The notes below the pieces were generated by a model. It was not told where the DNA came from. It saw only the letters and a list, made by a program, of their open reading frames with translations, and searched no databases. From IMG/VR virus record IMGVR_UViG_3300046518_000226, positions 1-64,000 of that record: a stretch of 64,000 nucleotides of DNA. One strand, 5' to 3'. Below, one piece after another: positions 1 to 64,000 of this stretch. This DNA is from a virus. The translations under genes and the position numbers were made by a program. The stretch's first letter is position 1, and the number at the start of each line of letters is the position of its first letter.

Positions 1-44
1 AGATTTGAGCATCAGCCCAGCAATTACAGGCGGAATCCGGGTGC

Positions 45-310
45 GGGTTACCCTGCGGTAACCGGTAACCAGAAAACAGGGACACAATATTAATAAAAGA
101 ATAGATACCCCCTCCCACCCCCTCCCTATGTATCTATCTATCTCACGATCTTTATATATACCGGTTACTCAGTTACTCCTCCCTATTATTATTATTCATA
201 TTTGAATATAGATATATATAAATAAGGGGGAAAAGAGAGGTAACCACCGGGGTAACTAGGTAGGTAACCGGGGGTAACCAGCGATCTGCCGCAGGCAGTG
301 CCGTTACTGC
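45..310. other. Candidate replication origin
   Basis: GGTAAC/GTTAC repeats at about 46,57,64,163,171,239,251,263,273 around a very AT-rich tract (about 130-235). Confidence 0.55.
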
Positions 311-479
311 GCCTCTCTCAAGTCCTGCGTCTGCTACGCTGTTGCTCAATTGTGCGCATTGAGTGCCATCGGATAGCCACCCGACGAACGGCATCACGCA
401 AAATCACCCGAAACCTATTCGTGACCACGGGAATACAGGTATTATCCGCAGCAATCGAATTGACCGACAGGCGGTAGTG

Positions 480-1025
480 ATGCAGGCGCCAGGGATTGAA
501 TACTTCGAACACGAACTCATGCCCGGCAGGCCCATGTTCCGTTGCGAGGGCATGCGTGCAGACCTTCAGGTCGACAAGTGCGCCGACATGTGGCGCGAAG
601 CCAACGGAAAGAACCCTCCCGAACGCCTGGCAAAGTGCAGGAACTGCCCAATCGGTGCAGCCCATGCAGGCGAGGTCGAGTTCGAGGTGTCGCAACTGCG
701 CGGCAGCGGGATCTGTTCGAGGTGTCACCGTGGTGGGCTCAGGCTTGTCGGCGGTGACATCTGCGTCAGCTGCTGGAACCGGGCTCGCGAAGTGATCATC
801 GGCAGGAATGCGAAGGGCAAGCCCCCGACCATCCATCCTCCGCTGGCACCACGCAGCATCACCGTGCGCTCCGGTGGCGAGACGATCACGATCAAGCGCG
901 AGCACTCAGTCTGCACCGAGGAACTGGTGATCGCAGGGCTGCGAGACTGCACCCGGCAAGCGTTCTTCGGGTTCTACGCAACACGTGGAAAGATTCCTAT
1001 TAGCGTACAGGGGGAGTTGTTTTAA
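480..1025 (+). CDS. Cys-rich Zn-finger-like hypothetical protein (ORF open from 363)
   Basis: CRNC, CSRC, CVSC motifs; start codon uncertain. Confidence 0.7.
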   Translation: MQAPGIEYFEHELMPGRPMFRCEGMRADLQVDKCADMWREANGKNPPERLAKCRNCPIGAAHAGEVEFEVSQLRGSGICSRCHRGGLRLVGGDICVSCWNRAREVIIGRNAKGKPPTIHPPLAPRSITVRSGGETITIKREHSVCTEELVIAGLRDCTRQAFFGFYATRGKIPISVQGELF

Positions 1026-1433
1026 ATGGAAAATTGCGCGCAATCCGGTGATCCAGCCGTGGGCATTTCCGAGGTCGTACAAAAACGCGTGCGCGAGGGG
1101 GCGCCAATTTCCGGCGCGGAGGTGTTTAGCGCGCAAGACAATTGGCAGCTCGAACCGCACGTGTGCCGGGTCTGTTTCGGGCGCCTGGTGTCGAGGCCGG
1201 CGTTCGGCTTGCTGCGGGAGTACCGCTGCACGAACTGCGAGACGACCAGCCAGCACACCGATGCCTCCGTGGCGTGCTGTTGCGGGATCAAGGTGCGCAA
1301 GCGGAACAGCACGGGGCGCCACGGCGGCGTGATGATCGATGCCGGGATCCGCTGCATCGTCAATCCCGAGAAAAGCCCAGCGTTCCCAGCGGCTTACGTC
1401 GCGTCGGAAGTGGTCAAGGTGAAGCGCACCTGA
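1026..1433 (+). CDS. Zn-finger-like hypothetical protein
   Basis: CRVC, CTNC, CCC; abuts the upstream stop. Confidence 0.7.
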   Translation: MENCAQSGDPAVGISEVVQKRVREGAPISGAEVFSAQDNWQLEPHVCRVCFGRLVSRPAFGLLREYRCTNCETTSQHTDASVACCCGIKVRKRNSTGRHGGVMIDAGIRCIVNPEKSPAFPAAYVASEVVKVKRT

Positions 1434-1520
1434 TTGTCAATCAGGGTCTCTGCTCCCTAAGTTGTTGATTTGTAAGGCTCTGGCAACTGCGCTCTGATTT
1501 TCGGGCGCAGGTTGGGCGCA
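1429..1520 (+). repeat. Composite core-IHF-tandem repeat site, copy 1
   Basis: CCTGA-TTGTCAA-TCAGG; IHF consensus on the reverse strand 1458-1470; TTTCGGGCGCAGGTTGGGCGCA 1499-1520. Confidence 0.85.
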
Positions 1521-1625
1521 AAGCAAAGTTCGCTCCCACGGTGAAACAGCAACAAATCAGGTGGGCATTAATCAAATCCGAGTTGTATACTGACCACTTC
1601 GCTCCCACAACACGAGAGAAAGGGC

Positions 1626-1952
1626 ATGACACACGAATTCAAGCCATCTGACCCAGCGCTGATCATCGGCGCGTTCAGCTTGACCCAGAACATCGGCAAG
1701 CAATGCGAGCTGATCCAGTTCGTTCAAACCGACGAGATCTACACCGCACCGAATGGCATCACGTACCAGCACGCCGACGTGCCGTCTTGGATCGTTCGCG
1801 GCGAAGGTATGTGCCAATGGTTCGACGATGGAACCGTCCAGCAAAGCGACTGGGGTGTATGCGCGCCGCAGCACCTGATGCCGATCCGCGGTGATGAGAA
1901 CCCCGACGCCCAACTGGCGACCAGCGCCCCGCGCCAGGCGGTGACCGTATGA
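1626..1952 (+). CDS. Phage hypothetical protein
   Basis: RBS and upstream TATACT (1586-1591); first gene of an overlapping string. Confidence 0.75.
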   Translation: MTHEFKPSDPALIIGAFSLTQNIGKQCELIQFVQTDEIYTAPNGITYQHADVPSWIVRGEGMCQWFDDGTVQQSDWGVCAPQHLMPIRGDENPDAQLATSAPRQAVTV

Positions 1953-2305
1953 GCCGGGTCTACATCTCCGGCCCCATGACCGGCCTGCCAGAATTCAACT
2001 ACCCCGCGTTCAACGCTGCCGCTGCCCAGCTCCGCGCCGCCGGCCTGCACGTCGAGAACCCGGCCGAGAGCCCTGCGCCTGAGTGCAACAGCTGGCTCGG
2101 GTTCATGCGCCTGGCCGTCGCTCAACTGGCGACCTGCGACTACGTCGTCACGCTGCCCGGCTGGGAGAACTCCAAGGGTGCCCGCGTCGAGGTTGATCTG
2201 GCTCGCGCCCTGGGCTTCCCGGTCAAGCCGCTGCACGAGTTCCTGCGCATCGCCGAGCTGTGGCTGGCTGAGCCGACCGTCGTGACACGAGGCTCCGATG
2301 TATGA
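1949..2305 (+). CDS. DUF4406 / nucleoside deoxyribosyltransferase-like protein
   Basis: VYISGPMTG..FNYPAF, NPAE, LPGWENSKGARVE. Confidence 0.85.
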   Translation: MSRVYISGPMTGLPEFNYPAFNAAAAQLRAAGLHVENPAESPAPECNSWLGFMRLAVAQLATCDYVVTLPGWENSKGARVEVDLARALGFPVKPLHEFLRIAELWLAEPTVVTRGSDV

Positions 2306-3612
2306 GCCTGACCACGAACCTACCCTACGCCCTATGTCTGGGCGATTGCCTGGAGACGCTGCGCACGCTGCCGGATTGTTCGGTCGATAGCGTGGTGACA
2401 GATCCGCCCTACGGAATCCGGTTCATGGGCAAGAGCTGGGACGGCGAGGACATCGAGGCCCGCGCCGCTTACCGGGCCAGCATGCCGTCTCACGCTCCAG
2501 CCTGTGGCCCGAACGGCGGTCACCGCTCAGTCGCCGCCGAGGCCGGCAAGTACGACCTGACGCCCGAGGGTATGCGCGCCTTCCAGGCCTTCACGCTGGA
2601 ATGGGCCACCGAGTGCCTGCGCGTGCTCAAGCCTGGCGGTCACCTGCTGTCGTTCGCCGCTGCCCGCACCTACCACCACATGGCGGTCGGCATCGAGATG
2701 GCTGGCTTCGAGATCCGCGACCAGATCATGTGGGTGTTCGGCTCGGGCTTCCCGAAGTCGCACAACCTCAAGGGCGAGCACGACGGCAAGGGCACCGCGC
2801 TGAAGCCTGCGCATGAGCCAATCTGCATGGCCCGCAAGCCGTTCACCGGCACTGTCGCGGCCAATGTCGCCGTCCACGGCACCGGAGCGCTGAACATCGA
2901 CGCCTGCCGGATCCACGGCGCCGACGCGCAGGCTACCGAGTACACCCAGAAGCGGATGGCTCCCGGCCACGTGGTCAACGACACCGGCGCCTGGAAACAG
3001 GACGCGCAGTTCACCGGAACGCTGAAGGCTGGCCGCTGGCCCGCGAACCTGATCCACGACGGCAGCCCTGAGGTGGTGGTGATGTTCCCTGCGGAGGCCG
3101 GCGCCTCGTCGCGCGTCCGCGGCACCGAGGCCAGCGCCGCCAGTGTCGGGCTCATCACCGGGCACCGCGATCGGGTTGAGGGCGCCTTCCACGGCGACAG
3201 CGGCAGCGCAGCCCGGTTTTTCTACTGCGCCAAGACCAGCCGCACTGATCGGCACGAGGGCCTGACCAATCCCGGCCCGCAGTTCACCCGCGGCACCACC
3301 CTACGCAAGGTCGAGAACACCCCGACGACCGGGAACAACCACCCCACGGTCAAACCCACCGACCTCATGGCCTACCTGCTGCGCCTGGTGACCCCGGCCG
3401 GCGGCGTGGCGCTCGATCCGTTCATGGGCAGCGGCAGCACCGGCAAGGCAGCGATGCGCGAGGGCTTCCGGTTCATCGGGTGCGAGCTGGACGAGGCCTA
3501 CATGGCAATCGCCCGGGCACGCATCGAGCATGAGCATGACAAGGTGTCGGCAGCTGCTGAGCTGACCGCTGCCATGCCCGCTCAAGTCGACATGTTCGAG
3601 GCCCTGGCATGA
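2302..3612 (+). CDS. N6A/N4C DNA methyltransferase (beta class)
   Basis: DPPY near the N-terminus; HPTVKP and DPFMGSGSTG near the C-terminus. Confidence 0.95.
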   Translation: MSLTTNLPYALCLGDCLETLRTLPDCSVDSVVTDPPYGIRFMGKSWDGEDIEARAAYRASMPSHAPACGPNGGHRSVAAEAGKYDLTPEGMRAFQAFTLEWATECLRVLKPGGHLLSFAAARTYHHMAVGIEMAGFEIRDQIMWVFGSGFPKSHNLKGEHDGKGTALKPAHEPICMARKPFTGTVAANVAVHGTGALNIDACRIHGADAQATEYTQKRMAPGHVVNDTGAWKQDAQFTGTLKAGRWPANLIHDGSPEVVVMFPAEAGASSRVRGTEASAASVGLITGHRDRVEGAFHGDSGSAARFFYCAKTSRTDRHEGLTNPGPQFTRGTTLRKVENTPTTGNNHPTVKPTDLMAYLLRLVTPAGGVALDPFMGSGSTGKAAMREGFRFIGCELDEAYMAIARARIEHEHDKVSAAAELTAAMPAQVDMFEALA

Positions 3613-4004
3613 ACGCCTGTAGCTGGGTTGCCCCGATGGTCACCCTGCTCGACGGCCGCATCGTGCCCAGCGACAGCGAGGAGTGGCGTGCGGAATGCGA
3701 GGCGCGCCACATGCTCAGCTTCCCGCTCGGGCTCGATCGCGGAATGACGGGCGAGACCCGCAAAACCGCTCTTGAGCGCATCGGTCAGAAGCGAGGCCCT
3801 GAAGCCATGGCCGCCCTCAGCGAGGCCATGAGCGCCTGCGAGCCAGACCACGTCCTCAGGCTGCCGAACAAGCACCAGCGCAATCGGTACATCGAGGCCG
3901 TGAGCCACTTCGTCGGCGAGAACGCTGCCGAGCACCTGAAGCAGCGCGTGATGGCGCTGCACAAGGCCCGCGCCGCAAGTAATTGCGCCGAGTCATCAGC
4001 GTGA
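3609..4004 (+). CDS. Phage hypothetical protein
   Basis: ATGA overlap; SEEWRAECEAR motif. Confidence 0.75.
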   Translation: MNACSWVAPMVTLLDGRIVPSDSEEWRAECEARHMLSFPLGLDRGMTGETRKTALERIGQKRGPEAMAALSEAMSACEPDHVLRLPNKHQRNRYIEAVSHFVGENAAEHLKQRVMALHKARAASNCAESSA

Positions 4005-4059
4005 TGCATAATTGATCAACGCCGCCGTGGGCTGCACGGAAACACTAGGGGAAAGGATA

Positions 4060-4254
4060 GTGAAACTACTCAGAGCTTTGTGGGATGGTTTAGGGGACGA
4101 CAGGCTGGGCCTGCTGCTTGCTGGCGGGACGCTTGTCATAGCGATCACGGAACTCAAATCTGGTGACTACACGGCTGCTGTGATCGACTTGGCCTTCGCA
4201 GCAACCATCGGCTACTTCGCATGGCGCGACATTGGCCGGGCGGTGCGCTCGTGA
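4060..4254 (+). CDS. Small membrane protein
   Basis: GAAAGGA RBS + GTG; two hydrophobic stretches. Confidence 0.6.
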   Translation: MKLLRALWDGLGDDRLGLLLAGGTLVIAITELKSGDYTAAVIDLAFAATIGYFAWRDIGRAVRS

Positions 4255-4430
4255 ACGCCTTCGAGTTCATGTCGGGCAACCCGCTGCTGACCCTGCTGCT
4301 GGTCTACATCGTGGCGCGGTACGGCTTCCGCTGCTGGAACCGCTTGATGCGCCACCTGAACATCCGCAAGCACGGCTGGCCGCCTGCCCACCTCGACGCC
4401 GATGGTGACTTCGAGGATGACCAGCCATGA
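4251..4430 (+). CDS. Small membrane protein
   Basis: GTGA overlap; one TM segment; GWPPAHLDADGD tail. Confidence 0.65.
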   Translation: MNAFEFMSGNPLLTLLLVYIVARYGFRCWNRLMRHLNIRKHGWPPAHLDADGDFEDDQP

Positions 4431-4630
4431 GCCAGTCCTACCTCTGCTTGGGCGGCCCGCATGACGGTAAGCGCCTTGCCCACGATGGCACCGTGTACCG
4501 GGTGGTTATCGCGCCCGATCCGCAAACAACCCAGCCCTATCCCGGTCAATGCCCGGTGCGAGATGTGGGTATCACCCGCGAGTACCACCTGCAAATGCGC
4601 GGCGACGTGCCGGTCTGGGTGTTCCAATGA
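4427..4630 (+). CDS. Hypothetical protein
   Basis: ATGA overlap; GGPHDG motif common in small phage proteins. Confidence 0.65.
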   Translation: MSQSYLCLGGPHDGKRLAHDGTVYRVVIAPDPQTTQPYPGQCPVRDVGITREYHLQMRGDVPVWVFQ

Positions 4631-4920
4631 CCGCCCGGTTGCAGGTCATGGCCTGCACCGGCAAGTTCCAATACGCGTGGACGCTCGTGAAGAACGTCCG
4701 CAGTGGCTACCGCCGCGCCCAGCGCTGCGATGACCGTGACGGCCCGTACAGCAAGATCCGGTGGGTCAAATGAAGATCGTCGCCCTGCTGTACGTGCTGG
4801 ACGAGCCGATAGAGTTCGAGATGCGCGCTTACCTGCGCCGCACCTGGTGGGGAATGAACCGGGTGCGCGCGTGAACAAAGACCAACCTACCCCGCCGGCG
4901 AGCCCGGCCTTGGAGCACGT

Positions 4921-5157
4921 GTGACACAAGCCCCACGCCACCACATGACCGGCAAGGGCGGCAAGCCGCTCATGACCGACGCGCAGGTTCTCGAAGCGCG
5001 AGCCCTGCAGGACTTCGCCGACTGGTCGCTCGACCAGGTGCAGGAGCGCTTCCCTCAGATCCAGCGCGACACCCTGAAGGCGATCCTCGACTACCGGAAC
5101 CGGAGCCGCCTGATCCCGAAAGAACACCACCTGCCAACTGGCGTGGAGGCTGTATGA
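4921..5157 (+). CDS. Small HTH-like protein, paralog A
   Basis: Shares LMTDAQ.LEARAL...RSRL...HLP..VEAV with the next gene. Confidence 0.75.
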   Translation: MTQAPRHHMTGKGGKPLMTDAQVLEARALQDFADWSLDQVQERFPQIQRDTLKAILDYRNRSRLIPKEHHLPTGVEAV

Positions 5158-5498
5158 CTTGGGCTACCAGTGCACACGGCAGCAAGAACATGAAGCTTTC
5201 TGGCGCCGCGATGAGCGTTGCCAATGCCTGCCTTGCTGAGTCCGTAAATACGGCCATCGCAAAGCGGAAAGCTGATCGAGAAGCCGAGCCAAAGCGTCGA
5301 GGCGCACACTCGCTGATGACCGACGCTCAGATCCTGGAGGCCCGCGCCCTGAGCGAGTTCGCCGGCTGGAGCCGCGCCAGTCTGGAGGAGCGCTTTGGCG
5401 TCGACACCGCCACGATGAAGCGCGTGCTGTCGGGCGTTACCCGTTCACGCCTGGTGGCAAGCCGCAAACACCTGCCCGCCGACGTGGAGGCCGTATGA
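5154..5498 (+). CDS. Small HTH-like protein, paralog B
   Basis: Paralog of 4921-5157; ATGA overlap. Confidence 0.75.
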   Translation: MTWATSAHGSKNMKLSGAAMSVANACLAESVNTAIAKRKADREAEPKRRGAHSLMTDAQILEARALSEFAGWSRASLEERFGVDTATMKRVLSGVTRSRLVASRKHLPADVEAV

Positions 5499-5893
5499 GC
5501 CAGGCCGCCTTGTCGCAGGAGCTGCAAGCCGGTGTGGACGAGTTCCTGCGCCGTGGCGGCACCATCACCCAACTGAACTGGGCGGGCGTGCCGATCGATG
5601 GAACGCCGGTGGAGCCGAAGCCGGTGCGTTCCTACGGGCGTGAGTACGAGCGCGTGGCGGCCGAGAAGGCGCTGAAGGCAAAGGCCGCTCCGGCGCCGGC
5701 GGTAGTGATCCCCGAGCCCGTGGTGACGCGGCGCGTCGATCCGCAGCCTGAACCAGCCCCCTGCATCATCGCCGAGCTGCGTAGCATCCGTGCTGAGGCG
5801 CGCCGGTTGATCGCCCACGTGGACACCCTGGCGGCGGCAATGCAGCGCGACTCTGATACGGAATCAGGGTTTCACAGCAGCCAGACCCAATAG
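5495..5893 (+). CDS. Hypothetical protein
   Basis: ATGA overlap; VDEFLRRGGTITQL motif. Confidence 0.7.
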   Translation: MSQAALSQELQAGVDEFLRRGGTITQLNWAGVPIDGTPVEPKPVRSYGREYERVAAEKALKAKAAPAPAVVIPEPVVTRRVDPQPEPAPCIIAELRSIRAEARRLIAHVDTLAAAMQRDSDTESGFHSSQTQ

Positions 5894-5943
5894 AATCAAC
5901 GACTTACCAACAGCAACACCATTTCGGGCGCCATTCGGGCGCA
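5852..5943 (+). repeat. Composite core-IHF-tandem repeat site, copy 2
   Basis: TCTGA-TACGGAA-TCAGG; AATCAACGACTTA 5894-5906; TTTCGGGCGCCATTCGGGCGCA 5922-5943. Confidence 0.85.
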
Positions 5944-5981
5944 AAAACCAGCCTGAAAGGGCAAAAACTGAGACCACCGCT

Positions 5982-6368
5982 ATGAGCGAGCTTCAAGAAT
6001 TCGTCGAACACATCCAGACCTGGCACGCGAACCAGATGGGCCAGCTGAAGACCATCCTCGACGCGCCGAAGGGCACCGAGATCCGACTGGGCGCTGCTGA
6101 GGATGCCATCGTGCTGACTGGCGACAAGGCCGAAGGCTTCCGCATGGGCGTCATCGTCGCGCAGAGCTTCCTGGGCAAACTGCCGTTCTCGGTCGAGATC
6201 AACGCGCCCGATGAGGATGACGACCTCGCCGGCCGCAACCTGGACATGGTCAAGGGCGTCGAGGTCATCGACACCGCCACCGGCCTACCGAAGGCCTGCG
6301 CCTCCGACTGCGCCACCAACAACCGCGGCTGCCCCGAGCTGCTGGGGCCGTGCGACTGCAAGGCCTGA
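5982..6368 (+). CDS. Phage hypothetical protein
   Basis: Phage-like codon bias; LGKLPF motif; Cys-rich tail. Confidence 0.75.
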   Translation: MSELQEFVEHIQTWHANQMGQLKTILDAPKGTEIRLGAAEDAIVLTGDKAEGFRMGVIVAQSFLGKLPFSVEINAPDEDDDLAGRNLDMVKGVEVIDTATGLPKACASDCATNNRGCPELLGPCDCKA

Positions 6369-6398
6369 CCATTCCCCCGCCGGCTTTCGGGCCGGCAC

Positions 6399-6728
6399 TC
6401 ACTCCGCCTCGCGCAGACGCCCCGCCACCCAATCGTTCAGGCTCACCCCGTGGGCAGCAGCAGCCACCACCGCCTTCTCGTGCAGCTCGGGATCCAGCCT
6501 GACGTTGAACTTGCCCGAGAACTTCCGGAACGGCTCGTACCCAGCTTCCTTGCAGTCCTCCAGGTAGACACGCAGCGACACTGAGCCTTCCTTGCGCAGC
6601 TGCTCCACGTCCTTGGCGTAGAAGTCCGCCCCGCCGCTCAGGCCGATGAACTCGCCGCGGAACATCTCAATCTCGGGATCGAATGCGATGATCGCCTTCT
6701 GCCCGTCGATGGTCATCACGTTGATCAT
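6399..6728 (-). CDS. hicB: HicB family antitoxin
   Basis: MFRGEFIGLSGGADFYA...FSGKFNVRLDPELH...SLNDWV; starts at MINVM. Confidence 0.92.
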   Translation of the reverse strand: MINVMTIDGQKAIIAFDPEIEMFRGEFIGLSGGADFYAKDVEQLRKEGSVSLRVYLEDCKEAGYEPFRKFSGKFNVRLDPELHEKAVVAAAAHGVSLNDWVAGRLREAE

Positions 6729-6979
6729 GGCTTCACTCCGTTCGCCTTCAGCCACTTGCGCAGGTCTGCCACGGCGCCCTTGTCGGTGTCGGGCTTCGGG
6801 TGCGGCCGGTGGAAGACCTTCACCTGCCCGAACAGCTTCACCGACACGCGCGACCCTTCCCGCTCGGTGATCGTGGCGCCGAGGGACTTCAGCAGCGCCT
6901 CGACGTCGGGCCACTTCACTGACCCGCTGGCGGGCCTGGCGAAAATCTGTTCGAGCGTGGTCTGGTGCGGGCGCCTCAT
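6725..6979 (-). CDS. hicA: HicA family toxin
   Basis: WPDVEALL..LGA...EGSRV...FHRPHP; overlaps hicB. Confidence 0.92.
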   Translation of the reverse strand: MRRPHQTTLEQIFARPASGSVKWPDVEALLKSLGATITEREGSRVSVKLFGQVKVFHRPHPKPDTDKGAVADLRKWLKANGVKP

Positions 6980-7209
6980 GCCATCGTGGTACTGGAATTT
7001 GGTACTGCGAGCAAGGCGCCGCAAGCCTGATCACGCTTGGTTGATCAAAAAAATAACAGCACCAAAAGCCTCCAACCTTCACCCATGTTCACGATTGTTC
7101 CTGCCTTCACGCGAGTCATCCCGAACAGTCCCGATTAGTCCCAAAATGCTCTCTTGCGACGCGCAAGCACATCAAAGATAAGTGACTTACCGCAACAGGG
7201 AGTTGAGCA

Positions 7210-7461
7210 ATGGCCCAGAACAATAGCGCCAACGATCAGATTTACTCGAACCTTAGCGACTTCGTGAAACAGAGCCGTAAGGCAGGCAACCGAGATATCG
7301 ATGTCTGGAATATCATTGGCCATAACTACGACATGGAGGCCGATGAAATATCGGAAACTCTGGACATGTCGGTGGAGGATGTCATCGACAGCATGTGGCG
7401 GTTGCTGTCGGTAGGCGCAATCTCGATCTATGACTGTGAGACCGGGCATACAATTCAATAG
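7210..7461 (+). CDS. Small winged-HTH-like protein, lower GC
   Basis: GGGAG RBS; ADEISETLDMSVEDV...LLSVGAI pattern. Confidence 0.6.
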   Translation: MAQNNSANDQIYSNLSDFVKQSRKAGNRDIDVWNIIGHNYDMEADEISETLDMSVEDVIDSMWRLLSVGAISIYDCETGHTIQ

Positions 7462-7480
7462 CGCTTAAGGCGCTCCGGCG

Positions 7481-7495
7481 TCGTGATGCGACCCT
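7481..7495 (+). promoter_or_regulatory. Late-promoter motif
   Basis: TCGTGA-tgc-GACCCT upstream of the terS candidate. Confidence 0.7.
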
Positions 7496-7525
7496 CATTC
7501 CAGACCTCAACCTCTGGACTGAACT

Positions 7526-8071
7526 GTGTCAAACGATACCGACTTCACCACCCGAATGGGCGCCGCGCGGATCCTCTACGAGGGTTCGCACGGCATGACC
7601 CTCGGCGAGCTGGCCGAACTGAGCGGCCTGCCCCTGCGCAGCCTCAAGATCTACTCCCGCGACGAGGAGTGGAAGAAGCACCTCTCCACGAAGCACGGCG
7701 GGCGGTCGCCTGAGGCCGAGCAAGCACTTGCGTGGTTGCAGGGCGTTCCCGTCTCCGCCGAGACCGAGGGCCAGGAGGTCATCACCGCCGAGGAGGCCAG
7801 GGCGATCGAGACGCTGTCGGATCCCCTGCCGGCCGAGCGTGAAGCTTTGCTGTCCCGCCACAAGGAGGAGTGGAAGACCCCGCGCGGACTGGCAGCCGAG
7901 GCCGTGAAGTTGCGCGAGTCCAACCCGGGCAAGGCCTTCGAGCGCGCCAAGATGGCGAAGATCGTCAGCGAGAGCCTGACCCTGATCCAGGCTGGCGAGC
8001 GCCGCGCCCACGGCATCGACAAGCCAGACGGCAATCACACCGTGGTGCTTGAGCGAGGCGCATCGGTATGA
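7526..8071 (+). CDS. Putative terminase small subunit
   Basis: N-terminal HTH ending ..EEWKK, helical IQAGERRAHGI C-terminus, late motif upstream, followed by a ParB-MTase. Confidence 0.55.
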   Translation: MSNDTDFTTRMGAARILYEGSHGMTLGELAELSGLPLRSLKIYSRDEEWKKHLSTKHGGRSPEAEQALAWLQGVPVSAETEGQEVITAEEARAIETLSDPLPAEREALLSRHKEEWKTPRGLAAEAVKLRESNPGKAFERAKMAKIVSESLTLIQAGERRAHGIDKPDGNHTVVLERGASV

Positions 8072-9573
8072 CCGACCTCAGCCGAATGATGGGCCTCGAC
8101 GTGGACATCCCGAAGATCACCCTGCGCCCGATCGAGGGGCTGGTGGCCTACGCGAACAACTCGCGCACGCACTCGCCCAAGCAGGTCGAGGAGATCAAGG
8201 CGAGCCTGATGGAGTTCGGCTGGACTAACCCGGTGCTGGCCGACGACATGGGCACCGTGGCCGGGCATGGCCGCACCCTGGCAGCCTCGGAGCTGTACCG
8301 CGAGGGCAAGCAGATCAAGTTCCCCAGTGGCGCCCCCATCCCGATCGGGCTGGTGCCGGTGGTCGACTGCACCGGCTGGAGCACTGCCCAGCGCCGGGCC
8401 TACATCATCGCCGACAACAAGCTGGCCCTGAACGCCGGCTGGGACGTGGAATTGCTCAGCCTCGAACTGACCGACCTCAACGCCGAGGGCTTCGACCTGT
8501 CGCTTACCGGCTTCGATGATGATGAGCTGGCCGAGCTGCTGCTGCCCGATGTCGAGGAGCCGCCGGATACCGATCCGGACGAGGCGCCGCCCCTCGCCGA
8601 TGAGGCCGTGTCGGTGCCTGGCGATGTCTGGATCCTCGGGCCGCACCGGGTCTGCTGCGGCGACAGCACGAGCGTCGACGACTGGGATCGCCTCATGGAA
8701 GGCGAGCGCGCGGACATCTGCTGGACTGACCCGCCCTACAACGTGGACGTGGGCCGCAAGAACCGGCTCATGGACACGGTCGATGGCCAGTCCCGCAGCG
8801 CCACCGGCTCGATCAAGAACGACAAGATGGGCGACGCCGAGTTCGCCGAGTTCATGGCCGAGATCTACGGCGCCGTGCTGGTGCAGCTCAAGCCAGGCGC
8901 GCCGATCTACGTGGCCCATGCCGACCGCACCGGCGACGTGTTCCGCAACGCCTTCACCGCGGCGGGCTTCCACTTCAGCCAGACGCTCATCTGGAAGAAG
9001 AACAACATCGCCCTGGGCGTCAGTGACTACCAGAACCTGCACGAGCCGATCCTGTACGGCTGGCGCCCGGGCAGCAAGCACAAGTGGCACGGTGGCCGGA
9101 AGAACAAGACCGTCATCGAGCTGGGCGAAGGTGGCCCGATCACCCGCATGGAGGACGGCCGCTGGTGCATCAAGATCGGCGATCAGGTGCTGGTGGTGGA
9201 TGGCGAGGCCACCCTGCAGGAGAGCCCGTCGTCGGTGATCTTCGAGCCGAAGCCGGCGAAGTCGGGCCTGCACCCGACGCAGAAGCCCGTGGCCCTTGTC
9301 GAGCGCATGCTGACCAACTCCGCTCGAGCTGGTGACCTGGTGATCGACGCGTTCGGCGGCTCGGGCACCACCCTGCTCGCCGCCGATCGCCTCGGCATGT
9401 CGGCCAGGCTGATGGAGCTGGATCCGCGCTTCGCCGACGTGATCGTGCGTCGCTGGCAGGACTACACCGGCCGCCGGGCACACCACGCCGCGACTGGCGA
9501 GCTGTTCCCCGGCGCCGATGAGGAGCGTGCGCCGCCACCTGCTCCGTCCGATGATGATGCCGACGTGTTCTGA
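8068..9573 (+). CDS. ParB-like N-domain fused DNA methyltransferase
   Basis: YANNSRTHS..Q..EFGWTNP..AGHGR..IADNKL; DPPY; HPTQKP; FGGSGTT. Confidence 0.93.
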   Translation: MTDLSRMMGLDVDIPKITLRPIEGLVAYANNSRTHSPKQVEEIKASLMEFGWTNPVLADDMGTVAGHGRTLAASELYREGKQIKFPSGAPIPIGLVPVVDCTGWSTAQRRAYIIADNKLALNAGWDVELLSLELTDLNAEGFDLSLTGFDDDELAELLLPDVEEPPDTDPDEAPPLADEAVSVPGDVWILGPHRVCCGDSTSVDDWDRLMEGERADICWTDPPYNVDVGRKNRLMDTVDGQSRSATGSIKNDKMGDAEFAEFMAEIYGAVLVQLKPGAPIYVAHADRTGDVFRNAFTAAGFHFSQTLIWKKNNIALGVSDYQNLHEPILYGWRPGSKHKWHGGRKNKTVIELGEGGPITRMEDGRWCIKIGDQVLVVDGEATLQESPSSVIFEPKPAKSGLHPTQKPVALVERMLTNSARAGDLVIDAFGGSGTTLLAADRLGMSARLMELDPRFADVIVRRWQDYTGRRAHHAATGELFPGADEERAPPPAPSDDDADVF

Positions 9574-9627
9574 TGACTTGTCCGCTGCCAAGCTTTAAGG
9601 AGCCCGGTTTCAACCAGTGGTAGCGGC

Positions 9628-10320
9628 ATGAACGAAAACCTTGAGGCGTTACAGGCCCGCATTGATCAAGCTGGCGACGGCATGGTCGAGTGCGGGAGTG
9701 GCCTGCGCCTGTCGATGGCAAAGTCTGGCACCCGGGTCTGGAGCTACCGGTACCAGCTTGAGGGCGTCCGCCGTCAGGCCGGGCTCGGATCCTACCCGAA
9801 GGTGCCGCTCATCGAGGCGATCGCCAAGCGCGACCAGATGCGGGCGCTGCGGGACAAGGGGATCGACCCCCTGTCGGCAAAGCACGCGGCCAAGAAGCCC
9901 GACGCCGATGTCGAGGAGCTGCTGAGCGCGATCGATGGTGCGCTCGCCCTGGTGCAGCGGATGTCAGCCTCGGCTGACACCAAACTCATGTCTCAGGCGC
10001 TGGGCAGCATCAAGCGTCGCACGGTGGTGGCGCTGGGCGCGCGCAAGGGCCTGGCGATCCGCCGAACCGATGGCCTGCCCCATGCGAACGGCTGGATCTC
10101 GTGCGTGGTCGACGCCGGCGGCGCAGTGGTCGAGCACGCCATCTCCAGCACCGAGCAGCACGCCTATGCCACGGCCGAGCAGCTGGCCGCGAGGCACACG
10201 GGAGCTGAGGTTCGGATCTTCGCGCAGGAAGCGAAGCTGATGCACCTGGGCGTGGTCTACGACGAGGATGGCCGGGGCAGGCCGCGCAATGTCAGGCCCG
10301 AGCCGGGCGATCCGTTCTGA
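9628..10320 (+). CDS. Integrase arm-binding domain (DUF4102-like) protein without catalytic domain
   Basis: GLRL...SGTRVWSYRYQLEG.RR..GLGSYPKVPL.EA...GIDP; no R-HxxR-Y motifs. Confidence 0.85.
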   Translation: MNENLEALQARIDQAGDGMVECGSGLRLSMAKSGTRVWSYRYQLEGVRRQAGLGSYPKVPLIEAIAKRDQMRALRDKGIDPLSAKHAAKKPDADVEELLSAIDGALALVQRMSASADTKLMSQALGSIKRRTVVALGARKGLAIRRTDGLPHANGWISCVVDAGGAVVEHAISSTEQHAYATAEQLAARHTGAEVRIFAQEAKLMHLGVVYDEDGRGRPRNVRPEPGDPF

Positions 10321-10365
10321 TCGTCGTGAGCTGACCATGGCAGGAACTCTCCCGAGCACCCTGCC

Positions 10366-10596
10366 ATGCAAAACATCACCTTCCCTGTTTTCCCGATCGG
10401 CGACCTGTCCCCCACGGACTGGGTGCGCTTCCCTGATGGCGACGTGGGCGTGATCCACGACAAGGTCGACCACGAGGGCTATCGCAAGGCGTGCGTCGAG
10501 GTGCCGGGAGCCCGGTACCCGATCCGAATCGTCGAATTTGCGACATTGGTCGAGCACGTCACCGACCGGCAATGTGTAAAAACACACGGTCACTGA
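10366..10596 (+). CDS. Small hypothetical protein behind a late motif
   Basis: TCGTGA-gct-GACCAT at 10324-10338. Confidence 0.6.
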   Translation: MQNITFPVFPIGDLSPTDWVRFPDGDVGVIHDKVDHEGYRKACVEVPGARYPIRIVEFATLVEHVTDRQCVKTHGH

Positions 10597-10602
10597 TTGT
10601 AA

Positions 10603-10695
10603 CCAGACTCACAGTCTGGGTCTCACGGCATTAACACAGAGCAATCGCAGGCACTTAGCCGACGCACCGTCACTTTCGGGCGCAGGTCGGGCGCA
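10603..10695 (+). repeat. Composite core-IHF-tandem repeat site, copy 3
   Basis: CCAGA-CTCACAG-TCTGG; ..GCACTTA ends 10657; TTTCGGGCGCAGGTCGGGCGCA 10674-10695. Confidence 0.85.
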
Positions 10696-10829
10696 GTGGT
10701 GCAATTTTGCCACTCGCCATATTGGTTTTGCGTGATACCGATTAGCGATCGCGACCAACAAGAAAGTCCAAGATGAACAGAAGTTCAGAAAACGAAACGG
10801 AAGGCATTCACAATCGTTAGGAACGTATC

Positions 10830-11699
10830 GTGCCAATCATCAAACGTGCCCCCGGCTCAGTGTTCACCGAATTCAACCTCGGGTCGGTGAGGCTATACGA
10901 CTCAAGGTTATGCGGGCTCGAACGGCTCAGGATGTCTGAGCACGCCATCTGTCTGTATCCTTACGAGGAGTCCGTCAGCCAAGAAACCTGGGAGGGCCAG
11001 GCGTTACCGAGAAAGCACTGGGAGGTTGGCTCTATCGGATTTATGCCCGCGAACTCAGAACTAATATCGACGCCGGACAAGCCCTACAGGGAGCTTGGAA
11101 TCCGGCTCGACAACAGCATGTTCGCAAAGGCGGTCGATGGGCTGGTTGATCAAAGCCAGATCGACTTTCGCTTCGCTGACGTCACCGACCCGACAGCATT
11201 TCAGCTTGGGTGCTTGCTACTGGAGGGCGCCAAGACCGATCGCATTGGTGAGTGGCCGATGCTGGTCGAGTCCATGTCCATGGCGTTGGCCGTTGCGCTC
11301 GTCCGCAAGCTGTGCCCCAAGACGGCGCGAGCTATGGGAGCGGATTCGTATGACCTGGGCGACTGTCGTAAGCGCCGGGTGCTTGAGTACATCGAGGCCA
11401 ATCTGAACAAGCACATCAGCCTGATGGAGCTGGCGAAGGTGGCTGCTCTGAGCCAGTACCACTTCAGCCGCCAGTTCCAGCGTCAGTTTGGCATGTCGCC
11501 GATCCGCTACATCCAGCGACGCCGGGTCGAGCTGGCGAAACAGCTGCTGCTGCGCGCGGGCTCTACGATTGCCAGCGTCGCGCATGACTGCGGCTTCGGC
11601 GGCCAGAGCCACTTCACAACGGCATTCAAGGCGGTCACCGGGGTTACGCCTGGAGAGTACCGCCGCAGCGGAGGTCAGTTGGTCGCCGACGCCGCTTGA
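10830..11699 (+). CDS. AraC family transcriptional regulator
   Basis: ISLMELAKVAALSQYHFSRQF...VAHDCGFGGQSHFTTAFK..TGVTPGEYR. Confidence 0.95.
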   Translation: MPIIKRAPGSVFTEFNLGSVRLYDSRLCGLERLRMSEHAICLYPYEESVSQETWEGQALPRKHWEVGSIGFMPANSELISTPDKPYRELGIRLDNSMFAKAVDGLVDQSQIDFRFADVTDPTAFQLGCLLLEGAKTDRIGEWPMLVESMSMALAVALVRKLCPKTARAMGADSYDLGDCRKRRVLEYIEANLNKHISLMELAKVAALSQYHFSRQFQRQFGMSPIRYIQRRRVELAKQLLLRAGSTIASVAHDCGFGGQSHFTTAFKAVTGVTPGEYRRSGGQLVADAA

Positions 11700-11704
11700 A
11701 CCGA

Positions 11705-11911
11705 TCAGGCAGCGATAGCGCTGCCGCCGCCGGTCACCTGCTGGCCCTCCCACTCCTCGATATCAGCAATCAGGTAGCGCACCCGCGATCCGAACTTCCG
11801 GTACCGCGGGCCGCACCCCTTCGATCGCCAGTTGGCGAGGGTTCCGGTGACGACGGCGCCTTCCCAGCGCTCGGAGAGTTCCTTTGGGGTCAGGTATTTT
11901 TTGAGGTGCAT
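11705..11911 (-). CDS. Excisionase/AlpA-like HTH protein
   Basis: YLTPKELSERW...TLANWR..G.GP.YRKFG.RVRY; GGAGG RBS. Confidence 0.88.
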   Translation of the reverse strand: MHLKKYLTPKELSERWEGAVVTGTLANWRSKGCGPRYRKFGSRVRYLIADIEEWEGQQVTGGGSAIAA

Positions 11912-12035
11912 GACGGCCTCCATGGATACCGGGGCCGATGCTCCCCTGGGCAGGGCCGCCCGGCAAGCCGAGCTGGCGCGCAGTTCACCGGAATCGGCTG
12001 CGAACGTCATGCTGTGGTGGCACGGATAGAAGGCT

Positions 12036-12066
12036 ATTGCTCAAATAAGATCAGCGGGTGCATAAT
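12036..12066 (+). promoter_or_regulatory. Sigma70-like promoter with overlapping operator-like ATTGCTCAAAT
   Basis: TTGCTC-18 bp-CATAAT. Confidence 0.7.
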
Positions 12067-12113
12067 CAGTACATCACCAACAACAGCAGGCATTGCCTGC
12101 GTAGGGAAAGGAA

Positions 12114-12845
12114 GTGAGCGAACACACGCAGGGCAAACTCCAATGTAACAGCGCAGGGCATGGCTCCGGCAGCACGGTCGTCATTGACGAGTATTACGTG
12201 CAGCGCCCTGGCGATGACGTGGCGGTTGCTAGTGACATCATCGACCCTGTCACCTGCACGCCTTCTGAGGCGAACGCGCGCCGACTGGCAGCCTGCTGGA
12301 ACGTCTGCGATGGCATCAGCACTTCGGTGCTGGAGCTGAACGCTACGGCCGGCGGCATTGCAACGCTGGAGCGTCAGCGGGACAACTATCGTGCGGTGCT
12401 GGAAGGCGCCGAATACCGAGATATCGACGGTATGGGCACGAACCGCCCAGCTGACAGCCGCCGCATTGGGGAAGAAGCGAAGCTTGTCACGCTGGCAATC
12501 ATCGCTCAGCGCGACGAGTTGCTGTCGGCGCTCGAAGAAGTCGTGCGCATCTCCGACCGCAAGCACGACGCATGGGATCGCGCTCACGCTGCCATCGCAG
12601 CTGCCAAAGGCACCCCTGAGCCCGTAGAAATCATCACCCTGGCCCCGGAAGCCTTCGACGCCTTCGAGCAGCAGCTTCAGGACAACCCGCTGTCTGAGAA
12701 CGTCAAGGCACAGGCGCTGCTCAATAGCGAGCCGCAGACCCTGGATGACCTGGTGAAGCTTGGTCAAACGACGCTGCAGCCCACTCAAGCATGGGCGCGC
12801 AAGGTCTGGGCTGAGCGTCAGGAGAAGAATGGGGGTGAGCAATGA
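12114..12845 (+). CDS. Phage hypothetical protein
   Basis: ANARRLAACWN motif; GAAAGGA RBS. Confidence 0.8.
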   Translation: MSEHTQGKLQCNSAGHGSGSTVVIDEYYVQRPGDDVAVASDIIDPVTCTPSEANARRLAACWNVCDGISTSVLELNATAGGIATLERQRDNYRAVLEGAEYRDIDGMGTNRPADSRRIGEEAKLVTLAIIAQRDELLSALEEVVRISDRKHDAWDRAHAAIAAAKGTPEPVEIITLAPEAFDAFEQQLQDNPLSENVKAQALLNSEPQTLDDLVKLGQTTLQPTQAWARKVWAERQEKNGGEQ

Positions 12846-13198
12846 AGCCTATCCCTATCTCCGCAGCTGAGCGCATCGCCAAGGATTACGGTTACGATCA
12901 GGTGGTGATCATAGCTCGCAAGGTCGGCGATGATCCTGAGCCGAACGGCGAGCACGTGACCACCTACGGCGTCACCAAGGGGCATTGCGATGTCGCAGCG
13001 CACATCGGAGACTTCCTCAAGTACAAGGTGATGGGCTGGGTCAAGGAAGATCAGGCCCGCGATATGCCGAAGCTGCAAGGCGATTGCCCATGCTGGACGT
13101 TTGCAGGCTTCAACGTCGTGCGCGATGCGGCGATGCACCCCGACACCATGATGGTGGGCGACCGGGTATTCAAGTTTCTTGAGGGAGGTGGCCAATGA
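12842..13198 (+). CDS. Hypothetical protein
   Basis: ATGA overlap chain. Confidence 0.75.
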   Translation: MKPIPISAAERIAKDYGYDQVVIIARKVGDDPEPNGEHVTTYGVTKGHCDVAAHIGDFLKYKVMGWVKEDQARDMPKLQGDCPCWTFAGFNVVRDAAMHPDTMMVGDRVFKFLEGGGQ

Positions 13199-13440
13199 CC
13201 GCCTCGCGCATCACCAGCATCCGCTACAGCTGCACCCCAGTGCGCAAGGTGCCGAAGGCTGGCGACGAGCGCTTTCTGAAAGGCCGCGGCGTCACCCAGA
13301 TCCGCCAGCAGCAATACTCCGAGATGTACCGCGCCTATGTAGTCAGCAACGGCCGCCCCGTCTGGGAGTGGGTCGATAAGGGCAGCGATCGCGATCGCAC
13401 GTCCGAGGCGTGGCGTCAGGCACGGAGGGCTGCGCCATGA
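13195..13440 (+). CDS. Hypothetical protein
   Basis: ATGA overlap; GGAGG RBS. Confidence 0.7.
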   Translation: MTASRITSIRYSCTPVRKVPKAGDERFLKGRGVTQIRQQQYSEMYRAYVVSNGRPVWEWVDKGSDRDRTSEAWRQARRAAP

Positions 13441-13796
13441 CCGCTGCCATCACCGACCGCGAGCTGCTGGAGCTGGCGGCAAAGGCTGCGGGCCTCACCA
13501 TCCTGCGCTGGGGCAAGACAGCTGGTGCGTTCATCGGAGAGGGTTCGGCTTGGTCGCCCCTCACCGACGACGGCGATGCGCTGCGCCTGGCGATCGCCAT
13601 GCACATCAACATCGACACCGCCGGTCATCACCCTGCAGCGGTGTTCTTCCACCCCGATCGCGGCCGGTTCATCCACTTCCGTGAGGATCAGGCCGAGCAG
13701 GGCATGGAGGCAGCTGTCCGCCGTGCAATCGTCCGCGCTGCTGCCGAACTGGGCCGCGTCATGCAAACAGAAACCCAACCGAGGAAAGGAAATTGA
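13437..13796 (+). CDS. Phage hypothetical protein
   Basis: DRELLELAAKAAG..WSPLTDDGDALRLA..RRAIVRAAA, a common phage family. Confidence 0.8.
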   Translation: MTAAITDRELLELAAKAAGLTILRWGKTAGAFIGEGSAWSPLTDDGDALRLAIAMHINIDTAGHHPAAVFFHPDRGRFIHFREDQAEQGMEAAVRRAIVRAAAELGRVMQTETQPRKGN

Positions 13797-14083
13797 CTGC
13801 CAAAACACTGAAAGAAAAGTTCGAGGAGATCATCCTTGACGGTCGCGACCGCTCTAACGTCTTGGTCTCCAGCCTGCTGGATATCGGCGCCGATGGCGAA
13901 TACTTCAACGCCAACACCCGCAAGTCGTTCGAGTGGTTCAATAAGGGCGCGGCGAGCGTGGTGGTGGAGCTGCCGACCGTGGCCGCCAAGTTCGAGGGTG
14001 GCGATCTCGTCCTGAACATGGAGCCTGAAGCCGTCATCGCGGCCATCGAAGCCGCCGGCGGGAAGGTGCGCCATGAGGTCTAG
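13793..14083 (+). CDS. Hypothetical protein
   Basis: VVVELP...AIEAAGGKV tail, as in 24918-25187. Confidence 0.7.
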   Translation: MTAKTLKEKFEEIILDGRDRSNVLVSSLLDIGADGEYFNANTRKSFEWFNKGAASVVVELPTVAAKFEGGDLVLNMEPEAVIAAIEAAGGKVRHEV

Positions 14084-14330
14084 CCGCAGCACCAAACTGG
14101 CGGTCGCGCTGATCGGCGCCACCGCATCCATGGGCGTGATGATTGGCTCGATGCTCAGCTCCGAGCCTGTACGCACCCGCCGCAAGCCAACCCATGCAGA
14201 ACGGACGCTCGATCGCTTCGAGCGCCGCGGGCAGTCACCCGAGCAGGCCCAGGTCGCCCTCGACGCCGCCCAGGCCAAACGCGACCGCCGCATCGCACGC
14301 AACAAGCGCCTAGCAGGGGAGGCGGTATGA
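14073..14330 (+). CDS. Hypothetical protein
   Basis: Overlap chain; hydrophobic N-terminus, basic C-terminus. Confidence 0.6.
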   Translation: MRSSRSTKLAVALIGATASMGVMIGSMLSSEPVRTRRKPTHAERTLDRFERRGQSPEQAQVALDAAQAKRDRRIARNKRLAGEAV

Positions 14331-14587
14331 GCCCGACAGACGAGCAGCGGGCCGAACGCCAACGCAACGGCCATATCGCCGCGCAGAATGCACAGCAGGT
14401 TCTGAAGGTCGGCGATCGTCTTCGCGTGACCAAGTGCCCTGGCACAAAGCGTTGGATCACTTTCGCTGGCTGGTCAGGCCAGTGGATCGTGTCCAAGTCG
14501 GGCATCGACGACTTCCACCCAATCAACGTTGATCGTCTCAATGGCGAGCCAGTCAACTTTCTAACCGAGGTGTCACCATGTTCCTGA
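14327..14587 (+). CDS. Hypothetical protein
   Basis: ATGA overlap; GGAGG RBS. Confidence 0.7.
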   Translation: MSPTDEQRAERQRNGHIAAQNAQQVLKVGDRLRVTKCPGTKRWITFAGWSGQWIVSKSGIDDFHPINVDRLNGEPVNFLTEVSPCS

Positions 14588-14642
14588 TCCCTGTCTACGC
14601 CGGCCTGTTCATGCTCCAGCACATCTACCGAGGGCCGTGGAA

Positions 14643-14882
14643 ATGAGCAGCCGCGAACTCTGCATCATGGCCTGCATCTTCTGCCGGGAGCCGCAGTTCC
14701 ACCAGTGGCTGGCCGAGACCACCGACCTGGTCAAACCGCGCGACGGCCAGGCCAAGGCCTTCATCCTCCGTCAGTGCCAGGTCAGCTCGCGCAACGACCT
14801 CGACACCGATCCAGACGCAGCCGCCCGCTTCCACGACCTGGTGCGCAAGCCATTCTTGGCGTGGAAGGAGGAAAGGAGCTGA
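14643..14882 (+). CDS. Phage hypothetical protein
   Basis: CREPQFHQW...CQVSSRNDLD...AARFH..VRKPF family. Confidence 0.75.
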   Translation: MSSRELCIMACIFCREPQFHQWLAETTDLVKPRDGQAKAFILRQCQVSSRNDLDTDPDAAARFHDLVRKPFLAWKEERS

Positions 14883-15055
14883 TGTCCAAGATCACTCACC
14901 TGAAACCTGCGGTCACCCAGCGCTACTGCCCCGGGTGCGCCTACCTGGTGTCACAGGTCGAGATCGAGGCCATGCGTTTCAACCTGTCTTGCCCGCGATG
15001 CCAGCAGCACAAAATGAGCGAGTTCAAGCCTGCGTGGGTGCAACCCAGATGCTGA
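14882..15055 (+). CDS. Small Zn-ribbon protein
   Basis: CPGC...CPRC; TGATG overlap. Confidence 0.65.
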   Translation: MSKITHLKPAVTQRYCPGCAYLVSQVEIEAMRFNLSCPRCQQHKMSEFKPAWVQPRC

Positions 15056-15137
15056 ATCTGGGTTTCTCCGGCATTCCACGTAGACAAAACGGGCACTTAG
15101 CGGTGCCCGTTGTTGTTTCGGGCGCTATTCGGGCGCA
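15045..15137 (+). repeat. Composite core-IHF-tandem repeat site, copy 4
   Basis: CCAGA-TGCTGAA-TCTGG; ..GCACTTA ends 15099; TTTCGGGCGCTATTCGGGCGCA 15116-15137. Confidence 0.85.
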
Positions 15138-15154
15138 ACGGCGCCGATAACTCG

Positions 15155-15169
15155 TCGTGATGCCACCAT
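15155..15169 (+). promoter_or_regulatory. Late-promoter motif, leaderless start
   Basis: TCGTGA-tgc-CACCAT-6 nt-ATG(15176). Confidence 0.8.
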
Positions 15170-15175
15170 CGGCAC

Positions 15176-18100
15176 ATGAACGAACTCGCCGCTCCAACAG
15201 CAGAACGCCGCGTAGTCCTGCTGATCAAATCCTCAAAGATCGCCCACCAAGCGGGTTACTTCCTGCTGAACGGTCGGTGGCACAAGGTCGCCCAGCACAA
15301 GCCTGCTCCGAAGGGCGCGCCTGTCGCTGCCCACCCGGTGGCCGCCGGCCTTCACCAGCCTGTCACCATGGAGCCCGGTCAGGTCGACGCGCTCAAGTAC
15401 CCTGCCGACAAGGCCGCGGCGAACTCGGAGATGGCAGCGTTCAACAACGTGCACCTGCCCAAGCTCGTGGCCCATGCCGCGAATGGCGACGCCACTGCGA
15501 TCCTCGGGCACGGCTACGGCTCGAACACCCACGGCAAGAAGGCTGCGAAGGTCGCGAACTACCTGCTCAGCGAGATGGGCAGCCCGCACCAGGTGACTGC
15601 CGGCCAGAAGGCTGGCGAGCACCACGCGGTGAAGCAGACGCCGGCCGAGCAGCCAGCCGCCCCTGAGCCGGTCAAGGCGCCCGTCGAGGAGCCGAAGGCC
15701 GTCGAGCCCGCCCCGGTCGAGGTCGCCCCCGAGAAGCCTGCCGACTCCCCGGCCATGCCCGCGTTCGTCGAGGGCAAGACCACCACGGGCGTCGTCGACT
15801 ACTACCAGAAGCAAGCCCAGAAGATCCTCGACATGGGCGCCGCTGGCGACGTGGCCGGCCTGGCAGCGATGATGGATGAAGGCCTGAAGCCGAACAGCAA
15901 GGGCAAGGTCTCCAACACGTTCGCCGGCAAGACCGCCAACAGCAAGATGCTGCTTGAGCTGCATGCTGCTACCTTGCAGCAAGCTGGCAGCAAGGTCGAT
16001 GCGGCCATGGAGGCGAATCCTCCGGCGCCGGCCGTCGAGCAACCTGTCGCAGCGATCGAGCAGCCTGCTGCACCAGCTGCGGCCAGTTCCGCCCCCACCG
16101 CGGCCAGCATGGTCGCCCAGATCCCGTGGGACAGCCTCAAGCTCCCCGACAGCAACACCAACGCCAAGACCTTCAACAAGAAGCTCGGCGAGATCCAGAC
16201 GGCGGCCGAGGCTGGCGACCTGGCGGCGCTGGAGGGCATGAAGTTCGGCGTCAACACCTACGGCAAGAAGGCCGCCAAGGTGGCCGCGGCGGCAATCGCC
16301 GCACTGAAGGAAGGCGCTCCCGCTGCTGAGCCAGCTCCCGCGCCGGAGCCAGCCACCGCGGCCGAGGAAGGCCCGAAGGACGGCGACACCAAGCCCGGCG
16401 CCAACGGTACGACCCTCGTGTTCAAGGATGGCCGCTGGCACAAGCAGGTCGCCACCGATGAACACGGCGAGATGCCGCCCACGCTGGTTCCGGTCGGCGA
16501 CGAAAACGGCACGCTCAACCTGACTGAGGCCGAGAAGCAGGCAGTATTCGACTACCTCAACAGCACCGAGGCGACTGAGGATCAGTACGCGGCCGGCAAG
16601 GAGATCTTCAAGAAGCTGCCCGAGGAGCTGAAGCAGGCGCTCAACCTGGCGGCGATCAACTTCAAAGCGTCGGCTGATGTGGCGGCTGCATCCACGCATC
16701 CGATCGACGCGGTGCCGATGCCGGACATCTCCAGCATGACGCCGGCTAGCCAGTCGAAGGTGCACACCGCGCTCGCGCTCCTACAGGCGAAGGTGAAGGC
16801 TGAAGGCCCGTCTGCCCTGAAGGGCGTCACCAAGAAGATGAACGCGTCGGGCAAGCTGATCGTCAAGCTGCCTATCTCCGACGTGCAGGGCATCAAGCTC
16901 GCGAGCAAGATCCCTGGCAGCGCGACATCGCAGGTCTACGACTACATCGAGGCCCTGAAGGCTGCGGTCGGCCCGGCCAAGAAGGCGCCGAAGGCCAAGC
17001 CTGCGCCGGTCACTGCCGCGCCGCACGCCGATCAGAACGCCATCCCGGCGATGGACGACTGGAAGCAAGTCGGGCCGCAGGGTGGCAGCAACCCGGGTGG
17101 CAAATTCGTCGATAGCTCCGGCACCGAGTGGTACTGCAAATTCCCGTCCGACCCCGACGTGGCGAAATCCGAGGTGCTGGCGGCCAAGCTGTATGGCGCG
17201 GCCGGCGTGGCAGGCCAGGACGCCATGCTGGTCACCAAGGATGGCAAGCTCGGCATTGCCAGCAAGTGGCATGAGGTCAGCAAGGCCTCCCCTGCCGAAC
17301 TGGCGAAGGTCGACGGCGTGGCCGCTGGCTTCGCGACCGATGCCTGGCTCGGCAACTGGGACGTGGTCGGCCTCGGCTACGACAACCTGCAGGTCGATGC
17401 CAACGGCAAGGCCATGCGTGTCGATGCCGGCGGTTCGCTGGAGTACCGCGCGCAGGGTGGCAAGAAGTCGTTCGGCAACGTCGTCACCGAGCTGGACAGC
17501 CTGCGCGACGCCAAGATCAACCCGCAGGCGGCCAAGGTGTTCGGCCACCTCTCGCAGGCCGACATCACCGCCTCAGTGGCGAAGGTGCTGAAGGTCAGCG
17601 ACGCGCAGATCCATGCGCTGGTGAACACCTACGGCCCTGGCACCGCCGCGGACAAAAAGGCCCTCGCCGAGACGCTGATCGCCCGCAAGGCCGACCTGCT
17701 CGCCAAGTTCCCCAAGGCCAAGAAGGAGAAGAAGCACACCTTCAAGCCGGAGAAGATCAGCGAGCCGCCGAGCTTCCTGAACTGGGGCGGCAGCGGGAAG
17801 GATGGCCCGTCGAGCAAGCCATTCCTCAACCAGGCGAACGAGAAGGCCGTCCAGTCGATCTACGAGGCCGCCAAGACCGGCAGCATCGACGCGGTCAAGA
17901 ACCTTACCGCCGAGACCTACAACAAGAGCACCGGAGAGGTCACCGGCAGCGCGCCCGTGCTCGAACACCCTTCGCAGCACGTGAAGGGCTACGCGCAGCA
18001 GGCCGTCAACGAGATCACCCAGCAGCTGAACCCGCCGAAGCGATTCCGCTTCGAGGGTGGTCACCCGCTGCACTCGCTCAACAGCGCCTACCCGTCTCAC

Positions 18101-18790
18101 AAGGGGCCGCCGCACAGCGACGCGGTCGAGAAGGCCGGCAAGTTCCTGGTGCTGGGCGAACCGGGCACCATCAGCCTTGCCAGCCTTGATCTGCCCAAGG
18201 TCACCTACGCGAGCGGCGCACTGACCCGCGGCACCTACTCGCCCGTCGCCAAGGCGGCGATCGCGCAGATGCCGGAGACGCAGAAGCAGGCGGTCAAGTC
18301 GTACACCGGCAGCTCGTACCAGGGCATGAACAGCTCGCTCTGGAGCGGCAACCCGTCCGGTGCGGCGAAGTCCGCCGGCGAGGCCCTGCACGCGCTGGGT
18401 CACGAGATCGCCCCCGGCACCGTGCTTTCGCGCAAATTGACCGTGCACGGCGAGGGCCTTGATCAAATTCTGAAATCCACTGGCAAGGTACTCCAGGAGC
18501 CAGCTATCATGTCGACGTCTATCCGGCCGTCGTCGTGGTCAGGCAACGTGCAGCTCAAACTGCATGTAGGCCCCGGCGTGAAAGGCTTGTGGGTTGGGAA
18601 AGGTTCGCTTGGGAGCAACAGCGCGCTCTCCATGAACGCAGGAGAGGACGAGCTGATCCTGCCGCCGAACACCCGGCTACTGATCCTGTCGGTGAAGAAA
18701 TCTAGCGGCGGCGATGCTGATGGCTTCGGCGCGGACTCCCATCACGTTATCGAGGCAGTTGTTCTGCCCACCCAGCAGGCCAACACATGA
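15176..18790 (+). CDS. Polyvalent protein: HipA/PI3K-like kinase domain + C-terminal R-S-E ADP-ribosyltransferase
   Basis: GGSNPGG..WYCKF..EVLAAKLY..DAWLGNWD..DNL..RVDAGG (about 17050-17710); YT..SY..MN..L, LSR, MSTS, EDELILP (about 18250-18770). Confidence 0.85.
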   Translation: MNELAAPTAERRVVLLIKSSKIAHQAGYFLLNGRWHKVAQHKPAPKGAPVAAHPVAAGLHQPVTMEPGQVDALKYPADKAAANSEMAAFNNVHLPKLVAHAANGDATAILGHGYGSNTHGKKAAKVANYLLSEMGSPHQVTAGQKAGEHHAVKQTPAEQPAAPEPVKAPVEEPKAVEPAPVEVAPEKPADSPAMPAFVEGKTTTGVVDYYQKQAQKILDMGAAGDVAGLAAMMDEGLKPNSKGKVSNTFAGKTANSKMLLELHAATLQQAGSKVDAAMEANPPAPAVEQPVAAIEQPAAPAAASSAPTAASMVAQIPWDSLKLPDSNTNAKTFNKKLGEIQTAAEAGDLAALEGMKFGVNTYGKKAAKVAAAAIAALKEGAPAAEPAPAPEPATAAEEGPKDGDTKPGANGTTLVFKDGRWHKQVATDEHGEMPPTLVPVGDENGTLNLTEAEKQAVFDYLNSTEATEDQYAAGKEIFKKLPEELKQALNLAAINFKASADVAAASTHPIDAVPMPDISSMTPASQSKVHTALALLQAKVKAEGPSALKGVTKKMNASGKLIVKLPISDVQGIKLASKIPGSATSQVYDYIEALKAAVGPAKKAPKAKPAPVTAAPHADQNAIPAMDDWKQVGPQGGSNPGGKFVDSSGTEWYCKFPSDPDVAKSEVLAAKLYGAAGVAGQDAMLVTKDGKLGIASKWHEVSKASPAELAKVDGVAAGFATDAWLGNWDVVGLGYDNLQVDANGKAMRVDAGGSLEYRAQGGKKSFGNVVTELDSLRDAKINPQAAKVFGHLSQADITASVAKVLKVSDAQIHALVNTYGPGTAADKKALAETLIARKADLLAKFPKAKKEKKHTFKPEKISEPPSFLNWGGSGKDGPSSKPFLNQANEKAVQSIYEAAKTGSIDAVKNLTAETYNKSTGEVTGSAPVLEHPSQHVKGYAQQAVNEITQQLNPPKRFRFEGGHPLHSLNSAYPSHKGPPHSDAVEKAGKFLVLGEPGTISLASLDLPKVTYASGALTRGTYSPVAKAAIAQMPETQKQAVKSYTGSSYQGMNSSLWSGNPSGAAKSAGEALHALGHEIAPGTVLSRKLTVHGEGLDQILKSTGKVLQEPAIMSTSIRPSSWSGNVQLKLHVGPGVKGLWVGKGSLGSNSALSMNAGEDELILPPNTRLLILSVKKSSGGDADGFGADSHHVIEAVVLPTQQANT

Positions 18791-19287
18791 GCAACGACCT
18801 AAACCACCACAACGACCCGACCGGCCTGGCGGCCTCAGCTGCCGAGGCGACGGGTGCGCGGCCCTACCTCGGCGATGTCAACGACATCGACCATCTGCTG
18901 CGCCAGTTCACCGAGGGCGTGACCAGCCGCTTCGCTCAGGTTGGCCGCGGCCAGCTCGCTCCGGATGCGGCGGCCGAGGCCGATCGAGCCGAGTGCCTGC
19001 GCATGGCGGAGGTGTTCGACGGTCAGGATGATGCCTACGCCACGATCGAGAACTGGAACGGCGAGGGCCTGGCAAATTACATCCGCGCCCGCATGGCCGA
19101 GTCCGTGCAGCCTGATGAGGACGATGAGCAGATCATCGCCCAGGCCTTCGCGCTGTTCGTGCACCGCATCTACGGCGCCATCACCGCGGCCGGCGCGAGC
19201 CCTGATCAGGATGCCCTTGTGGCAGCCCTGCAGGACAACATCCGCTCCTTCACCTGGCTGCTGGTGGGCCTTGAATCCAATGAGTAG
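18787..19287 (+). CDS. Acidic helical hypothetical protein (possible immunity protein or chaperone)
   Basis: Overlaps both neighbouring genes. Confidence 0.75.
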   Translation: MSNDLNHHNDPTGLAASAAEATGARPYLGDVNDIDHLLRQFTEGVTSRFAQVGRGQLAPDAAAEADRAECLRMAEVFDGQDDAYATIENWNGEGLANYIRARMAESVQPDEDDEQIIAQAFALFVHRIYGAITAAGASPDQDALVAALQDNIRSFTWLLVGLESNE

Positions 19288-20107
19288 TTCTTTCGAGGCG
19301 CAGATGGATCTGTTGATGGGCGGCGACCTGGACGAGCCTGAACCGCTCGAAAAGGCGCACGTCGGTGGGTACACCAAGAAGAACGGCACCTACGTCAAGC
19401 CGCACAACCGTGCTGGCGATGCGGCTCATACAGGCCCAGTGCACCACCACCCCCGCGCGGGAGAGAAAGGCGAAGCCGTCGTGGTCAAGGCTCCCAGTCA
19501 CGCATCGGCGCCGAGCACCTGGCACCACCCTGATGCGGTTGCCACGTTCGTGCCCGATGGCGACGTGCCGTCTTCGATCAATGGCGTCGGCCTTCGCGCC
19601 TGGAGGGATCACCCGAAGACCTCCGAGGGCTGGGATTACGTCGATGGTCAGATGGATGACCTCGACGAGCCGGCTTTCCACCTGCCGCCCGGGAAGAAGG
19701 CCGCCAGCGGTGTCGTCATTGAGGAGCCGGATGGCCGTGTGTGGCTGATCGCTCCGACCAACCAGTTCGGCGGGTACCACGCCAGCTTCCCCAAGGGCAC
19801 GGCCGAGCCGGATCTGTCGCTCCAGGCCAACGCCATCAAGGAGGCGTTCGAGGAAAGCGGATTGAAGGTCGAGATCACCGGCTTCCTCGGTGACTACGAG
19901 CGCACCACCTCGGTGGCCCGCATGTACAGGGCTAAGCGAGTGGGCGGGACGCCGATCGCCATGGGCTGGGAGAGCCAGGCCGTGCACCTGGTGCCGAAGA
20001 CGCACCTCTACGACCACCTCAACATGTGGTCTGACCATGGCATTGCCGAAGTAATCGGCGCCGGTGAGCCGCCTTCACCGAAAGTAACTGCAAGTATTCG
20101 TAAATAA
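19280..20107 (+). CDS. Nudix hydrolase with N-terminal KAHVGGYTKKNGTYVKPH segment
   Basis: Nudix box GTAEPDLSLQANAIKEAFEESG. Confidence 0.9.
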   Translation: MSSSFEAQMDLLMGGDLDEPEPLEKAHVGGYTKKNGTYVKPHNRAGDAAHTGPVHHHPRAGEKGEAVVVKAPSHASAPSTWHHPDAVATFVPDGDVPSSINGVGLRAWRDHPKTSEGWDYVDGQMDDLDEPAFHLPPGKKAASGVVIEEPDGRVWLIAPTNQFGGYHASFPKGTAEPDLSLQANAIKEAFEESGLKVEITGFLGDYERTTSVARMYRAKRVGGTPIAMGWESQAVHLVPKTHLYDHLNMWSDHGIAEVIGAGEPPSPKVTASIRK

Positions 20108-20119
20108 TCACGCTAGCAC

Positions 20120-20149
20120 TTGCGCGCTTGATCAAATTTGATATACGCT
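20120..20149 (+). promoter_or_regulatory. Sigma70-like promoter with operator-like CTTGATCAAAT in the spacer
   Basis: TTGCGC-18 bp-TACGCT. Confidence 0.65.
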
Positions 20150-20182
20150 AGCCTCATCGTAAACGAACATGAGGTCTAGCGT

Positions 20183-20542
20183 ATGTGGATTTGCCTATCC
20201 GATGCCTTCTTGAGCATCGTTCATAAAGACTGTGAGCCTGATGAGCTGCTGGTTCGCGCTCGTCGCCAGGGCGACATCCAGAAAGTATTCCCGAATGCCG
20301 TGGTCAAGAAGACCATTGGCAACGACTATCTCTATCGCGCCGCAATCAAGCGCGCCGAGGTGGCCGAAGCGTTCGCTACTCTGGCGCTGGATACGATTGA
20401 CTATCCGAACTTCAAAAACACCGTTCGCGACAACAAGCTGCACAACGCCTTCAATGCGATCTGGCACACGGTCGCCAAGTTGCAGGCGATCGCGCCCTAC
20501 AGCAGTCGTCGTCCTGCTCGCCAGCGGGGTCTCGGCCTGTGA
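20183..20542 (+). CDS. Conserved hypothetical protein
   Basis: MW....AFLSIV..LLVRARR..DY.YRA..IDYPNFK. Confidence 0.8.
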   Translation: MWICLSDAFLSIVHKDCEPDELLVRARRQGDIQKVFPNAVVKKTIGNDYLYRAAIKRAEVAEAFATLALDTIDYPNFKNTVRDNKLHNAFNAIWHTVAKLQAIAPYSSRRPARQRGLGL

Positions 20543-22224
20543 ACGCCGTTACCGGAACCATCCACGGCGAGCTGATCGAGGACGTGAGCGAGTTCTTCGC
20601 TCCCATGGCGAGCGATCTGGTAGACAGCCTCGTCGGTGAGTACGACGCCACCCGCAAGCGATTGGAGCACATGGCGGCTGCCGTGTCCTCCGAGGCCTGC
20701 CGCGGCGTGCTGCACTACTTCGTTGAGGGCAACGTCGGCGATCAGCGCCACAGCATGCCCACGACTGTCGGGGCTTTGTTCGCGCTGGAAGGCGCCGTCG
20801 CGCACCTCAATGCCGACTTCTGGAACCGCGCCCTGCGCCTGACCGACGTCATCGACTACATGCCGCAGAAGCGGCGCGATGAGTGGTTCGAGCAGATCCG
20901 CAACCCGCTGGGCAAGAAGAAGCACCGCAGCAGCTGGGACAAGGATGCGCCCGAGTGGGAAGTCGCGCCCCTTCCTGAGTTCGAGGAGGACAGCGTCCGC
21001 GCCACCCTCTCTAGCCTACTTGCGAGCCGTGCCAAGTTCCTCGCCGAGCGCGTCGACGGCATCTTCCGCAGCCTGAGCCGCCAGCACGTCACCAACCAGC
21101 CTCAGGGCTTCAGCAAGCGCATGATCATCGCTGGCGTGCACAGCTACGGCACGGCCGGGCAAATCACCGACCTGCGCTGCGTGATCGCCAAGTTCATGGG
21201 GCGCGACGAGCCCAAGCACGGCGCCAGTGACCCGATCATCAAGGCCGCCGGCCGCCAGAACGGTCAGTGGATGACGATCGACGGCGGCGCGCTCCGGATC
21301 CGCGTTTACGGCGGCGTCGGCACTGCGCACCTGGAAGTTCACCCCGAGATGGCCTGGCGTCTGAACGCCATCCTTGCCAGCCTGTACCCGGCGGCGATCC
21401 CGGCCGAGTTCCGCGAGAAGCCGAAGCGCGCGAAGAAGATCAAGGACTTCGAGCTGTTCGACCGCCCGCTGCCGTTCGCGGTGGTCGACGTGCTGGCCCA
21501 GATGAAGCTCGGCTGGGAGCGCAAGGAGAACCCGCACCACCGTGAACACCCATTCCGTGATGTGCCGCGCACTCGCCGCTTCGATCACCATGGCGAGCGC
21601 GACAAGGCGACCATCGCCGAGGCCATCAAGGTGCTGGAGGCGATCGGCGGCGTGAAGGATGCGAAGGAGAGCTACTGGCGCTTCGACTACGAGCCCGCCG
21701 ACGTGCTCGACCAGATCGTGTGCTCAGGCTGCATCCCAGACCACAAGTCGCACCAGTTCTACCCGACGCCGCAGACCGTGGCCGAGGCCGCGATCGAGCT
21801 GGCGATGGTTGGCGCCGAGCCTGGGATGAACTGGCTGGAGCCGAGCGCAGGGCAAGGCGGGCTCGCCGACCTGATGCCCAAGGACGATACCTTCTGCGTC
21901 GAGATCAGCGACCTGCACTGCCAGATCCTCAAGGCGAAGGGGCACATCGTTGAGCAGGCGGACTTCCTCAAATGGGGGCTTTCGATCGGCAAATACGACC
22001 GCATCGTGATGAACCCGCCTTTCAGCGAAGGCCGCTGGCAAGCCCACGTCGAGCACGCTGCGACCATGGTCAAACCTGGTGGACGCCTCGTGGCTATTCT
22101 GCCGCCAACGGCAAAGAACAAGGACTGGCTGTCAGACTTCGATTTGGAATTCTCCAAAACCTACAGCAACGAGTTCGCCGGGACGAGCGTGTCGGTGGTG
22201 ATCCTGACCGCAACACGCAAGTAA
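20539..22224 (+). CDS. DUF4942-like domain + class I SAM (adenine) methyltransferase
   Basis: QFYPTP, LEPSAGQGGLA, VMNPPF. Confidence 0.88.
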   Translation: MNAVTGTIHGELIEDVSEFFAPMASDLVDSLVGEYDATRKRLEHMAAAVSSEACRGVLHYFVEGNVGDQRHSMPTTVGALFALEGAVAHLNADFWNRALRLTDVIDYMPQKRRDEWFEQIRNPLGKKKHRSSWDKDAPEWEVAPLPEFEEDSVRATLSSLLASRAKFLAERVDGIFRSLSRQHVTNQPQGFSKRMIIAGVHSYGTAGQITDLRCVIAKFMGRDEPKHGASDPIIKAAGRQNGQWMTIDGGALRIRVYGGVGTAHLEVHPEMAWRLNAILASLYPAAIPAEFREKPKRAKKIKDFELFDRPLPFAVVDVLAQMKLGWERKENPHHREHPFRDVPRTRRFDHHGERDKATIAEAIKVLEAIGGVKDAKESYWRFDYEPADVLDQIVCSGCIPDHKSHQFYPTPQTVAEAAIELAMVGAEPGMNWLEPSAGQGGLADLMPKDDTFCVEISDLHCQILKAKGHIVEQADFLKWGLSIGKYDRIVMNPPFSEGRWQAHVEHAATMVKPGGRLVAILPPTAKNKDWLSDFDLEFSKTYSNEFAGTSVSVVILTATRK

Positions 22225-22226
22225 TG

Positions 22227-22257
22227 CTTGCTCAAATCTGAGTAACGGCGCTACAAT
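22227..22257 (+). promoter_or_regulatory. Sigma70-like promoter with operator-like CTTGCTCAAAT
   Basis: TTGCTC-18 bp-TACAAT; perfect 13-bp hairpin 22281-22313 in the leader. Confidence 0.7.
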
Positions 22258-22341
22258 CACAGCGCATAAACAGAAATCACCGTAAGGCGCCAAAATACAC
22301 TTGGCGCCTTACGCACATCAAAAGCCTAACGAGAATAATGT

Positions 22342-23094
22342 ATGCGCGTAGAAAACGATGTTTTGAACGTCCTGAGCCGTGCTGATGTATTCGGAAATGT
22401 TCTGACGCTGGTCGGCCAGCTGGATCGCAAACTGTATGAGCGCACCAACAAGGTTCTGGAAGCCGCTGGTGGTAAGTGGAATCGCAAGGCAAAGGCCCAT
22501 GTGTTCGATGGTGATGCTGCTGAACGTGTGGAGCAGATCATCCTCACCGGCGACGTGCTTGTGCCGAAGGATGATTTTGAGTTTTTCCCAACGCCGCCGG
22601 AAGTCGTGGAGCGCCTGCTTGAAATCGCGGACATCCGGGATGGGATGCTGGTGCTGGAGCCTAGCGCAGGGCAGGGCGCGATCGCCAAGGCCGTACACGG
22701 TGCCGCTGAGGGCGTCATGCTCGATATGTATGAGCTGATGCCAGCGAACAACGATGCACTGCACGCACTGAACCTCAGCCTGTCAGGAATTGGCGAGCCG
22801 TGCGACTTCCTGACGGTCGAGCCGAAGCCGATCTATGACCGGGTGGTGATGAACCCGCCTTTTGGCCGTCAAGCTGACATCAGGCACGTGCAGCACGCAC
22901 TGAAGTTCCTGAAGCCTGGCGGTCTGCTGGTATCGGTGATGGGCGGCGGCGTCAGTTTCCGCGATAACAAGCTCACAACCGATTTCCGCAGCATCGTGGC
23001 GGCGAAGGGCGGCACCATCGAGGCGCTGCCGGACGGTGCTTTCAAGGCGTCCGGAACTATGGTCAAAACCGTCATTGTGACCATCCCGAACTGA
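22342..23094 (+). CDS. Class I SAM (adenine) methyltransferase
   Basis: FFPTP, LEPSAGQGAIA, VMNPPF, FKASGT.V.T. Confidence 0.9.
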   Translation: MRVENDVLNVLSRADVFGNVLTLVGQLDRKLYERTNKVLEAAGGKWNRKAKAHVFDGDAAERVEQIILTGDVLVPKDDFEFFPTPPEVVERLLEIADIRDGMLVLEPSAGQGAIAKAVHGAAEGVMLDMYELMPANNDALHALNLSLSGIGEPCDFLTVEPKPIYDRVVMNPPFGRQADIRHVQHALKFLKPGGLLVSVMGGGVSFRDNKLTTDFRSIVAAKGGTIEALPDGAFKASGTMVKTVIVTIPN

Positions 23095-23146
23095 TCAACC
23101 CAGTCATCAACAAACCGCCGGGCGCTGCCCGGCAGGGGAAAGGAAG

Positions 23147-23917
23147 GTGAGTGAACCAATTGTGCTGAACCTCGACGCGATCGAGGCGGCGGCGAAGGCG
23201 GCAATGACAGAGCAGGTGTCAACGCCTTTCCTGCAAAAGACCAATAGCGAGTGCGCAGAGTGGATGCGCTCGTTCTACAAGCCGAGCGCCATTCCGCGCC
23301 TCGATCGCCACTGCACGTGGGCCTGGCAGGAGCAAGAGCGCCGCCATGCTCCGATGATTCTGGAGCTGGTGCGCCGGCTGCGGGCTGCTGAGGCTCTGGC
23401 GGCATCGCGCATCGAGCAGATCCCGGTCGACGCAAAGGTGGTGTCCGTCTTCTACGACTTCACTCCCGACCATCAGGATCAAGCTGAGGAATTCGCCGAA
23501 GCCATCAAGAAGCGCTGCACGAGCGGGCGCTGGACGCTGGTGGCGTTTTTCCCGGTCGGCGCCAGCATCACCGCCCTGAACGATGAACAGCTGCGCGAGG
23601 CCGGGCTTGCGCTGGCTGATAAATCGCTGCCGATCCAGGAAGCTTGGGAGGCCGCCGGCGGGAACCCTGACATCAAGGCGACCCGCGAGGAATTGATCTC
23701 CGCCCTTCGCATGATGGACGAGGCAGAGGATGAATCCGAGCAGAAGGCGGCCGAGCAGAAAGGCAAAATGTTGGTCGACGCTGCTGCCTTGCGCCAGGTG
23801 CTGCAAGCTCTGAACGGCCCAGGCCATCATATCCGCGAACTGCAGGTGTGCCGCGGTCTGCCTGACAGCCCGATCGAAAAGCTGGTTGCCGAGTTCAACG
23901 CGCAGGCCGGCGGCTGA
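23147..23917 (+). CDS. Ead/Ea22-like mosaic phage protein
   Basis: LDAIEAAAKAA..ILELVRRLRAAE; ALRQVLQALNGPGHHIRELQ. Confidence 0.75.
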   Translation: MSEPIVLNLDAIEAAAKAAMTEQVSTPFLQKTNSECAEWMRSFYKPSAIPRLDRHCTWAWQEQERRHAPMILELVRRLRAAEALAASRIEQIPVDAKVVSVFYDFTPDHQDQAEEFAEAIKKRCTSGRWTLVAFFPVGASITALNDEQLREAGLALADKSLPIQEAWEAAGGNPDIKATREELISALRMMDEAEDESEQKAAEQKGKMLVDAAALRQVLQALNGPGHHIRELQVCRGLPDSPIEKLVAEFNAQAGG

Positions 23918-23920
23918 CAC

Positions 23921-24001
23921 CCTGATCCTCAATCAGGTGCGCAGGTAACCAAATCAGTAACTTAGCCGGTAACGGCTCAATTCGGGCGCTCATCGGGCGC
24001 C
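23921..24001 (+). repeat. Composite core-IHF-tandem repeat site, copy 5 (about one helical turn shorter)
   Basis: CCTGA-TCCTCAA-TCAGG; AATCAGTAACTTA 23952-23964; ATTCGGGCGCTCATCGGGCGCC 23980-24001. Confidence 0.85.
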
Positions 24002-24028
24002 CCAACAATCAAAACGAGGGTAAACCCC

Positions 24029-24445
24029 GTGAGCAAATATCCCAAGCTGTACCGCGCCTTCGACTCGATCGGGCCAGACGGCCTGACAATCGAGTTCAAG
24101 GAGTACACCGTGATCGGTGAAACTCCGCAGTGCTGGTATGTGATCGCAAGTGATCTGGCTCATTGGCCTGAAATCAAAGGCTTCGAGAAGCACGTCCTTC
24201 AGAAGCGCAAACGTGTGCTGAAGAATCAGAATGGCCGCCGCTTCTGTTACGTGTCGAAGTCCGACGCGATGAAGTCCTACCAGATCCGCAAGCGCCGGCA
24301 GCTGGGTCACGCCGACCTGGCGATCGCTCGTGCCCAGGCCGGTATCGCTGCTGCTGAAAAGTTGCTCGCCCTTGAAAGCGAGATTGAGCTGCCGATGACC
24401 CAGCCGAGCGAGTACATCCAGGGTCTCAACTGGGAGGTATGCTGA
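24029..24445 (+). CDS. Phage hypothetical protein
   Basis: VIGETPQCWYV..RRFCY; GAGG RBS. Confidence 0.8.
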   Translation: MSKYPKLYRAFDSIGPDGLTIEFKEYTVIGETPQCWYVIASDLAHWPEIKGFEKHVLQKRKRVLKNQNGRRFCYVSKSDAMKSYQIRKRRQLGHADLAIARAQAGIAAAEKLLALESEIELPMTQPSEYIQGLNWEVC

Positions 24446-24921
24446 TGAGCACCTTCCAACTTACACCAGAGATCACCATCAAGATCGCCCGCTGGTTCGC
24501 CAGCGACTACACTGGCGTCTCATCCGAAACCATCGCCTCGATCGCGCTGGGGATGACCGAGCCCGAGCGTCACGGCTGGGACATGCCTTACGACAGTGGC
24601 GACTTCGGCCGCTGCTACCGCCTGATCAAGAAAATTCCCGAGCTGCGGGATGTTCTGCCCCGGGTTGCCGAGCTGTGCCCGCAGTGGAAGCCCATCGTCG
24701 AGATCTGGGACGAGCTGGTCGCGCTGTACGAGGCGGACGAGGCCGAGGAGCCAGTCTACGAGAAGGAGCCACCGAAAGGGCGTGGCCGGTTCCGCCGCAC
24801 CATCATGGTCAACAAGCGCTCGTGCAACGACCGGATCCGCGGTCTGCGCGACGCCTGCATGCTGGCTGGTGGCTGGACTAAGACCCGCAGCGGCTGGGAG
24901 AAGAAGGGAGGTGGCCTGTGA
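24445..24921 (+). CDS. Phage hypothetical protein
   Basis: TGVSSETI..PYDSGDFGRCYRL..W..IVEIWDEL. Confidence 0.8.
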   Translation: MSTFQLTPEITIKIARWFASDYTGVSSETIASIALGMTEPERHGWDMPYDSGDFGRCYRLIKKIPELRDVLPRVAELCPQWKPIVEIWDELVALYEADEAEEPVYEKEPPKGRGRFRRTIMVNKRSCNDRIRGLRDACMLAGGWTKTRSGWEKKGGGL

Positions 24922-25187
24922 GCCTGTCATCGCAAGACCAGTTCGAGCAGAGCTACAGCGACTTCACCGGGCACCCGGTCGCGTTCATCAAAGCGCAGCG
25001 GCTATCCAACGACAGCTATGCGGTTCCGCGCATTGCCACGGCGTACACCTGGTGGAAGCGGGCGCGTGCCGGGATGGTGGTTGAGCTGCCAAAGGGCGGC
25101 AACATGTGGGATGGCGAGCCCGTCGAGATCAGCCGGGCCGAAGCAGTCGCTGCTATCGAAGCTGTTGGCGGGACGGTGGCGCCATGA
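24918..25187 (+). CDS. Hypothetical protein
   Basis: GTGA overlap; GGAGG RBS. Confidence 0.7.
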   Translation: MSLSSQDQFEQSYSDFTGHPVAFIKAQRLSNDSYAVPRIATAYTWWKRARAGMVVELPKGGNMWDGEPVEISRAEAVAAIEAVGGTVAP

Positions 25188-25918
25188 TCGAAACCATCGA
25201 CATCTCGCGCATCAAGCGCTTCTCCGCCAACATCGCCGGCCGCGACTTCGCTGTCGGCGACATCCACGGGCATTTCAGCTTCCTGCAGGCTGCTCTGGAC
25301 GCCGTTGGCTTTGATCCCGCTGTTGATCGCCTGTTCAGCGTCGGTGACCTGGTCGACCGCGGGCCGGAGTGCCGCGACGTGCTCGACTGGCTCGCTAAAC
25401 CCTGGTTCCACGCTGTTCGCGGAAACCACGATGACTACGTGGTTCGCTTCGACACCTGCGACGTGGAGAACTGGATCTACAACGGGGGCTCGTGGTTCGC
25501 TGGCCTCTCGCTGTTCGAGCAGAAGGAGTTCGCCGTCCAGTTCGCAGAGCTGCCGATCGCGATTGAGGTCGAGACGCCTTCAGGGCTGATCGGCATCGTG
25601 CACGCCGACTGCCCGTTCTCCGCGTGGGAGCAGCTGCGCCAGGAGCTGGAAACGCCGGAGAGCAACAAGCGGCTCAAGCTGGTGCACAACACCTGCATGT
25701 GGTCGCGTAGCCGGATCGAGCACGGTGAGACGCATGGCGTTGAAGGTGTACGGGCGCTGGTGGTCGGGCATACCCCGGTACGTGCACCGGCACTGCTCGG
25801 CAACGTGATCCACATCGACACGCGCGGCTGGCGGCCTGACGACGGTGGCTACTTCACCCTGCTGAACCTGGCGACCCTCGAAACCATTCCGCCAATGCCG
25901 GCCAAACTGGAGTGGTGA
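25184..25918 (+). CDS. Ser/Thr protein phosphatase (lambda NinI-like)
   Basis: GDIHG, GDLVDRG, RGNHD, VHAD, GHTP, IDT. Confidence 0.95.
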   Translation: MIETIDISRIKRFSANIAGRDFAVGDIHGHFSFLQAALDAVGFDPAVDRLFSVGDLVDRGPECRDVLDWLAKPWFHAVRGNHDDYVVRFDTCDVENWIYNGGSWFAGLSLFEQKEFAVQFAELPIAIEVETPSGLIGIVHADCPFSAWEQLRQELETPESNKRLKLVHNTCMWSRSRIEHGETHGVEGVRALVVGHTPVRAPALLGNVIHIDTRGWRPDDGGYFTLLNLATLETIPPMPAKLEW

Positions 25919-25925
25919 ACCTACC

Positions 25926-25950
25926 AACCCGCTTCGGCGGGTTTTTCTTT
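25926..25950 (+). terminator. Intrinsic terminator
   Basis: AACCCGC-TTCG-GCGGGTT + T run. Confidence 0.9.
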
Positions 25951-25952
25951 GC

Positions 25953-26052
25953 CATGCTGCCAGCAAGGTAGTTGCATGCTGCAATCTATCTGCTACCTGT
26001 CTGCAAGCCGGCGGCAAGGTTGCTGCCAGCTAACAGCAAGGTTGCAGCATGC
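25953..26052 (+). repeat. Centromere/operator-like 11-bp periodic repeats
   Basis: caatctatctg ctacctgtctg caagccggcgg caaggttgctg ccagctaacag caaggttgcag (25982-26047). Confidence 0.75.
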
Positions 26053-26684
26053 CATCAGTTGTCGCGCTCGTGTCTCAGAAGGGCGGAGTAGGGAAATCAA
26101 CGATTGCCAGGGCACTTGCCCGTGAGGCTGCGGCGGGCGGGCTGTCCGTGAAGGTGGCGGATCTGGACACCCAACAGGGCACGTCGGTGGACTGGCACCG
26201 CACGAGGCTGCACGCAGGCCATGAGCCGGTGGTGTCGGTCGAAGCCTTCGCCACGGCAGCCCAGGCGCTGGCGGTTGCTGGCTCCTACGACCTGCTCATC
26301 ATCGACGGCCCAGCCCGCACCAGCTCGGCGACGCTGGAGATCGCCAAGGCTTCGAACCTGGTGGTGCAGCCGACCGGCGCCTCTGTCGATGACCTGCGGC
26401 CGGCGGTGCGGGAGTTCCATGCGCTGGTGAAGGCCGGGATCCCGGCTTCACGTCTGGCGTTCACGCTCAACCGGATCGGCACCGAGGCTGAGGAAGCGGA
26501 GGCGCGGGCCTACCTCGTCGAGGCCGGATATCAGGTTCTGGACGGCGTCCTGGTCGAGCGGCCGGCATACCGCCAGGCGCAGAACGTGGGGCACTCGGTG
26601 ACAGAGACGCGGTACCAGAAGCTGAATGCCAGGGCGGACACCCTGATCCAATCCCTCATCGATCGGGTCGCGGAAAATGGCTGA
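26049..26684 (+). CDS. parA: ParA family partition ATPase (type Ib)
   Basis: QKGGVGKST, DLDTQ, IIDGP; no N-terminal HTH. Confidence 0.95.
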   Translation: MPSVVALVSQKGGVGKSTIARALAREAAAGGLSVKVADLDTQQGTSVDWHRTRLHAGHEPVVSVEAFATAAQALAVAGSYDLLIIDGPARTSSATLEIAKASNLVVQPTGASVDDLRPAVREFHALVKAGIPASRLAFTLNRIGTEAEEAEARAYLVEAGYQVLDGVLVERPAYRQAQNVGHSVTETRYQKLNARADTLIQSLIDRVAENG

Positions 26685-26979
26685 TCTGTCGAAGCTGAAG
26701 AAGCGCGGCACCCTCGGGGCTCCACCTGGTGAAGACGAGGCCAGCCCCAATCTAGCGGCGCCGGAGGTTGCGCCGCCTACCCCAGCACCCGAGCCTGCCA
26801 AAGCCCGCCGGGACGGCCGGAGCGCTCGCCGCACGAACCGCACGCTGCCGTTTGCCACCCGGGTGAGCCAGCAGTTCGACGACCGCATCCGCGATATCGC
26901 CGAGCGCGATGGTCTGCTGCTGGTGGAGCTGCTGGAGCGCGCGATCGAGGCCTACGAGCGCGAGCGTGCGAAGGGATAG
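26677..26979 (+). CDS. ParG-like ribbon-helix-helix partition protein
   Basis: Small gene overlapping parA; disordered N-terminus; FATRVS..F...IRDIA...LLVELLERA. Confidence 0.75.
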   Translation: MADLSKLKKRGTLGAPPGEDEASPNLAAPEVAPPTPAPEPAKARRDGRSARRTNRTLPFATRVSQQFDDRIRDIAERDGLLLVELLERAIEAYERERAKG

Positions 26980-26982
26980 CCG

Positions 26983-27009
26983 CAAGCTTGCGGCAAGGTT
27001 GCAGCATGC
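26983..27009 (+). repeat. Downstream copy of the partition repeats
   Basis: GCAAGGTTGCAGCATGC 26993-27009 is identical to 26036-26052. Confidence 0.8.
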
Positions 27010-27035
27010 TCCTCCGCTCCGGCGGGGGAGCGCCG

Positions 27036-27050
27036 TCGTGATGTCACCAT
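27036..27050 (+). promoter_or_regulatory. Late-promoter motif, leaderless start
   Basis: TCGTGA-tgt-CACCAT-6 nt-ATG(27057). Confidence 0.8.
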
Positions 27051-27056
27051 CGCGGC

Positions 27057-29657
27057 ATGGCGAAAATCAAACTCACGTTGCCCGTGCTGCACCCGGCACA
27101 GAAAAGAATTGTCGAGAAAGCGTCCCGTTTCAATGCTGTCGCCATGGGCGAGCAGGCAGGGAAAACCACGCTCGGTATCGACGTGCTCATTGCATCGCCG
27201 GCCGGGGCCATCTCGGGCAAGGCGCCGGTAGCCTGGTTCTCCGCCAGCAAGGAAGACCTCACGGTTGCGCGCCGGAAGATCCTCGCTGCCCTGGACGGAT
27301 TCATCGATCGCCGGATCAGCCGCAAGCAGGTCAAGCTCAAGAACGGCAACAGCATCTACTTCTTCTCCCTCGATGAGACCACCGATGTGGCCGAGCAGTT
27401 CGGCCTTGTGGTGGTCGACGACGTGCGCAAGGTCGAGCTGTTCGCGGATCTCTGGGAAGATGTCCTGTTGCAATCCCTCAAGCAGCATGGCGGTCAGGCC
27501 TGGCTGCTGTCCGGCGCCTACGGCAAGCGCAATGACTTCTACCGCCTGTTCCAGCACGGACTGGCCAGTAATGAGTGGAGCTGCTGGCAATACGACTCCT
27601 TCTGCAACCCGCACCTGCCGACTGAGATCGCCGATGAGGCGGACACCGTCACCGAGCTGGAGTACCGCCAGCGGTTCTGCGCCGAGTTCCTGGACATCGC
27701 GGTCGAGCTGTCAGACGCGCAGCGCATCCTCGGGCCGAACGAGCGGTTCATCGAATGGTGCGAGCGCCTGGAGTCCGAAGGCCTGAAGGTCGATGGCGTG
27801 CCCTTCACTCTGTCCGATCGGCCGGCGATGCGGTTCATCTACGAGCTGATCCCGCTTACCCGCGAGGAGGCGTTCGAGCGCGTCGACGTGATCATGAAGT
27901 GCACTCAGGTGGGCTTCACGGTGATGGAGATGCTGGCGGCCATCTACCTGGCCCTGCGCTTCGCACCGGCGAAGATCGGCATGTTCATGCCGTCGACCTC
28001 GCTGGCCTCCGGTAAGTCCTCTGAGCGCTTCCTGCCGATCGCGCGCACCGTGCCGGCCGTGCACCGCCTGATGACCGAGAAGAACGCCTCCGGTGGCCGT
28101 GGCGGCGAGGGTAACGTGCTGATCCGGAACCTCGGGCCGTCGCGCTTCCACTTCCTCTGGACATCTGGCGCAACCGCGACCGAGTCGTTCCCGATGGACG
28201 TCATCTCGTTCGACGAGGTGCAGGAGATGCTGATCGCCGACATGGAGAAGGTGGTCGAGCGTCTGTCAGCATCGAAGCTGAAGTACACCCTGATGGGCTC
28301 CACGGCGAACTGGCCCGACAGCGACATCCACTGGTGGTATCAGCGCGGCACCCAGCACCAGTTCCACACCGAGTGCCCCCACTGCGGCGAAGGCCAGGTG
28401 CTGGACGAGCACTTCCCTGAGTGCATCCAGTTCGACCCGGAGCACCCGAAGCGCAAGCAGCGCGGCAACACCGTCCTTTACGGCGAGTACCGCTACCGGT
28501 GCCACGCGTGCGAAGGCTGGATCGATGACCCGCAGATCGGCGAGTGGATCCCCAAGAACCCAGACGCGGAGATCCGGTCGGTTCACTTCCCGCAGTTCCT
28601 GTCGCCGACCATCAGCCCCCGGAACATCATCGAGGCGTTCCGCAACAACGACAGCATGAAGGGCTTCTACAACCGGAAGCTCGGCAAGCCGTACACCGAC
28701 CCGTCGCAGGTGCCGGTCAACCTGGAGATGCTGAACGCCTGCGCCCGGGAAGGCATGCGCCTCGGCGTCGAGTGGAAGACGCGGGCCAAGGGCACGTTCA
28801 TGGGCATCGACCAGATGGGCGCCTTCAACGTGGCGATCATCAAGGAGCGGCTGAAATCCGGACAGCAGGCCGTAATCCACATCGAGTACATCTTCGATGC
28901 GGATCCGTTCATGCGCTGCAGCGAGCTGATGAACTCTTATGGCGTGCAGTGCTGCGTGGTGGAGACGCTGCCGAACTTCAACGATGCGCACCGCTTTGCG
29001 CAACGCCATCCTGGCAAAGTGTTCCTGGCTGGATACGGGAACATGGATGGCAACATGATGATCTGGGGCGACACCCCGACCACCAACACGTCAGACCGCC
29101 GGACTGATGAAGAAGCCCAGCAGAAGTACACCGTGCGGCTCGACCAGTTCAAATGCATGCAGACGTCGATGGCCCGGTTCGCCACGCTGACCTGCGTCTT
29201 CCCGGATCCGACCGGCTTGGTGCAGGACTACACCGAGAAGGGCGAAACCACCCGGGTGGCGGTCTGCAAGGAAGTGGCCTTCTTCCACTTCACGCGCACG
29301 GCGCTGGTGGTGGAGAAGGACGAGGACGAAAAGAAGTACAAGCGCAAAGTGGTCAAGGTCGGCATCGACCCCCACACCAGCTACGCCAACATGCTCTGCG
29401 ATGTGGCTTGGTCGCGCGCCCACGGCACCAGTACGTTCCTCATGCCGGACGTGTCGAATGAACCGCACGACCCGACGCCGAACAAGATCCGCGTGCCGGG
29501 CTTGGCCGGTCAGATGATTGAGGAAATGAACCAGCTGTCGGGCGATGTCTGCGGCCGGTGCGTGAACCGGAACCCTGACACTGGTATGTGCTCGGAGCTT
29601 GAAGCGAGGACGCAGCCATCTGACCCTGGCTGCTGGGCGTTTATCGCGGTGAGGTAA
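27057..29657 (+). CDS. Terminase large subunit (GpA-like) with extra N-terminal degenerate terminase ATPase domain
   Basis: LHPAQ..GEQAGKT..VVVDD, then VIMKCTQVGFT, ISFDE, CPHC/CHAC, FMGID. Confidence 0.9.
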   Translation: MAKIKLTLPVLHPAQKRIVEKASRFNAVAMGEQAGKTTLGIDVLIASPAGAISGKAPVAWFSASKEDLTVARRKILAALDGFIDRRISRKQVKLKNGNSIYFFSLDETTDVAEQFGLVVVDDVRKVELFADLWEDVLLQSLKQHGGQAWLLSGAYGKRNDFYRLFQHGLASNEWSCWQYDSFCNPHLPTEIADEADTVTELEYRQRFCAEFLDIAVELSDAQRILGPNERFIEWCERLESEGLKVDGVPFTLSDRPAMRFIYELIPLTREEAFERVDVIMKCTQVGFTVMEMLAAIYLALRFAPAKIGMFMPSTSLASGKSSERFLPIARTVPAVHRLMTEKNASGGRGGEGNVLIRNLGPSRFHFLWTSGATATESFPMDVISFDEVQEMLIADMEKVVERLSASKLKYTLMGSTANWPDSDIHWWYQRGTQHQFHTECPHCGEGQVLDEHFPECIQFDPEHPKRKQRGNTVLYGEYRYRCHACEGWIDDPQIGEWIPKNPDAEIRSVHFPQFLSPTISPRNIIEAFRNNDSMKGFYNRKLGKPYTDPSQVPVNLEMLNACAREGMRLGVEWKTRAKGTFMGIDQMGAFNVAIIKERLKSGQQAVIHIEYIFDADPFMRCSELMNSYGVQCCVVETLPNFNDAHRFAQRHPGKVFLAGYGNMDGNMMIWGDTPTTNTSDRRTDEEAQQKYTVRLDQFKCMQTSMARFATLTCVFPDPTGLVQDYTEKGETTRVAVCKEVAFFHFTRTALVVEKDEDEKKYKRKVVKVGIDPHTSYANMLCDVAWSRAHGTSTFLMPDVSNEPHDPTPNKIRVPGLAGQMIEEMNQLSGDVCGRCVNRNPDTGMCSELEARTQPSDPGCWAFIAVR

Positions 29658-29680
29658 GGGGCTTCGGCCCCTTATTCTTT
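29655..29680. terminator. Hairpin terminator between convergent genes
   Basis: TAAGGGGC-TTCG-GCCCCTTA. Confidence 0.8.
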
Positions 29681-30070
29681 GACATCCGACAGCATAAACG
29701 GCCCCATGTAGTCGCCCCAAGTCTTGAAGCCGGCCAACTGCTTAAAGTTGCTGGCGTCGATCCGCATGTATATGTCCTGGCCGGTGTTCTCGTCCACGCC
29801 AGAATATTCAACGCTGCCATCGCGATTGACCAGCCAGCAGCCCAGATTGATCCGGCGGGTCGAGTTCGGATCGCCTTCTCGAGCCGAGAGCATGCGCGCG
29901 GCAAGGTCGCCGTGCTTGCAGCGGGTGTAGGCGTCGGCCTTCTGGTCGCTGAGCTGGAGCGTCAGGACATAGCCGTTGGCATTCACGACGCGCTCGGCGA
30001 TCGAGCCAGCAGCGAAGGCGGAGCTGATGCCGGTCAGCATTAGTGCGGCGATGATAGCGATGCGTTTCAT
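29672..30070 (-). CDS. Secreted/periplasmic hypothetical protein (moron-like)
   Basis: MKRIAIIAALMLTGISSAFA signal peptide; GGAGG RBS; TATAAT at 30120-30125. Confidence 0.8.
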   Translation of the reverse strand: MKRIAIIAALMLTGISSAFAAGSIAERVVNANGYVLTLQLSDQKADAYTRCKHGDLAARMLSAREGDPNSTRRINLGCWLVNRDGSVEYSGVDENTGQDIYMRIDASNFKQLAGFKTWGDYMGPFMLSDVKE

Positions 30071-30147
30071 ACATCCTCCAGATTGGTCGACGTAGCGGGC
30101 CTGTGACCCGCTGTCGACGATTATAGCGTCACTTGGTTGTGGGCGGC

Positions 30148-30675
30148 CTACGCCCAGCGATTGACGCGCTCGATCGTCTTCTTGGTCACCACGGTGCGCC
30201 GCTCGTGCTTGCCGCAGTGCGTACACTTGCGGGCGTTGGCGTTGATCTTCAGCCAGCTGTGCGAATGGTCGCCGTGAATGATGCAGCGACCCTGGCGCAG
30301 GTAGGCGCTCCAGAACCAGTCGGTGATGTCGAGCCAGGCGCGGGTGTTGAATGCCGGGCCGAAGGCGAATGAGCCGTCGACGCGCTGCGTTCCCTTCCTG
30401 GTTACATGCTGCAGCTGGGCGCCGTGGAACCACCCACTTTCCTCGACAGCCTCGCCGATCATGAGCCAGGCCCGCTGCTTTCGGTCGCCGGCCTTCAGGG
30501 CCTCAAGATCCGGCGTCAATGGCGTGCCAGTGATGCTGTTCCAGGCGCTGATGTAGATGCGCTCCCGGCCTCGTTTCAGTGCGCGCTGGTACATCCGCCA
30601 GCTGAATTTGTCCGACTGCCCCTTCACTGCCGGCTTGATGCTCTCGGCAAAGGCTTTGCGTTCTGATGGTGTCAC
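30148..30675 (-). CDS. Hypothetical protein with C-terminal Zn ribbon
   Basis: GRCIIH..H..CTHCG; GAAAGGA RBS. Confidence 0.75.
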   Translation of the reverse strand: MTPSERKAFAESIKPAVKGQSDKFSWRMYQRALKRGRERIYISAWNSITGTPLTPDLEALKAGDRKQRAWLMIGEAVEESGWFHGAQLQHVTRKGTQRVDGSFAFGPAFNTRAWLDITDWFWSAYLRQGRCIIHGDHSHSWLKINANARKCTHCGKHERRTVVTKKTIERVNRWA

Positions 30676-30717
30676 GTCCTTTCTCCAGCCGGGCGATGCC
30701 CGGCAGTCGGTTGATGG

Positions 30718-32523
30718 TTACGCCGCGATCACTGCTTCTTTCGGCTCACTCATGTTCGCGCGTACCAGGGCCGCGGCCAGCGGTGGGCAGACGCTGTTAC
30801 CGCACATCCGCACCTGAGCGGCCTTGCTGAGCGGCTTGCCTGTGGCGGGGTTGATGAAGTTGTGGATGTAGTCAGCTGGGAAGCCCTGTGCGGCGTACAG
30901 CTCGTGCGGCTCCAGCATGCGCATGCCGATATCGACGATCTGGTAGGGCTCGCCGTGCACCATCACCAAGCCAAAGCGCGGCTTGGCGGTCACCGTGTGC
31001 AGCGGGTCGCTCAGATCCTGGCCGTCAGCCGCGCTGCCGAAATATTTGATCAGGAAGGCGCGCACCTCGGCGAGGTGGTTGCCCTGAGCACTGATGGTCG
31101 CCGCTGGCTCGGTGACAGGCTGGCCGTCCTTGCAGGTGCCGCGCAGCTTGACCAGGTTGCTGGAGACCAATGCGGCCTTGCCGCCACCGCCGGCGGTGAT
31201 CGCGCCCACTGGCTCGCCAGCTCCATGGCCCACGCTGTTGCCGAAGTCGCGCTGGATGTGTGCGGTGACCAGGCTGTGGTGGTCGACGCTGGTCACGGTG
31301 CCGATCGGCGCCTCCAGCTCGCTGCCAACCACGCCGGTGTAGTGCTTGGCGAGGAAGGCACCGACGAGGGCTGTATGGTTGCGAGCCAGCTGAGTGTTCG
31401 TCGGCTTCTCAAGGGATTTTGGCTCACCAGAGTAGGCAGGGCCGCCGGCGCCCACCAAGACCGGTGCGACCACGGCGAAGTGTCCGCCCTTCACCTGAGC
31501 GCATTGTGTGCGCAGCGGCGCATTGCCGGGCATGTTGCGCTGGCTGCTGGAGTTGGCGTGCTCGGTGATGAACGGAGCCAGCGTCGGCACAACGATCCCG
31601 GTACCCAGCTTGCTGGTGATGGTCTGCAACGGGTCGCTGAGCGGCTGCCCGCGGAACTGGTCGTAGCCGTGGTTGACCTTCACCAGGAACGGTTCGTCGG
31701 CGTTCACCACGTAGCGCATGATGCCGGCCGCGATGCGGCGCAGGGTGTTCTCGGCGAGCGGCTTCTTGCGTTCGAAGATCGACGGGCACGGGATCGACCA
31801 GTCGATGATGTCGGCCGCGGTGCGCCATGGCAGCTTGAGGCCGTCGATGACATCCTGGCTGCTCGGGTGACCATGGGTCGGCTCAGGCCAAACGATCGGC
31901 AAGCCGTCGCGGCGAGCGATCAGGAACAGGCGCTTGCGGATGGTTGGGGTGCCGTAGTCGCAGGCGCGCAGCTCGCGCCAATCAACCGTATACCCGAGGG
32001 TGCGCAGGGCGTTGCAGAACGAGCGGAAGGTACGCCCCTTGTTCTTCGGGCATGGGCGGTCGTCCTCGCCGATCGGCCCCCACGTGACGAACTCCTCGAC
32101 ATTCTCCAGCATGATCACGCGCGGCTTCACCAGGTCTGCCCAGCGCATGGCGACCCATGCGAGGCCGCGGATCTTCTTGCTGACCGGCTTGCCGCCCTTG
32201 GCCTTGCTGAAGTGCTTGCAGTCGGGGCTGAACCACGCCAAGCCGACCGGACGCCCGCCAGTCACAGCCACCGGATCGATATCCCAGACCGACTCGCAGT
32301 AGTGCTTCGTGTGCGGGTGGTTGATCTCGTGCATGCTGATGGCTTCAGGGTCGTGGTTGACCGCGATATCGACCGGGCGGCCAAGGCCATCCTCGATGCC
32401 GGTGCTGGCGCCGCCGCCACCTGCGAAGTTGTCGATGGCCAGTTCCTGGAAGTTGAACCCGGCCTGCGGGTGGATGCGGAACCGGTTGTTGTCATTTGCT
32501 GGGCTTTGAACCTTCACTTTCAT
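30718..32523 (-). CDS. C5 cytosine DNA methyltransferase
   Basis: FAGGGG, SPDCKHFS, LENV, R.RLFL, CGNSVCP. Confidence 0.95.
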   Translation of the reverse strand: MKVKVQSPANDNNRFRIHPQAGFNFQELAIDNFAGGGGASTGIEDGLGRPVDIAVNHDPEAISMHEINHPHTKHYCESVWDIDPVAVTGGRPVGLAWFSPDCKHFSKAKGGKPVSKKIRGLAWVAMRWADLVKPRVIMLENVEEFVTWGPIGEDDRPCPKNKGRTFRSFCNALRTLGYTVDWRELRACDYGTPTIRKRLFLIARRDGLPIVWPEPTHGHPSSQDVIDGLKLPWRTAADIIDWSIPCPSIFERKKPLAENTLRRIAAGIMRYVVNADEPFLVKVNHGYDQFRGQPLSDPLQTITSKLGTGIVVPTLAPFITEHANSSSQRNMPGNAPLRTQCAQVKGGHFAVVAPVLVGAGGPAYSGEPKSLEKPTNTQLARNHTALVGAFLAKHYTGVVGSELEAPIGTVTSVDHHSLVTAHIQRDFGNSVGHGAGEPVGAITAGGGGKAALVSSNLVKLRGTCKDGQPVTEPAATISAQGNHLAEVRAFLIKYFGSAADGQDLSDPLHTVTAKPRFGLVMVHGEPYQIVDIGMRMLEPHELYAAQGFPADYIHNFINPATGKPLSKAAQVRMCGNSVCPPLAAALVRANMSEPKEAVIAA

Positions 32524-32578
32524 TCCTGGGCAAAGCAATGCTCTGCTGTGAGTTGGCGGGTTTGCTTGGATTGGCTGA

Positions 32579-32608
32579 ATAGTAATTCATCATATTTGAT
32601 TATTGCAA
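32579..32608 (-). promoter_or_regulatory. Sigma70-like promoter with operator-like AATAATCAAAT
   Basis: TTGCAA-18 bp-TACTAT on the minus strand. Confidence 0.7.
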
Positions 32609-32735
32609 TAGTAATTACAGATTTCCGCCGAGTGAATACATCGGCTGCGACGTGCTGACTCACCCCTGCAAATGACTCTATCCAGGCACGAAGCTTGGCA
32701 ATAGGACGACGCGCCTATCGGTTTGGGAGCACGTT

Positions 32736-33020
32736 ATGGTTGTTCATCGGCGACCCGGGTGGACAACCCTGGAGCTTGAGGTTCTTGGACACGTCGCCGG
32801 CCAGGTGGCGGAGCGCGACATCATTGGCGACCACGGCATCACCGAGGAAGGCGACCCTTGGTTCGTCCTTGAACAGCCGGACGGATCGGCTCTGGTGCAC
32901 TTCGCCAAGATCGATGGCCGCTATGTCAGCGCACCGTCACAGGCTGGGGCGTTCGACGCCAATGAGCGGCTGCTGCCGCTGATCCGGCGCTTTCTGGAGC
33001 GCAATAAAAAGCCCGCCTAA
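32736..33020 (+). CDS. Hypothetical protein
   Basis: GGGAG RBS; EEGDPWFV..VHFAKIDGRY; followed by a hairpin. Confidence 0.7.
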   Translation: MVVHRRPGWTTLELEVLGHVAGQVAERDIIGDHGITEEGDPWFVLEQPDGSALVHFAKIDGRYVSAPSQAGAFDANERLLPLIRRFLERNKKPA

Positions 33021-33030
33021 GCGGGCTTCT
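33006..33030. terminator. Bidirectional terminator
   Basis: AAAAAGCCCGC-CTAA-GCGGGCTT. Confidence 0.8.
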
Positions 33031-33043
33031 GAAGCGGGGGCGA

Positions 33044-33631
33044 TCAGAACAGCGTGCCGACGTAGGCGTTCGGATCATCATTCGCCGCGCCGCGCAGCAT
33101 GGCGTTGATACCTGCGAACGTGGCGTCGATGAATTCCTGGCTTTCCGAGAAGCTGACGATGATCTGCGACCGGGTTTCGCCGTTGTTCAGGCGATTGATC
33201 CAGTACGGCATCACGCCCGCTTCAGGCTGGCGGCGCAGGGTGTTCACGTAGCAGGCAGTGATGAACTGCTCGTTGGTGAGACCAGCCGGGTAGAGCGCCA
33301 GATACTCGGGCGCGTTCATGAACTGATCCGCCACCAGCGCCAGCGCAGGCCCACGGTTGTTACCGTTGGCTGCGAGGTAGTTGATGAAGTTGGTGACGTG
33401 GTAGTCCAGGCCGGTCGGGTCAGGCTTGCGGGTCAGCAGCGCCTGATACAGGCGGCACAGCGGCTTGACGTTGTTAACGCATTCGTTGCTCGAAAGCATA
33501 TTTTCAACGGTCTGCTGATAGCCGTATTGCGACATATAGCTGTTGTACGCGACCAGCCCCAGCGGCTGTAACGGGGTGGTGCGGTTTACCGCAGCCCATG
33601 CTTTTTGAACCTGTGCGTCGTATGCGCCCAT
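33044..33631 (-). CDS. DUF4214-domain protein, paralog 1
   Basis: RLYQALLTRKPDPTGLDYH..F...PEY; FI...Y.NTL.R.P.....YW...L..G..R......FSES.EF. Confidence 0.85.
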   Translation of the reverse strand: MGAYDAQVQKAWAAVNRTTPLQPLGLVAYNSYMSQYGYQQTVENMLSSNECVNNVKPLCRLYQALLTRKPDPTGLDYHVTNFINYLAANGNNRGPALALVADQFMNAPEYLALYPAGLTNEQFITACYVNTLRRQPEAGVMPYWINRLNNGETRSQIIVSFSESQEFIDATFAGINAMLRGAANDDPNAYVGTLF

Positions 33632-33689
33632 GAGGCACCTCAGTGTTGTGAATGAGGCGTCATTGTCGCGTCACGTCTTCCCGGCGGGC

Positions 33690-33715
33690 AAAAGAAAGCC
33701 CGCCGAAGCGGGCTC
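33690..33715 (-). terminator. Intrinsic terminator
   Basis: AGCCCGC-TTCG-GCGGGCT + T run on the minus strand. Confidence 0.85.
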
Positions 33716-33730
33716 CTACAGCAGGATGGA

Positions 33731-34324
33731 TTACAACAGGCCGCCAGTGTAGGCGTTTGGATTGTCGTTGAACGCCGCCAGCATCATGGCTTGGAGTGGT
33801 TCGGAGATACGGGCGCGGAACTCTGGGCTGTCGGAGACAAACGCCAGCACATCAGCACGGCGATACATGCCGCTGTCCAAGGCGTTCTGCCAGAAGGTGT
33901 TCTCATCGGCGGTCACAATGCGACCCAGGCAGTCGGAGTACAGCTTGCTGATGAAAAAGGTGTTCGACATCGTGCTCGGATAGCGGTTCAGGTACTCCTG
34001 CGAGGTCGCCCAATAATTCTGGACGAAATTGCCGAGGTTCGTGGTGGTGTAGCCGTTGGCGTCGCCACCTTCGCGGAGTTTCTGCACCCCGAAGTCGAAA
34101 CCAGAGGGGTCGGGCTTGCGGCCGAATACGACCTGGTAGAGACGCGCGATCGGCAGAACTTCACGCTCCAGAGTAGGGCTGCGAAACAGTTGGTTCAGCA
34201 GGCGGTGGATACCATAGCCGGCGTTGAGCAGCACGCCGTAAGTGCTCTGCCAATCGGCTGGAGCGGTCGCAGTGCGGAAGTAGACCGAGAAGATCTTGGT
34301 CACGGATGGGCTGTAAGAAATCAT
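33731..34324 (-). CDS. DUF4214-domain protein, paralog 2
   Basis: RLYQVVFGRKPDPSGFDF..SQEY; FISKLY..LGR....FW...L..G..RADVL....DSPEF. Confidence 0.85.
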   Translation of the reverse strand: MISYSPSVTKIFSVYFRTATAPADWQSTYGVLLNAGYGIHRLLNQLFRSPTLEREVLPIARLYQVVFGRKPDPSGFDFGVQKLREGGDANGYTTTNLGNFVQNYWATSQEYLNRYPSTMSNTFFISKLYSDCLGRIVTADENTFWQNALDSGMYRRADVLAFVSDSPEFRARISEPLQAMMLAAFNDNPNAYTGGLL

Positions 34325-34456
34325 AGGCACCTCAGGTTGGTTGAGGCTTTATGATGCTGTCACGCCAATTGTCGGGCATAAAAAACCCGCCGATTTGAGC
34401 ATCACTTACTCCGAGGAGGTTGAGAGGCTTGGCGGGTTTTTGTGGTGCTCGGGTGG

Positions 34457-34669
34457 CTAGCCTACAGCTGGCGGGCCTTGTTTGATCAGTCGTGCGGCGC
34501 CGAGAACGGCGGCGAGCAGGCCGTTCACGGCGGCGTAGGTGGATGGTTCGAGCTGAGCCTGGAAGGCTGGCAGAACTTGAGTCTGGATGAGCGCCAGCAG
34601 CGCGATCAGGGCAGCGAGCTGAACGGAGTAGAGCTTGTAAGCGGTTTGCCAGCCTTCGATCAGGGTCAT
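34457..34669 (-). CDS. Two-TM holin-like protein
   Basis: LIEGWQTAYKLYSVQLAAL...ARLIKQ pattern of small phage membrane proteins. Confidence 0.7.
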   Translation of the reverse strand: MTLIEGWQTAYKLYSVQLAALIALLALIQTQVLPAFQAQLEPSTYAAVNGLLAAVLGAARLIKQGPPAVG

Positions 34670-34978
34670 GTCGGGATCCGTGGTGGGTTGATGGGTTCCG
34701 CATGTGCGGGCTGGTAGCAGCTGTTCGCTACGTCGCTGGCGTTGGTTGGTACGGTGCAGATGGTGCTGTCGGTACTCACGGTCGGTCAGCACAAGCCCGT
34801 GGCGGCTCACTTTTCATCGTTCATCTGCATCGCTGTGAGCCTTCCCTACATAGAGAACTTGAGGGAAAGGAAGGGCGGGAAGGCTCACAGCGTTACAGTC
34901 CGGTTACTCCGTCCGGAGCGCTTAAGGCGGCGGGTGCCGTGCGCAGCTGCCATTTGCCACCGAAGTGTTGCTGACAGG
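34670..34978 (-). ncRNA. Candidate structured leader RNA or ncRNA
   Basis: 16-bp perfect IR 34831-46/34877-92, nested stems, cUUCGg loop; TTGCAT-18 bp-CAAACT upstream. Confidence 0.4.
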
Positions 34979-35016
34979 TTTTTAGTTTGCCACTACTTAT
35001 ACGATCAATGCAACAA

Positions 35017-35262
35017 CTATGCAGCCGCTGAAAGCTTCTTCGCTTGGCGATAGCTTCTCGTCTTTTCAGCCTCGCACGCCCGGCACCAGCTTCGATAATG
35101 CCCGAGCGAGGGGATCCAGCCGAAGCAGGTCTCATCGTGCGGCCACCACTCACCGCACTTCGGGCAGAGCTTTTCCCGGCCGTCGTCGGTGGTTCTCGTC
35201 GAGAGTTCGATCCAGTGTTGCGACAGAAGGTTGCGGTTTCTTTTCTTGATTGCGAATTTCAT
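35017..35262 (-). CDS. Zn-finger hypothetical protein
   Basis: KLCPKCGEWWP..SWCRAC; TTGAGG-18 bp-TATCAT promoter at 35292-35321. Confidence 0.75.
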   Translation of the reverse strand: MKFAIKKRNRNLLSQHWIELSTRTTDDGREKLCPKCGEWWPHDETCFGWIPSLGHYRSWCRACEAEKTRSYRQAKKLSAAA

Positions 35263-35338
35263 TTCTATCTGTTTGTGACTGAATTTGCTGGATGATAGCT
35301 CAAATTTGTAAACCGCCTCAAGCAACCTCCTGAAATCG

Positions 35339-35353
35339 TCGTGACGCCATGAT
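35339..35353 (+). promoter_or_regulatory. Late-promoter motif, leaderless start
   Basis: TCGTGA-cgc-CATGAT-7 nt-ATG(35361). Confidence 0.8.
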
Positions 35354-35360
35354 TTCAGCC

Positions 35361-36989
35361 ATGACTGATATCGCGCTCGAAGTTGCCCACAACCCAAATG
35401 CTCCCAAAGATGAGCAGCAGGACGCTATGCGCGTTGCAACGCAGGCGGCTGTTCCTTCGTCCGTGCCGGACATGCTGCCGCTCGTGAAGTACGTGGCCGA
35501 GCAATATGCGCAGCAGCAGGAGGAGAGCCAGTTCGCCAAGGCGTTCATGAAGCCGAACGTGATCCCGTTCCCGAGCCGCAGCGTCGAGGAAGGCAAGGCC
35601 GGCATGCAGTCGGTGTGGCTGGACGATCAGCGCCTGAACATCCAGGGCGAGTGGTACGAGAAGCCTACGGCCTTCAGCTTCGACACGATGCGCACCATGG
35701 CGGATCAGACGCCTATCCTGGCCGCGGTGATGCTGACCCGTCAGCGCCAGGTGAAGCGCTTCTGCCGTGCTACTGAGGGCGGCAAAGGGCCTGGGTTCCA
35801 GATCAAGCTCAAGGATGGCACGGCCAAGGTCGGCGCCGAGGAGCAGAAGACCATTCAGCTCCTGCAAGGCTTCTTCACCAACTGCGGCTGGGAGAGCAAG
35901 CCTCGGCTGCGCCAGCGCCTACGCCGGGACAACTTCTCGGGCTTCATGGCGAAACAGATTCGGGACACGCTGATCATGGACAGCGCGCCCATCGAGTTGG
36001 AATGGAAGCGCGATCGCAACAAGGGGATCGATGGCTTCTACTCGGTCGATGGATCGACCATCCGCCTTTGCAACGAGGTCGGCTACCAGGGCGACGACGA
36101 GATCTACGCCTTGCAGGTGCTGGAAGGCCGCATCCGCGCCGCCTACACCCATGACGACCTCATCTACGTGCCACGCAACCCGCGCTCCGACGTGCTGGCC
36201 GGCGGCTACGGCATGTCCGAGACCGAGCTGCTGATCAAGGTGGTCACCGGCTTCCTGAACGCGTTCACGTACAACACCAAGTTCTTCGACTCGAACGCCA
36301 TTCCGAAGGGGCTGCTGCACCTCAATGGCGACTACGACGAAGCCGATTTGAACTCGTTCCGTCGCCAGTGGAACGGCATGGTCAAGGGCATCAACAACGC
36401 CTGGACACTCCCGGTGATGGTGTCCAAAAACAGCGAGTCGAAGGTCAACTTCGAGCACTTCAATGCCGACGTGAACGATGTGATGTTCGGCAAGTGGATG
36501 ACCTTCCTCACCTCGATCATCTGCGCCATCTACGGCATGGCTCCGGACGAGATCAACTTCGAGAGCTTCACCACCGGCACCAGCTCGCTGTCTGGCAACG
36601 ACACCGAGGAAAAGCTGATCAACTCCAAGGACAAGGGGTTGCGACCGCTGCTCGCGCACTACGAGGATCTGTTCAGCGACTACATCGTCGCCGAGTTCGG
36701 GGACAAGTATGTGTTCCGGTGGGCCGGCCTGGACGAGAAAGATCCGAAGCAGCTGTGGGACGAGGAAAAGACCCTCAGCACCTTCAACGAGGCCCGCGCC
36801 GATCGCGGGCAGGATCCGATCAAGCAGGTGTGGGCCGATGCGCCGCTCAACCCGAACCTGATCGGCCCATGGATGCAGGAGAACATGGGGCAGCAAGAGC
36901 CGGCGCCAGGCGACGACGCACCAGCCAAGAAGGACAAGGAAGACCTCGCCAAGTCGTTCGGCATGCCAGTTTTCAGGATTGAACCATAG
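35361..36989 (+). CDS. Portal protein
   Basis: YVPRNPR..GYGMSETE..FF..NAIPKGLL..ICAIYGMAPDEINF..KGLRPLL..TFNEAR. Confidence 0.93.
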   Translation: MTDIALEVAHNPNAPKDEQQDAMRVATQAAVPSSVPDMLPLVKYVAEQYAQQQEESQFAKAFMKPNVIPFPSRSVEEGKAGMQSVWLDDQRLNIQGEWYEKPTAFSFDTMRTMADQTPILAAVMLTRQRQVKRFCRATEGGKGPGFQIKLKDGTAKVGAEEQKTIQLLQGFFTNCGWESKPRLRQRLRRDNFSGFMAKQIRDTLIMDSAPIELEWKRDRNKGIDGFYSVDGSTIRLCNEVGYQGDDEIYALQVLEGRIRAAYTHDDLIYVPRNPRSDVLAGGYGMSETELLIKVVTGFLNAFTYNTKFFDSNAIPKGLLHLNGDYDEADLNSFRRQWNGMVKGINNAWTLPVMVSKNSESKVNFEHFNADVNDVMFGKWMTFLTSIICAIYGMAPDEINFESFTTGTSSLSGNDTEEKLINSKDKGLRPLLAHYEDLFSDYIVAEFGDKYVFRWAGLDEKDPKQLWDEEKTLSTFNEARADRGQDPIKQVWADAPLNPNLIGPWMQENMGQQEPAPGDDAPAKKDKEDLAKSFGMPVFRIEP

Positions 36990-37029
36990 GCGCTGCGCCG
37001 CGAGTAGTCGTGACGCCTATGATAGCTCC

Positions 37030-37290
37030 ATCAAGCCCACGTATTCCTTGAAGCCTGACAGGGCCGGTGGGGGCTAAGCCACCGGATACTTTTCACCTTG
37101 CATCGCTCAAGGTGCTGTCGCGGTAACGCGGCAAGCCAGGCGCAGCGGAGAAGCGCAGCCCTCTGCCCAAACGGTGCCACTCCTCGCCGAATGGGTTCGT
37201 CGCAAAGGGGGAAGTCCAGCTTGTAGGTCGGTGCCGCCCAACTCCCCACTGGGAGGCACCGACCGGGGCGATCTCTCCCACCAGAACCAG
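37030..37290 (+). ncRNA. Candidate structured RNA between portal and MuF genes
   Basis: Late motif at 37008; at least five stems, including a GNRA loop. Confidence 0.45.
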
Positions 37291-37299
37291 GAATCGTCC

Positions 37300-38451
37300 G
37301 TGTCCCTCATCCTCGACCTCACGCCCGTCAGTCAGCACGCAACCGACGCGGCGCTCGAAATGCTGTTCAAGTCCACACACGACCATGACAAGGGCATCTG
37401 GAACCCGCACGAGTCCGTGCTGATCCGGCGCCTCGTCGAGCTGTTCAGCGACCGCGGCCTCGATCGGCTTGAGCACGTGAAGCAGCAGATCGTCGCGTGG
37501 GAGAATGGCGACCACCACAAGCCCGGCGCCCCTATGCCGTCCAACGTGCCAGGCATGATGACGCGCTGGTCGGATGCCGAGCTGGGTCTGGTGCGCGTCT
37601 ACCTGGAAGCCTTGCCGCCGGGCTCGTGGACAATCGACGACCACATGATGGCGGTCGACTACGTCGTTCAGCGCTACCTGCCAGCCGACGAGCTGCGCAC
37701 CGAAGCGGAGTGGATGAGCACCCGAGCCAGCCTCATGGGCAAGGTGCAGGCCAATATGGAAGGCCAAGCCACACCGCAGCAGGCGGACAAGATCCTCGCT
37801 GCCCTGCCGTCCACCCGAGCCGAGGCGTCTCACCAGTTCAAGCTCAACCAGCAGCAGCAATCCGTCATGGCGTTCGGCAATGCCCGGGCAGCTGAGAACG
37901 TGCGCGCGCTGACCGAGGATGTGCGCCACCGGATGCGCGGCGCGGTCATGCAGCACCTGGAGCAGCAGCAGACGCTGCCGGCCGGCGTGCCAGGTGAAGC
38001 GCTCCAGTCCAAGCTGGTCGATCAGTTCGGCACCCTGAACCGGGACTGGCGGCGCATCGCGGTGACCGAGGCCGGCGAGTGCCAGACGCAGGGTTTCATC
38101 GCCAGTCTGAAGCCTGGAACGAAGGTGCGCCGCGTCGAGATGTACGCGACTGCCTGCAACTTCTGCAAAAAGATCCACGGCAAGATCGCCACCGTCGTCT
38201 CTCCCGACAAACCCGACAAGGACTGGGAGAACGAGATCTGGGTCGGCAAGAACAACATCGGCCGCTCGGCGTCGCCCCGCAAACGCGTTGGCGACACCCT
38301 GGTAGACCGCGACCCGGACGAGATGTGGGCTCTCCCCGCCGGCCTGGCCCATCCGCACTGCCGCGGGCGGTGGGTGCTGGTGATCGAGGACGAGGCCGGT
38401 GATGATCCTGACTTCGCGGAATGGCTGCGCGAGACGCTTGGCGGGGAATAG
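37300..38451 (+). CDS. MuF / head morphogenesis protein
   Basis: RDWRRIAVTE, ACNFC, HPHCRGRW; AGGA RBS + GTG. Confidence 0.88.
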   Translation: MSLILDLTPVSQHATDAALEMLFKSTHDHDKGIWNPHESVLIRRLVELFSDRGLDRLEHVKQQIVAWENGDHHKPGAPMPSNVPGMMTRWSDAELGLVRVYLEALPPGSWTIDDHMMAVDYVVQRYLPADELRTEAEWMSTRASLMGKVQANMEGQATPQQADKILAALPSTRAEASHQFKLNQQQQSVMAFGNARAAENVRALTEDVRHRMRGAVMQHLEQQQTLPAGVPGEALQSKLVDQFGTLNRDWRRIAVTEAGECQTQGFIASLKPGTKVRRVEMYATACNFCKKIHGKIATVVSPDKPDKDWENEIWVGKNNIGRSASPRKRVGDTLVDRDPDEMWALPAGLAHPHCRGRWVLVIEDEAGDDPDFAEWLRETLGGE

Positions 38452-38489
38452 CTGCTATATTTGAGCAATCAACCCACTGAGTGCTCGCT

Positions 38490-38684
38490 ATGAAACTGCT
38501 AATCGCCTTCGCCCTGTCCTTCGTCACCCTCGCAGCTGCCGCTGACACCGGCAGCTGCTACACCATCGGCAGCCCCGATGCTCGCGCCTACTGCCTCGCT
38601 AAGGCCCGCCAAGACTCCAGCGTCTGCTACACCATCCAGAACCCTGACCTGCGCGCGATGTGTATGGCGGAGGTTCGCCGCTGA
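38490..38684 (+). CDS. Small secreted Cys-repeat protein
   Basis: Signal peptide; two CYTI..PD.RA.C.A repeats. Confidence 0.8.
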   Translation: MKLLIAFALSFVTLAAAADTGSCYTIGSPDARAYCLAKARQDSSVCYTIQNPDLRAMCMAEVRR

Positions 38685-38699
38685 ATGATATGCTGACCT

Positions 38700-39065
38700 C
38701 AGCGGTTCACCCGTGGTGAGCGCGCGCAATGCGATAACGCCCACGGGCAGCTCTTGACGCTGGTGTCCAGCAATGGTGGTCGGGGTTTGCCAGCCTCGAA
38801 AAGACTGCCGGGTAGCCGTATAAGAGGCCGCTACCGATCTGTAAGTAAGCGTGCGGCGGATGGCTTAAAGATGCGCCACCCGATGAGGAGAATGGCTGCG
38901 GCCACTGTTCCGTGTAACTGGAGTCGGGATCTGAGTTCCCGGAAAGCCTGCCCGTTAGTCGGGGCGTGCACCAAAAGCCACAACGTAATGCAGTGGTGAC
39001 GTGGCACGAGCCGCAGCAGAAGCGAGGATACCAGCCACGCAAAGCCGCCTACGGGCGGCTTTTTC
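38700..39065 (+). ncRNA. Candidate ~360-nt structured ncRNA
   Basis: Extended -10 TGaTATGCT 38686-94, many stems, own terminator, no credible ORF. Confidence 0.5.
39041..39065 (+). terminator. Intrinsic terminator
   Basis: AAAGCCGCC-TACG-GGCGGCTTT + T run. Confidence 0.9.
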
Positions 39066-39091
39066 ATGCTCGCTGTTCCCTTCGCTCGCAG

Positions 39092-39106
39092 TCGTGACGG
39101 CACGAT
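39092..39106 (+). promoter_or_regulatory. Late-promoter motif, leaderless start
   Basis: TCGTGA-cgg-CACGAT-6 nt-ATG(39113). Confidence 0.8.
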
Positions 39107-39112
39107 GGCGAC

Positions 39113-39997
39113 ATGAACCAAGACGAACAGCTGTTAGCTGATATCCCCGAATTCCTCAGCATCTCCGAGATGCTGAAAGCCACGCCTTCTGAGGAAGGTG
39201 GGGAACGCTTCATCTATCTGGAAGCCAGCAACGAGGGCGTCGACCAGCAGGGCGAACGCGTTCTTGCCAAGGCGCTGGAGGATAGCGCGAGCCACTTCCT
39301 CAAGTTCGGCAACATCGACCTCGACCACTTCACGATCATCGGCCAGCGCATGGGCTTGGCGAACCCGATGGCCTACGAAGTCGGCCGCCCTGTGGACGTG
39401 ACAGTTCGCGGCGATCGCACCTTCGTCAAGGCGCAGCTCTACAAGGGCACAGGCGAACTCGCGAAGAACGCGAACATGGTCTGGGAGTCGATGACCCAGC
39501 TCAACCCGCCGGCGCGCTGGTATCCGTCCGTGGGCGGCTCGGTGCTCGCCAAGAGCGTTCAGCTCGACCCGGCGACCAACGAGAAGGTCGGCTTGGTCAC
39601 TAAGGTGCGGTGGACGAACATCGCCCTGAGCCGCACGCCGGTGAACCAGCACCTGCCAGCCGCGGGCACTGTGCCTCTGGCAACCTTCGCCAAGTCGCTC
39701 GGCGGTCTGGTGATGAGCAAGTCGCTCACCGCTGGCTACGGCTCGGACATGGCGAACCTGTCGGGCGGTGCGGCCATCCGCATGCAGTCGCTCGATGGTG
39801 TTCCGCAGTCTTACTACGAATTCCGCGACGAGATTTCTGGCGCGGTCAGCAGTCGTGAGGCCAATAATCAATCCCGAAACGGCTTGATCGCGTACTCAAC
39901 GCAAAAATTCAATCTGTCGGCTGAAGAAGCTGCGGAATGGGTGGATCGCTTCCTGAGCGATTTGAAAAAACATCAATCTAACCGGAGCAATCCATGA
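39113..39997 (+). CDS. Prohead protease
   Basis: EAS...DQQGE..FGNIDLDH..SVGG..IALS..PVN; located before scaffold and capsid genes. Confidence 0.85.
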   Translation: MNQDEQLLADIPEFLSISEMLKATPSEEGGERFIYLEASNEGVDQQGERVLAKALEDSASHFLKFGNIDLDHFTIIGQRMGLANPMAYEVGRPVDVTVRGDRTFVKAQLYKGTGELAKNANMVWESMTQLNPPARWYPSVGGSVLAKSVQLDPATNEKVGLVTKVRWTNIALSRTPVNQHLPAAGTVPLATFAKSLGGLVMSKSLTAGYGSDMANLSGGAAIRMQSLDGVPQSYYEFRDEISGAVSSREANNQSRNGLIAYSTQKFNLSAEEAAEWVDRFLSDLKKHQSNRSNP

Positions 39998-40635
39998 GCA
40001 AATTTCAAGAATTGCTCGCTGCTATCGACACTGAAGCGGCAGAGCAAAGTGAACTCGCCAAGTCCATTCCCGCAGTCACCCCGGCTGACGACAAGGCTGT
40101 CGCTGCTGCGGCAGGCGATGAAGGCGCAGGCGATGCAGCTATCACCGACGCTGATAAAGCGAAAACCCAAGCCGAGCAGGATCTGGCCAAGTCCCTGAAC
40201 CCTGAAGACAACGTCCAGGTGATCGAGGTCGACGAGCTGATCAAGTCCATGGGCGACCTGAATCAGCGCTTCGACGAAAACGAAGGCCTGATGGCGAAGG
40301 CTCTCGGTGACACCCTGAACCTGGTCAAGAACCAGGGCGAGATGATCAAGTCGCAGAACGAGCTGATCAAATCGCTGACCAATCGTGTCGATGCTCTGGG
40401 CAGCCAAGGCGCTGGCCGCAAAGCATTGCTGGTTGCTACCGAGCGCGCCCAGCCTGGCGAACACCTGGCGAAGTCGCTGCCGCAGCCTGAGGCCGCCAAG
40501 CCTCAAGAAATTCTTGCCAAGTGCCTGAGTGCACAGAAGGACGGCAAGCTCACTGGTGCCGAGGTTGCTCGCGCCGAATCCCAACTGAACCATGGTTTGG
40601 CCGTAGATCCGGCAATCCTGGCTCGTATTTCCTAA
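39994..40635 (+). CDS. Scaffold-like protein
   Basis: Acidic, coiled-coil, many [LM]xK[SA] motifs. Confidence 0.75.
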   Translation: MSKFQELLAAIDTEAAEQSELAKSIPAVTPADDKAVAAAAGDEGAGDAAITDADKAKTQAEQDLAKSLNPEDNVQVIEVDELIKSMGDLNQRFDENEGLMAKALGDTLNLVKNQGEMIKSQNELIKSLTNRVDALGSQGAGRKALLVATERAQPGEHLAKSLPQPEAAKPQEILAKCLSAQKDGKLTGAEVARAESQLNHGLAVDPAILARIS

Positions 40636-40650
40636 GCCCCGGAGGCATTA

Positions 40651-42114
40651 ATGGACTTTCTCAACAACCCCAATACCTCCGGCGCATCCATTGCCGGGGA
40701 CATGGGTCAGGAAGAACTGGTCGCACTGCAGAAGTCTCTGCAAGCTGGCTACGGTTCCGACATGAACGACCTGAGCGGCGGTTCCGCACTGCGTATCCAG
40801 TCGCTGGATACCACGCTGCAAGCAACCGTGCAGGACAACCAGCACTTCGCGCTGTTCAACGCCCTGCCGAAGCCCAAGGCTACCGCGGTGCTGGACGAAT
40901 GGACTGAGCAGTCCGAAATCGGTGGCTTCCTGGGCGATAGCTTTAACGACCAGGATGGCGCCGCAGCTGAGACCGCCGGTCAGTACGACCGCCGCATCGG
41001 CCGCGTGAAGTACATGACCACCTACCGCAAAATCCCGATCGTTCTGCAAAGCCAGAACAACATCGCGGACGCGGTGTCGCTGGAAACCATCAACGGCTCG
41101 AAGCAGCTGCTGACTTCCATCGAGTTCAGCCTGTTCGAAGGTAACGACCTGGTCACCCCGAAATCGTTCGCCGGCATCCGCCAGCAGATCGAAAGCCTGG
41201 GCAGCGCCGACCACGTGATCGACATGCGTGGCGAGTCGCTGATGAGCATCGACCCGATCGCCAAGGCTGCTGAAACCGTGTTCGGCTTCGGTAACTTCGG
41301 CAAGATCACCGACCTCTACCTGCCGCCGAGCGTTCAGACCGACCTGAACATGAACCTGGATCCTGCGTTCCGTGTCGCGCTGACCAACAGCCCGAACAGC
41401 ATCGCACTGGGCACCGACGTGCGTGCGATCCAGACCTCCTACGGCGCGATCGCGACCAAGAACGACGTCTTCATCCGCGATGAGAAGATGCAGAAGCCGT
41501 TCGAGATCCGCAACTCGATCCACGCCGCTGCCGCTGTCGCCAACGCCGCGTTCAAGCCTGCGAGCATGACCGCTGTTGCCGCTGCTAACGGCGGAGCCGA
41601 CTCGTACTGGGAAAATGCCCACGCTGGTGCCTTCGTGTACTTCGTGACCGGCATCAACCAGAACGGCGAGAGCCAGGTCACCGGCGCAACCGGCGGCGCT
41701 GCTACCGTCGCTGCTGGCGGCAAGGTCACCATCACCATCAAGGCGTCCGCTTCGGGCACCGAGACCGGTTATGTGATCTACCGCGGTCGCAAGGATGGCA
41801 CCGACGCTCTGACCGACGTGCGTGAGATGACCCGCGTGCCGAAGAACACCGGCGGCGACACCGTGTACGTCGACCTGAACCGCGAGATCCCGGGCACCAC
41901 CTGCTCCTACGCTCTGAACCTGTCGCCAAGCGACCACGCCATCGCATGGCGTCAGTACCTGCCGATGATGAAGATCCCGATGGCAGCGGTGAACAGCCCG
42001 ATCATCCCTTGGCTGCAAATGATCTGCGGTTACCTGCGGATCACCAAGCGCAACCAACACGTGGTGATCAAAAACATCGTGCCTCGCGGCGCGGCCTGGA
42101 AGCCTTTCGGCTGA
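40651..42114 (+). CDS. Major capsid protein (SPO1/Herelleviridae-like)
   Basis: KSL.AGYG....GG.ALR.QSLD..IEFSLFEG..F.GI..QI..VIDMRG. Confidence 0.9.
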   Translation: MDFLNNPNTSGASIAGDMGQEELVALQKSLQAGYGSDMNDLSGGSALRIQSLDTTLQATVQDNQHFALFNALPKPKATAVLDEWTEQSEIGGFLGDSFNDQDGAAAETAGQYDRRIGRVKYMTTYRKIPIVLQSQNNIADAVSLETINGSKQLLTSIEFSLFEGNDLVTPKSFAGIRQQIESLGSADHVIDMRGESLMSIDPIAKAAETVFGFGNFGKITDLYLPPSVQTDLNMNLDPAFRVALTNSPNSIALGTDVRAIQTSYGAIATKNDVFIRDEKMQKPFEIRNSIHAAAAVANAAFKPASMTAVAAANGGADSYWENAHAGAFVYFVTGINQNGESQVTGATGGAATVAAGGKVTITIKASASGTETGYVIYRGRKDGTDALTDVREMTRVPKNTGGDTVYVDLNREIPGTTCSYALNLSPSDHAIAWRQYLPMMKIPMAAVNSPIIPWLQMICGYLRITKRNQHVVIKNIVPRGAAWKPFG

Positions 42115-42120
42115 TCAGTT

Positions 42121-42146
42121 GGGGGCGGCTTCGGTCGCCCCCTTTC
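42121..42146 (+). terminator. Hairpin terminator after the capsid gene
   Basis: GGGGGCGGC-TTCG-GTCGCCCCC-TTT. Confidence 0.8.
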
Positions 42147-42166
42147 ACCGCTACCGAGGAAACGAC

Positions 42167-42676
42167 ATGCCTTTCATCATTCGTGAACACCCAACCCACC
42201 TCACGCCGATCAACGGCGTGGCGTTTGCCGTGCATGAAGCCGGCTCGATTTCTGCCGAGGTCGGCGACGAGCTGGCCGAGCTGTTCCTGTCGGTGCCGCT
42301 TTTCCGCCTGGCTGAAGACGACGAGCTGCCTGAAGGCGTGAAGCCTACTCCAGCTCCGGTCGTTACTCCTCCGGTCGTCAAGGAGACCGCGGCGCAGAAG
42401 AAGGCTCGCGAGAAGGCCGAGCGCGAGAAGGCTGCACAGGAGCAGGCTGAGCAGGATGCTGCCGCGCAGGCCGCGATTGATGCCGCCAACAAGCCAGCGG
42501 AAGGCGACACCACCACCGAGCAGACTGGCGGTGAAGATGGTGAGCAAACTGGCGGCGAGCAGATCGATGGCGAAAAGCCTGAGGGCGATGCAGCCACCAC
42601 CCAGAACAACCCTGAGACAGGCGCCAATGGCGACGGCGCCACTGCCGGCGACCCGCCTGCCGACGACGTCTTCTAA
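42167..42676 (+). CDS. Head-associated hypothetical protein, low-complexity tail
   Basis: GAGGA RBS; INGVAF motif; follows the capsid gene. Confidence 0.75.
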   Translation: MPFIIREHPTHLTPINGVAFAVHEAGSISAEVGDELAELFLSVPLFRLAEDDELPEGVKPTPAPVVTPPVVKETAAQKKAREKAEREKAAQEQAEQDAAAQAAIDAANKPAEGDTTTEQTGGEDGEQTGGEQIDGEKPEGDAATTQNNPETGANGDGATAGDPPADDVF

Positions 42677-42685
42677 GGAGGCCAC

Positions 42686-42856
42686 ATGGCAACCCCGACC
42701 CCGACCAAAGAGCAGCTTGCTCACCTGCTGAACAACATCAACATCGGCACCAACAAGGCGAAGCTCGGCGATCTGATCGTCCGACTGTTCGAGCGTGTTG
42801 AAGCGCTGGAATTGAATCAGGGGCCTCCGCCGCCGCCACCTGATGGCGGCATGTAA
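42686..42856 (+). CDS. Small 56-aa protein (below ORF-track cutoff)
   Basis: AAGGAGG RBS; MATPTPTKEQLAHLLNN..AKLGDLI; terminator 42887-42912. Confidence 0.75.
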   Translation: MATPTPTKEQLAHLLNNINIGTNKAKLGDLIVRLFERVEALELNQGPPPPPPDGGM

Positions 42857-42925
42857 GACTGACCCTTGCCGAGTTTCGGCGTTCCAAAAGGCCGCCCTGT
42901 GCGGCCTTTCTTATGAGTGACCCAC

Positions 42926-44017
42926 ATGACCACGATCGTTGCCGGAAGCCCGGCCAAATTCACGGTGACCGTCCAGCGCGATGGGAAGCCGCTTACGCTC
43001 GATGGCGATATTGCCATGCGGGTGTTCAGCATCGACGGCCGCCGGGAGCTGATCAGCACCACCGAAGTCGATCCCACCGCGGATGGCGCCGACTTCGCGA
43101 ATGGCATCGTCTCGATCGCGCTCACCGGCGATCAGACCACCCAACTTCCTGCCGGCCAAGCGCTGCTGGTGCTGTCTGGCTCCTTCGGGCTCCACCGGTT
43201 CAAGCTGGTCGTCGAGCCGCTGTTTGAAGGGACGCGCAACTCTCTGTTCATCCGCGACCTGGTGGTCGACGAGATCCGCCAAGACCGCCTGATGTCGGCG
43301 GCGGCCGGCGTGCTGCAGGGCGTGTCCGTGTCGGATGGCTACATCTGGGACAAGATCCGCGCTGCCGAATCCGAGATGGCGCACACCCTGCGCGTGCCGC
43401 TGGTGCCGACGCACTTCTTCTCGATCCAGCCGACCGAGGAGCAGATTGCTGCGCTCGATGGCATGGCCTGGGCGATTGACCCGGCCTACGACTACTCGCC
43501 CGACATGTTCCAAGGCGACAAGTGGGGCTTCATGATCACCCGGCAGCGGCCGATCATCTCGATCACGCACCTGCGCTTCGCCTACCCGACCTCCGATCGC
43601 GGCTTCGTCGACATCCCGCTCGACTGGATCCGCACCGACAACAAGTACGGCCACCTGCGCATCGTGCCCGCCTCGCCGGCCGTGTTCATGACTATGAGCG
43701 CCTTCATCATGACCGCGCTCACCGGTGGTCGCTCGATCCCGTCCATGATGCAGCTTGAGTACACCGCCGGCCTGACTGACGTCGAAACGAACTTCCCCGA
43801 GCTGCTGGACGCCATCAAGAAAATGGCGGTGCTCAAGATCGTCGGCGATGCGTTCCTGCCGCAGTCCGGCTCGATCAGCGGCGATGGCCTGTCGGAATCC
43901 ATGTCCGTGGACATGACCAAGTACCACGACGCCATCGACTACATCATCAACGGGCCGAAGGGCTCGAACGGCGGCCTGATGACCAAGATCCACGGCATCC
44001 GCATGCTGGTCATGTGA
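42926..44017 (+). CDS. Head-tail adaptor / neck protein
   Basis: KIRAAESE..YDY..EYTAG..SISGDGLSES; gene position. Confidence 0.75.
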   Translation: MTTIVAGSPAKFTVTVQRDGKPLTLDGDIAMRVFSIDGRRELISTTEVDPTADGADFANGIVSIALTGDQTTQLPAGQALLVLSGSFGLHRFKLVVEPLFEGTRNSLFIRDLVVDEIRQDRLMSAAAGVLQGVSVSDGYIWDKIRAAESEMAHTLRVPLVPTHFFSIQPTEEQIAALDGMAWAIDPAYDYSPDMFQGDKWGFMITRQRPIISITHLRFAYPTSDRGFVDIPLDWIRTDNKYGHLRIVPASPAVFMTMSAFIMTALTGGRSIPSMMQLEYTAGLTDVETNFPELLDAIKKMAVLKIVGDAFLPQSGSISGDGLSESMSVDMTKYHDAIDYIINGPKGSNGGLMTKIHGIRMLVM

Positions 44018-44027
44018 GGGAGGCGCC

Positions 44028-44660
44028 ATGAGACTGAACCCCGGACACTTCAACCGCTTCCTCAACAACATCGGCCAGCAGTTCGTGTGGCGCCGGGCCT
44101 ATGCGTGCTCGTGCGCGACACCGGAGAGTGGCGCCCCGTCTACCAAGTGCCCTCTCTGCCTCGGCAAGGGGCACATTTGGGTCAATCCCGTCCAGGCATC
44201 AGCGGCGGCGGCTGGGCAGAAGACGCAGGTCGCTTGGGCGCAGATGGGGCTCTACGAGAAGGGCGATATGGTCATGACCGTGCCAGAGAACTCGCCGCTA
44301 TGGGATGCTGGCCAGTTCGACCGCGTGACCATGCTGAACGCCACCGATCGCTTCTCGCAGCCGCTGAAACGTGGCGCTCCGACCGAGAAGCTGATGTTCA
44401 CGGTGAAGCAGATCGATCGGGTGTTCTGGATCGGCCCAGACCAGACGCTGGTCGAGGGCGGCATTCCGACTGTGGATGCGAATGGCCGGCCGACCTGGAA
44501 GACGGGTGAGCCGCCGCCGGGCATGTCCTACTCGATCAGCGGCACGCGCCTGTCGGAGTATTTCATCTATCAGGATCTGCCGCGGAACCGGAACATGCAC
44601 GATGGGGCAAGGCTGCCGAAACTGACCGTGCTGCGGCGCTGGGATCTGCTGGGGCGCTAG
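44028..44660 (+). CDS. Head closure / neck protein
   Basis: WRRAYACSC..CPLCLGKG; gene position. Confidence 0.7.
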   Translation: MRLNPGHFNRFLNNIGQQFVWRRAYACSCATPESGAPSTKCPLCLGKGHIWVNPVQASAAAAGQKTQVAWAQMGLYEKGDMVMTVPENSPLWDAGQFDRVTMLNATDRFSQPLKRGAPTEKLMFTVKQIDRVFWIGPDQTLVEGGIPTVDANGRPTWKTGEPPPGMSYSISGTRLSEYFIYQDLPRNRNMHDGARLPKLTVLRRWDLLGR

Positions 44661-45514
44661 GTCTTCTTCGCCAGCGTCCGGCGGATGGCTTCCTCGAAGG
44701 CCTTCGTGGCCTTCGGTTGCATGGCCTCGACGGTCTTCTTGGCGATGTCCTGCCCGGGCTGCGCTGGGATCACCCAGCCCTGGGATCCCTCGATCATGAT
44801 CCGGAACGTCAGGAAGGTGGACGACTTCGCGCCGCCTGGCGTGCTGGTGTCGAACCGGTGCATGCCGGCCGCCCAGCCACGCACAGCCGGGCTGATGCCA
44901 GCGCCCTTCATTGCACCCTTCTTCAGCCGATCGCCCCACGCATAGTGGTTCTTGTTGACCATCTGCGCCTGCTTCGTCTTGGCATTTGACAGGTAGGGCG
45001 ACTGGTTCGCAGACGGCGCCATGCCCGAGGTGGGCGACAGCCTGGTCACCTCGCCGCTTGGGCGTTCGCTCTGGCTCACGATGGTGGACGCGTTCAGCTC
45101 GGACGCCATGTCGTAGATGCCGGCCTTCTCGAGCTTGCTCACGTTGTGGCGCAGCGGGATCACCAGGAAGCGGCGCCCGTCCTCAGTGCGGCGCACTTTC
45201 AGGCTGGTGCCGAGCATCTTCTTCAGGTCGCGAGCGGGCCGGCCGTTCTCGATCTCCAGGTCGTAGCGATAGTCGGACTCGACAACGGCAGTGAAGTCGC
45301 CGGTCATACTCCACTTGATCGTGGCCGCATAAGCATCCTTCTCGCCCGACCATAGCTTCGCCTGGTAGACGTTGGCCTGCCAGTTCGCCGCCGTCTGTTG
45401 AGCCACCGCGCGCACGGCCTGGTTAAGCAACGGAAAGACCTGCTTGTTGACGATACCTTGCAGGTCAAGCGTGCTGCCGAGATCAAAGCTGAATTTGATG
45501 TTTAAGTCTGCCAT
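44657..45514 (-). CDS. Virion morphogenesis (neck-type) protein, inverted
   Basis: IENG..RDLK..RFLVIPLRH..LTFR..GWVIPA; own late motif 45520-45534. Confidence 0.75.
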   Translation of the reverse strand: MADLNIKFSFDLGSTLDLQGIVNKQVFPLLNQAVRAVAQQTAANWQANVYQAKLWSGEKDAYAATIKWSMTGDFTAVVESDYRYDLEIENGRPARDLKKMLGTSLKVRRTEDGRRFLVIPLRHNVSKLEKAGIYDMASELNASTIVSQSERPSGEVTRLSPTSGMAPSANQSPYLSNAKTKQAQMVNKNHYAWGDRLKKGAMKGAGISPAVRGWAAGMHRFDTSTPGGAKSSTFLTFRIMIEGSQGWVIPAQPGQDIAKKTVEAMQPKATKAFEEAIRRTLAKKT

Positions 45515-45519
45515 GCCTT

Positions 45520-45567
45520 AGCGTCGCGTCACGATATGCGGCCGGCAATTCGTCGTGACGGCAGGAT
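45520..45567. promoter_or_regulatory. Back-to-back late-promoter motifs
   Basis: Minus: TCGTGA-cgc-GACGCT-5 nt-ATG; plus: TCGTGA-cgg-CAGGAT-6 nt-ATG. Confidence 0.8.
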
Positions 45568-45573
45568 AGCCGC

Positions 45574-46398
45574 ATGATTTCAATTATCCGGCCGCTCCCG
45601 ATCGGCAACGCACTCAGACTGTTCATCGAGCCACCTTCCGGCGCGATCTACTGGCGCGTCCTGCGGAAAGGGTCTGACACCTTCACCGGCGTCGACGACA
45701 CCAGTGCGCTGGTCGTCTTCGAGGGCGACTTGAAGTGCATCGTCGACACCGAGTCGCTGCCGAACGAGCAGATGGCGTTCTACAAGCCGTTCTACCGCAT
45801 CGGCACCGCTTGGGTCGAAGGTGCGACCGCCCACGGCACGCCAGCGGCCTACTACCACGATCACAGCACCGACGTGGTCGCGTACCTGCGCGAGCGGATC
45901 GAGGCCGGCATGGCGATCGAGGTCGAGCGCCGCAACATCGTGACCGAGCTTGGCTACGTGCAGGTCTTCACTGCGCCGCCGTCCCTCGAACAGAACATCC
46001 AGTTCCCTCTCGTGACCGTGGAGCTGGATCACGAGGCGCCAGGCGAGCGCGGCATCGGCGAGGATGTCTACGGCGATGAGTTCGACGGCGAGGGCTGGGA
46101 TGACTCCGAGGGCTGGCTGGCAGCGGTAAGCGTGAGCATCGTTGGCTGGTCGCTGAACAGCGATGAGCGGATCGAGATGCGCAAGGCCCTGCGCCGGATC
46201 CTCGTGGCGAACCTTGGCGTGTTCGACTCCAAGGGCATGCAGCAGATCAGCTTCAGCCTTTCGGACATCAACGCCGTAAACGGCGAGTTCGGCGCGCCGG
46301 TTTACCAGTGCTTGTGCAATTTTTCATGCATCGCGCCAGTCCGCGTAAGTGGTCGCGTGAATGCAATCGAAGATGTCGAAGTCACCGTCACCGGTTGA
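45574..46398 (+). CDS. Tail completion/terminator-like protein
   Basis: Position before the sheath gene; FPLVTV..IG..WSLNSDER. Confidence 0.65.
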   Translation: MISIIRPLPIGNALRLFIEPPSGAIYWRVLRKGSDTFTGVDDTSALVVFEGDLKCIVDTESLPNEQMAFYKPFYRIGTAWVEGATAHGTPAAYYHDHSTDVVAYLRERIEAGMAIEVERRNIVTELGYVQVFTAPPSLEQNIQFPLVTVELDHEAPGERGIGEDVYGDEFDGEGWDDSEGWLAAVSVSIVGWSLNSDERIEMRKALRRILVANLGVFDSKGMQQISFSLSDINAVNGEFGAPVYQCLCNFSCIAPVRVSGRVNAIEDVEVTVTG

Positions 46399-46449
46399 CT
46401 TCAACGTAACCCGCCGTGCGGCGGAAATGGCTTCAACAAGGGAACAATC

Positions 46450-46758
46450 ATGGCAACTACCAAAAGCAAGACACCAGACGCAACAGAGGTTGCCGAGACT
46501 GCCTCCGCCGCGCCGGAAGTCGAGCAAGCTCAACTCACTATTCCTGCCGAGGACGATCCGATGGCATCCACTCCCGTACAGGCTGCGTTTCAGATCACCC
46601 TGCAGGAATTCATGCGGAAGCTGTCGCAGCGCGACAACCGCGTGGAGCTAATCAACGGCTTCAACTTCACCGAGAAGCGGGCGGGTCACGTCAAAGACTT
46701 CGAGTCCAACTTCCAGGCGCGGTTTGTCGCTTTCACTCAACTCGTCATCGAGGACTAA
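46450..46758 (+). CDS. Hypothetical protein
   Basis: RBS; directly before the sheath gene. Confidence 0.7.
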   Translation: MATTKSKTPDATEVAETASAAPEVEQAQLTIPAEDDPMASTPVQAAFQITLQEFMRKLSQRDNRVELINGFNFTEKRAGHVKDFESNFQARFVAFTQLVIED

Positions 46759-46762
46759 CAGC

Positions 46763-48481
46763 ATGTCCTATTTCTTCAACGGTCGGGAGCACATCACCCC
46801 CGCCACCATGTCCAAGGTCGACGACTCGGCAATGCTGAACGCCAGCCTTGGCGTCGGCAACTACGCTGCGTTCCTCGGCACGTCCACTGGGGGGCAGCCG
46901 AACACCCAGCTGTCCTTCAGCAGCCCGACCGAAGCCAAGGCTGTTCTGCGCAGCGGCCCGCTGTTGGACGCCATCGTTAAGGCGTTCGCGCCGAGCAACG
47001 ACACCGGCGGCCCGTCCACCGTGTACGGCATCCGCGTGAACCCAGCACTTCGGGCTTCCCTGGTGCTGCTCGACGCTGCAAGTCAGCCGGCGATCAACCT
47101 GGCGTCGACCGACTACGGCCTCTGGACGAACCAGATCAAGACCAAGCTCGAAGCGGGCTCGGTTGCTGGTCTGAGCGCGACCACGCAGTATCAGAACGAC
47201 TACTACACCAAGGACAACATCGCTCGCGATGCATTTTCGGTGCAGTACACCGGCGCTGAAGTTACGGCGACCATGAACGTCTCCGGCACCACCGTCGTGC
47301 TTCAGGCACCTTCCGGTACTACCGTAGCCACCATCGACCTCACCACGTACACCACGTATGCGCAGGTCGTCGACTACATCAACACCGTGCCAAACTTCTC
47401 GGCGTCGATGGCGGACAGCGCGAACGATGATCTGACCGCGCTGAACGGTCTGGATTACGTGGTGTCTGCGGACGTCAAGACCTCCCCGATCGTCGTCACT
47501 GCGAACCTGCAAGCGCTGATCGACTGGTACAACTCGACCGGCGAAGGCTTCGTGACCGCCACCCGAGCTGCCAACGCTGGCGCGGTACCGGTGCAGACCT
47601 CGTTCGTGTACCTCAGCGGCGGCAGCGATGGCGTAACCAGCACTCCCGAGTGGTCTGCTGCCTTCTCTACCCTGCAAACCGTCGACGCTCAGTGGATCTC
47701 GCCAGTCAGCTCGAACCCAGCGATCTGGGCGATGGCTGATGCGCACGTCCAGTTCATGTCGAACGCCGGCCGCATGGAGCGCCGCGCGATCGTCGGGACT
47801 GCCGCTGGCACCAGTGACGCGGATGCGATCATGTTCGCCAAGGCCCTGAACAGCGACCGCACCTCGCTCGTGCACATCGGGTACTACGACTACAACGCCG
47901 CCGGTAAGCTGCAACTGTTCCCGGCCACCTACATGGCCGCGCTGCTCACCGGCATGTTCTCCGGCGTGAGCCCCGGCACCGCGCTGAGCAACAAGACGAT
48001 CAACGTCAGCGGCCTGGAGCGCAAGCTGCGCAACCCGACCGACACCGACGTCCTGATCACCGGTGGCATCCTCTGCATCGAGGACACCAAAAAGGGCTAC
48101 AAGGTCGTTCAGTCGATCAGCACCTGGCTCAAGGACACCAAGTTCAACAAGGTTGAACAGTCCTGCGGCGCGGCGACCGACTTCACTGCCCGAGCGCTGC
48201 GTGATGCTCTCGACGTGCTGCGCGGCGAGAAGAACAACCAGGTCAACCTGGCTCGCGCCTACAGCATCGCCGACACCTGCCTCAAGGCTCTGTCGGTGCC
48301 TGAGCCGTCCGGCCCGGGCGTGCTGGCCGGCAACAAAGAGAACCCTCCGTACAAGGGCCTCACCGTCACGGCGAACGGCGACGTTCTGGCAGTTGCTTGC
48401 CAGGCCTCTCCGGTCATCCCGATCAACTACATCCCTGTGTCGATCTCCCTGAAGATCTTCACCGGCACTGCCTCGGCGTAA
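46763..48481 (+). CDS. Tail sheath protein
   Basis: GTSTGGQPN..LRSGPLLDA..LSGGSDG..PVIPINYI. Confidence 0.9.
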   Translation: MSYFFNGREHITPATMSKVDDSAMLNASLGVGNYAAFLGTSTGGQPNTQLSFSSPTEAKAVLRSGPLLDAIVKAFAPSNDTGGPSTVYGIRVNPALRASLVLLDAASQPAINLASTDYGLWTNQIKTKLEAGSVAGLSATTQYQNDYYTKDNIARDAFSVQYTGAEVTATMNVSGTTVVLQAPSGTTVATIDLTTYTTYAQVVDYINTVPNFSASMADSANDDLTALNGLDYVVSADVKTSPIVVTANLQALIDWYNSTGEGFVTATRAANAGAVPVQTSFVYLSGGSDGVTSTPEWSAAFSTLQTVDAQWISPVSSNPAIWAMADAHVQFMSNAGRMERRAIVGTAAGTSDADAIMFAKALNSDRTSLVHIGYYDYNAAGKLQLFPATYMAALLTGMFSGVSPGTALSNKTINVSGLERKLRNPTDTDVLITGGILCIEDTKKGYKVVQSISTWLKDTKFNKVEQSCGAATDFTARALRDALDVLRGEKNNQVNLARAYSIADTCLKALSVPEPSGPGVLAGNKENPPYKGLTVTANGDVLAVACQASPVIPINYIPVSISLKIFTGTASA

Positions 48482-48494
48482 GGAGGGGTAGACC

Positions 48495-48917
48495 ATGCAA
48501 CAGAACCGCAAAGTCCGCAGTGGTAACCGGATCGTCATCACTTACGATGGCTTCCAGGTCGGCGTGATCCAGTCCGTCCGGATGAACGACGATTACTCGC
48601 CCGAGCCTGCTTCCGGCATCGGCGACATCCACGTTCAAGAGTACGTGCCGACCATGGCGCGTCACACGCTCACCGTTAGCCGGATGATCCTGGAGAACGA
48701 CAAGATGCGTGAGCGCGGCATCTTCGCCGAGAATGGCGACGCTGTGCTCGAAGGCCTGGTGTTCGACATCGAGACCTACTCCAAGGACGATGGCGTGCTC
48801 CTGCGCAAGTACATCGGCTGCTCGTATGCCTCTGGCGACCTGGAAGTCTCCAAGCACGCGATCCTGATGGGCTCCGGCCAGTTCAACGCCCTCAACGTGA
48901 GTGGCACCGGCGCCTAA
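48495..48917 (+). CDS. Tail tube protein
   Basis: Follows sheath; SGNRI..VG..QS..GIGDIH.QE.VP; terminator 48940-48964. Confidence 0.85.
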   Translation: MQQNRKVRSGNRIVITYDGFQVGVIQSVRMNDDYSPEPASGIGDIHVQEYVPTMARHTLTVSRMILENDKMRERGIFAENGDAVLEGLVFDIETYSKDDGVLLRKYIGCSYASGDLEVSKHAILMGSGQFNALNVSGTGA

Positions 48918-49019
48918 TCACCGCCATCGCTGAAAGCAGAAAGGCCGCCCCGTGCGGCCTTTTTGTCGTGACCGGACAATGTCCATGAAGATTTTTCCCC
49001 AACCTGATCAGGAGTTGTC

Positions 49020-49385
49020 ATGAGCCGCGCACCTGCTGCTACCGATTTTCACGTCGACGTCGATGGCGTCGGCCAGTTTGTTTTCGCCAAGCGCACGATG
49101 CGCGACGAGCTGCGCATTGCAGCCGAATATTCTCGCCTGACCGAGGGCGTCGAGACGCCGACCAACTTCCTCGCCACGGTCGCAGGCTGGATCTCCACCT
49201 TGAAGGCTCTGACCGTCGAAGCCCCGCACGGCTGGGATCTCGATGAGATGGATCCGTTCGATGATGAGACCCACGAGAAAATCCTGAAGGTTTACGCGTC
49301 GCTCCGCGTCAAGGAGGGCTCTTTTCGCAAAGGAAAGAACCCGCCAAGCGAAGGCAGCGGGCCGGGATCTGTCGAAGCGACTTAG
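49020..49385 (+). CDS. Tail assembly chaperone (G); +1 frameshift form (GT) ends at 49641
   Basis: Between tube and tape measure; TCT TTT CGC at 49320-28; late motif at 48966. Confidence 0.8.
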   Translation: MSRAPAATDFHVDVDGVGQFVFAKRTMRDELRIAAEYSRLTEGVETPTNFLATVAGWISTLKALTVEAPHGWDLDEMDPFDDETHEKILKVYASLRVKEGSFRKGKNPPSEGSGPGSVEAT

Positions 49386-49646
49386 CTTCTGGTTTCGCAA
49401 TAAGTATCAGCTGTCACCGATTGATCCGCGCTTTCTGGATCTCACGCTTGAGCAGATCGAAACCGAGTATTGGGCGCACCACTACCTCGAAAACCCTGCG
49501 AAAGAAGAGATCGAGGACGACGACTTCGATGAAGATGCTGAACTGGCTGAAATTGAAGCCAGGGCACTAGCCAAAGAACAAGCCCTTGCGGCCGAGCAAG
49601 GCCCTCCCGACCCGGGCGACTGGGAAGACATCGAGACCTGACCTGA

Positions 49647-52427
49647 ATGAGCATCAAGATCCCCGTCAACGCTGAGCTGAACCAGCAGGACGTCCAGCAG
49701 CAGATCCAGCAGATGCAGGATGCCTTGAACAACCTCGGGCGGACTGCTCAGCAGGCGGGGAAGATCAAGTTCAATCCGGTCAACAGCGTCACTCTCGACT
49801 CCGTCAAGAAGATGCGAGCCGAGTTCGACGCCATGGTGCGGATGTCGCCCGGGCTGAAGCGTGCCCTTGAGGCTGGCGGTCAGGGCGGCAAGTCGTTCGA
49901 TGAGGTTCGCTGGGGTAAGGTCTGGCTCGATGAGAACCAGCGCGCCGGGCATGCCGCCTCCATGCTCAAACGGCTGCGCCCGAGCGCTGTTGAGGAAGTC
50001 ACTCATGCTCCGGCGCCGTCAGGAACCGGCGGTAGCGGTAGCGGCGGCGGTGGGCGCCGTCGCGGCGGTGGTGGTGGTGGTGGTGGCGATGATCGGACTC
50101 CTGGCACAGGCGGCAGCAGCTGGCGCAGGGCAGCCGCTGGTGGCGCTGCGGGCGTTGCCGGTGGGGTTGCCAGCCAAGTCGGCGGTATGGCCGGTGGCGT
50201 CGCCTCTGGCGCCCTCGCTGGCGGCCTTGCCGGTGGCCCTATCGGTGCGATCGTCGGCGGCCTGGCCGGCTCGCTGACAAGCCTGCTCGGCGTGATCGGG
50301 GATGCCCGTGATATCGCCATCAGCATGGACACGCTCAAGCGCACCTTGGGCGACACCAACGTCTCGTTCAACGACCTGCAGGGCAAGACGCGCAGCCTCG
50401 CCGATGAATTCAGCCTGAGCGACACAGAGGCGGTCGCGCTGACCAAGCGCTACGCTAACCTCTCCGGCTCCGACAAGAACCTCGGAGGCCTGCGCGACGA
50501 GGTCGGTGTCGGTGTCGGCTTCTCCCGCTCGTTCGGCCTCGCCCCGTCCGCCGGCGTGGACTTCTTCGGTCAGATGAAGGGCATGGGGATTACCCAGAAT
50601 GCCGACGACAACAAGCGCCTGGCGCTGCTGATCGGCGAGAGCGTTGCCAAGGCCGGCGACCTGCCTCGCATGGCGGACGTGCTGGCTGGGCTCAGCCGCT
50701 ACATGGAGAGCGCTGCCCGCACCAGCCTGACCAGCCCGAACTCGGCCGCTTGGCTGTCGCGGTTCGCAGGGCTGGAGAAATCCGGCATGGCGGGCATGGA
50801 TCCGACTACCGCAGCCAGCATCATCGGCAGCATCGACGGCTCGATCCGCCAAGGTGGCATCACCGAGGCCGGCAAGAACTTCATGAACTCCACGCTCCAG
50901 AAGGATCAGGGGCTCAACACGATCCAGGCAGCCATCCAGCTGGAGGGTGGCGCGTTCGGTACCGGCCGCTCCACGTTCGGGGCCGACTCCCCAATGTCGC
51001 GCTTTTACTCGCGCTTTGGCGGCGGGTCGCCGCTGAGTTCGTGGACTTCGGACGAGACCAACGTCAGCGTCCTTCAGAAGAAGCTGATTAAGCAGTATGA
51101 GGGCCGGCCGCCGGAGCTGATGCTGGACGCGTTCAAGAACACGTTCGGCACCAGCTACGGGCAGGCGGCCACATGGATGTCGACCGATCCGAAGCAGAAC
51201 GACGCCATGCTCAAGCGCATGCAGCGGCTGGGCATCAACTGGAAGGATGTCAACGCGACCGGCGTTTCGCAGCTGAGCGAGATCGAGTCGAACAGCTCGC
51301 TGTCTGAGGCTCAGAAGGATGCGATGGTCAAGGACACCGCGTCCAAGAATCAGGAAGACACGATCGGCTCTGAGGCCAGGAAGGCATCAATCGACGGCGC
51401 GAACGCCATGGTGCGGATCGCCGAGCAGGGTCTGCCGATGCTCAGCTCGATCCAGGCTGGCGTGCTCAAGCTCGCCGGCATCGACCCGATGAGCCCGCAG
51501 AAAGAGCAGGCGAAGTCGGAACACCAAAAGCGCATGGACGCGGTCGACAATGGCCCGCTCGCCGCCGAGTACGGCAAGGCCGTGAAAAACTATAAGGAGA
51601 TCACCCCGCTGGTGAAGCAGATCACCGGGCTGGGGCTCACCGACGAGCAGCAGCAGGCGAAGGACTGGGTCGATAGCGCTGGCGCGGATCTGACCGCCGC
51701 GCGCAAGGCTGAGGACGCCCGATACAAAGGCGAGAAGGCCAAGCTCGAAGCGGCTAGCTCCGCCATGCTGAACCCAACCGTCACGCCGTCGACCAGCAGC
51801 ACTCCCGCATCTCCAGCCGATGCTGCCGCTCCTTCGCCAGGCCCGGCGGCATCGCCAAGCCAAGCAACACCGGGGCAGGCCTCTGGCGGTTCCAGAGTGT
51901 CTGGCGCCACGCCGGAGCTGCTGGCCCGGGCGGCTGAGTCTGATCGCAAGGCCGGCCTCCCTGAAGGCACCACGGCGGCGCTGATGATGCAGGAAAGCTC
52001 GTTCAACTCCGGCGCCGTGAGCAGCGCGGGTGCGCGCGGACTGCACCAGATGATGCCGAAGAACGTCGACACGTTCTCCCGGCGCGTCGGCCGCCAGCTC
52101 GACCCGACCAACACCGAAGACTCGTTCTACATGTACGACGAGCTGATGAAGGAGCGCAAAGCCAAGTACGGCGGCAACACCGAGAAGATGCTGCGCAGCT
52201 ATCATGGCGGATACGACGAGAGCAAATGGGGCGCGGTCAACGAGGATTACGTTCCCGCGATCGAGCGCCGCAAACGAGAACTGGCTGCATCCGGCCAAAC
52301 AACTGCGTCGATGCAGCACAACGTCAACGTTGATGTCACAATGCGCGACCAGTCGGGCAATAAAGTCAACGACGCCACCATCAACACCACGGTCGGCAAG
52401 CCTACCGTCAGCGGTACTAACCCATGA
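49647..52427 (+). CDS. Tape measure protein with C-terminal lytic transglycosylase
   Basis: MMQESSFN..AVSSAGARGLHQMMP..SYHGG. Confidence 0.9.
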   Translation: MSIKIPVNAELNQQDVQQQIQQMQDALNNLGRTAQQAGKIKFNPVNSVTLDSVKKMRAEFDAMVRMSPGLKRALEAGGQGGKSFDEVRWGKVWLDENQRAGHAASMLKRLRPSAVEEVTHAPAPSGTGGSGSGGGGRRRGGGGGGGGDDRTPGTGGSSWRRAAAGGAAGVAGGVASQVGGMAGGVASGALAGGLAGGPIGAIVGGLAGSLTSLLGVIGDARDIAISMDTLKRTLGDTNVSFNDLQGKTRSLADEFSLSDTEAVALTKRYANLSGSDKNLGGLRDEVGVGVGFSRSFGLAPSAGVDFFGQMKGMGITQNADDNKRLALLIGESVAKAGDLPRMADVLAGLSRYMESAARTSLTSPNSAAWLSRFAGLEKSGMAGMDPTTAASIIGSIDGSIRQGGITEAGKNFMNSTLQKDQGLNTIQAAIQLEGGAFGTGRSTFGADSPMSRFYSRFGGGSPLSSWTSDETNVSVLQKKLIKQYEGRPPELMLDAFKNTFGTSYGQAATWMSTDPKQNDAMLKRMQRLGINWKDVNATGVSQLSEIESNSSLSEAQKDAMVKDTASKNQEDTIGSEARKASIDGANAMVRIAEQGLPMLSSIQAGVLKLAGIDPMSPQKEQAKSEHQKRMDAVDNGPLAAEYGKAVKNYKEITPLVKQITGLGLTDEQQQAKDWVDSAGADLTAARKAEDARYKGEKAKLEAASSAMLNPTVTPSTSSTPASPADAAAPSPGPAASPSQATPGQASGGSRVSGATPELLARAAESDRKAGLPEGTTAALMMQESSFNSGAVSSAGARGLHQMMPKNVDTFSRRVGRQLDPTNTEDSFYMYDELMKERKAKYGGNTEKMLRSYHGGYDESKWGAVNEDYVPAIERRKRELAASGQTTASMQHNVNVDVTMRDQSGNKVNDATINTTVGKPTVSGTNP

Positions 52428-53923
52428 AAATGAAAGTCTACCAGCCTCGGTTTCAGGTGCGCCTGATCAAGACCGTCAACCGCAAGACCGTCGACGGCTC
52501 CACTCCGACATCCGCTCGCTTCCAGGGCGCGGATGGCTCGATCGACCTGCATCGGTGGCTTGGCGACCGCGCGGCGATCAACACCATGAAAAGCATCAAG
52601 GAGCCCGCCGGCGGCTTCTCGATCACTATCCCAGACCTGCCCACCGACACCGGCGGCCTGGAGACGCTGTACGGCATCATCGAGCCGATGGATCTGATCG
52701 AGATCCGGGCTCAGCACTCACCGTCCAGGTGGAACGAGAACCAGCTGCCGGTCATCATGCGTGGCTTCGTCTCCGGTGTTAGCCGGAACGAGGACATGTC
52801 CCCTGATGGGAAGCCGAACAGGACGGTCACCATCCACGGGCAGGACTACGGGAAAATCTGGCAGATCATCCAGATTTTCTATGGCCCTTCCTACATTTTC
52901 GGTCAGGACATTCTCTCGGCGTTCAAGCTCATGGATAAGTTCGGCGCCGGCTTCAGCAATGCGCTGACCAACGTCGAGTTCCTGAAGGTCGCTGTCGAGC
53001 AGATCATCAACCCGTTCCTGAAGAAGCTTCTGCCCGAGGGGAGCGGCTTCCCCCTGCTCACGCTCAACGCTGACCAAATCGTCGAGGGGGCCGTGGGTAT
53101 CGCCGGCATCCAGTCCGTCGAGGGCACGATCTACCAGCTGCTGCGCAACTACCTCGATGTCGGTGCCTTCAACGAGCTGTTCATCAACGAGGACGATGAC
53201 GGCGTGTATTGCATGTACCGCCAGAACCCGGCGCTCGACCTGAACGGGCATCCGATCGACCAGAAGGTCACCGCGAGCCCGTCCACCAGCTACATGGGCA
53301 GCCAGGACGCCACCCGGCTCAACCTGTTCGATATCCCCGATGAGGACGTGCAGTCGCTCAACGTGACCCGCTCCGATGATGGCGTGGGCAACTTCTTCTG
53401 GGTCTCGGCGCCGGCCTTCAGCCTGAACAGCGACACCTTGCAGCGCCAGATGGGCTACAGCGGCGAGGATCGCAAAACCGTGGATCTGTCGGAGTACCCG
53501 AACAGCTCGGCCGCGCTCTACGGCACTCGCCTGATGTGGCTCAACACCACCCTCGGCGGCCCGAACGTGAAGAACGTGAAGTCCGGCCTAACCGAGCAGG
53601 AGCACGATAAGCGCGACACCGACATTTTCGACTGGCTGAAAGTCCGGCGCGAATTCCTTGTCGCCCAGAACAAGGACAACAGCATCCTTGAGCGAGGCAC
53701 CATGCGAATCAAGGGTAACGAGAAGATCCGCGCGGGCAACTACGTCAGGTTACGGCGCGGAACATTTGAGGCGATCTACTACGTCGTGTCGGTGTCGCAC
53801 CAGATCCTGCCGTTTCGCGGCTTCTACACCACCCTGATACTCGAGCGCGGACTTGGCTTTGCCAACCGCATCAAAATGGCGGGCGGCGTGGATTCGCCGT
53901 ACCTGAGTGAGCTTGTACAATGA
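52424..53923 (+). CDS. Baseplate hub / tail protein
   Basis: [38 protein letters not shown]. Confidence 0.8.
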
Positions 53924-54699
53924 GTTCGACGTCGAAAAGGGCGCGCGTGGTTGCCCTGCATCCTGAAGACCACTCCTGCGACCTGGTTATGCTCAGCGAC
54001 GGCTCGCGGCTGTCTGGCGTCCAGATCATGTCCAGTTCTGCCAGCACGAACACCGGCCTGAACGACCTGGCTGCACCGACTCCCGCACCAGGTGGCGATA
54101 AGTGGAACGCCAGCCTGAAGACCGGGCGCGATATCGTTGCGATCGTGGATTGGTGCGAGAACAACCCCTATGTGGTGGGCTTCCTGTTCCCGCAAATCTG
54201 CCAGATGACGTTCAAGGATCCCAACCGGAAGATTGATCGGCACGCCTCGGACTTCTACCAAACCATCGACGGCAAGGGTAACGTCGAGTGGTCTCACCCG
54301 AGCGGCACCTATCTGCGCATTGGCACATCGCCTGAGCACGAGGATCTGACCGGCAAGGACTTCGACAAGAAGTGGGCAATCAAGAACAACACCGGCACCG
54401 CGCCGCATGTGCACCTGACGGTGGCCAGTGCCGGATCGGTTGTCGCCACGCTCGACATTGCACCGTCCGGAGCCATCACGGTCACCGGCGCCACTCTCGC
54501 AGCCACGCTGACTGGCGCGGCAACCCTCGTCGCGCCTGGTGGAGTCACGGTGGACACGCCGGACGCGCACTTCACCGGCAACATCAAGGCTGATGGCGAC
54601 ATCACCGACAAGGTGCGCAGCATGCAGGGCGACCGTGATATCTACAACGTCCACACCAACCCGAACGCCGGGGCGAGCGCACCGCCACAGCAGATGTAA
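53920..54699 (+). CDS. Baseplate central spike (gpV-like)
   Basis: OB-fold start, beta-helix, GDITD..SM..DR.IYN.HT tip. Confidence 0.85.
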
Positions 54700-54725
54700 G
54701 AACGTCGTGACGCCACCATGGCGTC

Positions 54726-55877
54726 ATGGACTTAACTACGCCCGCCACTCAGAAAGCAGAGGATTGTCCCATCACCTTCGTGATGGACGACGAGTCTGCC
54801 GGCACGAACGAAGAAATGACCCTCCTGATTCGTCCGGAGGAGCTTTCTATCGGCTTCCCGAGCCGCATGTCGGTCAACCAGACGCTGGGCGGCGCGTGGG
54901 CTGATAGCTTCGGCGAAGGCCTTGAGGAGGGCACCTACGCGGGCACCCTTGGCTGGCGCGCTACCAGCAATGACAGCGGCGGGATCGAGCGCCTGGCGAA
55001 CCTGAAGAACTTCGCCTACTCGGACTGGCATGCCCGTCGTGCCGCCGCGGTGGCGAAGGGCGACGACCCGGCCATGGTCAAACTGATCCTGGTCGACACC
55101 CTGAACAACTACTCCCGGGTGATCGCGCCGCGGGTGTTCGAGCTGAAGCGCAGCAAGAGCCGGCCGCTTCTGGCTCAGTATCGCTTCAACTTCGTCATGC
55201 TGTCCCGCGACGTGACCGGTAAGGATCTTCTGTCCGACACGGCCTTCGGCGGTTTCCTCGGCACGATCGGTTCGTGGATCGACAGTTTCACCATGTCGAT
55301 CAACAACATCACCAACAGGGTCAAAGAGGCCTACCGCTGGATCGACCGGACGATCATCGCACCGGTGAAGGCCTTCGTGGCGAAAACCCAGAAGCTGCTC
55401 GGGGCCGTCCGCAACTTCGTCACGGCCGGCGTCGGCATCATCCGCCAGGTGGGCAGCGTCGCGCAGCTGGCGACCGCTGCGGCAATGAACATCTTCCGAG
55501 CCGCGGCGCTGGTGATCAACATCCCGAACATCGCCAAGGCGGCGATCATGAACGTCGTGCGCGAGTTCACGAACCTGTTCTGCCTGCTGCGCAACGCGAA
55601 GTCGGCCCTCGGCTACGAGGATTACTCCGACCTCTACGGCGCCTCGAACTGCTCGTCTACGTCCGGCGGCCGGTCGATCTCCGTCTACTCCGGGTCGAAC
55701 ACGAACACCTTCTCCGCGGTGACACAGACCCCAGCCTCCCCGGTCGTGGTCACTCAGAATGCCTCCATTGGCCTGAGGAACCTCGCGAGCGCTGACCTGG
55801 TGACCACGACGCTCACGCCCACCACGATTGGCGCCAACCTCAGCGCGGTGAACTCCGGCATGTCGGTGATCGCATGA
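54726..55877 (+). CDS. Baseplate / tube-initiator-like protein
   Basis: RPEEL..QTLGGAWADSFG..RSKSRPLL.QY; leaderless late motif 54705-54719. Confidence 0.7.
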   Translation: MDLTTPATQKAEDCPITFVMDDESAGTNEEMTLLIRPEELSIGFPSRMSVNQTLGGAWADSFGEGLEEGTYAGTLGWRATSNDSGGIERLANLKNFAYSDWHARRAAAVAKGDDPAMVKLILVDTLNNYSRVIAPRVFELKRSKSRPLLAQYRFNFVMLSRDVTGKDLLSDTAFGGFLGTIGSWIDSFTMSINNITNRVKEAYRWIDRTIIAPVKAFVAKTQKLLGAVRNFVTAGVGIIRQVGSVAQLATAAAMNIFRAAALVINIPNIAKAAIMNVVREFTNLFCLLRNAKSALGYEDYSDLYGASNCSSTSGGRSISVYSGSNTNTFSAVTQTPASPVVVTQNASIGLRNLASADLVTTTLTPTTIGANLSAVNSGMSVIA

Positions 55878-56497
55878 CGGACTTCACCAAGCAGATTTCC
55901 GGCTACCGGTTCGCCAGAACGCACCACGGCGACACGCTCCAGACGATCGCCTTCCGCGAGCTGGGCGATGCCAACGAATGGGCGAGGCTGCTCTGGCTCA
56001 ATGACCTGGTGCCGCCGTTCATCACGGATGATGAAGCGCTGGCCGGCGATCGGGTGCTGCTGACCGGTCAGCAGATCAAGATCCCGTCAACGGTCGCCGA
56101 GTCGTCGGAGGGCGACAGCGAAGCCACCAACGTCTTGCTGACGGATTGCCAGCTGCGCAACGGCAGGCTGACCGTCGATCCTGAAACTGGCGACTTCGCG
56201 GTCGTGTCGGGACGCGAGAATCTGAAGCAGGCGATCAACCATCGGATCCGAACCGACCCGGGCGAGCTGATCTACCACCCTGAATACGGGTGCAAGATCC
56301 AGCGCCGCAAAGGCAGCAAGAACACCGCAGTCGCGGTGCTCATCGGGCGCATGGATGTCCAGGATGCCCTCGAACAGGAACCACGCCTCAGACGCATCAA
56401 CAAGATCACCACCACCGGCAGCGGCGATGTCCTCTCTGCACAAGCGGATGTCACACCGATTTCAGGCGACTCAATACAAGTCGATGCGAGCGTATAA
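55874..56497 (+). CDS. LysM-like + gp25-like baseplate wedge protein
   Basis: GDTLQTIA..LGD...W; GRENLKQAI..T.PGEL.YHPEYG. Confidence 0.85.
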   Translation: MTDFTKQISGYRFARTHHGDTLQTIAFRELGDANEWARLLWLNDLVPPFITDDEALAGDRVLLTGQQIKIPSTVAESSEGDSEATNVLLTDCQLRNGRLTVDPETGDFAVVSGRENLKQAINHRIRTDPGELIYHPEYGCKIQRRKGSKNTAVAVLIGRMDVQDALEQEPRLRRINKITTTGSGDVLSAQADVTPISGDSIQVDASV

Positions 56498-57613
56498 ATG
56501 GCTTTTCAGGTAAAGGATTTCGTCTCGATCACCGCATCCATGATCAACTGGATGAAGGCGAGCACCAAGAAGATCAGCGACTACAACATCGGGTCGGTCG
56601 TCCGCACGATGGTCGAGGCCGTCGCGTCTGAGATCGACGAGCTGTACCAGCAGTTCTTCATTGGCGTGAAGGAGGCGATCCCGGTCGCGGTCTACAACAG
56701 CTTCAGCTTCGACAAGCTGCCAGCCATCAACGCGGCCGGGTTGATCCGTGTCGAGCTGACGCCGTCCGATGACCTGAGCGTGATCCAGGCGGGAACCACC
56801 TTCGCGGCAGCCGGCCTCGCGTCCACCTACACCTCGCTGCAGGACACGACCGTTCCGGCAGGAGCCTCGTTCATCGACATCACTGTGCGCGCTGACGTGA
56901 CCGGCACGGCAGGCAACGTTGCTGCCGGGCAGAACTTCACGCTGACGCCCTCGCCGCCGGCGTTCGTCAGCGCCTCCAACCTGAACGCCTTTTCCAGCGG
57001 GCAGGACATTGAGACCGATGAGGAGCGCAAGCTGCGGTTTGCCGCCTACATCGACTCGATCAGCCGGGCCACGAACTCTGCGCTGCGCTATGGCTTGCGC
57101 ACTGCGACCCTCACCGATGCGGACGGCAACATCATCGAGCGCGTCTCGGCGGCCGTCACTATCGAGCCCTATCTCACCAACCCACTCCAGCCGATCGCGT
57201 TGGTGGAGTGCTACATCCACAACGGCATCGGCGGCACCTCGATCGCGCTGGTGGCGCGGGCTCAGCAGATCATCGAGGGCTACTATCAGGACAACGGCGT
57301 CGCCGTGCCTGGTTACAAGGCCTCTGGGATCAAGACGCCGGTCTACGCCGCCGAGGAGGTCATCCAGGCCGTCGTGGGTACGCTGATCGCCGACGATGGA
57401 TACGACCAGCCAACGCTGGCAGCCGAGGCTGAGAGGGTTGTCTTCGCCTATCTGCAAGGTCTGGATATCGGGCAACCGGCCGTAATGGCGGAGATCATCT
57501 ATCTCGTGAAGGACATCGAGGGCGTCTACGACTTCGTGCCCACGACGCCGTCCAGCAACGTCACGGTGACGGCCAAGCAGAAGCTCATGCCTGGGAGCAT
57601 TTCTATCACATGA
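56498..57613 (+). CDS. Baseplate J / gp47 family protein
   Basis: DYNIGSVVRT..GTAGNV..GQDIETDEE...RF. Confidence 0.9.
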   Translation: MAFQVKDFVSITASMINWMKASTKKISDYNIGSVVRTMVEAVASEIDELYQQFFIGVKEAIPVAVYNSFSFDKLPAINAAGLIRVELTPSDDLSVIQAGTTFAAAGLASTYTSLQDTTVPAGASFIDITVRADVTGTAGNVAAGQNFTLTPSPPAFVSASNLNAFSSGQDIETDEERKLRFAAYIDSISRATNSALRYGLRTATLTDADGNIIERVSAAVTIEPYLTNPLQPIALVECYIHNGIGGTSIALVARAQQIIEGYYQDNGVAVPGYKASGIKTPVYAAEEVIQAVVGTLIADDGYDQPTLAAEAERVVFAYLQGLDIGQPAVMAEIIYLVKDIEGVYDFVPTTPSSNVTVTAKQKLMPGSISIT

Positions 57614-58707
57614 AACTGACCCAGAAGCTTCTCGGCCTGCTGCACCGCGTCTTCGATCCTGACCCGGAGCAATTTCTTGCGCTGCGGATCCAGTACGATG
57701 GCGGCCTCACGTGGGATGTCACCGATGGCGTGCTGACGACCAAGGTTGTCGGCGGCCCCGGCTCCGATCTGACCGTCGACCTCCTGAGCCTCACCCTCAG
57801 GCAGCTGATCTCCTTCATCGCTGCCCAGCCTGGCTATTCCATCCCGGGCGCAGCAAGCGGTAATGTGCTGTCCCTGTCCGCCCGGGTGCTGATCGACTCC
57901 TCGGGCGATATCGCTCTGTCGAATGGCGATCACCTCTACGCCTACACCAGCCTGACATGGGCGTTCCTGGAGCCTGCCGCCGTCGAGCTGAAGGCCGCCA
58001 AGGCGCAGATCCCGCAGGCAATCCGGCAGATGAGCATCCTCACCGCAGAGGATGCCTGGATCGACGAGCTGGGTGAGTTCTATGGCGTCAAGCGGCAGCA
58101 GGGCGAGAACGACGCCAGCTACGGCCCGCGCATCATCGCCGAAGTAGTTCGGCCGCGGGCAAACAACGTCGCCATGGAAGCGGCGATCAGCTACTACACT
58201 GGGCAGAAGACCAAGGTCACCGACGTCGTCGAGTACGGCGATGCCGTGCCGACCTACAATTCCATTCTCCGCCACGACTCCGCCCATACCTATTCGACCG
58301 AGTATTATTTGCGCTACGGGCTGTTCGACGTGGAGTATGGCTACGATCTTCTGAGCGGCGATGACCAGCAGGAATTTGCCGATCGCGTTCGCTTGATCAT
58401 CGAGCGGCTGCGGGCTGCCGGTACCCATCTGCGCGCGCTGTCGCTGAAGGCCGGTTCAATCCGTGACACGCTCACCCCGCCAACGGACGGAGCGGTAAAC
58501 TGGATCGTCCGACCAGGCCTCATTGATCAGTTCGCGGGAGCGAGCGATGACCTAGCAGGTCGGCTGGCGCTCTCCACCTTTACCGACGCGCTCACCCAGC
58601 CGGAGGATTCAACCGTTCTGACAATCAACTTCGGCTACACCTACAACTCCCAGCGCTTCCGGAACAGCAAGATCAACTATCAGGGCGGCCTGACGGTCAA
58701 TGAGTAG
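57610..58707 (+). CDS. Baseplate wedge (gpI-like) protein
   Basis: WIDELGEFYGVKR..GENDA.Y..RI; RAAGT. Confidence 0.8.
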   Translation: MKLTQKLLGLLHRVFDPDPEQFLALRIQYDGGLTWDVTDGVLTTKVVGGPGSDLTVDLLSLTLRQLISFIAAQPGYSIPGAASGNVLSLSARVLIDSSGDIALSNGDHLYAYTSLTWAFLEPAAVELKAAKAQIPQAIRQMSILTAEDAWIDELGEFYGVKRQQGENDASYGPRIIAEVVRPRANNVAMEAAISYYTGQKTKVTDVVEYGDAVPTYNSILRHDSAHTYSTEYYLRYGLFDVEYGYDLLSGDDQQEFADRVRLIIERLRAAGTHLRALSLKAGSIRDTLTPPTDGAVNWIVRPGLIDQFAGASDDLAGRLALSTFTDALTQPEDSTVLTINFGYTYNSQRFRNSKINYQGGLTVNE

Positions 58708-58763
58708 GTCTGCCGTGCGTCGTGACACCACTATCGTGGCTACGACATACGCGCAGGCCTTTT

Positions 58764-59213
58764 ATGACCACTCTCATCGACAACTTCGAAGGCAAGCCGA
58801 CCGGCCACTTCTCGCTCGACATCTTTGTCGCGGGTGTGCTGGTCGAGCATTTTGAAGAACGCAACCTGATCGTCGACAACTCGAAGCAGATCCACGCTAA
58901 GCTGCTCGGCGGCGCATTCACCGGGCAGAACATTGCCCAGATCGGGTTCGGCACGAACGGCACGGCTCCGGCCGGCGGCAACACGGCGCTCACTGGCGCC
59001 TACACGAAAGCCGTCGACGCGACCTCCTACCCGGCGACCAACCAGGTGCAGTTCAACTTCAGCCTATCGGCATCCGAGAACAACGGGATGGCGATCATGG
59101 AATTCGGGCTCTTTACGGCAGGCGGCGCGCTCTACGCCCGCAAAGTCCGCAGTGCAGCTCTCAATAAAGATACCGACGTCTCGCTGAGCGGGTCGTGGAT
59201 CATCTCCTTCTAA
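58764..59213 (+). CDS. Tail fibre attachment-like protein
   Basis: NLIVD..IGFGT..ENNG..I.EFGLF..LYARK; late motif at 58720. Confidence 0.75.
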   Translation: MTTLIDNFEGKPTGHFSLDIFVAGVLVEHFEERNLIVDNSKQIHAKLLGGAFTGQNIAQIGFGTNGTAPAGGNTALTGAYTKAVDATSYPATNQVQFNFSLSASENNGMAIMEFGLFTAGGALYARKVRSAALNKDTDVSLSGSWIISF

Positions 59214-59222
59214 GGTAATCCC

Positions 59223-60785
59223 ATGGCAAATCAGCCGGAAGTTGTCCAGTACGATGCTGGTATTTATCAGATCGAGATCGTTGACCCCGTCGACGGTGGT
59301 GTCGGCTCGAAGACCAACGCACCACTGCTGGGGCTTGCGAACCGTACCGCCTGGCTGAAAAAGCACGTCGACGACCTCGAAAGCGGCGCGCTCGTGCCCG
59401 AAGGCTTGGCGCCGAAGAACTCCCCGCAGCTGACTGGCTCGCCGACCGCGCCTACGCAGGCTGTTGGCGACACCAGCACCAAGCTGGCGAACGATGAGTT
59501 CGTCAATCGGGCAGTGAACGGCGTCGCGACCGTGAACGTAGCAGGCGGTGTAAACGTCACGCTTACCCAGGCGCAGTACGGCTTCCCGATCATTCTTCTG
59601 ACCGGTGCCATTACAGCGAACATCGCTGTTGTGTTCCCCAGCCAAGCGGGCAAGTGGCTGGTCGTGAACGCGACCACAGGCGCTTTCACTATCACCTGCA
59701 AGACGGCAGCTGGAGGCGGCACCGTTGTTACTTCGGGTAGAAGCAGCAAAGTCTGGTGCGACGGAAGCAACATTCAGCTTCAGCAGACCGACTTCATCAG
59801 CCCTGCACTGCTCGGCACACCAACCACTCCGACCGCTGCGCCTGGCACAAACACCGAGCAGGTCGCCAGCACCGCGTTCGTTCAGGCTGGCCTGGCAGGG
59901 AAGCAGAACGGGCTCGGCTTCACCCCGGTTCAGCAGGGTACTGGCGTCGGGCAGTTGGCCAACACCGTCAAGATTGGCTGGAGTGCGGCCGGAAAGCTGA
60001 AGGCAACTGTTGATTCAAGCGACCAGGGCAATTTGGCCCTTGAGGCATCGCCAGCCTTTACTGGCACCCCGACTGCACCAACAGCTGCGCGTTTCGCCAC
60101 TGGTGGGCAGCTGGTGAACGTGGACGCGATGAAGGCTCGGGGTCACGAGTTCAGCACTTATAACGTGCTGACCAGCAGCGCCACACTTACCAGTGCGCAC
60201 GTTGGCGCCATGAACGCCATCAACAACTCGGGTGGGCAAACCTTTTACTTGCCACCGGCGAACTCGGTGTCTCAAGGCGCCTCGATCACCATCTACAACG
60301 TCTCTGGTCAAACCACGTCGTGCGCGATTTCACGCCAGGGTGCTGACACTCTGTGGGGCCTCTTTGTTGGCAACCAGACCAGCGGGCATGCCGCAATCAC
60401 TATCCGCGGCGGCGACTCCGTCACGTTCACATCCATCGGCGCCACGGTTTGGGTTGTCAGCTCCGGCCAAATGGCGAGCTTCATCGACAGCACATTCGCC
60501 TACCAGCGGTCCCTGGGCGCGAATGGATGGCAGAAGCTGCCAGGCGGCACAATTATTCAGTGGGGCGGTGGCCTTTCCGGCAACGATGGGCAGGTGTGGA
60601 TCAACTTCCCTACCGCGTTCCCGAACGCCTGCCTGGGATTCATTTGCAGTCCGCGGTGGAACAGTCCGGCTTATTCACTCACTTGCGGCGTCAACCAGCG
60701 AAGTAATTCGCAGGCTTTGGTTTACTCGAACTACAACGCAGCCCCAATTTCAATTGGTTTCGATTGGATGGCTACCGGCTACTAA
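59223..60785 (+). CDS. Tail fibre protein
   Basis: LANRTAWLK; SP.LTG.PTAPT repeats; GFTPVQQG; NGWQKLPGG.IIQWG..FP.AFPNAC. Confidence 0.92.
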   Translation: MANQPEVVQYDAGIYQIEIVDPVDGGVGSKTNAPLLGLANRTAWLKKHVDDLESGALVPEGLAPKNSPQLTGSPTAPTQAVGDTSTKLANDEFVNRAVNGVATVNVAGGVNVTLTQAQYGFPIILLTGAITANIAVVFPSQAGKWLVVNATTGAFTITCKTAAGGGTVVTSGRSSKVWCDGSNIQLQQTDFISPALLGTPTTPTAAPGTNTEQVASTAFVQAGLAGKQNGLGFTPVQQGTGVGQLANTVKIGWSAAGKLKATVDSSDQGNLALEASPAFTGTPTAPTAARFATGGQLVNVDAMKARGHEFSTYNVLTSSATLTSAHVGAMNAINNSGGQTFYLPPANSVSQGASITIYNVSGQTTSCAISRQGADTLWGLFVGNQTSGHAAITIRGGDSVTFTSIGATVWVVSSGQMASFIDSTFAYQRSLGANGWQKLPGGTIIQWGGGLSGNDGQVWINFPTAFPNACLGFICSPRWNSPAYSLTCGVNQRSNSQALVYSNYNAAPISIGFDWMATGY

Positions 60786-60797
60786 GGGGTTTAGAAA

Positions 60798-61217
60798 ATG
60801 TTCTATTCAGCTTCAACACCCGGCTTTTATAGCCGCGAGATCCATGGCGACAATATGCCAGATGACGCCGTTGAGATCACCGACGAACTCTATGCTGAGC
60901 TGTTCGAGGGCCAGTCAGCTGGCAAGCACATCGTGGCCGACAAGAAGGGACGCCCGATTTTGGTCGATCCTCCTCCACCATCAGCGGAAACCTTGGCGTT
61001 GATCGAGCGCGCCTGGCGCGATGCGGAGCTGACTGCCACGGACGGCATCGTGGCGCGCCACCGGGATGAGATCGAGGTGAAGGCCAGTACCACGCTCACG
61101 GCCAAGCAGTATGTCCAGCTGCAAGGCTACCGGCAGGCGTTGCGGAGCTGGACAGAGGCTGAGGCTTTCCCGGCGAAGGAGTCCCGCCCAGAGGCTCCCG
61201 AGTGGCTTAATACTTAA
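60798..61217 (+). CDS. Tail fibre assembly chaperone
   Basis: FYSAST.GFY..PDDAVEIT..ERAWRD..YRQALR.W. Confidence 0.9.
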   Translation: MFYSASTPGFYSREIHGDNMPDDAVEITDELYAELFEGQSAGKHIVADKKGRPILVDPPPPSAETLALIERAWRDAELTATDGIVARHRDEIEVKASTTLTAKQYVQLQGYRQALRSWTEAEAFPAKESRPEAPEWLNT

Positions 61218-61285
61218 TTAAACCGCTCGTCGTGAGCAGACAATAGTGTTGCCGCAATTTTGCAGCGACACTATTGGAATTCCTC

Positions 61286-61858
61286 ATGTCCGTAGACATC
61301 ACAGTTGACATTGTTTACTTCACCACCGGTGGCAAAATCGAGAAGCTGACTGACGGCACCGTCTCGGTTCAAACCACCTCGCCGGTCGGCCCTGGCGCCG
61401 AGTTCCTGCTTCGTCCGGATGGCCGGATCACAGTCGGCGCGAATACCCTCGCGACCCAAGCCTACGTCGACAGCAAGGTCGGCACCGGTGGCGGCACCAC
61501 TCCTACTGACCCCGGCACCCCGGCTCCGGTAGCGTGGGTTTTCCCATCTCCGCTGAACGGCTGGGGCAGCCACCCGGTGACCACCAGTGAGCCGCGCGAC
61601 CGTGTTAGCTACCGCAAGGTCGGAAACACGCTTGAGTTCAACGGCGACCTGATGAGCACTGGCGTCACCGCGCCGGGTACTCTGATGTTCACCCTGCCGT
61701 CCGGCAATCGACCAGCCACTGGCGTGAAGACGCTGCTCGTGGCCGCCAACGGTGAAGCCGGCGTGATCAAGGTCTACCCGAACGGCAACGTGATCTACGC
61801 GGCCGGCCCGGTTGGTGGCTACGTCTCGCTCAATGGCGTCTCGTTCCCGCTGGATTGA
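61286..61858 (+). CDS. Short fibre/receptor-binding-like protein
   Basis: LATQAYVD; LNGW..YRKVG..FTLPSG.RP beta-sandwich tip; late motif at 61230. Confidence 0.7.
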   Translation: MSVDITVDIVYFTTGGKIEKLTDGTVSVQTTSPVGPGAEFLLRPDGRITVGANTLATQAYVDSKVGTGGGTTPTDPGTPAPVAWVFPSPLNGWGSHPVTTSEPRDRVSYRKVGNTLEFNGDLMSTGVTAPGTLMFTLPSGNRPATGVKTLLVAANGEAGVIKVYPNGNVIYAAGPVGGYVSLNGVSFPLD

Positions 61859-61966
61859 TCCACCTCGCGCCACGGATGGCGCTCCTACCACCCGTCAGGC
61901 CCGGCATGGGCGCCATGTCGTCGTGACATCAACCTCCGCTTAGTCACTCAACAAAGCGGACGCCCC

Positions 61967-62275
61967 ATGACTTCCTTCAAACGTACCAAAGCACTCGCCG
62001 ACAAGTCGGCCTGGATGCTGATGATCCCCTCGATCATCGCCCTCTGCTTCATCGATATGTCGATGCTCAAGACGCTGCTGCAGTGGCTCGTGTTCGCGCC
62101 TGTGCTAGCCGGCGTGGCGGTGATCGTCAGCCGCATCGTGTTTCCGCAGATCCACCTGTCCACGCTGGTGGAGCAGACCGAGGAGGGCAATACCGCCGCA
62201 GGCATCCTCGCGAGCGCGCTGGTGCTGTTCGTCGCGCTGATCGTCCTCGCCCTTGTGATGTGGGCGAAAGCCTGA
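61967..62275 (+). CDS. Putative holin (3 TM)
   Basis: Three hydrophobic segments, upstream of the endolysin; late motif at 61921. Confidence 0.7.
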   Translation: MTSFKRTKALADKSAWMLMIPSIIALCFIDMSMLKTLLQWLVFAPVLAGVAVIVSRIVFPQIHLSTLVEQTEEGNTAAGILASALVLFVALIVLALVMWAKA

Positions 62276-62982
62276 TGAAGCGGCTCCTGCTCACTCTGAT
62301 GGCGCAGGTCGTGCTGTCCGCGCCGGCCGCCGCTGTCGACGCCGTTCCGGCTCGTGCGACCCAGTATCTGCCAACCCTGGTAGGCGCTCAGCGCTCGATC
62401 TGGCCGGACGCGCCGATGCCGTCGTTCCTGGCGGCGCAGGTTGAGCAGGAGTCCTGCATCTCGCTGAAGCACTCCAAGTGCTGGAACCCGACCGCGCAGC
62501 TGAAGACCTCCCGCGAGTGGGGGCGTGGCCTCGGCCAGGTCACCACCGCCTATCGTGCCGATGGATCGGTGCGGTTCGACAAACAGGAGGAGCTGCGCCA
62601 GCAGTTCGCCTCCCTGAGCGGGTGGACGACTGCCAAGTGGGCTGACCCGACCTACCAGCTCACCGCCATCGTCGAGATGGACAAGTCGATCTACCGCCGC
62701 CAGCGCGACGCCGCCACCGACCGCGACCGCCTCTCCTTCACGCTGTCCGCCTACAACGGCGGCGAAGGTGGCGTGCTCCAAGACCGGCGCCTGTGTGCCA
62801 ACACCAAGGGCTGCGACCCGTCCCGCTGGGCTGGGCACGTTGAGCGCACCAGTCTGAAAAGCAGAGTCGCCAAGAAGGGCTACGGCCAGTCCTTCTTCCA
62901 TATCAACCGGGAGTACGTCACCAACGTTCTGGATGTACGTCGGCCCAAATACGAACCTTATTTCAGGGCTGGGCCTAAATGA
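62275..62982 (+). CDS. Endolysin, lytic transglycosylase with signal peptide
   Basis: AAQVEQES, GLGQ, AYNGG; MKRLLLTL..PAAA N-terminus. Confidence 0.88.
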   Translation: MKRLLLTLMAQVVLSAPAAAVDAVPARATQYLPTLVGAQRSIWPDAPMPSFLAAQVEQESCISLKHSKCWNPTAQLKTSREWGRGLGQVTTAYRADGSVRFDKQEELRQQFASLSGWTTAKWADPTYQLTAIVEMDKSIYRRQRDAATDRDRLSFTLSAYNGGEGGVLQDRRLCANTKGCDPSRWAGHVERTSLKSRVAKKGYGQSFFHINREYVTNVLDVRRPKYEPYFRAGPK

Positions 62983-63203
62983 CTATTGAGCGCGCTGAGT
63001 TCAAAGAACTCGAAGACACCGTTCAGACGACTGATCGCAATGTCATCCGCTTGCAGGAGCAGATGTCAACCATGCAAAAGAAGATCGACGACCTTGTGTC
63101 TCGGGCTGAATTTGCACCCGTCAAACTGATTGCCTACGGGTTAGCCACAGCAGTTGGCTCATCGGTTATCATGGCAATTTTAGCCAAGGTAATCATCAAA
63201 TGA
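62979..63203 (+). CDS. Small coiled-coil + TM lysis-region protein
   Basis: C-terminal TM; ATGA overlap. Confidence 0.7.
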   Translation: MTIERAEFKELEDTVQTTDRNVIRLQEQMSTMQKKIDDLVSRAEFAPVKLIAYGLATAVGSSVIMAILAKVIIK

Positions 63204-63658
63204 ATATTCAGCTGGGTGTGCGAGACCGGGCCATTATTGGCGCGGGTCTCTACCTCGGGTTTCTATTCGTTTCAATCATCGTCCTCGGGTGGCTGATCCT
63301 GATCGGCGGAAACCCTCTCAAGGTGAACAACCTCGGTGTGGTCAGTGCAACTGGGTACCCGAACGAGAAATTCCACGTCGGTGACATCGCCGGGATCAAG
63401 AGGCAGGTTTGCTCCGAGCAAACGCTAGCGGTCGAATTCTTCCCGGGCCTGCGGGACTCCCGCGGCTTCTTGTTCCCGCTCCCGGGCGGCATGGTCGAGG
63501 TCGCCAGCGGCTGCCACGACACGGTCTACGGCTTCATCGTCCCGGATCTGCCGCCCGGTGAATACACCTACGTCAACGCCATCAAATTCCAGAACAACCT
63601 GGTGGGGCGCGACGAGGCAGCAACCTTCCCGCCCATTCGAGTCAGGATCATGCGATGA
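63200..63658 (+). CDS. Membrane-anchored hypothetical protein
   Basis: N-terminal TM, two Cys, LPPGEY. Confidence 0.7.
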   Translation: MNIQLGVRDRAIIGAGLYLGFLFVSIIVLGWLILIGGNPLKVNNLGVVSATGYPNEKFHVGDIAGIKRQVCSEQTLAVEFFPGLRDSRGFLFPLPGGMVEVASGCHDTVYGFIVPDLPPGEYTYVNAIKFQNNLVGRDEAATFPPIRVRIMR

Positions 63659-64000
63659 GCCTTGTGACCGATATCGCGCTTGGCACGGCCAAGCAGTCTC
63701 TCTTGCCGTGGTTCATCCTCGCCGGCGTGCTCGCCCTCGGCTCGGCCGGCGCAGCTGGCATGTATGGCGGCTACGAGATCGCCAATGCGCGCTATGCCAA
63801 GGAGCGTGCGGCACTCCAGGACGCTCAGCTCGAAGCGCTTAACGCGAAGAACGAAGCCCTGGCCCAGGCCAACAAGCGCGGCGACGACGTGGCGATCAAC
63901 TTCCTTGCTGCGCTGAAGGACATCAGGGTCGTCAACACCACCATCACCAACGAGGTGCGCAAGGAGACTGAGAAGCTGGTCTACACCGACTGCAAGCTCC
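63655..64000 (+). CDS. Putative i-spanin (Rz-like), truncated by the window end
   Basis: N-terminal TM, coiled coil, ..EKLVYTDC. Confidence 0.7.
   Translation, partial: MSLVTDIALGTAKQSLLPWFILAGVLALGSAGAAGMYGGYEIANARYAKERAALQDAQLEALNAKNEALAQANKRGDDVAINFLAALKDIRVVNTTITNEVRKETEKLVYTDCKL

Follow-up and report, generated by a model that had tools for sequence, protein, structure and literature searches.

In bacteriophage lambda, attL and the P' arm of attP combine a core (C-O-C'), an IHF site (H') and arm-type sites (P'1-P'3). Integrases are generally viewed as single-purpose enzymes that act at a single site, and the most that is known beyond this is repression of their own gene through the genuine att site; other proteins, such as P2 Cox and 186 Apl, bind direct repeats in promoters as well as in att. 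Integrons lack arm sites, use attC sites that are folded as single strands, and gain and lose cassettes as units. Repeated intergenic sites are known from mycobacteriophages: in phages of the L5 type the immunity repressor binds stoperators, single asymmetric sites of 13 bp that are present in many copies in the short gaps between genes, always in the direction of transcription, and are thought to stop elongation. The SAS/ESAS elements of cluster K phages comprise a repeat just upstream of many start codons, often after an inverted-repeat element at a set distance. An integrase acting as a repressor via arm sites is established in the case of KplE1 IntS, which, like other tRNA-associated integrases, represses its own promoter in this way from attL (PMC2951348), and the PeSLs of T4-type phages, which combine an early promoter with a stem-loop, act through homologous recombination (PMC2839356, PMC4122927).

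No published precedent was found in the literature for inter-operon pseudo-att sites of the type described below. The stretch of DNA analysed (the window, 64,000 nt) is part of the 94-kb genome of a temperate Pseudomonas phage, a myovirus with kin among the Pseudomonas phages Touem01, Dolphis and Jeremy and the Bordetella phage PHB04.

Five composite elements between early gene blocks

Five elements of ~90 bp, all on the plus strand, lie between early gene blocks of the window. Each consists of a 17-bp core (consensus CCWGA-N7-TCWGG) followed by a tandem of arm-type sites (consensus TCGGGCGC-N3-TYGGGCGC) with an 11-bp period. All five lie at the positions given in the first-pass annotation, and the distances between the first bases of core and tandem (72, 72, 73, 73 and 61 bp for sites 1 to 5) are the same series as the 70, 70, 71, 71 and 59 bp given there, counted from another base. 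The five-site pattern is real and far from chance. The tandem pattern has five exact matches in the window, compared with about one expected even with two mismatches allowed, and the strict core, [CT]CWGA-N7-TCWGG, occurs at only these five places in the whole 94-kb genome (1.4 in shuffles). The joint core-gap-tandem pattern gave five forward matches, no reverse match and none with a reversed-pattern control; the combination of core and spaced tandem has no further occurrence anywhere in the 94-kb genome.

Cores had been described as overlapping or closely following gene ends, and this is so, e.g. in site 1 (CCTGA-TTGTCAA-TCAGG, 1429-1445), where the ORF at 1026-1433 has its stop codon in the TGA of CCTGA. 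Its spacer has an exact IHF-consensus box on the minus strand (1458-1470), its tandem (TCGGGCGC-N3-TTGGGCGC, 11-bp period) is at 1501-1519, and just 3' of it, ahead of the gene at 1626, is a plus-strand sigma70-like promoter (TGGGCA-18-TATACT, 1562-1591), the sole such call in 1-20 kb. Site 2 has the core TCTGA-TACGGAA-TCAGG (5852-5868), an exact plus-strand IHF-consensus box (5894-5906) and a tandem (5924-5942) separated by 39 nt from an ATG (5982). In site 3 the core CCAGA-CTCACAG-TCTGG (10603-10619) and tandem (10676-10694) are upstream of an AraC-family gene (10830-11699). The core of site 4, CCAGA-TGCTGAA-TCTGG (15045-15061), is found as an identical 17-mer in the relative G002; an intrinsic-terminator-like hairpin occupies part of its spacer on the plus strand (15088-15111), with the T-run adjoining the tandem (15118-15136), beyond which is a plus-strand phage late-type promoter motif, GTCGTGA...CACCAT (15154-15175), at a position suited to a leaderless start at the ATG (15176) of a gene for a 1204-aa ADP-ribosyltransferase. 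Site 5 combines the core CCTGA-TCCTCAA-TCAGG (23921-23937), a plus-strand IHF-like box with one mismatch (23952-23964) and a tandem (23982-24000) followed 28 nt later by a GTG (24029), with an RBS between; CTGA-TCCTCAA-TCAGG, together with the short spacing, is also found in the relatives G006 and G007.

The near-consensus IHF-type boxes reported for copies 1, 2 and 5 are thus present, with exact matches to WATCAANNNNTTR in the first two and one mismatch in the last. A bend box of this kind lies between core and arm in three of the five window sites and in 5 of 49 family spacers; as a universal part of the element it was therefore rejected.

Relation to attP, tRNA-Arg and the phage family

The real attP of the window phage is outside the window, at genome positions 65943-66451, adjoining the gene (64632-65942) for a P4-type tyrosine integrase (PF13356 and PF00589); a sigma70 promoter scan upstream of attP/int found nothing. 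It carries the tandem word on both arms, around the 3' half of tRNA-Arg(ACG), the region at 66.0-66.45 kb having four more tandems and one inverted pair of the same word. A provirus junction (G003) supplies the complete tRNA-Arg(ACG), in which the anticodon arm, CCAGA-CTACGAA-TCTGG, matches the core consensus exactly. Taken together, 37 Arg-type pseudo-cores give the consensus CC-W-GA-Y-N4-A-R-TC-W-GGG-NN-TCAg, in which all conserved positions are those of the tRNA (anticodon arm and variable loop). The core-to-P' spacing is 73 bp in the true attP of the relatives G001 and G004, as in the pseudo-sites; the attP of the window phage departs from the +72 position, having its P' tandems at +110 and +139 from the core.

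Since the elements share their arm word with attP, and their core is that of the host anticodon arm, each is, on sequence grounds, a lambda-attL-like pseudo-att site comprising core, spacer and P' arm. The earlier recognition of a tyrosine-integrase att layout in the core, IHF box and tandem is substantiated, in that the tandem word is the true attP arm word and the core is a copy of the tRNA-Arg anticodon arm, the core of the real attB. In the comparison with host attB/tRNA loops that had been suggested, the overlaps of the five cores are all unlike each other and none is the real overlap, CTACGAA. Similarly, overlaps within the genome of each relative all differ, and none is CTACGAA.

The pattern is conserved beyond the window phage. 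Integrase-positive relatives have 5-10 sites per genome, with 5-7 strict matches each, whereas three integrase-negative relatives with the same terminase have none; the site-bearing lineage spans cultured Pseudomonas, Bordetella and Aeromonas phages. A further IMG/VR record (G005), with one tandem match and without any genes of the phage family, was discarded as chance. The core-to-tandem spacing falls within a 3-bp range in 44 of 49 family sites, the other five being shorter by about 10 or 19 bp, i.e. close to whole helical turns. Two regularities noted in the window do not extend in full to the family: the covariation of the half-sites, which holds for all five window sites, is seen in only 34 of the 49 family sites, and the ~4.4-kb periodicity is not a family feature, intervals in relatives ranging from 1.1 to 10 kb.

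The sites fill intergenic gaps, having a stop codon at the start and the next RBS or promoter at the end. At 19 of 49 family sites the upstream gene has its stop codon in the TGA of CCTGA, an AraC gene often lies directly 3' of a site, and in PHB04, G002 and G004 the orientation follows the gene strand, on both strands. What lies downstream varies: a sigma70-like promoter in the case of site 1 (at 1562), the late-type GTCGTGA motif in that of site 4 (at 15154) and no promoter at sites 2 and 5. Since the promoters that follow differ in kind and in distance, and some sites have none, the tandem was rejected as the promoter of the next gene. A sigma54 reading of the tandem (GG-N10-GC) was likewise discarded, because in three annotated PHB04 cases the start codon is 13-14 nt past the tandem end, so that the predicted transcription start would follow the RBS. 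The mixed content of the spacers (promoter-like, terminator-like or plain) implies that one regulatory logic may not fit all sites.

The arm word varies between phages, and it does so in attP and the early sites alike: tandems of the GGGCC(C/G)C type in Touem01 (in attP and its four early sites), TAGGGCRC in PHB04, and TCGGGCGC in Dolphis and the window phage. In the arm-binding domain, GDxW is invariant among the integrases except in that of Touem01, which has GYVC; the right half-site of Touem01, TCTTG, departs from its own attP core. The argument from arm-word co-variation rests mainly on this one divergent lineage.

The orphan arm-binding protein encoded at 9628-10320, which had been put forward as reading the sites, was rejected in this role: it shows no significant similarity to the N-domain of the phage integrase, and it was not found in the eight relatives searched, seven of which are site-bearing.

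Possible roles of the elements

One proposal in the first-pass annotation, i.e. that the GpA-type terminase uses the elements as multiple cos/pac start sites, can be set aside almost completely. The resemblance to lambda cos is loose (symmetric site, IHF box, repeats), while the terminase is orthologous and full-length (54-55% identity) in the three integrase-negative relatives without sites, and elsewhere among the relatives sites occur on both strands, by gene direction, at up to 10 per genome. It is also very improbable that the cores form hairpins at operon ends, in RNA or DNA, and act as terminators or processing sites, with the tandems unrelated to them; the half-sites are complementary in all five window sites, the sites are at the 3' ends of genes, and 16 of 49 spacers fold stably, several being terminator-like, but complementarity is lost at the middle stem pair in 15 of 49 sites, the core is not followed by a U-tract, Rfam gave no match, and the conserved right flank is that of the tRNA variable loop, which fits recognition of DNA by a protein. 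The other earlier proposal was a recombination array or a set of alternative attP cores; that the sites are real recombination sites is unlikely. On this view, the integrase would swap or capture modules where orthologous sites have the same overlap, whether relatives co-infect a cell or a phage meets a prophage, in an integron-like shuffling of accessory early genes. The complete core geometry, with its 7-bp central region, is consistent with this; so are the coincidence of the sites with mosaic joints (many intergenome site pairs share the upstream flank only or the downstream flank only), the different module order in the window phage and Dolphis, and the identical 17-mer kept at some orthologous sites across distant genomes. 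However, strand exchange requires an overlap identical to that of the partner, and at the pseudo-sites the overlaps differ both mutually and from CTACGAA; they therefore cannot be alternative attP cores, nor would they readily recombine with each other. Further, P-arm partner sites are absent, and in orthologous pairs the overlap centre is no better conserved than the spacer (0.40 vs 0.48, p=0.2); selection for overlap identity is not significant. Dolphis and Jeremy have the same seven sites, with length differences of 926 bp and 574 bp inside two intervals, and the indels between G006 and G007 are inside modules, away from the sites; neither close pair shows whole-cassette gain or loss at the sites. 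Mosaic joints at gene boundaries are in any case expected in phages.

Two other roles, both rather improbable in our view, take the overlaps to be non-recombinogenic or the integrase to be uninvolved at the early sites. The sites might be decoys, with many attL-like copies of high affinity soaking up integrase as the genome replicates, so tuning integration and excision to copy number, with no direct effect on transcription. All the evidence for integrase binding applies equally to such decoys, and the 5-10 copies per genome and non-recombinogenic overlaps would suit them; decoys do not, however, account for the strict co-orientation with transcription, or for the stop-codon start and RBS/promoter end of each element. 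Alternatively, and with a similarly low probability, the sites could be operator/promoter modules of another regulator (AraC-family or Xis-like HTH_17) that also acts at attP, in the style of P2 Cox and 186 Apl. Every site-bearing relative that was searched for AraC-like and Xis-like genes has them, and the three site-less relatives do not; since the latter are also integrase-negative, co-occurrence alone does not single out the integrase. Direct repeats of 11-bp period would suit such proteins, and the frequent position of the AraC gene right after a site points the same way. By contrast, tandems on both arms of the attP core are an integrase arm layout, a core copied from the tRNA anticodon arm at fixed distance is not accounted for, and the arm word does not vary in step with the AraC DNA-binding domain or with the Xis-like sequence. 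The backbone proteins of the window phage (HU, Xis-like, gp50-like and the AraC DNA-binding domain) are nearest to those of Touem01, yet its arm word is that of Dolphis, which has the most distant AraC; therefore the AraC-like and Xis-like proteins were rejected as determinants of the tandem word.

Because the overlaps all differ, and there is no cassette gain or loss in close relatives, the elements are best read as non-recombining binding sites for integrase and IHF/HU. We put at about even the chance that these attL-like pseudo-sites are integrase-dependent boundary or regulatory elements of accessory early operons. The integrase probably also binds the gene-block boundaries, and regulation of the blocks is more likely than cutting and rejoining of DNA; such binding, and the direction and purpose of the regulation, we infer, while the sequences themselves show how the elements are built, that their parts are those of the real att site, that they are conserved in the family with a fixed spacing and oriented with transcription, and that they co-vary with the att module and co-occur with the integrase module. 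Several observations count against this reading: the other core-to-arm distances in the attP of the window phage, the few IHF boxes in the family, the mixed spacers and the departing right half-site of Touem01. The binding unit would be the core-type half-site pair (the tRNA-Arg anticodon-arm copy), a 56-bp spacer and two tandem arm-type sites, with the P4-type integrase binding arm and core simultaneously and the spacer being bent either by the IHF of the host, for which copies 1, 2 and 5 have boxes, or by an HU-like protein that the phage encodes and for which a gene is present in four of the genomes searched. The complex may wrap the entire gap, from the stop codon of one block to the start of the next, so as to block read-through or occlude a promoter, and shut-off or insulation of early modules would then be tied to the integrase level. 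In a broader version, which we hold more tentatively and at somewhat below even chance, the integrase would have been recruited as a genome-wide architectural regulator, forming non-recombining attL-type complexes with IHF or phage HU at every accessory early-operon boundary; its level, rising with the lysogeny decision, would silence or insulate host-takeover and anti-defence modules, and a change of specificity would rewrite the sites of the regulon in concert.

Comparison with known systems

A whole phage lineage keeps 5-10 extra miniature att sites per genome, precisely between accessory operons, and the copies keep pace with the arm specificity of the integrase. If the integrase binds them, they would represent a regulatory circuit of a new kind, through which the lysogeny machinery is connected with early gene expression, and a natural example of a heterobivalent recombinase that serves as an architectural transcription factor. 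This is directly testable, since cultures exist of Dolphis, Jeremy, Touem01, PHB04 and ST4. The sites also provide an annotation rule by which the arm and core specificity of P4-type integrases can be read from sequence alone.

With lambda attL the elements agree in the order of the parts and in approximate distances: an inverted core pair surrounds a 7-bp centre, the bend site, where there is one, is about halfway along, and ~60-80 bp from the core are direct arm repeats in tandem, with a period of one helical turn; this layout implies one integrase bridging arm and core. Unlike lambda attL, the pseudo-sites number 5-10 per genome and lie apart from attP; every copy has an overlap of its own, lacks a partner site, and is exactly intergenic and co-oriented with transcription, and most are without an IHF consensus. 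A functional likeness is to KplE1 IntS, where a tyrosine integrase regulates transcription via att-type sites overlapping regulatory DNA; there, however, the site is a genuine attL and int the sole target (PMC2951348), whereas the pseudo-sites are dedicated elements ahead of many unrelated operons, 40-65 kb from int. The pseudo-sites resemble stoperators in being many, asymmetric, intergenic and oriented with transcription, but are ~90-bp composites of integrase core and arm sites. PeSLs are likewise repeated intergenic composites that bound accessory modules and coincide with mosaic joints, but without a link to a site-specific recombinase (PMC2839356, PMC4122927). SAS/ESAS elements are similarly near starts, but their sequences are unrelated and do not resemble att parts. 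With integron attC sites the elements share co-oriented imperfect palindromes at the 3' ends of gene units and an encoded tyrosine recombinase; the unit-wise cassette turnover that is typical of integrons is, by contrast, not seen at the pseudo-sites, close relatives within the phage family not differing by whole site-bounded cassettes.

Five composite sites and their gene context

Reading all five places bore out the first-pass annotation's description of five composite elements in the window, with cores from 1429, 5852, 10603, 15045 and 23921 (+). Each has a 17-bp core, CCWGA-N7-TCWGG (copy 2 begins TCTGA), and a tandem, TCGGGCGC-N3-TYGGGCGC, starting 72, 72, 73, 73 and 61 bp past the first core base in copies 1-5, respectively; copies 1 and 2 also contain a perfect IHF consensus box and copy 5 a nearly perfect one. 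Across the window the tandem pattern is matched exactly five times, with ~1 expected even at two mismatches allowed. The strict core pattern occurs only at these five places in the 94,122-bp genome (1.4 in shuffles), and the joint core-gap-tandem pattern gives five forward matches, none in reverse and none with the reversed-pattern control.

The virus record is complete, and the window takes up its first 64 kb; related phages are the Pseudomonas phages Touem01, Dolphis and Jeremy, Bordetella phage PHB04 and Aeromonas phage ST4. The relatives' genomes are ~90-95 kb, with tail-sheath and baseplate genes in the three annotations inspected (Touem01, Dolphis and PHB04); the PHB04 record name says myovirus. 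Every gene in 1-29 kb of the window is on the + strand and the cores are located at gene ends, the TGA of core 1 being the stop codon of ORF 1026-1433. Across 49 composite sites gathered from ten integrase (Int)-positive relatives, five of these from IMG/VR, site orientation is always that of the local gene strand, including in minus-strand blocks of PHB04 and the IMG/VR records G002 and G004. The upstream ORF stops at the TGA inside CCTGA at 19 of the 49 and, by a crude ORF call, 6-22 nt separate tandem end and next start codon at ~20 of 49, three PHB04 cases (13-14 nt) being confirmed by GenBank annotation. The RNA-polymerase-binding domain of SutA is a sub-threshold Pfam match (25.4 bits vs a cut-off of 29.3) for the ORF spanning core 2 (window 5495-5893).

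The 56-bp spacer is conserved in sequence only in the tRNA-like stretch adjoining the core. Stable folding is found for 16/49 spacers, several being intrinsic-terminator-like hairpins abutting the tandem, e.g. 15088-15111 in this window; a few spacers have extended -10 elements, and a few have IHF boxes. Downstream of site 1 there is a sigma70-like promoter and downstream of site 4 the late-type GTCGTGA motif of the phage family, placed for a leaderless start; no recognisable signal follows sites 2 and 5. This variety of spacer content and downstream signals indicates that the elements are not themselves a promoter class. A sigma54 reading was rejected, because the PHB04 transcription start would fall past the RBS.

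The promoter-like GTCGTGA motif occurs on the + strand of the window at 7480, 10323, 15154, 27035, 35338, 37007, 39091, 45552, 48965, 54704, 58719, 61229 and 61920, upstream of structural genes and of the ADP-ribosyltransferase gene at 15176, and also in Dolphis, Touem01, PHB04, G002 and the provirus G003. In this motif an A-rich -10-like hexamer comes 5-6 nt after GTCGTGA, and there is often an ATG 6-7 nt past the motif's end, an arrangement that predicts leaderless late mRNAs. A perfect palindrome, ATCAAATTTGAT, at window 20131-20142, with a -35-like TTGCGC on one side and a -10-like hexamer on the other, is probably an early-promoter operator for a repressor/Cro-type protein; the same operator-in-promoter arrangement is present in Dolphis (79625), G003 (49721, 21219) and ST4. 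Long intergenic stretches preceding the early operon in phage ECML-606-1 (L171 10886-11393) and ST4 (L174 10559-11405) contain dense short direct repeats of CGGAACGG and GCTACC types, which are iteron-like and possibly mark an origin or partition site.

The attachment site and the geometry of related sites

A whole-genome tandem search located four further copies and an inverted pair, clustered at 66,013-66,446, beyond the window, where they occupy a 510-bp gap adjoining a 436-aa protein with Arm-DNA-bind_3 and Phage_integrase domains. Flanked by these tandems is a 45-nt fragment (66,152-66,196) of tRNA-Arg(ACG), namely the 3' part, which extends from the anticodon loop to CCA. The integrated state is seen in the IMG/VR provirus G003, where the left junction has the whole tRNA-Arg(ACG), then the same P' arm; the anticodon arm of this tRNA, CCAGA-CTACGAA-TCTGG, matches the core of the five sites exactly. 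The arm word is also the 3' acceptor strand of the attP tRNA-Arg fragment in this phage (genome 66185-66192) and Dolphis (L007 ~1673-1680), thereby giving one extra arm-like site, 37 bp away from the attP core; this is not so in Touem01, where the arm word is different.

The 37 sites from phages integrating at tRNA-Arg give the consensus CC-W-GA-Y-N4-A-R-TC-W-GGG-NN-TCAg, each conserved position of which, including the 12 nt right of the loop, is that of the tRNA. Core-to-tandem spacing lies inside a 3-bp range at 44/49 sites, the exceptions being ~10 or ~19 bp shorter, i.e. roughly whole helical turns; the short spacing of copy 5 recurs at sites with the same core in the IMG/VR records G006 and G007. 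In G001 and G004, two relatives that target a tRNA-Leu(CAA)-like core, the P' tandem of the true attP is 73 bp from the core. Given the tRNA consensus, the fixed spacing and this 73-bp distance, the site layout is read as matching the C-O-C'/H'/P' half of an att site. Base pairing is not what is conserved, since the half-site W positions are complementary in only 34/49 (Fisher p = 0.009) and the sites have no Rfam match.

The attP cores of G001 (L133 14165-14250) and G004 (L151 5072-5158) resemble the tRNA-Leu(CAA) anticodon loop, but the 3' half of the tRNA is missing there; the entire tRNA-Leu(CAA) gene is found within ~40 bp past the P' tandem, possibly as a replacement copy for a host gene disrupted by integration.

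Arm words, integrase and alternative readings

The Touem01 attP has the same tRNA-Arg fragment with a different arm word, (C/A)GG(G/C)CC(C/G)C, and its early region has four sites, collinear with those of this phage, in which its own attP word replaces TCGGGCGC. PHB04, with a tRNA-His-like integration core, has TAGGGCRC in attP and early sites alike, and Dolphis has the word of this phage at both. Among eight integrases compared, the otherwise invariant GDxW of the arm-binding domain is changed in Touem01 only. The HU-like, Xis-like, gp50-like and AraC proteins were rejected as setters of the word, since those of this phage are nearest to Touem01's but its word is that of Dolphis, the AraC DNA-binding domain of which is the most distant. 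One strict pattern has 5 matches in this phage, 7 each in Jeremy and Dolphis, 6 in PHB04, 5 in ST4, 6 in G006 and 5 in G007, with none in the Int-negative ECML-606-1, phiT5282EW and fHe-Yen8-01 or in reversed-pattern controls. AraC-like and Xis-like genes are also missing from these three, so that co-occurrence by itself does not point to the integrase in particular.

A variant half-site specific to Touem01, TCTTGTG, appears again in that phage at L012 33435-33445, just upstream of the int start, where ~58 nt separate it from the P-arm tandem that follows, just as in the Touem01 early-region composite sites; several T-arm-like sequences (GGTTCGAATCC-like) at L001 13400-14150, in a 945-bp gene-free stretch after the fourth Touem01 site, suggest tRNA genes or fragments absent from the record's annotation. 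Window 9628-10320 (+) encodes a 230-aa protein with a P4-type integrase arm-binding domain (PF13356) and no catalytic domain, which has no significant similarity to the N-domain of the phage's own integrase and was not found in eight relatives searched; 1.4 kb from it, at 11735-11911 (-), there is a second copy of the Xis-like (HTH_17-type) kind. Speculatively, the arm-domain protein might target arm sites of a different, host-resident integrase.

The first-pass annotation had proposed packaging or recombination. A cos/pac role is removed by three site-less, Int-negative relatives that keep an orthologous terminase (54-55% identity). Integrase-mediated recombination at the sites is a less likely reading, with no positive support: mosaic joints do fall at the sites, where many pairs from different genomes have one flank only in common, but this is expected at any intergenic phage boundary. 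The 7-bp centres all differ within each genome and none is CTACGAA, P-arm-type partner sites are absent, and in orthologous pairs conservation of the overlap centre does not exceed that of the spacer (0.40 vs 0.48, p = 0.2). Close pairs also argue against exchange at the sites, in that Dolphis and Jeremy, with seven sites in common, have length differences within two modules, and G006 and G007 differ away from the sites.

A working model and known systems

We classify the composites as att-type sites with a proposed extra-recombinational role. The integrase, which has separate arm- and core-binding parts, would engage both tandem and core at each site simultaneously, with IHF or the phage HU-like protein bending the spacer; in relatives with inspected gene order, the HU-like gene is on the strand of int and a few kb from it, adjoining an Xis-like HTH_17 gene. 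The complex would span the gap completely, with the stop codon at one end and the next RBS or promoter at the other, so that in our working model each site is an integrase-dependent boundary element, acting as a roadblock to read-through or by promoter occlusion. Accessory early modules, here including methyltransferases, an AraC-type regulator, a 1204-aa ADP-ribosyltransferase protein, a phosphatase and a ParA-like protein, would be shut off or insulated as integrase accumulates. Integrase binding at the sites, and the direction of any regulation, are inferred. That the sites are decoys titrating integrase is a serious alternative, although it leaves their strict orientation and placement unexplained.

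Full-text literature searches, aimed at arm-type sites with a role beyond att and at integrase sites resembling stoperators, returned only autoregulation at genuine att sites, together with unrelated repeat systems (stoperators, SAS/ESAS, PeSLs). In layout, the composites resemble lambda attL, which has the same C-O-C'/H'/P' order. In proposed function, a related documented case is KplE1 IntS, which exerts negative autoregulation through arm sites in attL (PMC2951348); from there it is a small step to the regulation of other promoters, to which the boundary-element model extends.

Follow-up and report, generated by a model that had tools for sequence, protein, structure and literature searches.

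The window analysed here, i.e. the first 64,000 nucleotides of the viral record IMGVR_UViG_3300046518_000226 (whole genome, 94,122 bp), raises the question of whether a short sequence repeated before many of its genes is a promoter and, if so, what reads it. The first-pass annotation had proposed a phage-specific late promoter, TCGTGA-N3-nAnnnT, and TCGTGA is indeed present at all the positions that it gave, 14 on the plus strand and one (45534) on the minus strand. Bare TCGTGA is not enriched in the genome (40 occurrences versus 38.3 ± 6.1 in shuffles). By contrast, the composite TCGTGA-N3-NANNNT is found 15 times in the whole genome (14 on the plus strand and 1 on the minus strand) versus 2.1 ± 1.3 (maximum 7) in 100 dinucleotide shuffles, and CGTGA-N3-NANNAT 15 times versus 2.2. 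Furthermore, a weight matrix trained on 78 sites from seven relatives only returns, at a threshold of at least 14 bits, 19 matches in the whole genome versus 1.0 in shuffles, and these also include the two minus-strand variants at 33676 (ACGTGA) and 34365 (GCGTGA). All 19 are oriented toward the next gene and 17 are intergenic, intergenic DNA representing about 12.5% of the genome; the site starting at 2280 overlaps the last 26 bases of ORF 1949-2305. The signal is thus non-random, strand-correct and nearly always intergenic, as initially claimed.

The signal comprises 16 bases, namely GTCGTGA, three bases and a minimal -10 box, with the consensus G-TCGTGA-(Y-G-n)-S-A-C-n-A-T. Over 61 sites, the A and the T of the 3' hexamer are invariant, as in sigma-70-family -10 elements, and the information content upstream of G(-1) is zero. 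Since nothing is conserved upstream of the box, the signal lacks a -35 element. It is almost certainly a phage-specific promoter devoid of any -35 box, and we found no description of these promoters in the published literature. The mechanism that we consider probable is that the host sigma-70 holoenzyme uses the hexamer, with its invariant -11 A and -7 T, as a -10 element, while GTCGTGA (the 5' half, about -22 to -16) stands in for the missing -35 and would be read by a protein that is probably phage-encoded and conserved across the clade. Transcription would then start about 7 nt past the hexamer.

This putative start site frequently coincides with a start codon. Across eight phage genomes, 43 of the 93 strict sites are followed, 5–7 nt past the hexamer (+20 to +22), by an ATG that opens a long ORF, which leaves no room for a Shine-Dalgarno sequence; the base before this ATG is C in 32 of the 43, C(-1)A(+1) being the usual start context. 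This fixed spacing supports leaderless mRNAs, in which the start base would be the A of the start codon in about half of the sites. The remaining sites would give a 38-55-nt leader with an ordinary Shine-Dalgarno sequence. Indeed, leadered sites carry AGGAG or GGAGG near the start codon, and A is modestly over-represented at their position +21 (20/50).

In the window, eight genes have their ATG at such offsets, as the first-pass annotation had claimed for all of them except the methylase gene at 2302. Five lie at +21, all on the plus strand: the gene of a 1204-aa ADP-ribosyltransferase-domain protein (site 15155..15169, TCGTGA-TGC-CACCAT, 23.9 bits; ATG 15176; orthologues Touem01 14195 and Dolphis 84104), the large terminase gene (27036..27050, TCGTGA-TGT-CACCAT; ATG 27057; orthologues Touem01 25256, Dolphis 93487 and ST4 74824), the head maturation protease gene (39092..39106, TCGTGA-CGG-CACGAT; ATG 39113; orthologues in Touem01, Dolphis, PHB04 and ST4), a gene starting at ATG 45574 (45553..45567, TCGTGA-CGG-CAGGAT) and a baseplate-region gene (54705..54719, TCGTGA-CGC-CACCAT; ATG 54726). 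Two plus-strand genes lie at +22, encoding the portal (35339..35353, TCGTGA-CGC-CATGAT; ATG 35361; orthologues Touem01 30809, Dolphis 4529, PHB04 39197 and ST4 70171) and a 436-aa DNA methylase (2280..2294, TCGTGA-CAC-GAGGCT, 16.7 bits; ATG 2302; orthologue Touem01 1212). The eighth, a minus-strand gene, starts at ATG 45514, at +20 (45520..45534, minus strand, TCGTGA-CGC-GACGCT). The promoters at 45534 (minus) and 45553 (plus) stand back to back, a divergent pair kept in all relatives, and 45553 is the sole site that is leaderless also in the E. coli, Yersinia and Morganella relatives. The signal also leads to corrected gene starts, for the portal here and for several genes in Dolphis. ATG 35349, which lies within the hexamer of the portal promoter, is not conserved; the start at 35361 put forward by the first-pass annotation is supported because this upstream ATG is missing from relatives, whose portal proteins begin with the same MTD(I/N)ALEV.

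The other sites precede genes at greater distances. On the plus strand, 7481..7495 (TCGTGA-TGC-GACCCT, 19.2 bits) is separated by a 45-nt leader from 7526-8071, followed by a methylase gene at 8068, and has orthologues at Touem01 6230 and Dolphis 72812; 10324..10338 (TCGTGA-GCT-GACCAT) precedes 10366-10596, and 48966..48980 (TCGTGA-CCG-GACAAT), directly 3' of a terminator hairpin, is separated from ATG 49020 by a leader of 54 nt that contains AGGAG. The site 58720..58734 (TCGTGA-CAC-CACTAT; orthologue Touem01 56268) precedes ATG 58764, which is the gene start as in Touem01; GTG 58722, within the box, was rejected as a start. Two further plus-strand sites are 61230..61244 (TCGTGA-GCA-GACAAT), before TTG 61274, and 61921..61935 (TCGTGA-CAT-CAACCT), before ATG 61967 in the lysis region, whose product shares 47% identity with PHB04 DNA at the gene annotated as holin. 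A variant with a 4-nt gap, 37008..37023 (plus strand, TCGTGA-CGCC-TATGAT), is followed by a non-coding leader of about 290 nt and GTG 37301. The two minus-strand variants, 33662..33676 (ACGTGA-CGC-GACAAT, 14.3 bits) and 34351..34365 (GCGTGA-CAG-CATCAT, 15.1 bits), precede the minus-strand genes 33044-33631 and 33731-34330, respectively, and the matrix finds an extra minus-strand site at 64627, outside the window, before a DksA/TraR-like gene. T-run terminator-like hairpins directly precede several sites: 15155 (hairpin 15088-15111), 39092, 48966, and 10712 and 20538 of PHB04.

The regulon would include genes for DNA methylases, the large ADP-ribosyltransferase protein, terminase, portal, protease, head, tail, baseplate, fibre and lysis functions, whereas the leftward replication/early block of 30 kb contains almost no copies of the motif. 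This distribution points to a middle/late class of genes, a timing deduced from gene content.

The conservation of the signal is borne out by eight phage genomes whose hosts belong to two proteobacterial classes. Phages that infect Pseudomonas, Bordetella, Aeromonas, E. coli and Yersinia carry it at equivalent positions, and sites at orthologous junctions are kept in Touem01, Dolphis, PHB04, ST4, ECML-606-1 and fHe-Yen8-01, while their flanks are not conserved. The lineage includes cultured phages growing on E. coli, Yersinia, Enterobacter, Morganella, Aeromonas, Pseudomonas and Bordetella, and also dozens of metagenomic contigs of 82-98 kb. The promoter would thus be the signal used for late transcription throughout an entire, widely distributed group of ~90-kb phages, and the existence of an E. 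coli member makes this prediction directly testable.

A host range that spans Gamma- and Betaproteobacteria argues for a phage-borne reader. It could also be proposed that the sites are promoters read by the host sigma-70 holoenzyme alone, without -35 but with a -10 element extended far upstream; such promoters would need no phage factor and would not be temporally regulated. RNA polymerase is conserved enough over this host range to account for the conservation of the motif, no factor has been identified, and the invariant -11A/-7T together with the Y-G at -15/-14 are reminiscent of extended -10 promoters. However, the base at -12 is C or G instead of T, and position 6 is mostly C, with T in about one-third of the sites, position 7 being G in 50–60%; hence only about one-third of the sites display a true TGn extended -10, where the host holoenzyme alone could possibly have some activity. 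Moreover, we know of no host promoter element that matches GTCGTGA at -22 to -16, the TAtnnT boxes found before the zinc-protein genes described below are of a different type, and the near absence of the motif from the leftward block suggests a separate class. We therefore regard recognition by the host enzyme alone as unlikely.

The closest known system is the late promoter of phage P1, used with the activator Lpa and dependent on host SspA. The seven P1 late promoters annotated in NC_005856 (LPmat, LPpro, LPlyz, LPdar, LPs, LPsit and LPpac) carry a 9-bp '-22 box' located 4 bp before the hexamer, AAGTGACTT-N4-TAnnAT. Both systems lack a -35, place a short palindromic box just before the -10 hexamer and share a palindromic GTGAC core (AA-GTGAC-TT in P1, C-GTGAC-G here); in both, many copies precede packaging, head, tail, lysis and packaged anti-restriction genes, P1 also being a ~94-kb myovirus. 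However, here (C)GTCGTGA lies 3 bp from an SAnnAT hexamer, which brings the GTGAC core 4 bp nearer to it, the structural genes show no relationship with those of P1, and about half of the messages would be leaderless whereas the leaders of the seven P1 promoters reach about 20 to 45 nt or more. Furthermore, the Lpa family PF25716 (BPP1_LPA), searched at E <= 10, is not found in this genome or in ECML-606-1, ST4 and PHB04 (P1 control, E = 1.9e-58) and only one sub-threshold match, with an internal stop, in fHe-Yen8-01; P1 Lpa itself yields only E > 0.5 with phmmer and E > 4 with tblastn. Lpa is thus missing here and in four relatives, and the P1 analogy drawn initially holds for the architecture of the promoter but not for membership in the P1 system.

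Compact extended -10-type signals without -35 also serve the late genes of other phages. Those of T4 depend on gp55/gp33 and have the sequence TATAAATA, and Thermus phage P23-45 uses -35-less promoters, many of whose transcripts are leaderless. The sequence found here is a different one, the searches reveal neither a gp55-like protein nor any other sigma, and the hosts are Proteobacteria, in which leaderless mRNAs are considered rare. The cI mRNA transcribed from lambda PRM likewise has its start codon at its 5' end and no Shine-Dalgarno sequence. Unlike this single case, the predicted leaderless starts concern eight genes here and 43/93 sites in eight genomes, and would therefore show a systematic use of leaderless mRNAs by phages of Proteobacteria.

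Besides, TCGTG is complementary to CATGA around start codons, and predicted hairpins, specific to each site, bring the start region into pairing with the promoter region. At 10324, a hairpin joins the hexamer/start-site region to the ATG; at 48966, the box pairs with GTCATGA at the start codon; at 61230, a 12-bp hairpin joins the hexamer/start-site region to the start codon. For leadered sites, the unpaired probability of the start region rises from 0.33 in read-through RNA to 0.43 when the upstream segment is a foreign one (p = 4e-5, a statistic inflated by the non-independence of sites across genomes) and to 0.51 in the predicted own transcript. Such pairing, and the presence of at least four phage-encoded DNA methylases, would fit a motif acting as an RNA signal or a non-promoter DNA site (processing or translation signal, hairpin arm, operator, methylase target), transcription coming from elsewhere. 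This seems very improbable: the ATG follows at either 21 nt or 38-55 nt, spacings that exclude a ribosome-binding site, the invariant A-N3-T of the hexamer has no role in such models, no fixed-register covariation is observed (best z 2.4 over ~300 position pairs) and several sites directly follow terminators. More plausibly, the hairpins result from where the promoters are placed and would block the translation of read-through RNA. This recalls T4 late genes, whose transcript-specific translation relies on occlusion of the ribosome-binding site: here, read-through RNA is predicted to fold over the start region while RNA from the gene's own promoter would lack the 5' arm, a likeness that, on this side, is a prediction only.

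If a phage protein reads GTCGTGA, which one could it be? A cryptic sigma factor or other specificity subunit for RNA polymerase, diverged beyond the reach of Pfam, might replace the sigma-70-plus-activator pair, as many conserved proteins here lack annotation and a compact 16-bp signal without -35 recalls T4 gp55-type late promoters. We consider it quite unlikely, since Sigma70_r2, r4_2 (both E <= 1) and r4 (E <= 10) have no match in six frames, with positive controls, and the structural models of the two best candidates do not resemble sigma domains. A promoter class of ECF sigma factors, which display a GGAAC-type -35 located 16-17 bp upstream of a CGTC-type -10, was rejected on the same searches and on the lack of conservation upstream of the box. 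Activation by P2 Ogr/Delta or Mu Mor/C proteins, which bind at -55 or at -33 to -51, was also rejected, as neither family (PF04606 and PF08765, E <= 10) has any match and neither region is conserved. Two activators suggested by the first-pass annotation are not supported either: the AraC-type protein (10830) is absent from the E. coli and Yersinia relatives that retain the motif, and a search of three relatives, Touem01, Dolphis and PHB04, found no homologue of ORF 7210. The DksA/TraR-like protein is likewise missing in relatives that keep the motif.

The factor is hypothetical, since no recognisable sigma, Lpa, Ogr/Delta or Mor/C is encoded; this points to a factor that would redirect host RNA polymerase without belonging to the sigma or Lpa families. 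The best candidate, also among the activators suggested initially, is a predicted pair of zinc proteins, a Cys-rich protein of 181 aa confined to this phage clade (480..1025, plus strand) and a 135-aa zinc-ribbon protein that always adjoins it (1026..1433, plus strand). In the phage collection searched, the pair occurs in exactly the ten clade records (nine distinct phages). It apparently lies behind an ordinary sigma-70 -10 box: TATTAT (440-445) precedes it here, and a canonical TAtnnT box does so in 7/8 genomes examined. As a tentative possibility, the pair would read GTCGTGA, thereby substituting for -35 recognition on the host sigma-70 holoenzyme, and start-masking hairpins together with leaderless starts would tie the translation of each gene to its own promoter; the pair would then represent a novel type of specificity factor for RNA polymerase, encoded by the phage and operating in hosts from E. 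coli to Bordetella. The annotation of the 135-aa orthologue of fHe-Yen8-01 as 'particle associated protein' counts against it, as it would fit a protein that is injected rather than made early. The fold of the 181-aa protein is confidently predicted and has no informative PDB match (best Z 2.7), that of the 135-aa protein matches only generic zinc ribbons (Z 4.2), and hhalign gives a probability of 0.1% for Lpa versus both families. A T7-like RNA polymerase profile (PF00940) has no match, but the control gave none either. Four ORFs exceed 800 aa: three have matches of their own, to the ADP-ribosyltransferase domain, to the terminase and to a primase-helicase as annotated in relatives, and the fourth (49647-52427) corresponds to the tail-region transglycosylase gene of these relatives.

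The first-pass annotation had proposed that TCGTGA-N3-nAnnnT marks late promoters of this phage. The observation is real and its interpretation finds support: the motif, i.e. GTCGTGA, three bases and a -10-like hexamer, appears to define a clade-wide, previously undescribed class of -35-less phage promoters, whose architecture resembles that of the late promoters of phage P1. These promoters would yield leaderless mRNAs at about half of the sites and would depend on a further factor, for which there is a candidate only. All the coordinates listed by the first-pass annotation are correct. The bare TCGTGA is found at chance level (40 observed versus 38.3 expected); the composite motif is clearly non-random, with 15 occurrences genome-wide (14 on the plus strand and 1 on the minus strand) versus 2.1 +/- 1.3 in 100 dinucleotide shuffles. 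The aligned sites share the consensus (C)G-TCGTGA-Y-G-n-S-A-C-n-A-T, in which the A and the final T of the hexamer are invariant.

A weight matrix built without this genome, from 78 sites of seven other phages, finds 19 sites here at a threshold of >= 14 bits versus 1.0 in shuffles. It recovers both minus-strand variants, 33676 and 34365, and adds a site at 64627 that precedes the gene of a DksA/TraR-like protein. All 19 sites are oriented toward the next gene and, in agreement with the intergenic placement initially noticed, 17 of them are intergenic, versus an intergenic share of ~12.5% of the genome. The leftward gene block displays only weak matches. The sole Rfam match of the window, an abiF RNA motif (RF03085; 34385-34436, minus strand; 48.7 bits versus a gathering score of 37), adjoins the variant promoter 34365 and the gene 33731-34330 on their minus-strand upstream side.

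The whole virus record is 94,122 bp long, the window covering bases 1-64000. Its first 129 bases recur at its end (127 identical); the assembly therefore closes on itself, which makes the 'linear' record either a closed circle or terminally redundant. On a crude gene map, 69 of the 82 genes of the first 64 kb are rightward. This part encodes DNA methylases, a 1204-aa ADP-ribosyltransferase-domain protein, terminase, portal, protease, capsid, tail, baseplate, fibre and lysis proteins; the genes of the 64-94 kb part are mostly leftward and include recombination and replication genes and many small genes. Pseudomonas phage Touem01 (91.6 kb), syntenic and with ~79% nucleotide identity over the alignable part, is the closest of the named relatives. 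Remoter relatives are Dolphis and Jeremy (Pseudomonas), vB_BbrM_PHB04 (Bordetella), ST4 (Aeromonas), ECML-606-1 (E. coli), fHe-Yen8-01 (Yersinia), phiT5282EW (Enterobacter) and Mecenats66 (Morganella).

Orthologous junctions carry the same signal in Touem01, Dolphis, PHB04, ECML-606-1, fHe-Yen8-01 and ST4. These shared junctions precede the methylase, ADP-ribosyltransferase, terminase, portal and protease genes, the divergent 44657/45574 pair, the tail-tube region, and the baseplate and lysis genes. The strand counts of the motif follow the strand of the genes (9/0, 8/0 and 11/1), and a reversed-pattern control gives 0-1. Mecenats66 harbours only two strict matches and elsewhere degenerate versions. 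Information content, computed for 61 sites of four phages, does not extend beyond positions -1 to +14 except for a weak CA at +20/+21, and there is no conservation at a -35 or ECF-type -35 position. The exact leaderless form (16 specified bases) matches at least 119 stretches of IMG/VR contigs, a total that a collection of this size would nearly reach by chance; about 20 contigs of 82-98 kb are among the matches listed. No paper describing these promoters was found in the literature on Touem01, Dolphis, PHB04, Mecenats66 and relatives, and the word 'promoter' does not occur in the Mecenats66 paper.

The leaderless geometry suggested by the first-pass annotation recurs in other phages of the clade. 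In 43 of the 93 strict sites from eight genomes, the ATG of a long ORF lies at +20 to +22 along the motif, 5-7 nt past the hexamer, versus a chance expectation of ~5%. In this genome, these ATGs are located at 2302, 15176, 27057, 35361, 39113, 45574 and 54726 on the plus strand and at 45514 on the minus strand. C directly before A is the usual context of transcription starts, and C precedes the ATG in 32 of the 43 sites. The remaining 50 sites show a modest excess of A at +21 (20 of 50); their leaders measure 38-55 nt, and several include AGGAG or GGAGG ahead of the start codon. The annotators of Touem01, Dolphis and PHB04 independently picked the same ATGs for the terminase, portal, protease and large ADP-ribosyltransferase or helicase genes. 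The relocation of the portal start to 35361 is upheld, since the ATG at 35349 falls within the hexamer and is missing in relatives and since all portals open with MTD(I/N/T)A. Several sites are also directly preceded by terminator-like hairpins with T-runs. Taken together, the geometry, start context and terminators fit a promoter whose hexamer would be the -10 box, with +1 lying ~7 nt downstream.

Two starts of the Dolphis record differ from those indicated by the motif. At 14299-14322 and 23667-23690 of this genome, an ATG found at +21 of the motif points to starts at 14320 and 23688, upstream of the annotated 14482 (gp15) and 23748 (gp25); protein matches reach the upstream ATGs. In the window, ~290 nt without any credible ORF (37024-37300) separate the variant promoter 37008, which has a 4-nt gap, from a GTG at 37301 (SD AGGA). 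A long structured leader and a small RNA are both possible readings of this segment; the Dolphis orthologue of the downstream gene has instead a leaderless promoter directly before it.

Many sites can fold, the CATGA around the start codon being complementary to TCGTG. Perfect inner stems are seen at 54705, 45553 and 15155, the 54705 hairpin reaching 11 pairs. A hairpin or N4-like structured-DNA promoter was considered. The constant TCGTG/CATGA complementarity accounts for most of the hairpin signal. A structured-DNA promoter was rejected because the hairpins display no fixed-register covariation (best z 2.4) and only a weak energy excess stays when 3' segments are swapped among sites (-6.6 versus -5.9 kcal/mol, p ~0.01). 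The hairpins might act at the RNA level. At 10324-10368, 48966-49025 and 61241-61276, the 3' arm covers the start codon and the 5' arm is located ahead of the predicted start site, so that the hairpins of promoters 10324, 48966 and 61230 are predicted to form only in RNA reading through from upstream. Computed over 50 leadered sites, the unpaired probability of the SD/start region is 0.51 for the predicted own transcript; it falls to 0.33 in read-through RNA and takes a value of 0.43 when the upstream segment is that of another site (p = 4e-5). As orthologous sites are not independent, these values are only suggestive of a masking of start regions in read-through RNA.

The comparison with P1 concerns architecture. 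In the P1 record, each late promoter is annotated as a '-22 region' of 9 bp separated by 4 bp from a -10 hexamer, and seven extracted sites read AAGTGACTT-N4-TAnnAT. Both systems share this organization and both boxes are palindromic around GTGAC. However, the GTGAC core is 4 bp nearer the hexamer here, the flanks differ, the structural genes are unrelated, and all seven P1 promoters have leaders. Kinship with P1 was also considered and rejected, matches being limited to SSB, tail-fibre repeats and a methylase segment. The motif system works like the P1 late promoters and is not a member of that family. The PHB04 head module (21098-32555 of its record) encodes a 2097-aa DarB-like methyltransferase, a Ulx-like protein and a 1518-aa helicase, each preceded by a motif promoter, which parallel the packaged Dar anti-restriction genes of P1; the analogous place in the window is occupied by the 1204-aa ADP-ribosyltransferase-domain protein (15176-18790).

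The invariant A-N3-T of the hexamer matches the two flipped-out bases of sigma-70-family -10 boxes. As the -12 base is C or G, not T, and a true TGn extension occurs in only about a third of the sites, specificity would be carried by GTCGTGA (~-22 to -16). This box is unchanged across hosts of two proteobacterial classes, which makes a phage-borne reader the simplest explanation. Six-frame searches detected no Sigma70_r2, r4_2 or r4 domain, no Ogr/Delta or Mor/C and, unlike in P1, no Lpa (PF25716; P1 positive control 1.9e-58). The search for a T7 RNA polymerase gave no match, but its positive control was likewise silent; of the four ORFs exceeding 800 aa, three have their own matches and one is the counterpart of the tail-region transglycosylase gene of relatives.

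Candidate factors were screened by a presence/absence table of eight genomes. The AraC-type regulator (10830), put forward as an activator by the first-pass annotation, the DksA/TraR-like protein (64328), the integrase and other proteins were dropped because two phages that keep the motif, ECML-606-1 and fHe-Yen8-01, have none of them. ORF 7210, also put forward, has no homologue in the three genomes searched (Touem01, Dolphis and PHB04). Four conserved proteins, neither structural nor replicative, are left. The 131-aa DUF7696 protein (3609-4004) sits downstream of a motif promoter. The 89-aa HTH protein (74619-74888, outside the window), a member of a broad small-HTH family without assigned function, occurs together with the motif; it was not found in Mecenats66, whose motif is degenerate. 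The last two are a Cys-rich 181-aa protein (480-1025), conserved in the clade, and the adjoining 135-aa zinc-ribbon protein (1026-1433).

This zinc-protein pair is the leading candidate for the factor reading the box, although less likely than not to be that factor. It occurs in all ten records of the clade (nine distinct phages) and in no other of the 50,697 phage records, and Mecenats66 combines the most divergent zinc proteins (30-33% identity) with a degenerate box. The fHe-Yen8-01 orthologue of the 135-aa protein (2052-2396 of its record) is annotated as 'particle associated protein', which counts against this role; the protein, if rightly annotated, may be packaged and injected. Neither protein has a match in Protein Atlas, Pfam or PHROGs. 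The confident model of the 181-aa protein (pLDDT 88.6) gave no Foldseek hit at E <= 0.001 and matched no solved fold (best VIA Z 2.7). In the model of the 135-aa protein (pLDDT 75), a zinc ribbon spans residues 37-89; its best structural matches, the RNA-polymerase-associated Elf1, TFIIS and Rpb9, are non-significant (Z 4.2-3.7), and this likeness is a lead only.

The pair comprises the first rightward genes past an AT-rich, repeat-laden control region. A canonical TAtnnT -10 box (TATTAT, TATGAT, TATACT or TAAAAT) lies ~35-45 nt ahead of its start in seven of the eight genomes and is likely an early host-type promoter. In the window, it is TATTAT (440-445), 35 nt before the zinc-protein gene and with TTCGTG 17 bp upstream; TATACT, TATGAT or TAAAAT holds the equivalent position in six of the seven relatives. 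The control region itself (window 1-360 and genome 93,800-94,122) carries short tandem runs and 12 of the genome's 16 copies of GGTAACC/GGTTACC. It may represent an origin, a pac site or an early control region, and comparable repeat-rich regions stand before the zinc-protein genes of relatives.

Follow-up and report, generated by a model that had tools for sequence, protein, structure and literature searches.

Phage proteins that are injected into the cell act before phage gene expression and are therefore the first line against host defences. Apart from T4 Alt, the P1 Dar proteins and the N4 virion RNA polymerase, few of them are, to our knowledge, characterised, and the rewiring of the host by proteins injected from the capsid is a predicted but little-tested phage strategy. 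T4 Alt, an arginine ADP-ribosyltransferase (ART) of the R-S-E type, is made late and its N-terminus is trimmed by the prohead protease.

Alt is both packaged in the head and injected (PMC5512222). The polyvalent proteins described there (Iyer et al., 2017) are, like the large protein studied here, multidomain assemblies of unrelated enzymes, with ART as the commonest domain; their genes adjoin those for packaging and the head, and the prediction was that the head carries them and that they are injected. Iyer et al. (2022; PMC9503650) likewise predicted that Nudix enzymes of myoviruses are packaged. The idea of packaged ART and Nudix effectors is itself not new. In MuF-fused polymorphic toxins of temperate phages, a head-associated carrier bears a C-terminal toxin, often an ART, and is followed by a small downstream gene. 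HopAG1, a type III effector of Pseudomonas syringae, carries both an ART and a Nudix domain in a single chain (PMC9963460). We liken it to the present locus by description only. Its source and the phage host belong to one bacterial genus; it differs in its domain order and in its delivery into plants by type III secretion.

The window analysed here is the whole stretch of 64,000 nucleotides at positions 1 to 64,000 of the IMG/VR record IMGVR_UViG_3300046518_000226. The source is a temperate Pseudomonas myovirus with a genome of about 94 kb and an integrase homologue at ~64.6-65.9 kb. The window contains a three-gene cassette encoding a kinase-ART protein (P0001), a small acidic protein (P0002) and a Nudix hydrolase, which is a variant of the published polyvalent-protein and packaged ART-Nudix theme. 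In the passages of PMC5512222 and PMC9503650 that matched our search terms, we found neither an h-x-K-[SA] leader nor a constant set of three genes that includes an acidic helical protein. We consider it probable, though far from certain, that this cassette is expressed late and that its three products are packaged in the capsid and injected as a set of effectors, the two enzymes after cleavage.

Operon organisation and the late-promoter-like motif

The cassette consists of three open reading frames (ORFs) on the + strand, 15176-18790 (1204 aa), 18787-19287 (166 aa) and 19280-20107 (275 aa), and all the operon features described below are on that strand. The TGA of P0001 and the ATG of P0002 share 4 bases (ATGA), and the Nudix ATG at 19280 lies within an 8-base overlap with the end of P0002, which suggests that the three proteins are translationally coupled. 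A 388-aa ORF starting with TTG was rejected as the Nudix gene; in view of this second overlap, we retained 19280-20107, whose 275 aa agree with the relatives.

A late-promoter-like motif, GTCGTGAYRNCAMNAT (15154-15169), ends 6 nt upstream of the ATG of P0001. This copy of the 16-nt motif, GTCGTGATGCCACCAT, is exact, and the pattern was matched 14 times within the window, for 2.2 matches expected. Other exact copies precede the genes of the terminase (27035), the prohead protease (39091) and a virion protein (54704). Copies with one mismatch are located upstream of the portal and adaptor genes, and the motif also precedes the baseplate genes. The operon keeps the motif in front of it in relatives from three genera, with Jeremy, Touem01, Yersinia phage fHe-Yen8-01 and Aeromonas phage ST4 as the cases. 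In fHe-Yen8-01, the motif occurs four times only, before three structural operons and before the kinase-ART operon. Co-regulation of the cassette with the late structural genes is thus well supported at the level of the DNA motif. The motif would act as a late promoter, and the mRNA starting from it is predicted to be leaderless because it ends 6 nt before the ATG. It would thus represent a compact type of late promoter.

The sequence-only reading of this stretch had described a coupled three-gene operon, behind a late motif, in the early region. It held in nearly every detail: the operon and the motif were recovered. The early-region label found no support; the cassette shares the strand of the structural genes and is located 7 kb upstream of the terminase.

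Domain architecture of the large protein

Over 600 proteins of 1054-2060 aa, chiefly from phage contigs of 90-100 kb, are homologous to P0001 (15176-18790; 1204 aa, 125 kDa, pI 8.6). The first part of the protein contains small repeated modules. The GRWHK motif was read at aa 33-37 (15272-15286) and again at aa 419-423 (16430-16444), where it belongs to the repeat unit GDTKPG..G.LVFKDGRWHK, present in up to four copies in the Yersinia orthologue. Five linkers rich in Ala and Pro were located around aa 41-80, 161-200, 281-320, 361-400 and 601-640. Both features had been noticed in the sequence-only reading, as had the two enzymatic domains, and all four were borne out.

The C-terminal domain (aa ~1040-1200; 18293-18775) exhibits the R-S-ExE core of mono-ADP-ribosyltransferases. 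It matched PF03496 of Pfam with 31.9 bits (cut-off 23.4), the PHROGs for ART toxin and Alt-like ART and, in profile searches, Vis (2e-9), VIP2 (4e-9), C3, SpvB and Tre1. The alignment with SpvB places the motifs at R1086, S1113-T1114-S1115 and E1157-D-E1159, and the catalytic residues R1086, S1113-T1114, E1157 and E1159 did not vary among 21 diverse homologues. Motifs and profiles together confirm the assignment of this domain to the arginine-type R-S-ExE enzymes of the Alt/VIP2/C3 clade. The likeness to T4 Alt is limited to a part of the ART core (the PHROG 'Alt-like RNA polymerase ART' covers aa 1027-1119, E 5e-6), and P0001 has a kinase and long repeat modules besides.

P0001 thus unites a kinase and an ART in one phage polypeptide linked to head and packaging genes, as in polyvalent proteins, and its homologues add WGR, ART-PolyVal, PBECR, LPD and InPase domains, which are typical of that class, as well as Nudix domains. 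In contrast to the MuF-fused toxins, it has no MuF domain; the MuF-like minor head protein of this phage is encoded separately (37174-38451, phrog_115). More generally, the Pfam search of P0001 recovered no MuF (PF04233), portal or other known head-anchoring domain and no secretion or Rhs/PAAR/MuF delivery domain.

An unannotated kinase family

The domain at aa ~620-850 (17033-17725) was recognised solely by fold search, as Pfam, NCBIfam, PDB phmmer and PDB profile searches gave nothing by sequence. It has the two-lobed fold of a CtkA/HipA-like atypical protein kinase and belongs to the CtkA/HipA/PI3-4K branch of protein-kinase-like folds, with a Gly-rich loop (637-642), K655, E666, D722-x4-N727 and D750. 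Among 32 kinase-domain sequences, E666, D722, N727 and D750 were invariant and K655 was conserved in at least 90%; the roles of these residues (ATP-binding Lys and Glu, D-x4-N, metal-binding Asp) were assigned from the order of the motifs. Helicobacter pylori CtkA (PDB 3akj/3akk/3akl) is the closest structural relative, followed by CotH, LepB and HipA/HipT. Identity with CtkA is 17%, with no relationship detectable at the sequence level, and the phage domain is embedded in a protein of 1204 aa. HipA_C (PF07804) did not match P0001 at E 0.1 or better, although two homologues gave sub-threshold matches, and the kinase gene is not adjacent to an HTH or HipB-like partner, its neighbours being P0002 and the Nudix gene. 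The kinase that PMC5512222 describes for polyvalent proteins lacks the C-terminal subdomain and comes from prophages of Verrucomicrobia, Chlamydia and Bacteroidetes, whereas the domain found here is a full CtkA/HipA-like one.

Clustering at 50% identity gives 4755 representatives of this family, for which Pfam has no model. Its domain was found in combination with three ART families (PF03496, PF01129 and DRAT-like) and fused to MuF (PF04233, Phage_Mu_F) in 2 of 32 homologues; the MuF-like protein of the window gave no phmmer match to the fetched homologues. In Gordonia phage Phendrix, the domain is located inside a 1479-aa protein encoded directly downstream of the portal gene. We thus describe a widespread family of kinases that is repeatedly associated with ARTs and Nudix enzymes.

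The Nudix hydrolase and the middle protein

The product of the third gene (19280-20107, 275 aa) comprises an LEKA leader (aa 23-26), GYTKKNGTYVKPH, a conserved middle region and the Nudix fold (aa ~135-270). It matched PF00293 with 40.3 bits (cut-off 21.1). The Nudix box (aa 173-195; 19796-19864), G-x5-L-x7-K-E-A-x-E-E-x-G-L as read from the sequence and the orthologue alignment, retains G173, E188, E191, E192, G194 and L195, all invariant in that alignment, and deviates from GX5EX7REUXEEXGU in that the first Glu is Leu179 and the Arg is Lys187 (Arg in Aeromonas ST4). The three helix glutamates are preserved, and the protein is likely to be active as a Nudix hydrolase, the enzyme class that the sequence-only reading had named. 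Its best PDB relatives, all with weak E-values, are Ap4A hydrolase (E 9e-5) and NUDT6.

Among 120 longer Nudix homologues, 68 were fusions of Nudix and kinase and 31 more were Nudix-kinase-(repeats)-ART fusions. These Rosetta-stone fusions also count in favour of the effector cassette proposed below. Together with the presence of the same kinase domain beside PF03496, PF01129 and DRAT-like ARTs, these fusions could indicate that kinase, ART and Nudix enzyme perform successive steps of one pathway, on a single substrate derived from NAD or ADP-ribose or on one protein adduct. We regard this as unlikely, since unrelated activities are typical of polyvalent proteins (PMC5512222) and since the kinase fold is structurally nearest to protein or lipid kinases.

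P0002 (18787-19287; 166 aa, pI 4.3) is an acidic protein predicted to form a helical bundle (AlphaFold pLDDT 87.5), and none of the cassettes examined lacked a protein of ~160 aa. In Pfam, its matches were limited to weak ones below threshold, to TetR_C and DUF2322; there was no sequence match in the PDB and no PDB fold match at E 0.001 or better with Foldseek. In BFVD, it matched only uncharacterised phage proteins, which apparently belong to its own family. P0002 lacks the h-x-K-[SA] leader.

An N-terminal leader shared with head proteins

P0001 begins with a leader of 18 aa (15176-15229) ending in LLIK|S, a candidate prohead-protease site or capsid-targeting signal. As the sequence-only reading had pointed out, both enzymes begin with a motif common to head proteins (LIKS and LEKA): P0001 and the Nudix protein each contain a single L-x-K-[SA], at aa 16 and aa 23, respectively. 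The same motif is present five times in the scaffold and also in the major capsid protein, the protease, the C-terminus of the portal and the MuF-like protein, and was seen in these head proteins in three phages. In the major capsid protein, it occupies a conserved N-terminal position that is likely the maturation site. The putative site L-x-K|S differs from the T4 cleavage motif, L/I-x-E.

The motif being short, with 0.87 copies per 1000 aa in the proteome and ~3.7 N-terminal occurrences expected by chance, the argument rests on its conservation and not on a single match. We recovered h-x-K-[SAG] within the first 35 aa of 109 of the 119 large-protein homologues, and the leader Lys was invariant in all six Nudix orthologues.

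Conservation of the cassette

The large protein, the ~160-aa protein and the Nudix hydrolase were found together in seven cultured phages and in 9 of 10 metagenomic contigs. Wherever the fetched stretch of a relative includes the terminase gene, the cassette is located upstream of it, in lytic-looking and temperate relatives alike. In the record of the Yersinia phage, all three orthologues are noted as 'particle associated', the one experimental hint of packaging; however, this label is not discriminating, as it was given to 52 of 136 genes, including those of the primase, methylases and terminase. A literature search found no virion proteomics for fHe-Yen8-01, Mecenats66, ECML-606-1, phiT5282, Touem01 or Dolphis, and the Mecenats66 paper contains no such data.

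The proteins could instead act only in the producing cell, late or throughout infection, as non-packaged takeover enzymes like T4 ModA/ModB and the T7 gp0.7 kinase, the leader then being an element for folding or interaction. The lack of a head-anchoring domain in P0001 is in line with this possibility, as are the indirect nature of the packaging evidence and the unselective mass-spectrometry label in the Yersinia phage. We nevertheless find it quite improbable: late expression would be poorly timed for host takeover, the leader shares both motif and position with substrates of the head protease, the kinase domain is also seen fused to MuF and within giant proteins encoded next to the portal, and the synteny with packaging genes is conserved across genera.

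Proposed function of the cassette

The reading that we favour is delivery of the enzymes from the capsid. The sequence-only reading had ended on a late-expressed, probably packaged set of effectors; its domain calls and late co-regulation held up, and for packaging in the capsid the support is indirect. It comes from the conserved leader, the position upstream of the terminase, the MuF fusions, the portal-adjacent protein of Phendrix and, weakly, the 'particle associated' notes. The missing head-anchoring domain of P0001, the missing leader of P0002 and the lost first Glu of the Nudix box speak against the proposal. Our inferred course of events, from the time of expression to the substrates and the part played by the middle protein, is as follows. 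A phage-specific late promoter would produce a leaderless transcript, from which three coupled proteins would be translated, P0001 being composed, in order, of a short leader, small repeated modules with Ala/Pro linkers, a CtkA/HipA-like kinase of Ser/Thr type and an ART. The two enzymes would enter the procapsid alongside the scaffold and the MuF-like protein, be cut by the HK97-type prohead protease after the Lys of h-x-K|[SA] and leave the capsid together with the DNA when the next host is infected. Host proteins may then be modified by the ART and the kinase, for takeover or counter-defence, and the Nudix enzyme may remove or trim NDP-X compounds, for which ADP-ribose, NAD-derived signals and protein-bound ADP-ribose are examples. 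As an obligate partner, the acidic 166-aa protein would most likely serve as chaperone or adaptor, or as an inhibitor by which the enzymes are silenced while still in the producing cell. The h-x-K-[SA] motif could provide a simple candidate signal for capsid targeting and cleavage in phages with HK97-type proteases.

In a more specific version of this proposal, the kinase, ART and Nudix enzyme would form one coupled capsid-delivered pathway that writes and trims a composite NAD-derived modification or metabolite, with the 166-aa protein as dedicated regulator. The h-x-K|[SA] leader, as a signal not recognised before, would target this unit to the procapsid and be read by prohead proteases of the HK97 type. 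For example, ADP-ribosyl-arginine could be turned into phosphoribosyl and/or phosphorylated forms, or immune ADP-ribose signals could be converted. We hold this version to be unlikely; if true, it would introduce a new NAD/ADP-ribose chemistry into phage-host conflict. If the enzymes are independent, the cassette would offer a tractable model of polyvalent effectors in culturable phages of Pseudomonas, Yersinia, Aeromonas, Morganella and E. coli.

A toxin-immunity, lysogenic-conversion or prophage defence module, with the kinase-ART protein as toxin and the 166-aa protein as immunity factor, directed against competing bacteria, superinfecting phages or eukaryotic cells, would suit a temperate phage with an integrase, the classical toxin nature of R-S-ExE ARTs and HipA-like kinases, the small gene directly downstream, reminiscent of polymorphic-toxin immunity genes, and CtkA, which is carried by a conjugative element and called a proinflammatory kinase in its PDB entry title, but is very improbable given that none of the three proteins has a PADLOC match at E 0.01 or better, that P0001 has no secretion or Rhs/PAAR/MuF delivery domain, that the promoter motif is that of structural genes, that a HipB-like partner is missing and that lytic-looking relatives have the cassette in the same fixed place by the terminase as temperate ones.

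Sites upstream of the operon

A terminator-like hairpin (15088-15111, + strand), with a stem of 10 pairs followed by GTTGTTGTTT, closes the small zinc-finger gene located upstream of the operon. Between this hairpin and the late motif is a tandem repeat site, TCGGGCGC-N3-TYGGGCGC (15118-15136, + strand). We rejected these repeats as the late motif: none of the nine exact copies in the 94-kb genome, all on the + strand, precedes a head or tail gene, and four of them cluster beside the integrase gene.

Organization and conservation of the cassette

The gene of the large protein (P0001, 15176-18790) shares an ATGA overlap with that of the 166-aa middle protein (P0002, 18787-19287), whose stop codon is itself overlapped by an ATG at 19280. 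Because relatives start at the equivalent ATG, we consider the Nudix protein to be 275 aa long (19280-20107). A terminator-like hairpin (15088-15111) closes the preceding small gene. The overlaps at both junctions and the upstream hairpin thus indicate that translation of the three genes is coupled and that they have upstream signals of their own, in line with the coupled operon that the sequence-only reading had proposed.

The full virus record is 94,122 bp long, the window being its first 64 kb, and the region is 80-83% identical at the DNA level to the Pseudomonas phages Jeremy, Dolphis and Touem01, all myoviruses of 92-95 kb. An integrase is annotated in the Jeremy record and its homologue lies at ~64.6-65.9 kb in the studied genome. 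PHROG matches identified the genes for the terminase (27057-29657), portal (35349-36989), MuF-like minor head protein (37174-38451), prohead protease (39113-39997) and major head protein (40651-42114); the scaffold-like protein (39994-40635) is the only head-module assignment listed here without PHROG backing. The cassette lies 7 kb upstream of the terminase gene, on the same strand, and its neighbours are a methylase, an AraC-type regulator and hypothetical genes. The cassette had been placed in an "early region", a label that nothing in the stretch shows.

The order large protein, ~160-aa protein and Nudix protein was recovered in Jeremy, Dolphis, Touem01, Yersinia phage fHe-Yen8-01, Escherichia coli phage ECML-606-1, Morganella phage Mecenats66 and Aeromonas phage ST4, as well as in nine metagenomic viral contigs, with the terminase gene a few kb downstream wherever it fell within the retrieved stretch.

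Domains of the large protein

In the first 610 residues of P0001, short modules alternate with Ala/Pro-rich linkers. The recurring GRWHK motif noticed previously is present at aa 33 and 419, the second copy forming part of a longer unit, GDTKPG..G.LVFKDGRWHK, of which the Yersinia orthologue has up to four copies.

The region of aa ~611-855 was recognised by none of the sequence libraries searched. When its model was compared with solved structures, the best score was obtained with CtkA (17.1, 216 residues aligned, rmsd 3.7), followed by CotH (13.9), LepB (12.0), HipA/HipT (10-12) and PI3K/PI4K and eukaryotic kinases (about 8). In a language-model atlas, the nearest named neighbours were clusters with PI3_PI4_kinase, HipA_2 and LepB_N, and two homologues had sub-threshold HipA_C matches. 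The residues of an active kinase are kept in order: the Gly-rich GSNPGG loop (637-642), K655, E666, D722-A-W-L-G-N727 and D750-A-G. These results show that the initial call of a HipA/PI3K-like kinase was correct, and the high-confidence structural model sharpens it by designating CtkA, which is carried on a conjugative element, as the closest solved relative.

An exhaustive search recovered 4755 cluster representatives carrying this kinase domain (3806 at E 1e-10 or better), mostly in proteins of 1000-7000 aa, some with several copies. The domain is also paired, in varying orders, with the ADP-ribosyltransferase (ART) families PF01129 and DRAT-like, and occurs as a Phage_Mu_F fusion in 2 of 32 homologues. 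In the Gordonia phage Phendrix, a 1479-aa hypothetical protein encoded directly after the portal gene (6695-11134), for which no Pfam match was found, carries it near the N-terminus with 34% identity, so that the family reaches the head modules of actinophages. Among 120 longer Nudix homologues, 68 were Nudix-kinase proteins of ~500-550 aa and 31 had the architecture Nudix-kinase-(repeats)-ART. In two contigs (L020 and L021), a kinase domain is present on both the large and the Nudix protein. Such links connect the three activities with one another and the kinase family with phage heads.

The announced R-S-ExE ART domain was also recovered, in the C-terminal part: PF03496 matches aa 1100-1177 above the gathering score, and there are matches to PHROGs annotated as "Alt-like RNA polymerase ADP-ribosyltransferase" and as "ADP-ribosyltransferase exoenzyme toxin". 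Searching with a profile made from the homologues gave hits to Vis, VIP2, C3-like toxins, SpvB, Tre1, CdtA and the iota and C2 toxins. In the alignment with SpvB, R1086, S1113-T1114-S1115 and E1157-D-E1159 fall on the catalytic motifs, and they are invariant across 21 homologues with identity down to 49%. In the R-S-ExE clade, an ExE rather than a QxE motif points to arginine as the acceptor.

Homologues of P0001 span 1054-2060 aa, with insertions of WGR, ART-PolyVal, PBECR, LPD, InPase or Nudix domains, the signature of the "polyvalent proteins" of Iyer et al. (2017; PMC5512222).

The Nudix and middle proteins

The third gene does encode a Nudix protein, with a PF00293 match above threshold. 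Its Nudix box reads G-x5-L-x7-K-E-A-x-E-E-x-G-L, in which Leu replaces the first consensus Glu; six orthologues show no variation at the three glutamates of the helix, at either glycine or at the final Leu. The best solved relatives were an Ap4A hydrolase and NUDT6, both with weak E-values.

P0002 is acidic (pI 4.3) and is modelled as a confident helical bundle (pLDDT 87.5) for which no PDB counterpart was found. Only uncharacterised phage proteins, apparently members of its own family, matched it in the viral structure library. Although a word-based search gave only 30 relatives, phmmer recovered P0002 from 8 of the 9 cassettes on metagenomic contigs, and identity to the orthologue in the Yersinia phage is 36%. 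P0002 is a core part of the cassette.

A late promoter-like motif shared with virion genes

The late motif GTCGTGATGCCACCAT is located at 15154-15169, 6 nt before the ATG of P0001, and exact copies end 6 nt 5' of the starts of the terminase (27057), prohead protease (39113) and virion structural protein (54726) genes, in agreement with the operon having been described as sitting behind a late motif. The portal gene and the adaptor gene at 45574 are preceded by copies that deviate at one position. The degenerate pattern GTCGTGAYRNCAMNAT matches the window 14 times (2.2 matches expected), a number reached in none of 100 shuffles; these matches include sites at 27035, 35338, 39091, 45552, 54704 and 58719. 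The pattern ends 6-7 nt before start codons lacking a Shine-Dalgarno sequence, and its 3' hexamer (CACCAT, CACTAT, CAGGAT) resembles a -10 element. From this fixed gap, leaderless transcripts are predicted, and these would include the mRNAs of the terminase and portal genes as well as those of the protease, adaptor and baseplate genes.

Jeremy carries the motif in front of its portal, protease and adaptor genes, of one baseplate gene, of the lysis region and of the gene that immediately precedes the ART gene. The entire 92.5-kb genome of fHe-Yen8-01 contains only four copies, three before structural operons and the fourth before the ART polyvalent gene, and in Aeromonas ST4 one copy precedes the ART gene. 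At most sites in these Yersinia and Aeromonas relatives the motif lies 22-45 nt upstream of the ATG. Since the motif is common to virion genes and conserved in relatives, the predicted co-regulation of the cassette with the virion genes is well supported.

A tandem repeat, TCGGGCGC, forms a second element upstream of P0001 (15118-15136). Across the genome, the tandem direct repeat TCGGGCGC-N3-TYGGGCGC was matched exactly nine times, always on the plus strand: five (window 1501, 5924, 10676, 15118 and 23982) are intergenic, 29-136 nt before genes including that of the AraC-type regulator, and four (genome 66013-66446), together with inverted copies, occupy the intergenic stretch next to the integrase gene. 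The repeat is not associated with structural genes and may be a binding site for a regulator or recombinase.

A leader motif shared with head proteins

P0001 and the Nudix protein each contain one L-x-K-[SA] (aa 16-19 and 23-26, respectively); a sequence scan found none in P0002. Against a proteome background of 0.87 copies per 1000 aa, there are five copies in the 213 aa of the scaffold-like protein, two in the prohead protease and one each in the capsid protein (aa 26-29), the portal (15 residues from the C-terminus) and the MuF-like protein (aa 64), so that the reported sharing between both enzymes and head proteins holds. All head-module sites are kept as h-x-K-[SA] in Jeremy and the Yersinia phage, the capsid protein site reading ...LQK|SLQAGYGSD versus ...LIK|ALEAS and ...LTK|ALQAS. 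Among P0001 homologues, 109 of 119 have h-x-K-[SAG] within their first 35 residues, the exceptions looking N-terminally truncated. In six Nudix orthologues, the leader Lys is invariant and is followed by GY.[KR]..G..V, with G, Y, G and V invariant.

Most economically, h-x-K-[SA] would be a recognition site, common to these proteins, for the prohead protease, an enzyme that acts within the procapsid. Cleavage after Lys would resemble the pattern of HK97. Such a site, if real, would make both enzymes prohead residents, although a leader motif of only four residues cannot prove it.

Towards its C-terminus (aa ~200-230), the prohead protease contains a near copy of the capsid segment (aa 27-55) that follows the putative cleavage site (SLTAGYGSDMANLSGGAAIRMQSLD against SLQAGYGSDMNDLSGGSALRIQSLD), equally in Jeremy and fHe-Yen8-01. 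This capsid-like segment may be a means for the protease to co-assemble into the shell.

Is the cassette packaged?

The initial sequence observation is thus confirmed, and is sharpened by the kinase model and by the conservation across genera of the promoter motif, leader and cassette. We infer, with somewhat better than even confidence, that the cassette encodes a late-made, head-packaged, protease-trimmed and injected enzyme set, which is the best available reading. The GenBank record of fHe-Yen8-01 notes all three orthologues (58%, 36% and 51% identical for P0001, P0002 and Nudix) as "particle associated"; as 52 of its 136 genes are so labelled, including primase, methylases, endolysin and terminase, the label fits packaging but does not discriminate, and a literature search found no paper on this phage. 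Rival readings remain: intracellular enzymes that are not packaged, a module for defence or toxin-immunity, and one coupled pathway. Since relatives are culturable, these readings are separable by ordinary experiments.

A packaged ART/Nudix enzyme set would be an instance of a prediction already published (PMC5512222, PMC9503650). What appears to be new is the CtkA-like kinase family together with its tight coupling to Nudix and ART enzymes, the acidic partner that is conserved with them, the putative leader for capsid targeting and the predicted leaderless late promoter.

Other features of the locus

Directly 5' of the operon, and followed by a terminator, a 57-aa ORF (14884-15055, plus strand) with two CxxC pairs resembles a zinc finger; it had no match in Pfam or PHROG and could encode a small regulator. 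In Touem01, the equivalent position, a 945-bp stretch upstream of the orthologue (5637-6582), holds tRNA-like sequences such as GGTTCGAATCCCG. The Rfam abiF RNA motif (RF03085) matched on the minus strand at 34385-34436, with 48.7 bits where the gathering score is 37; the site is located between the terminase and portal genes and lies upstream of an ORF on the minus strand (33731-34330). Downstream of the cassette, a 561-aa protein (20539-22224, plus strand) combines DUF4942 with a methyltransferase-like C-terminus; it is annotated in relatives as "RE endonuclease" or "DNA restriction methylase" and also adjoins the cassette in Aeromonas ST4.
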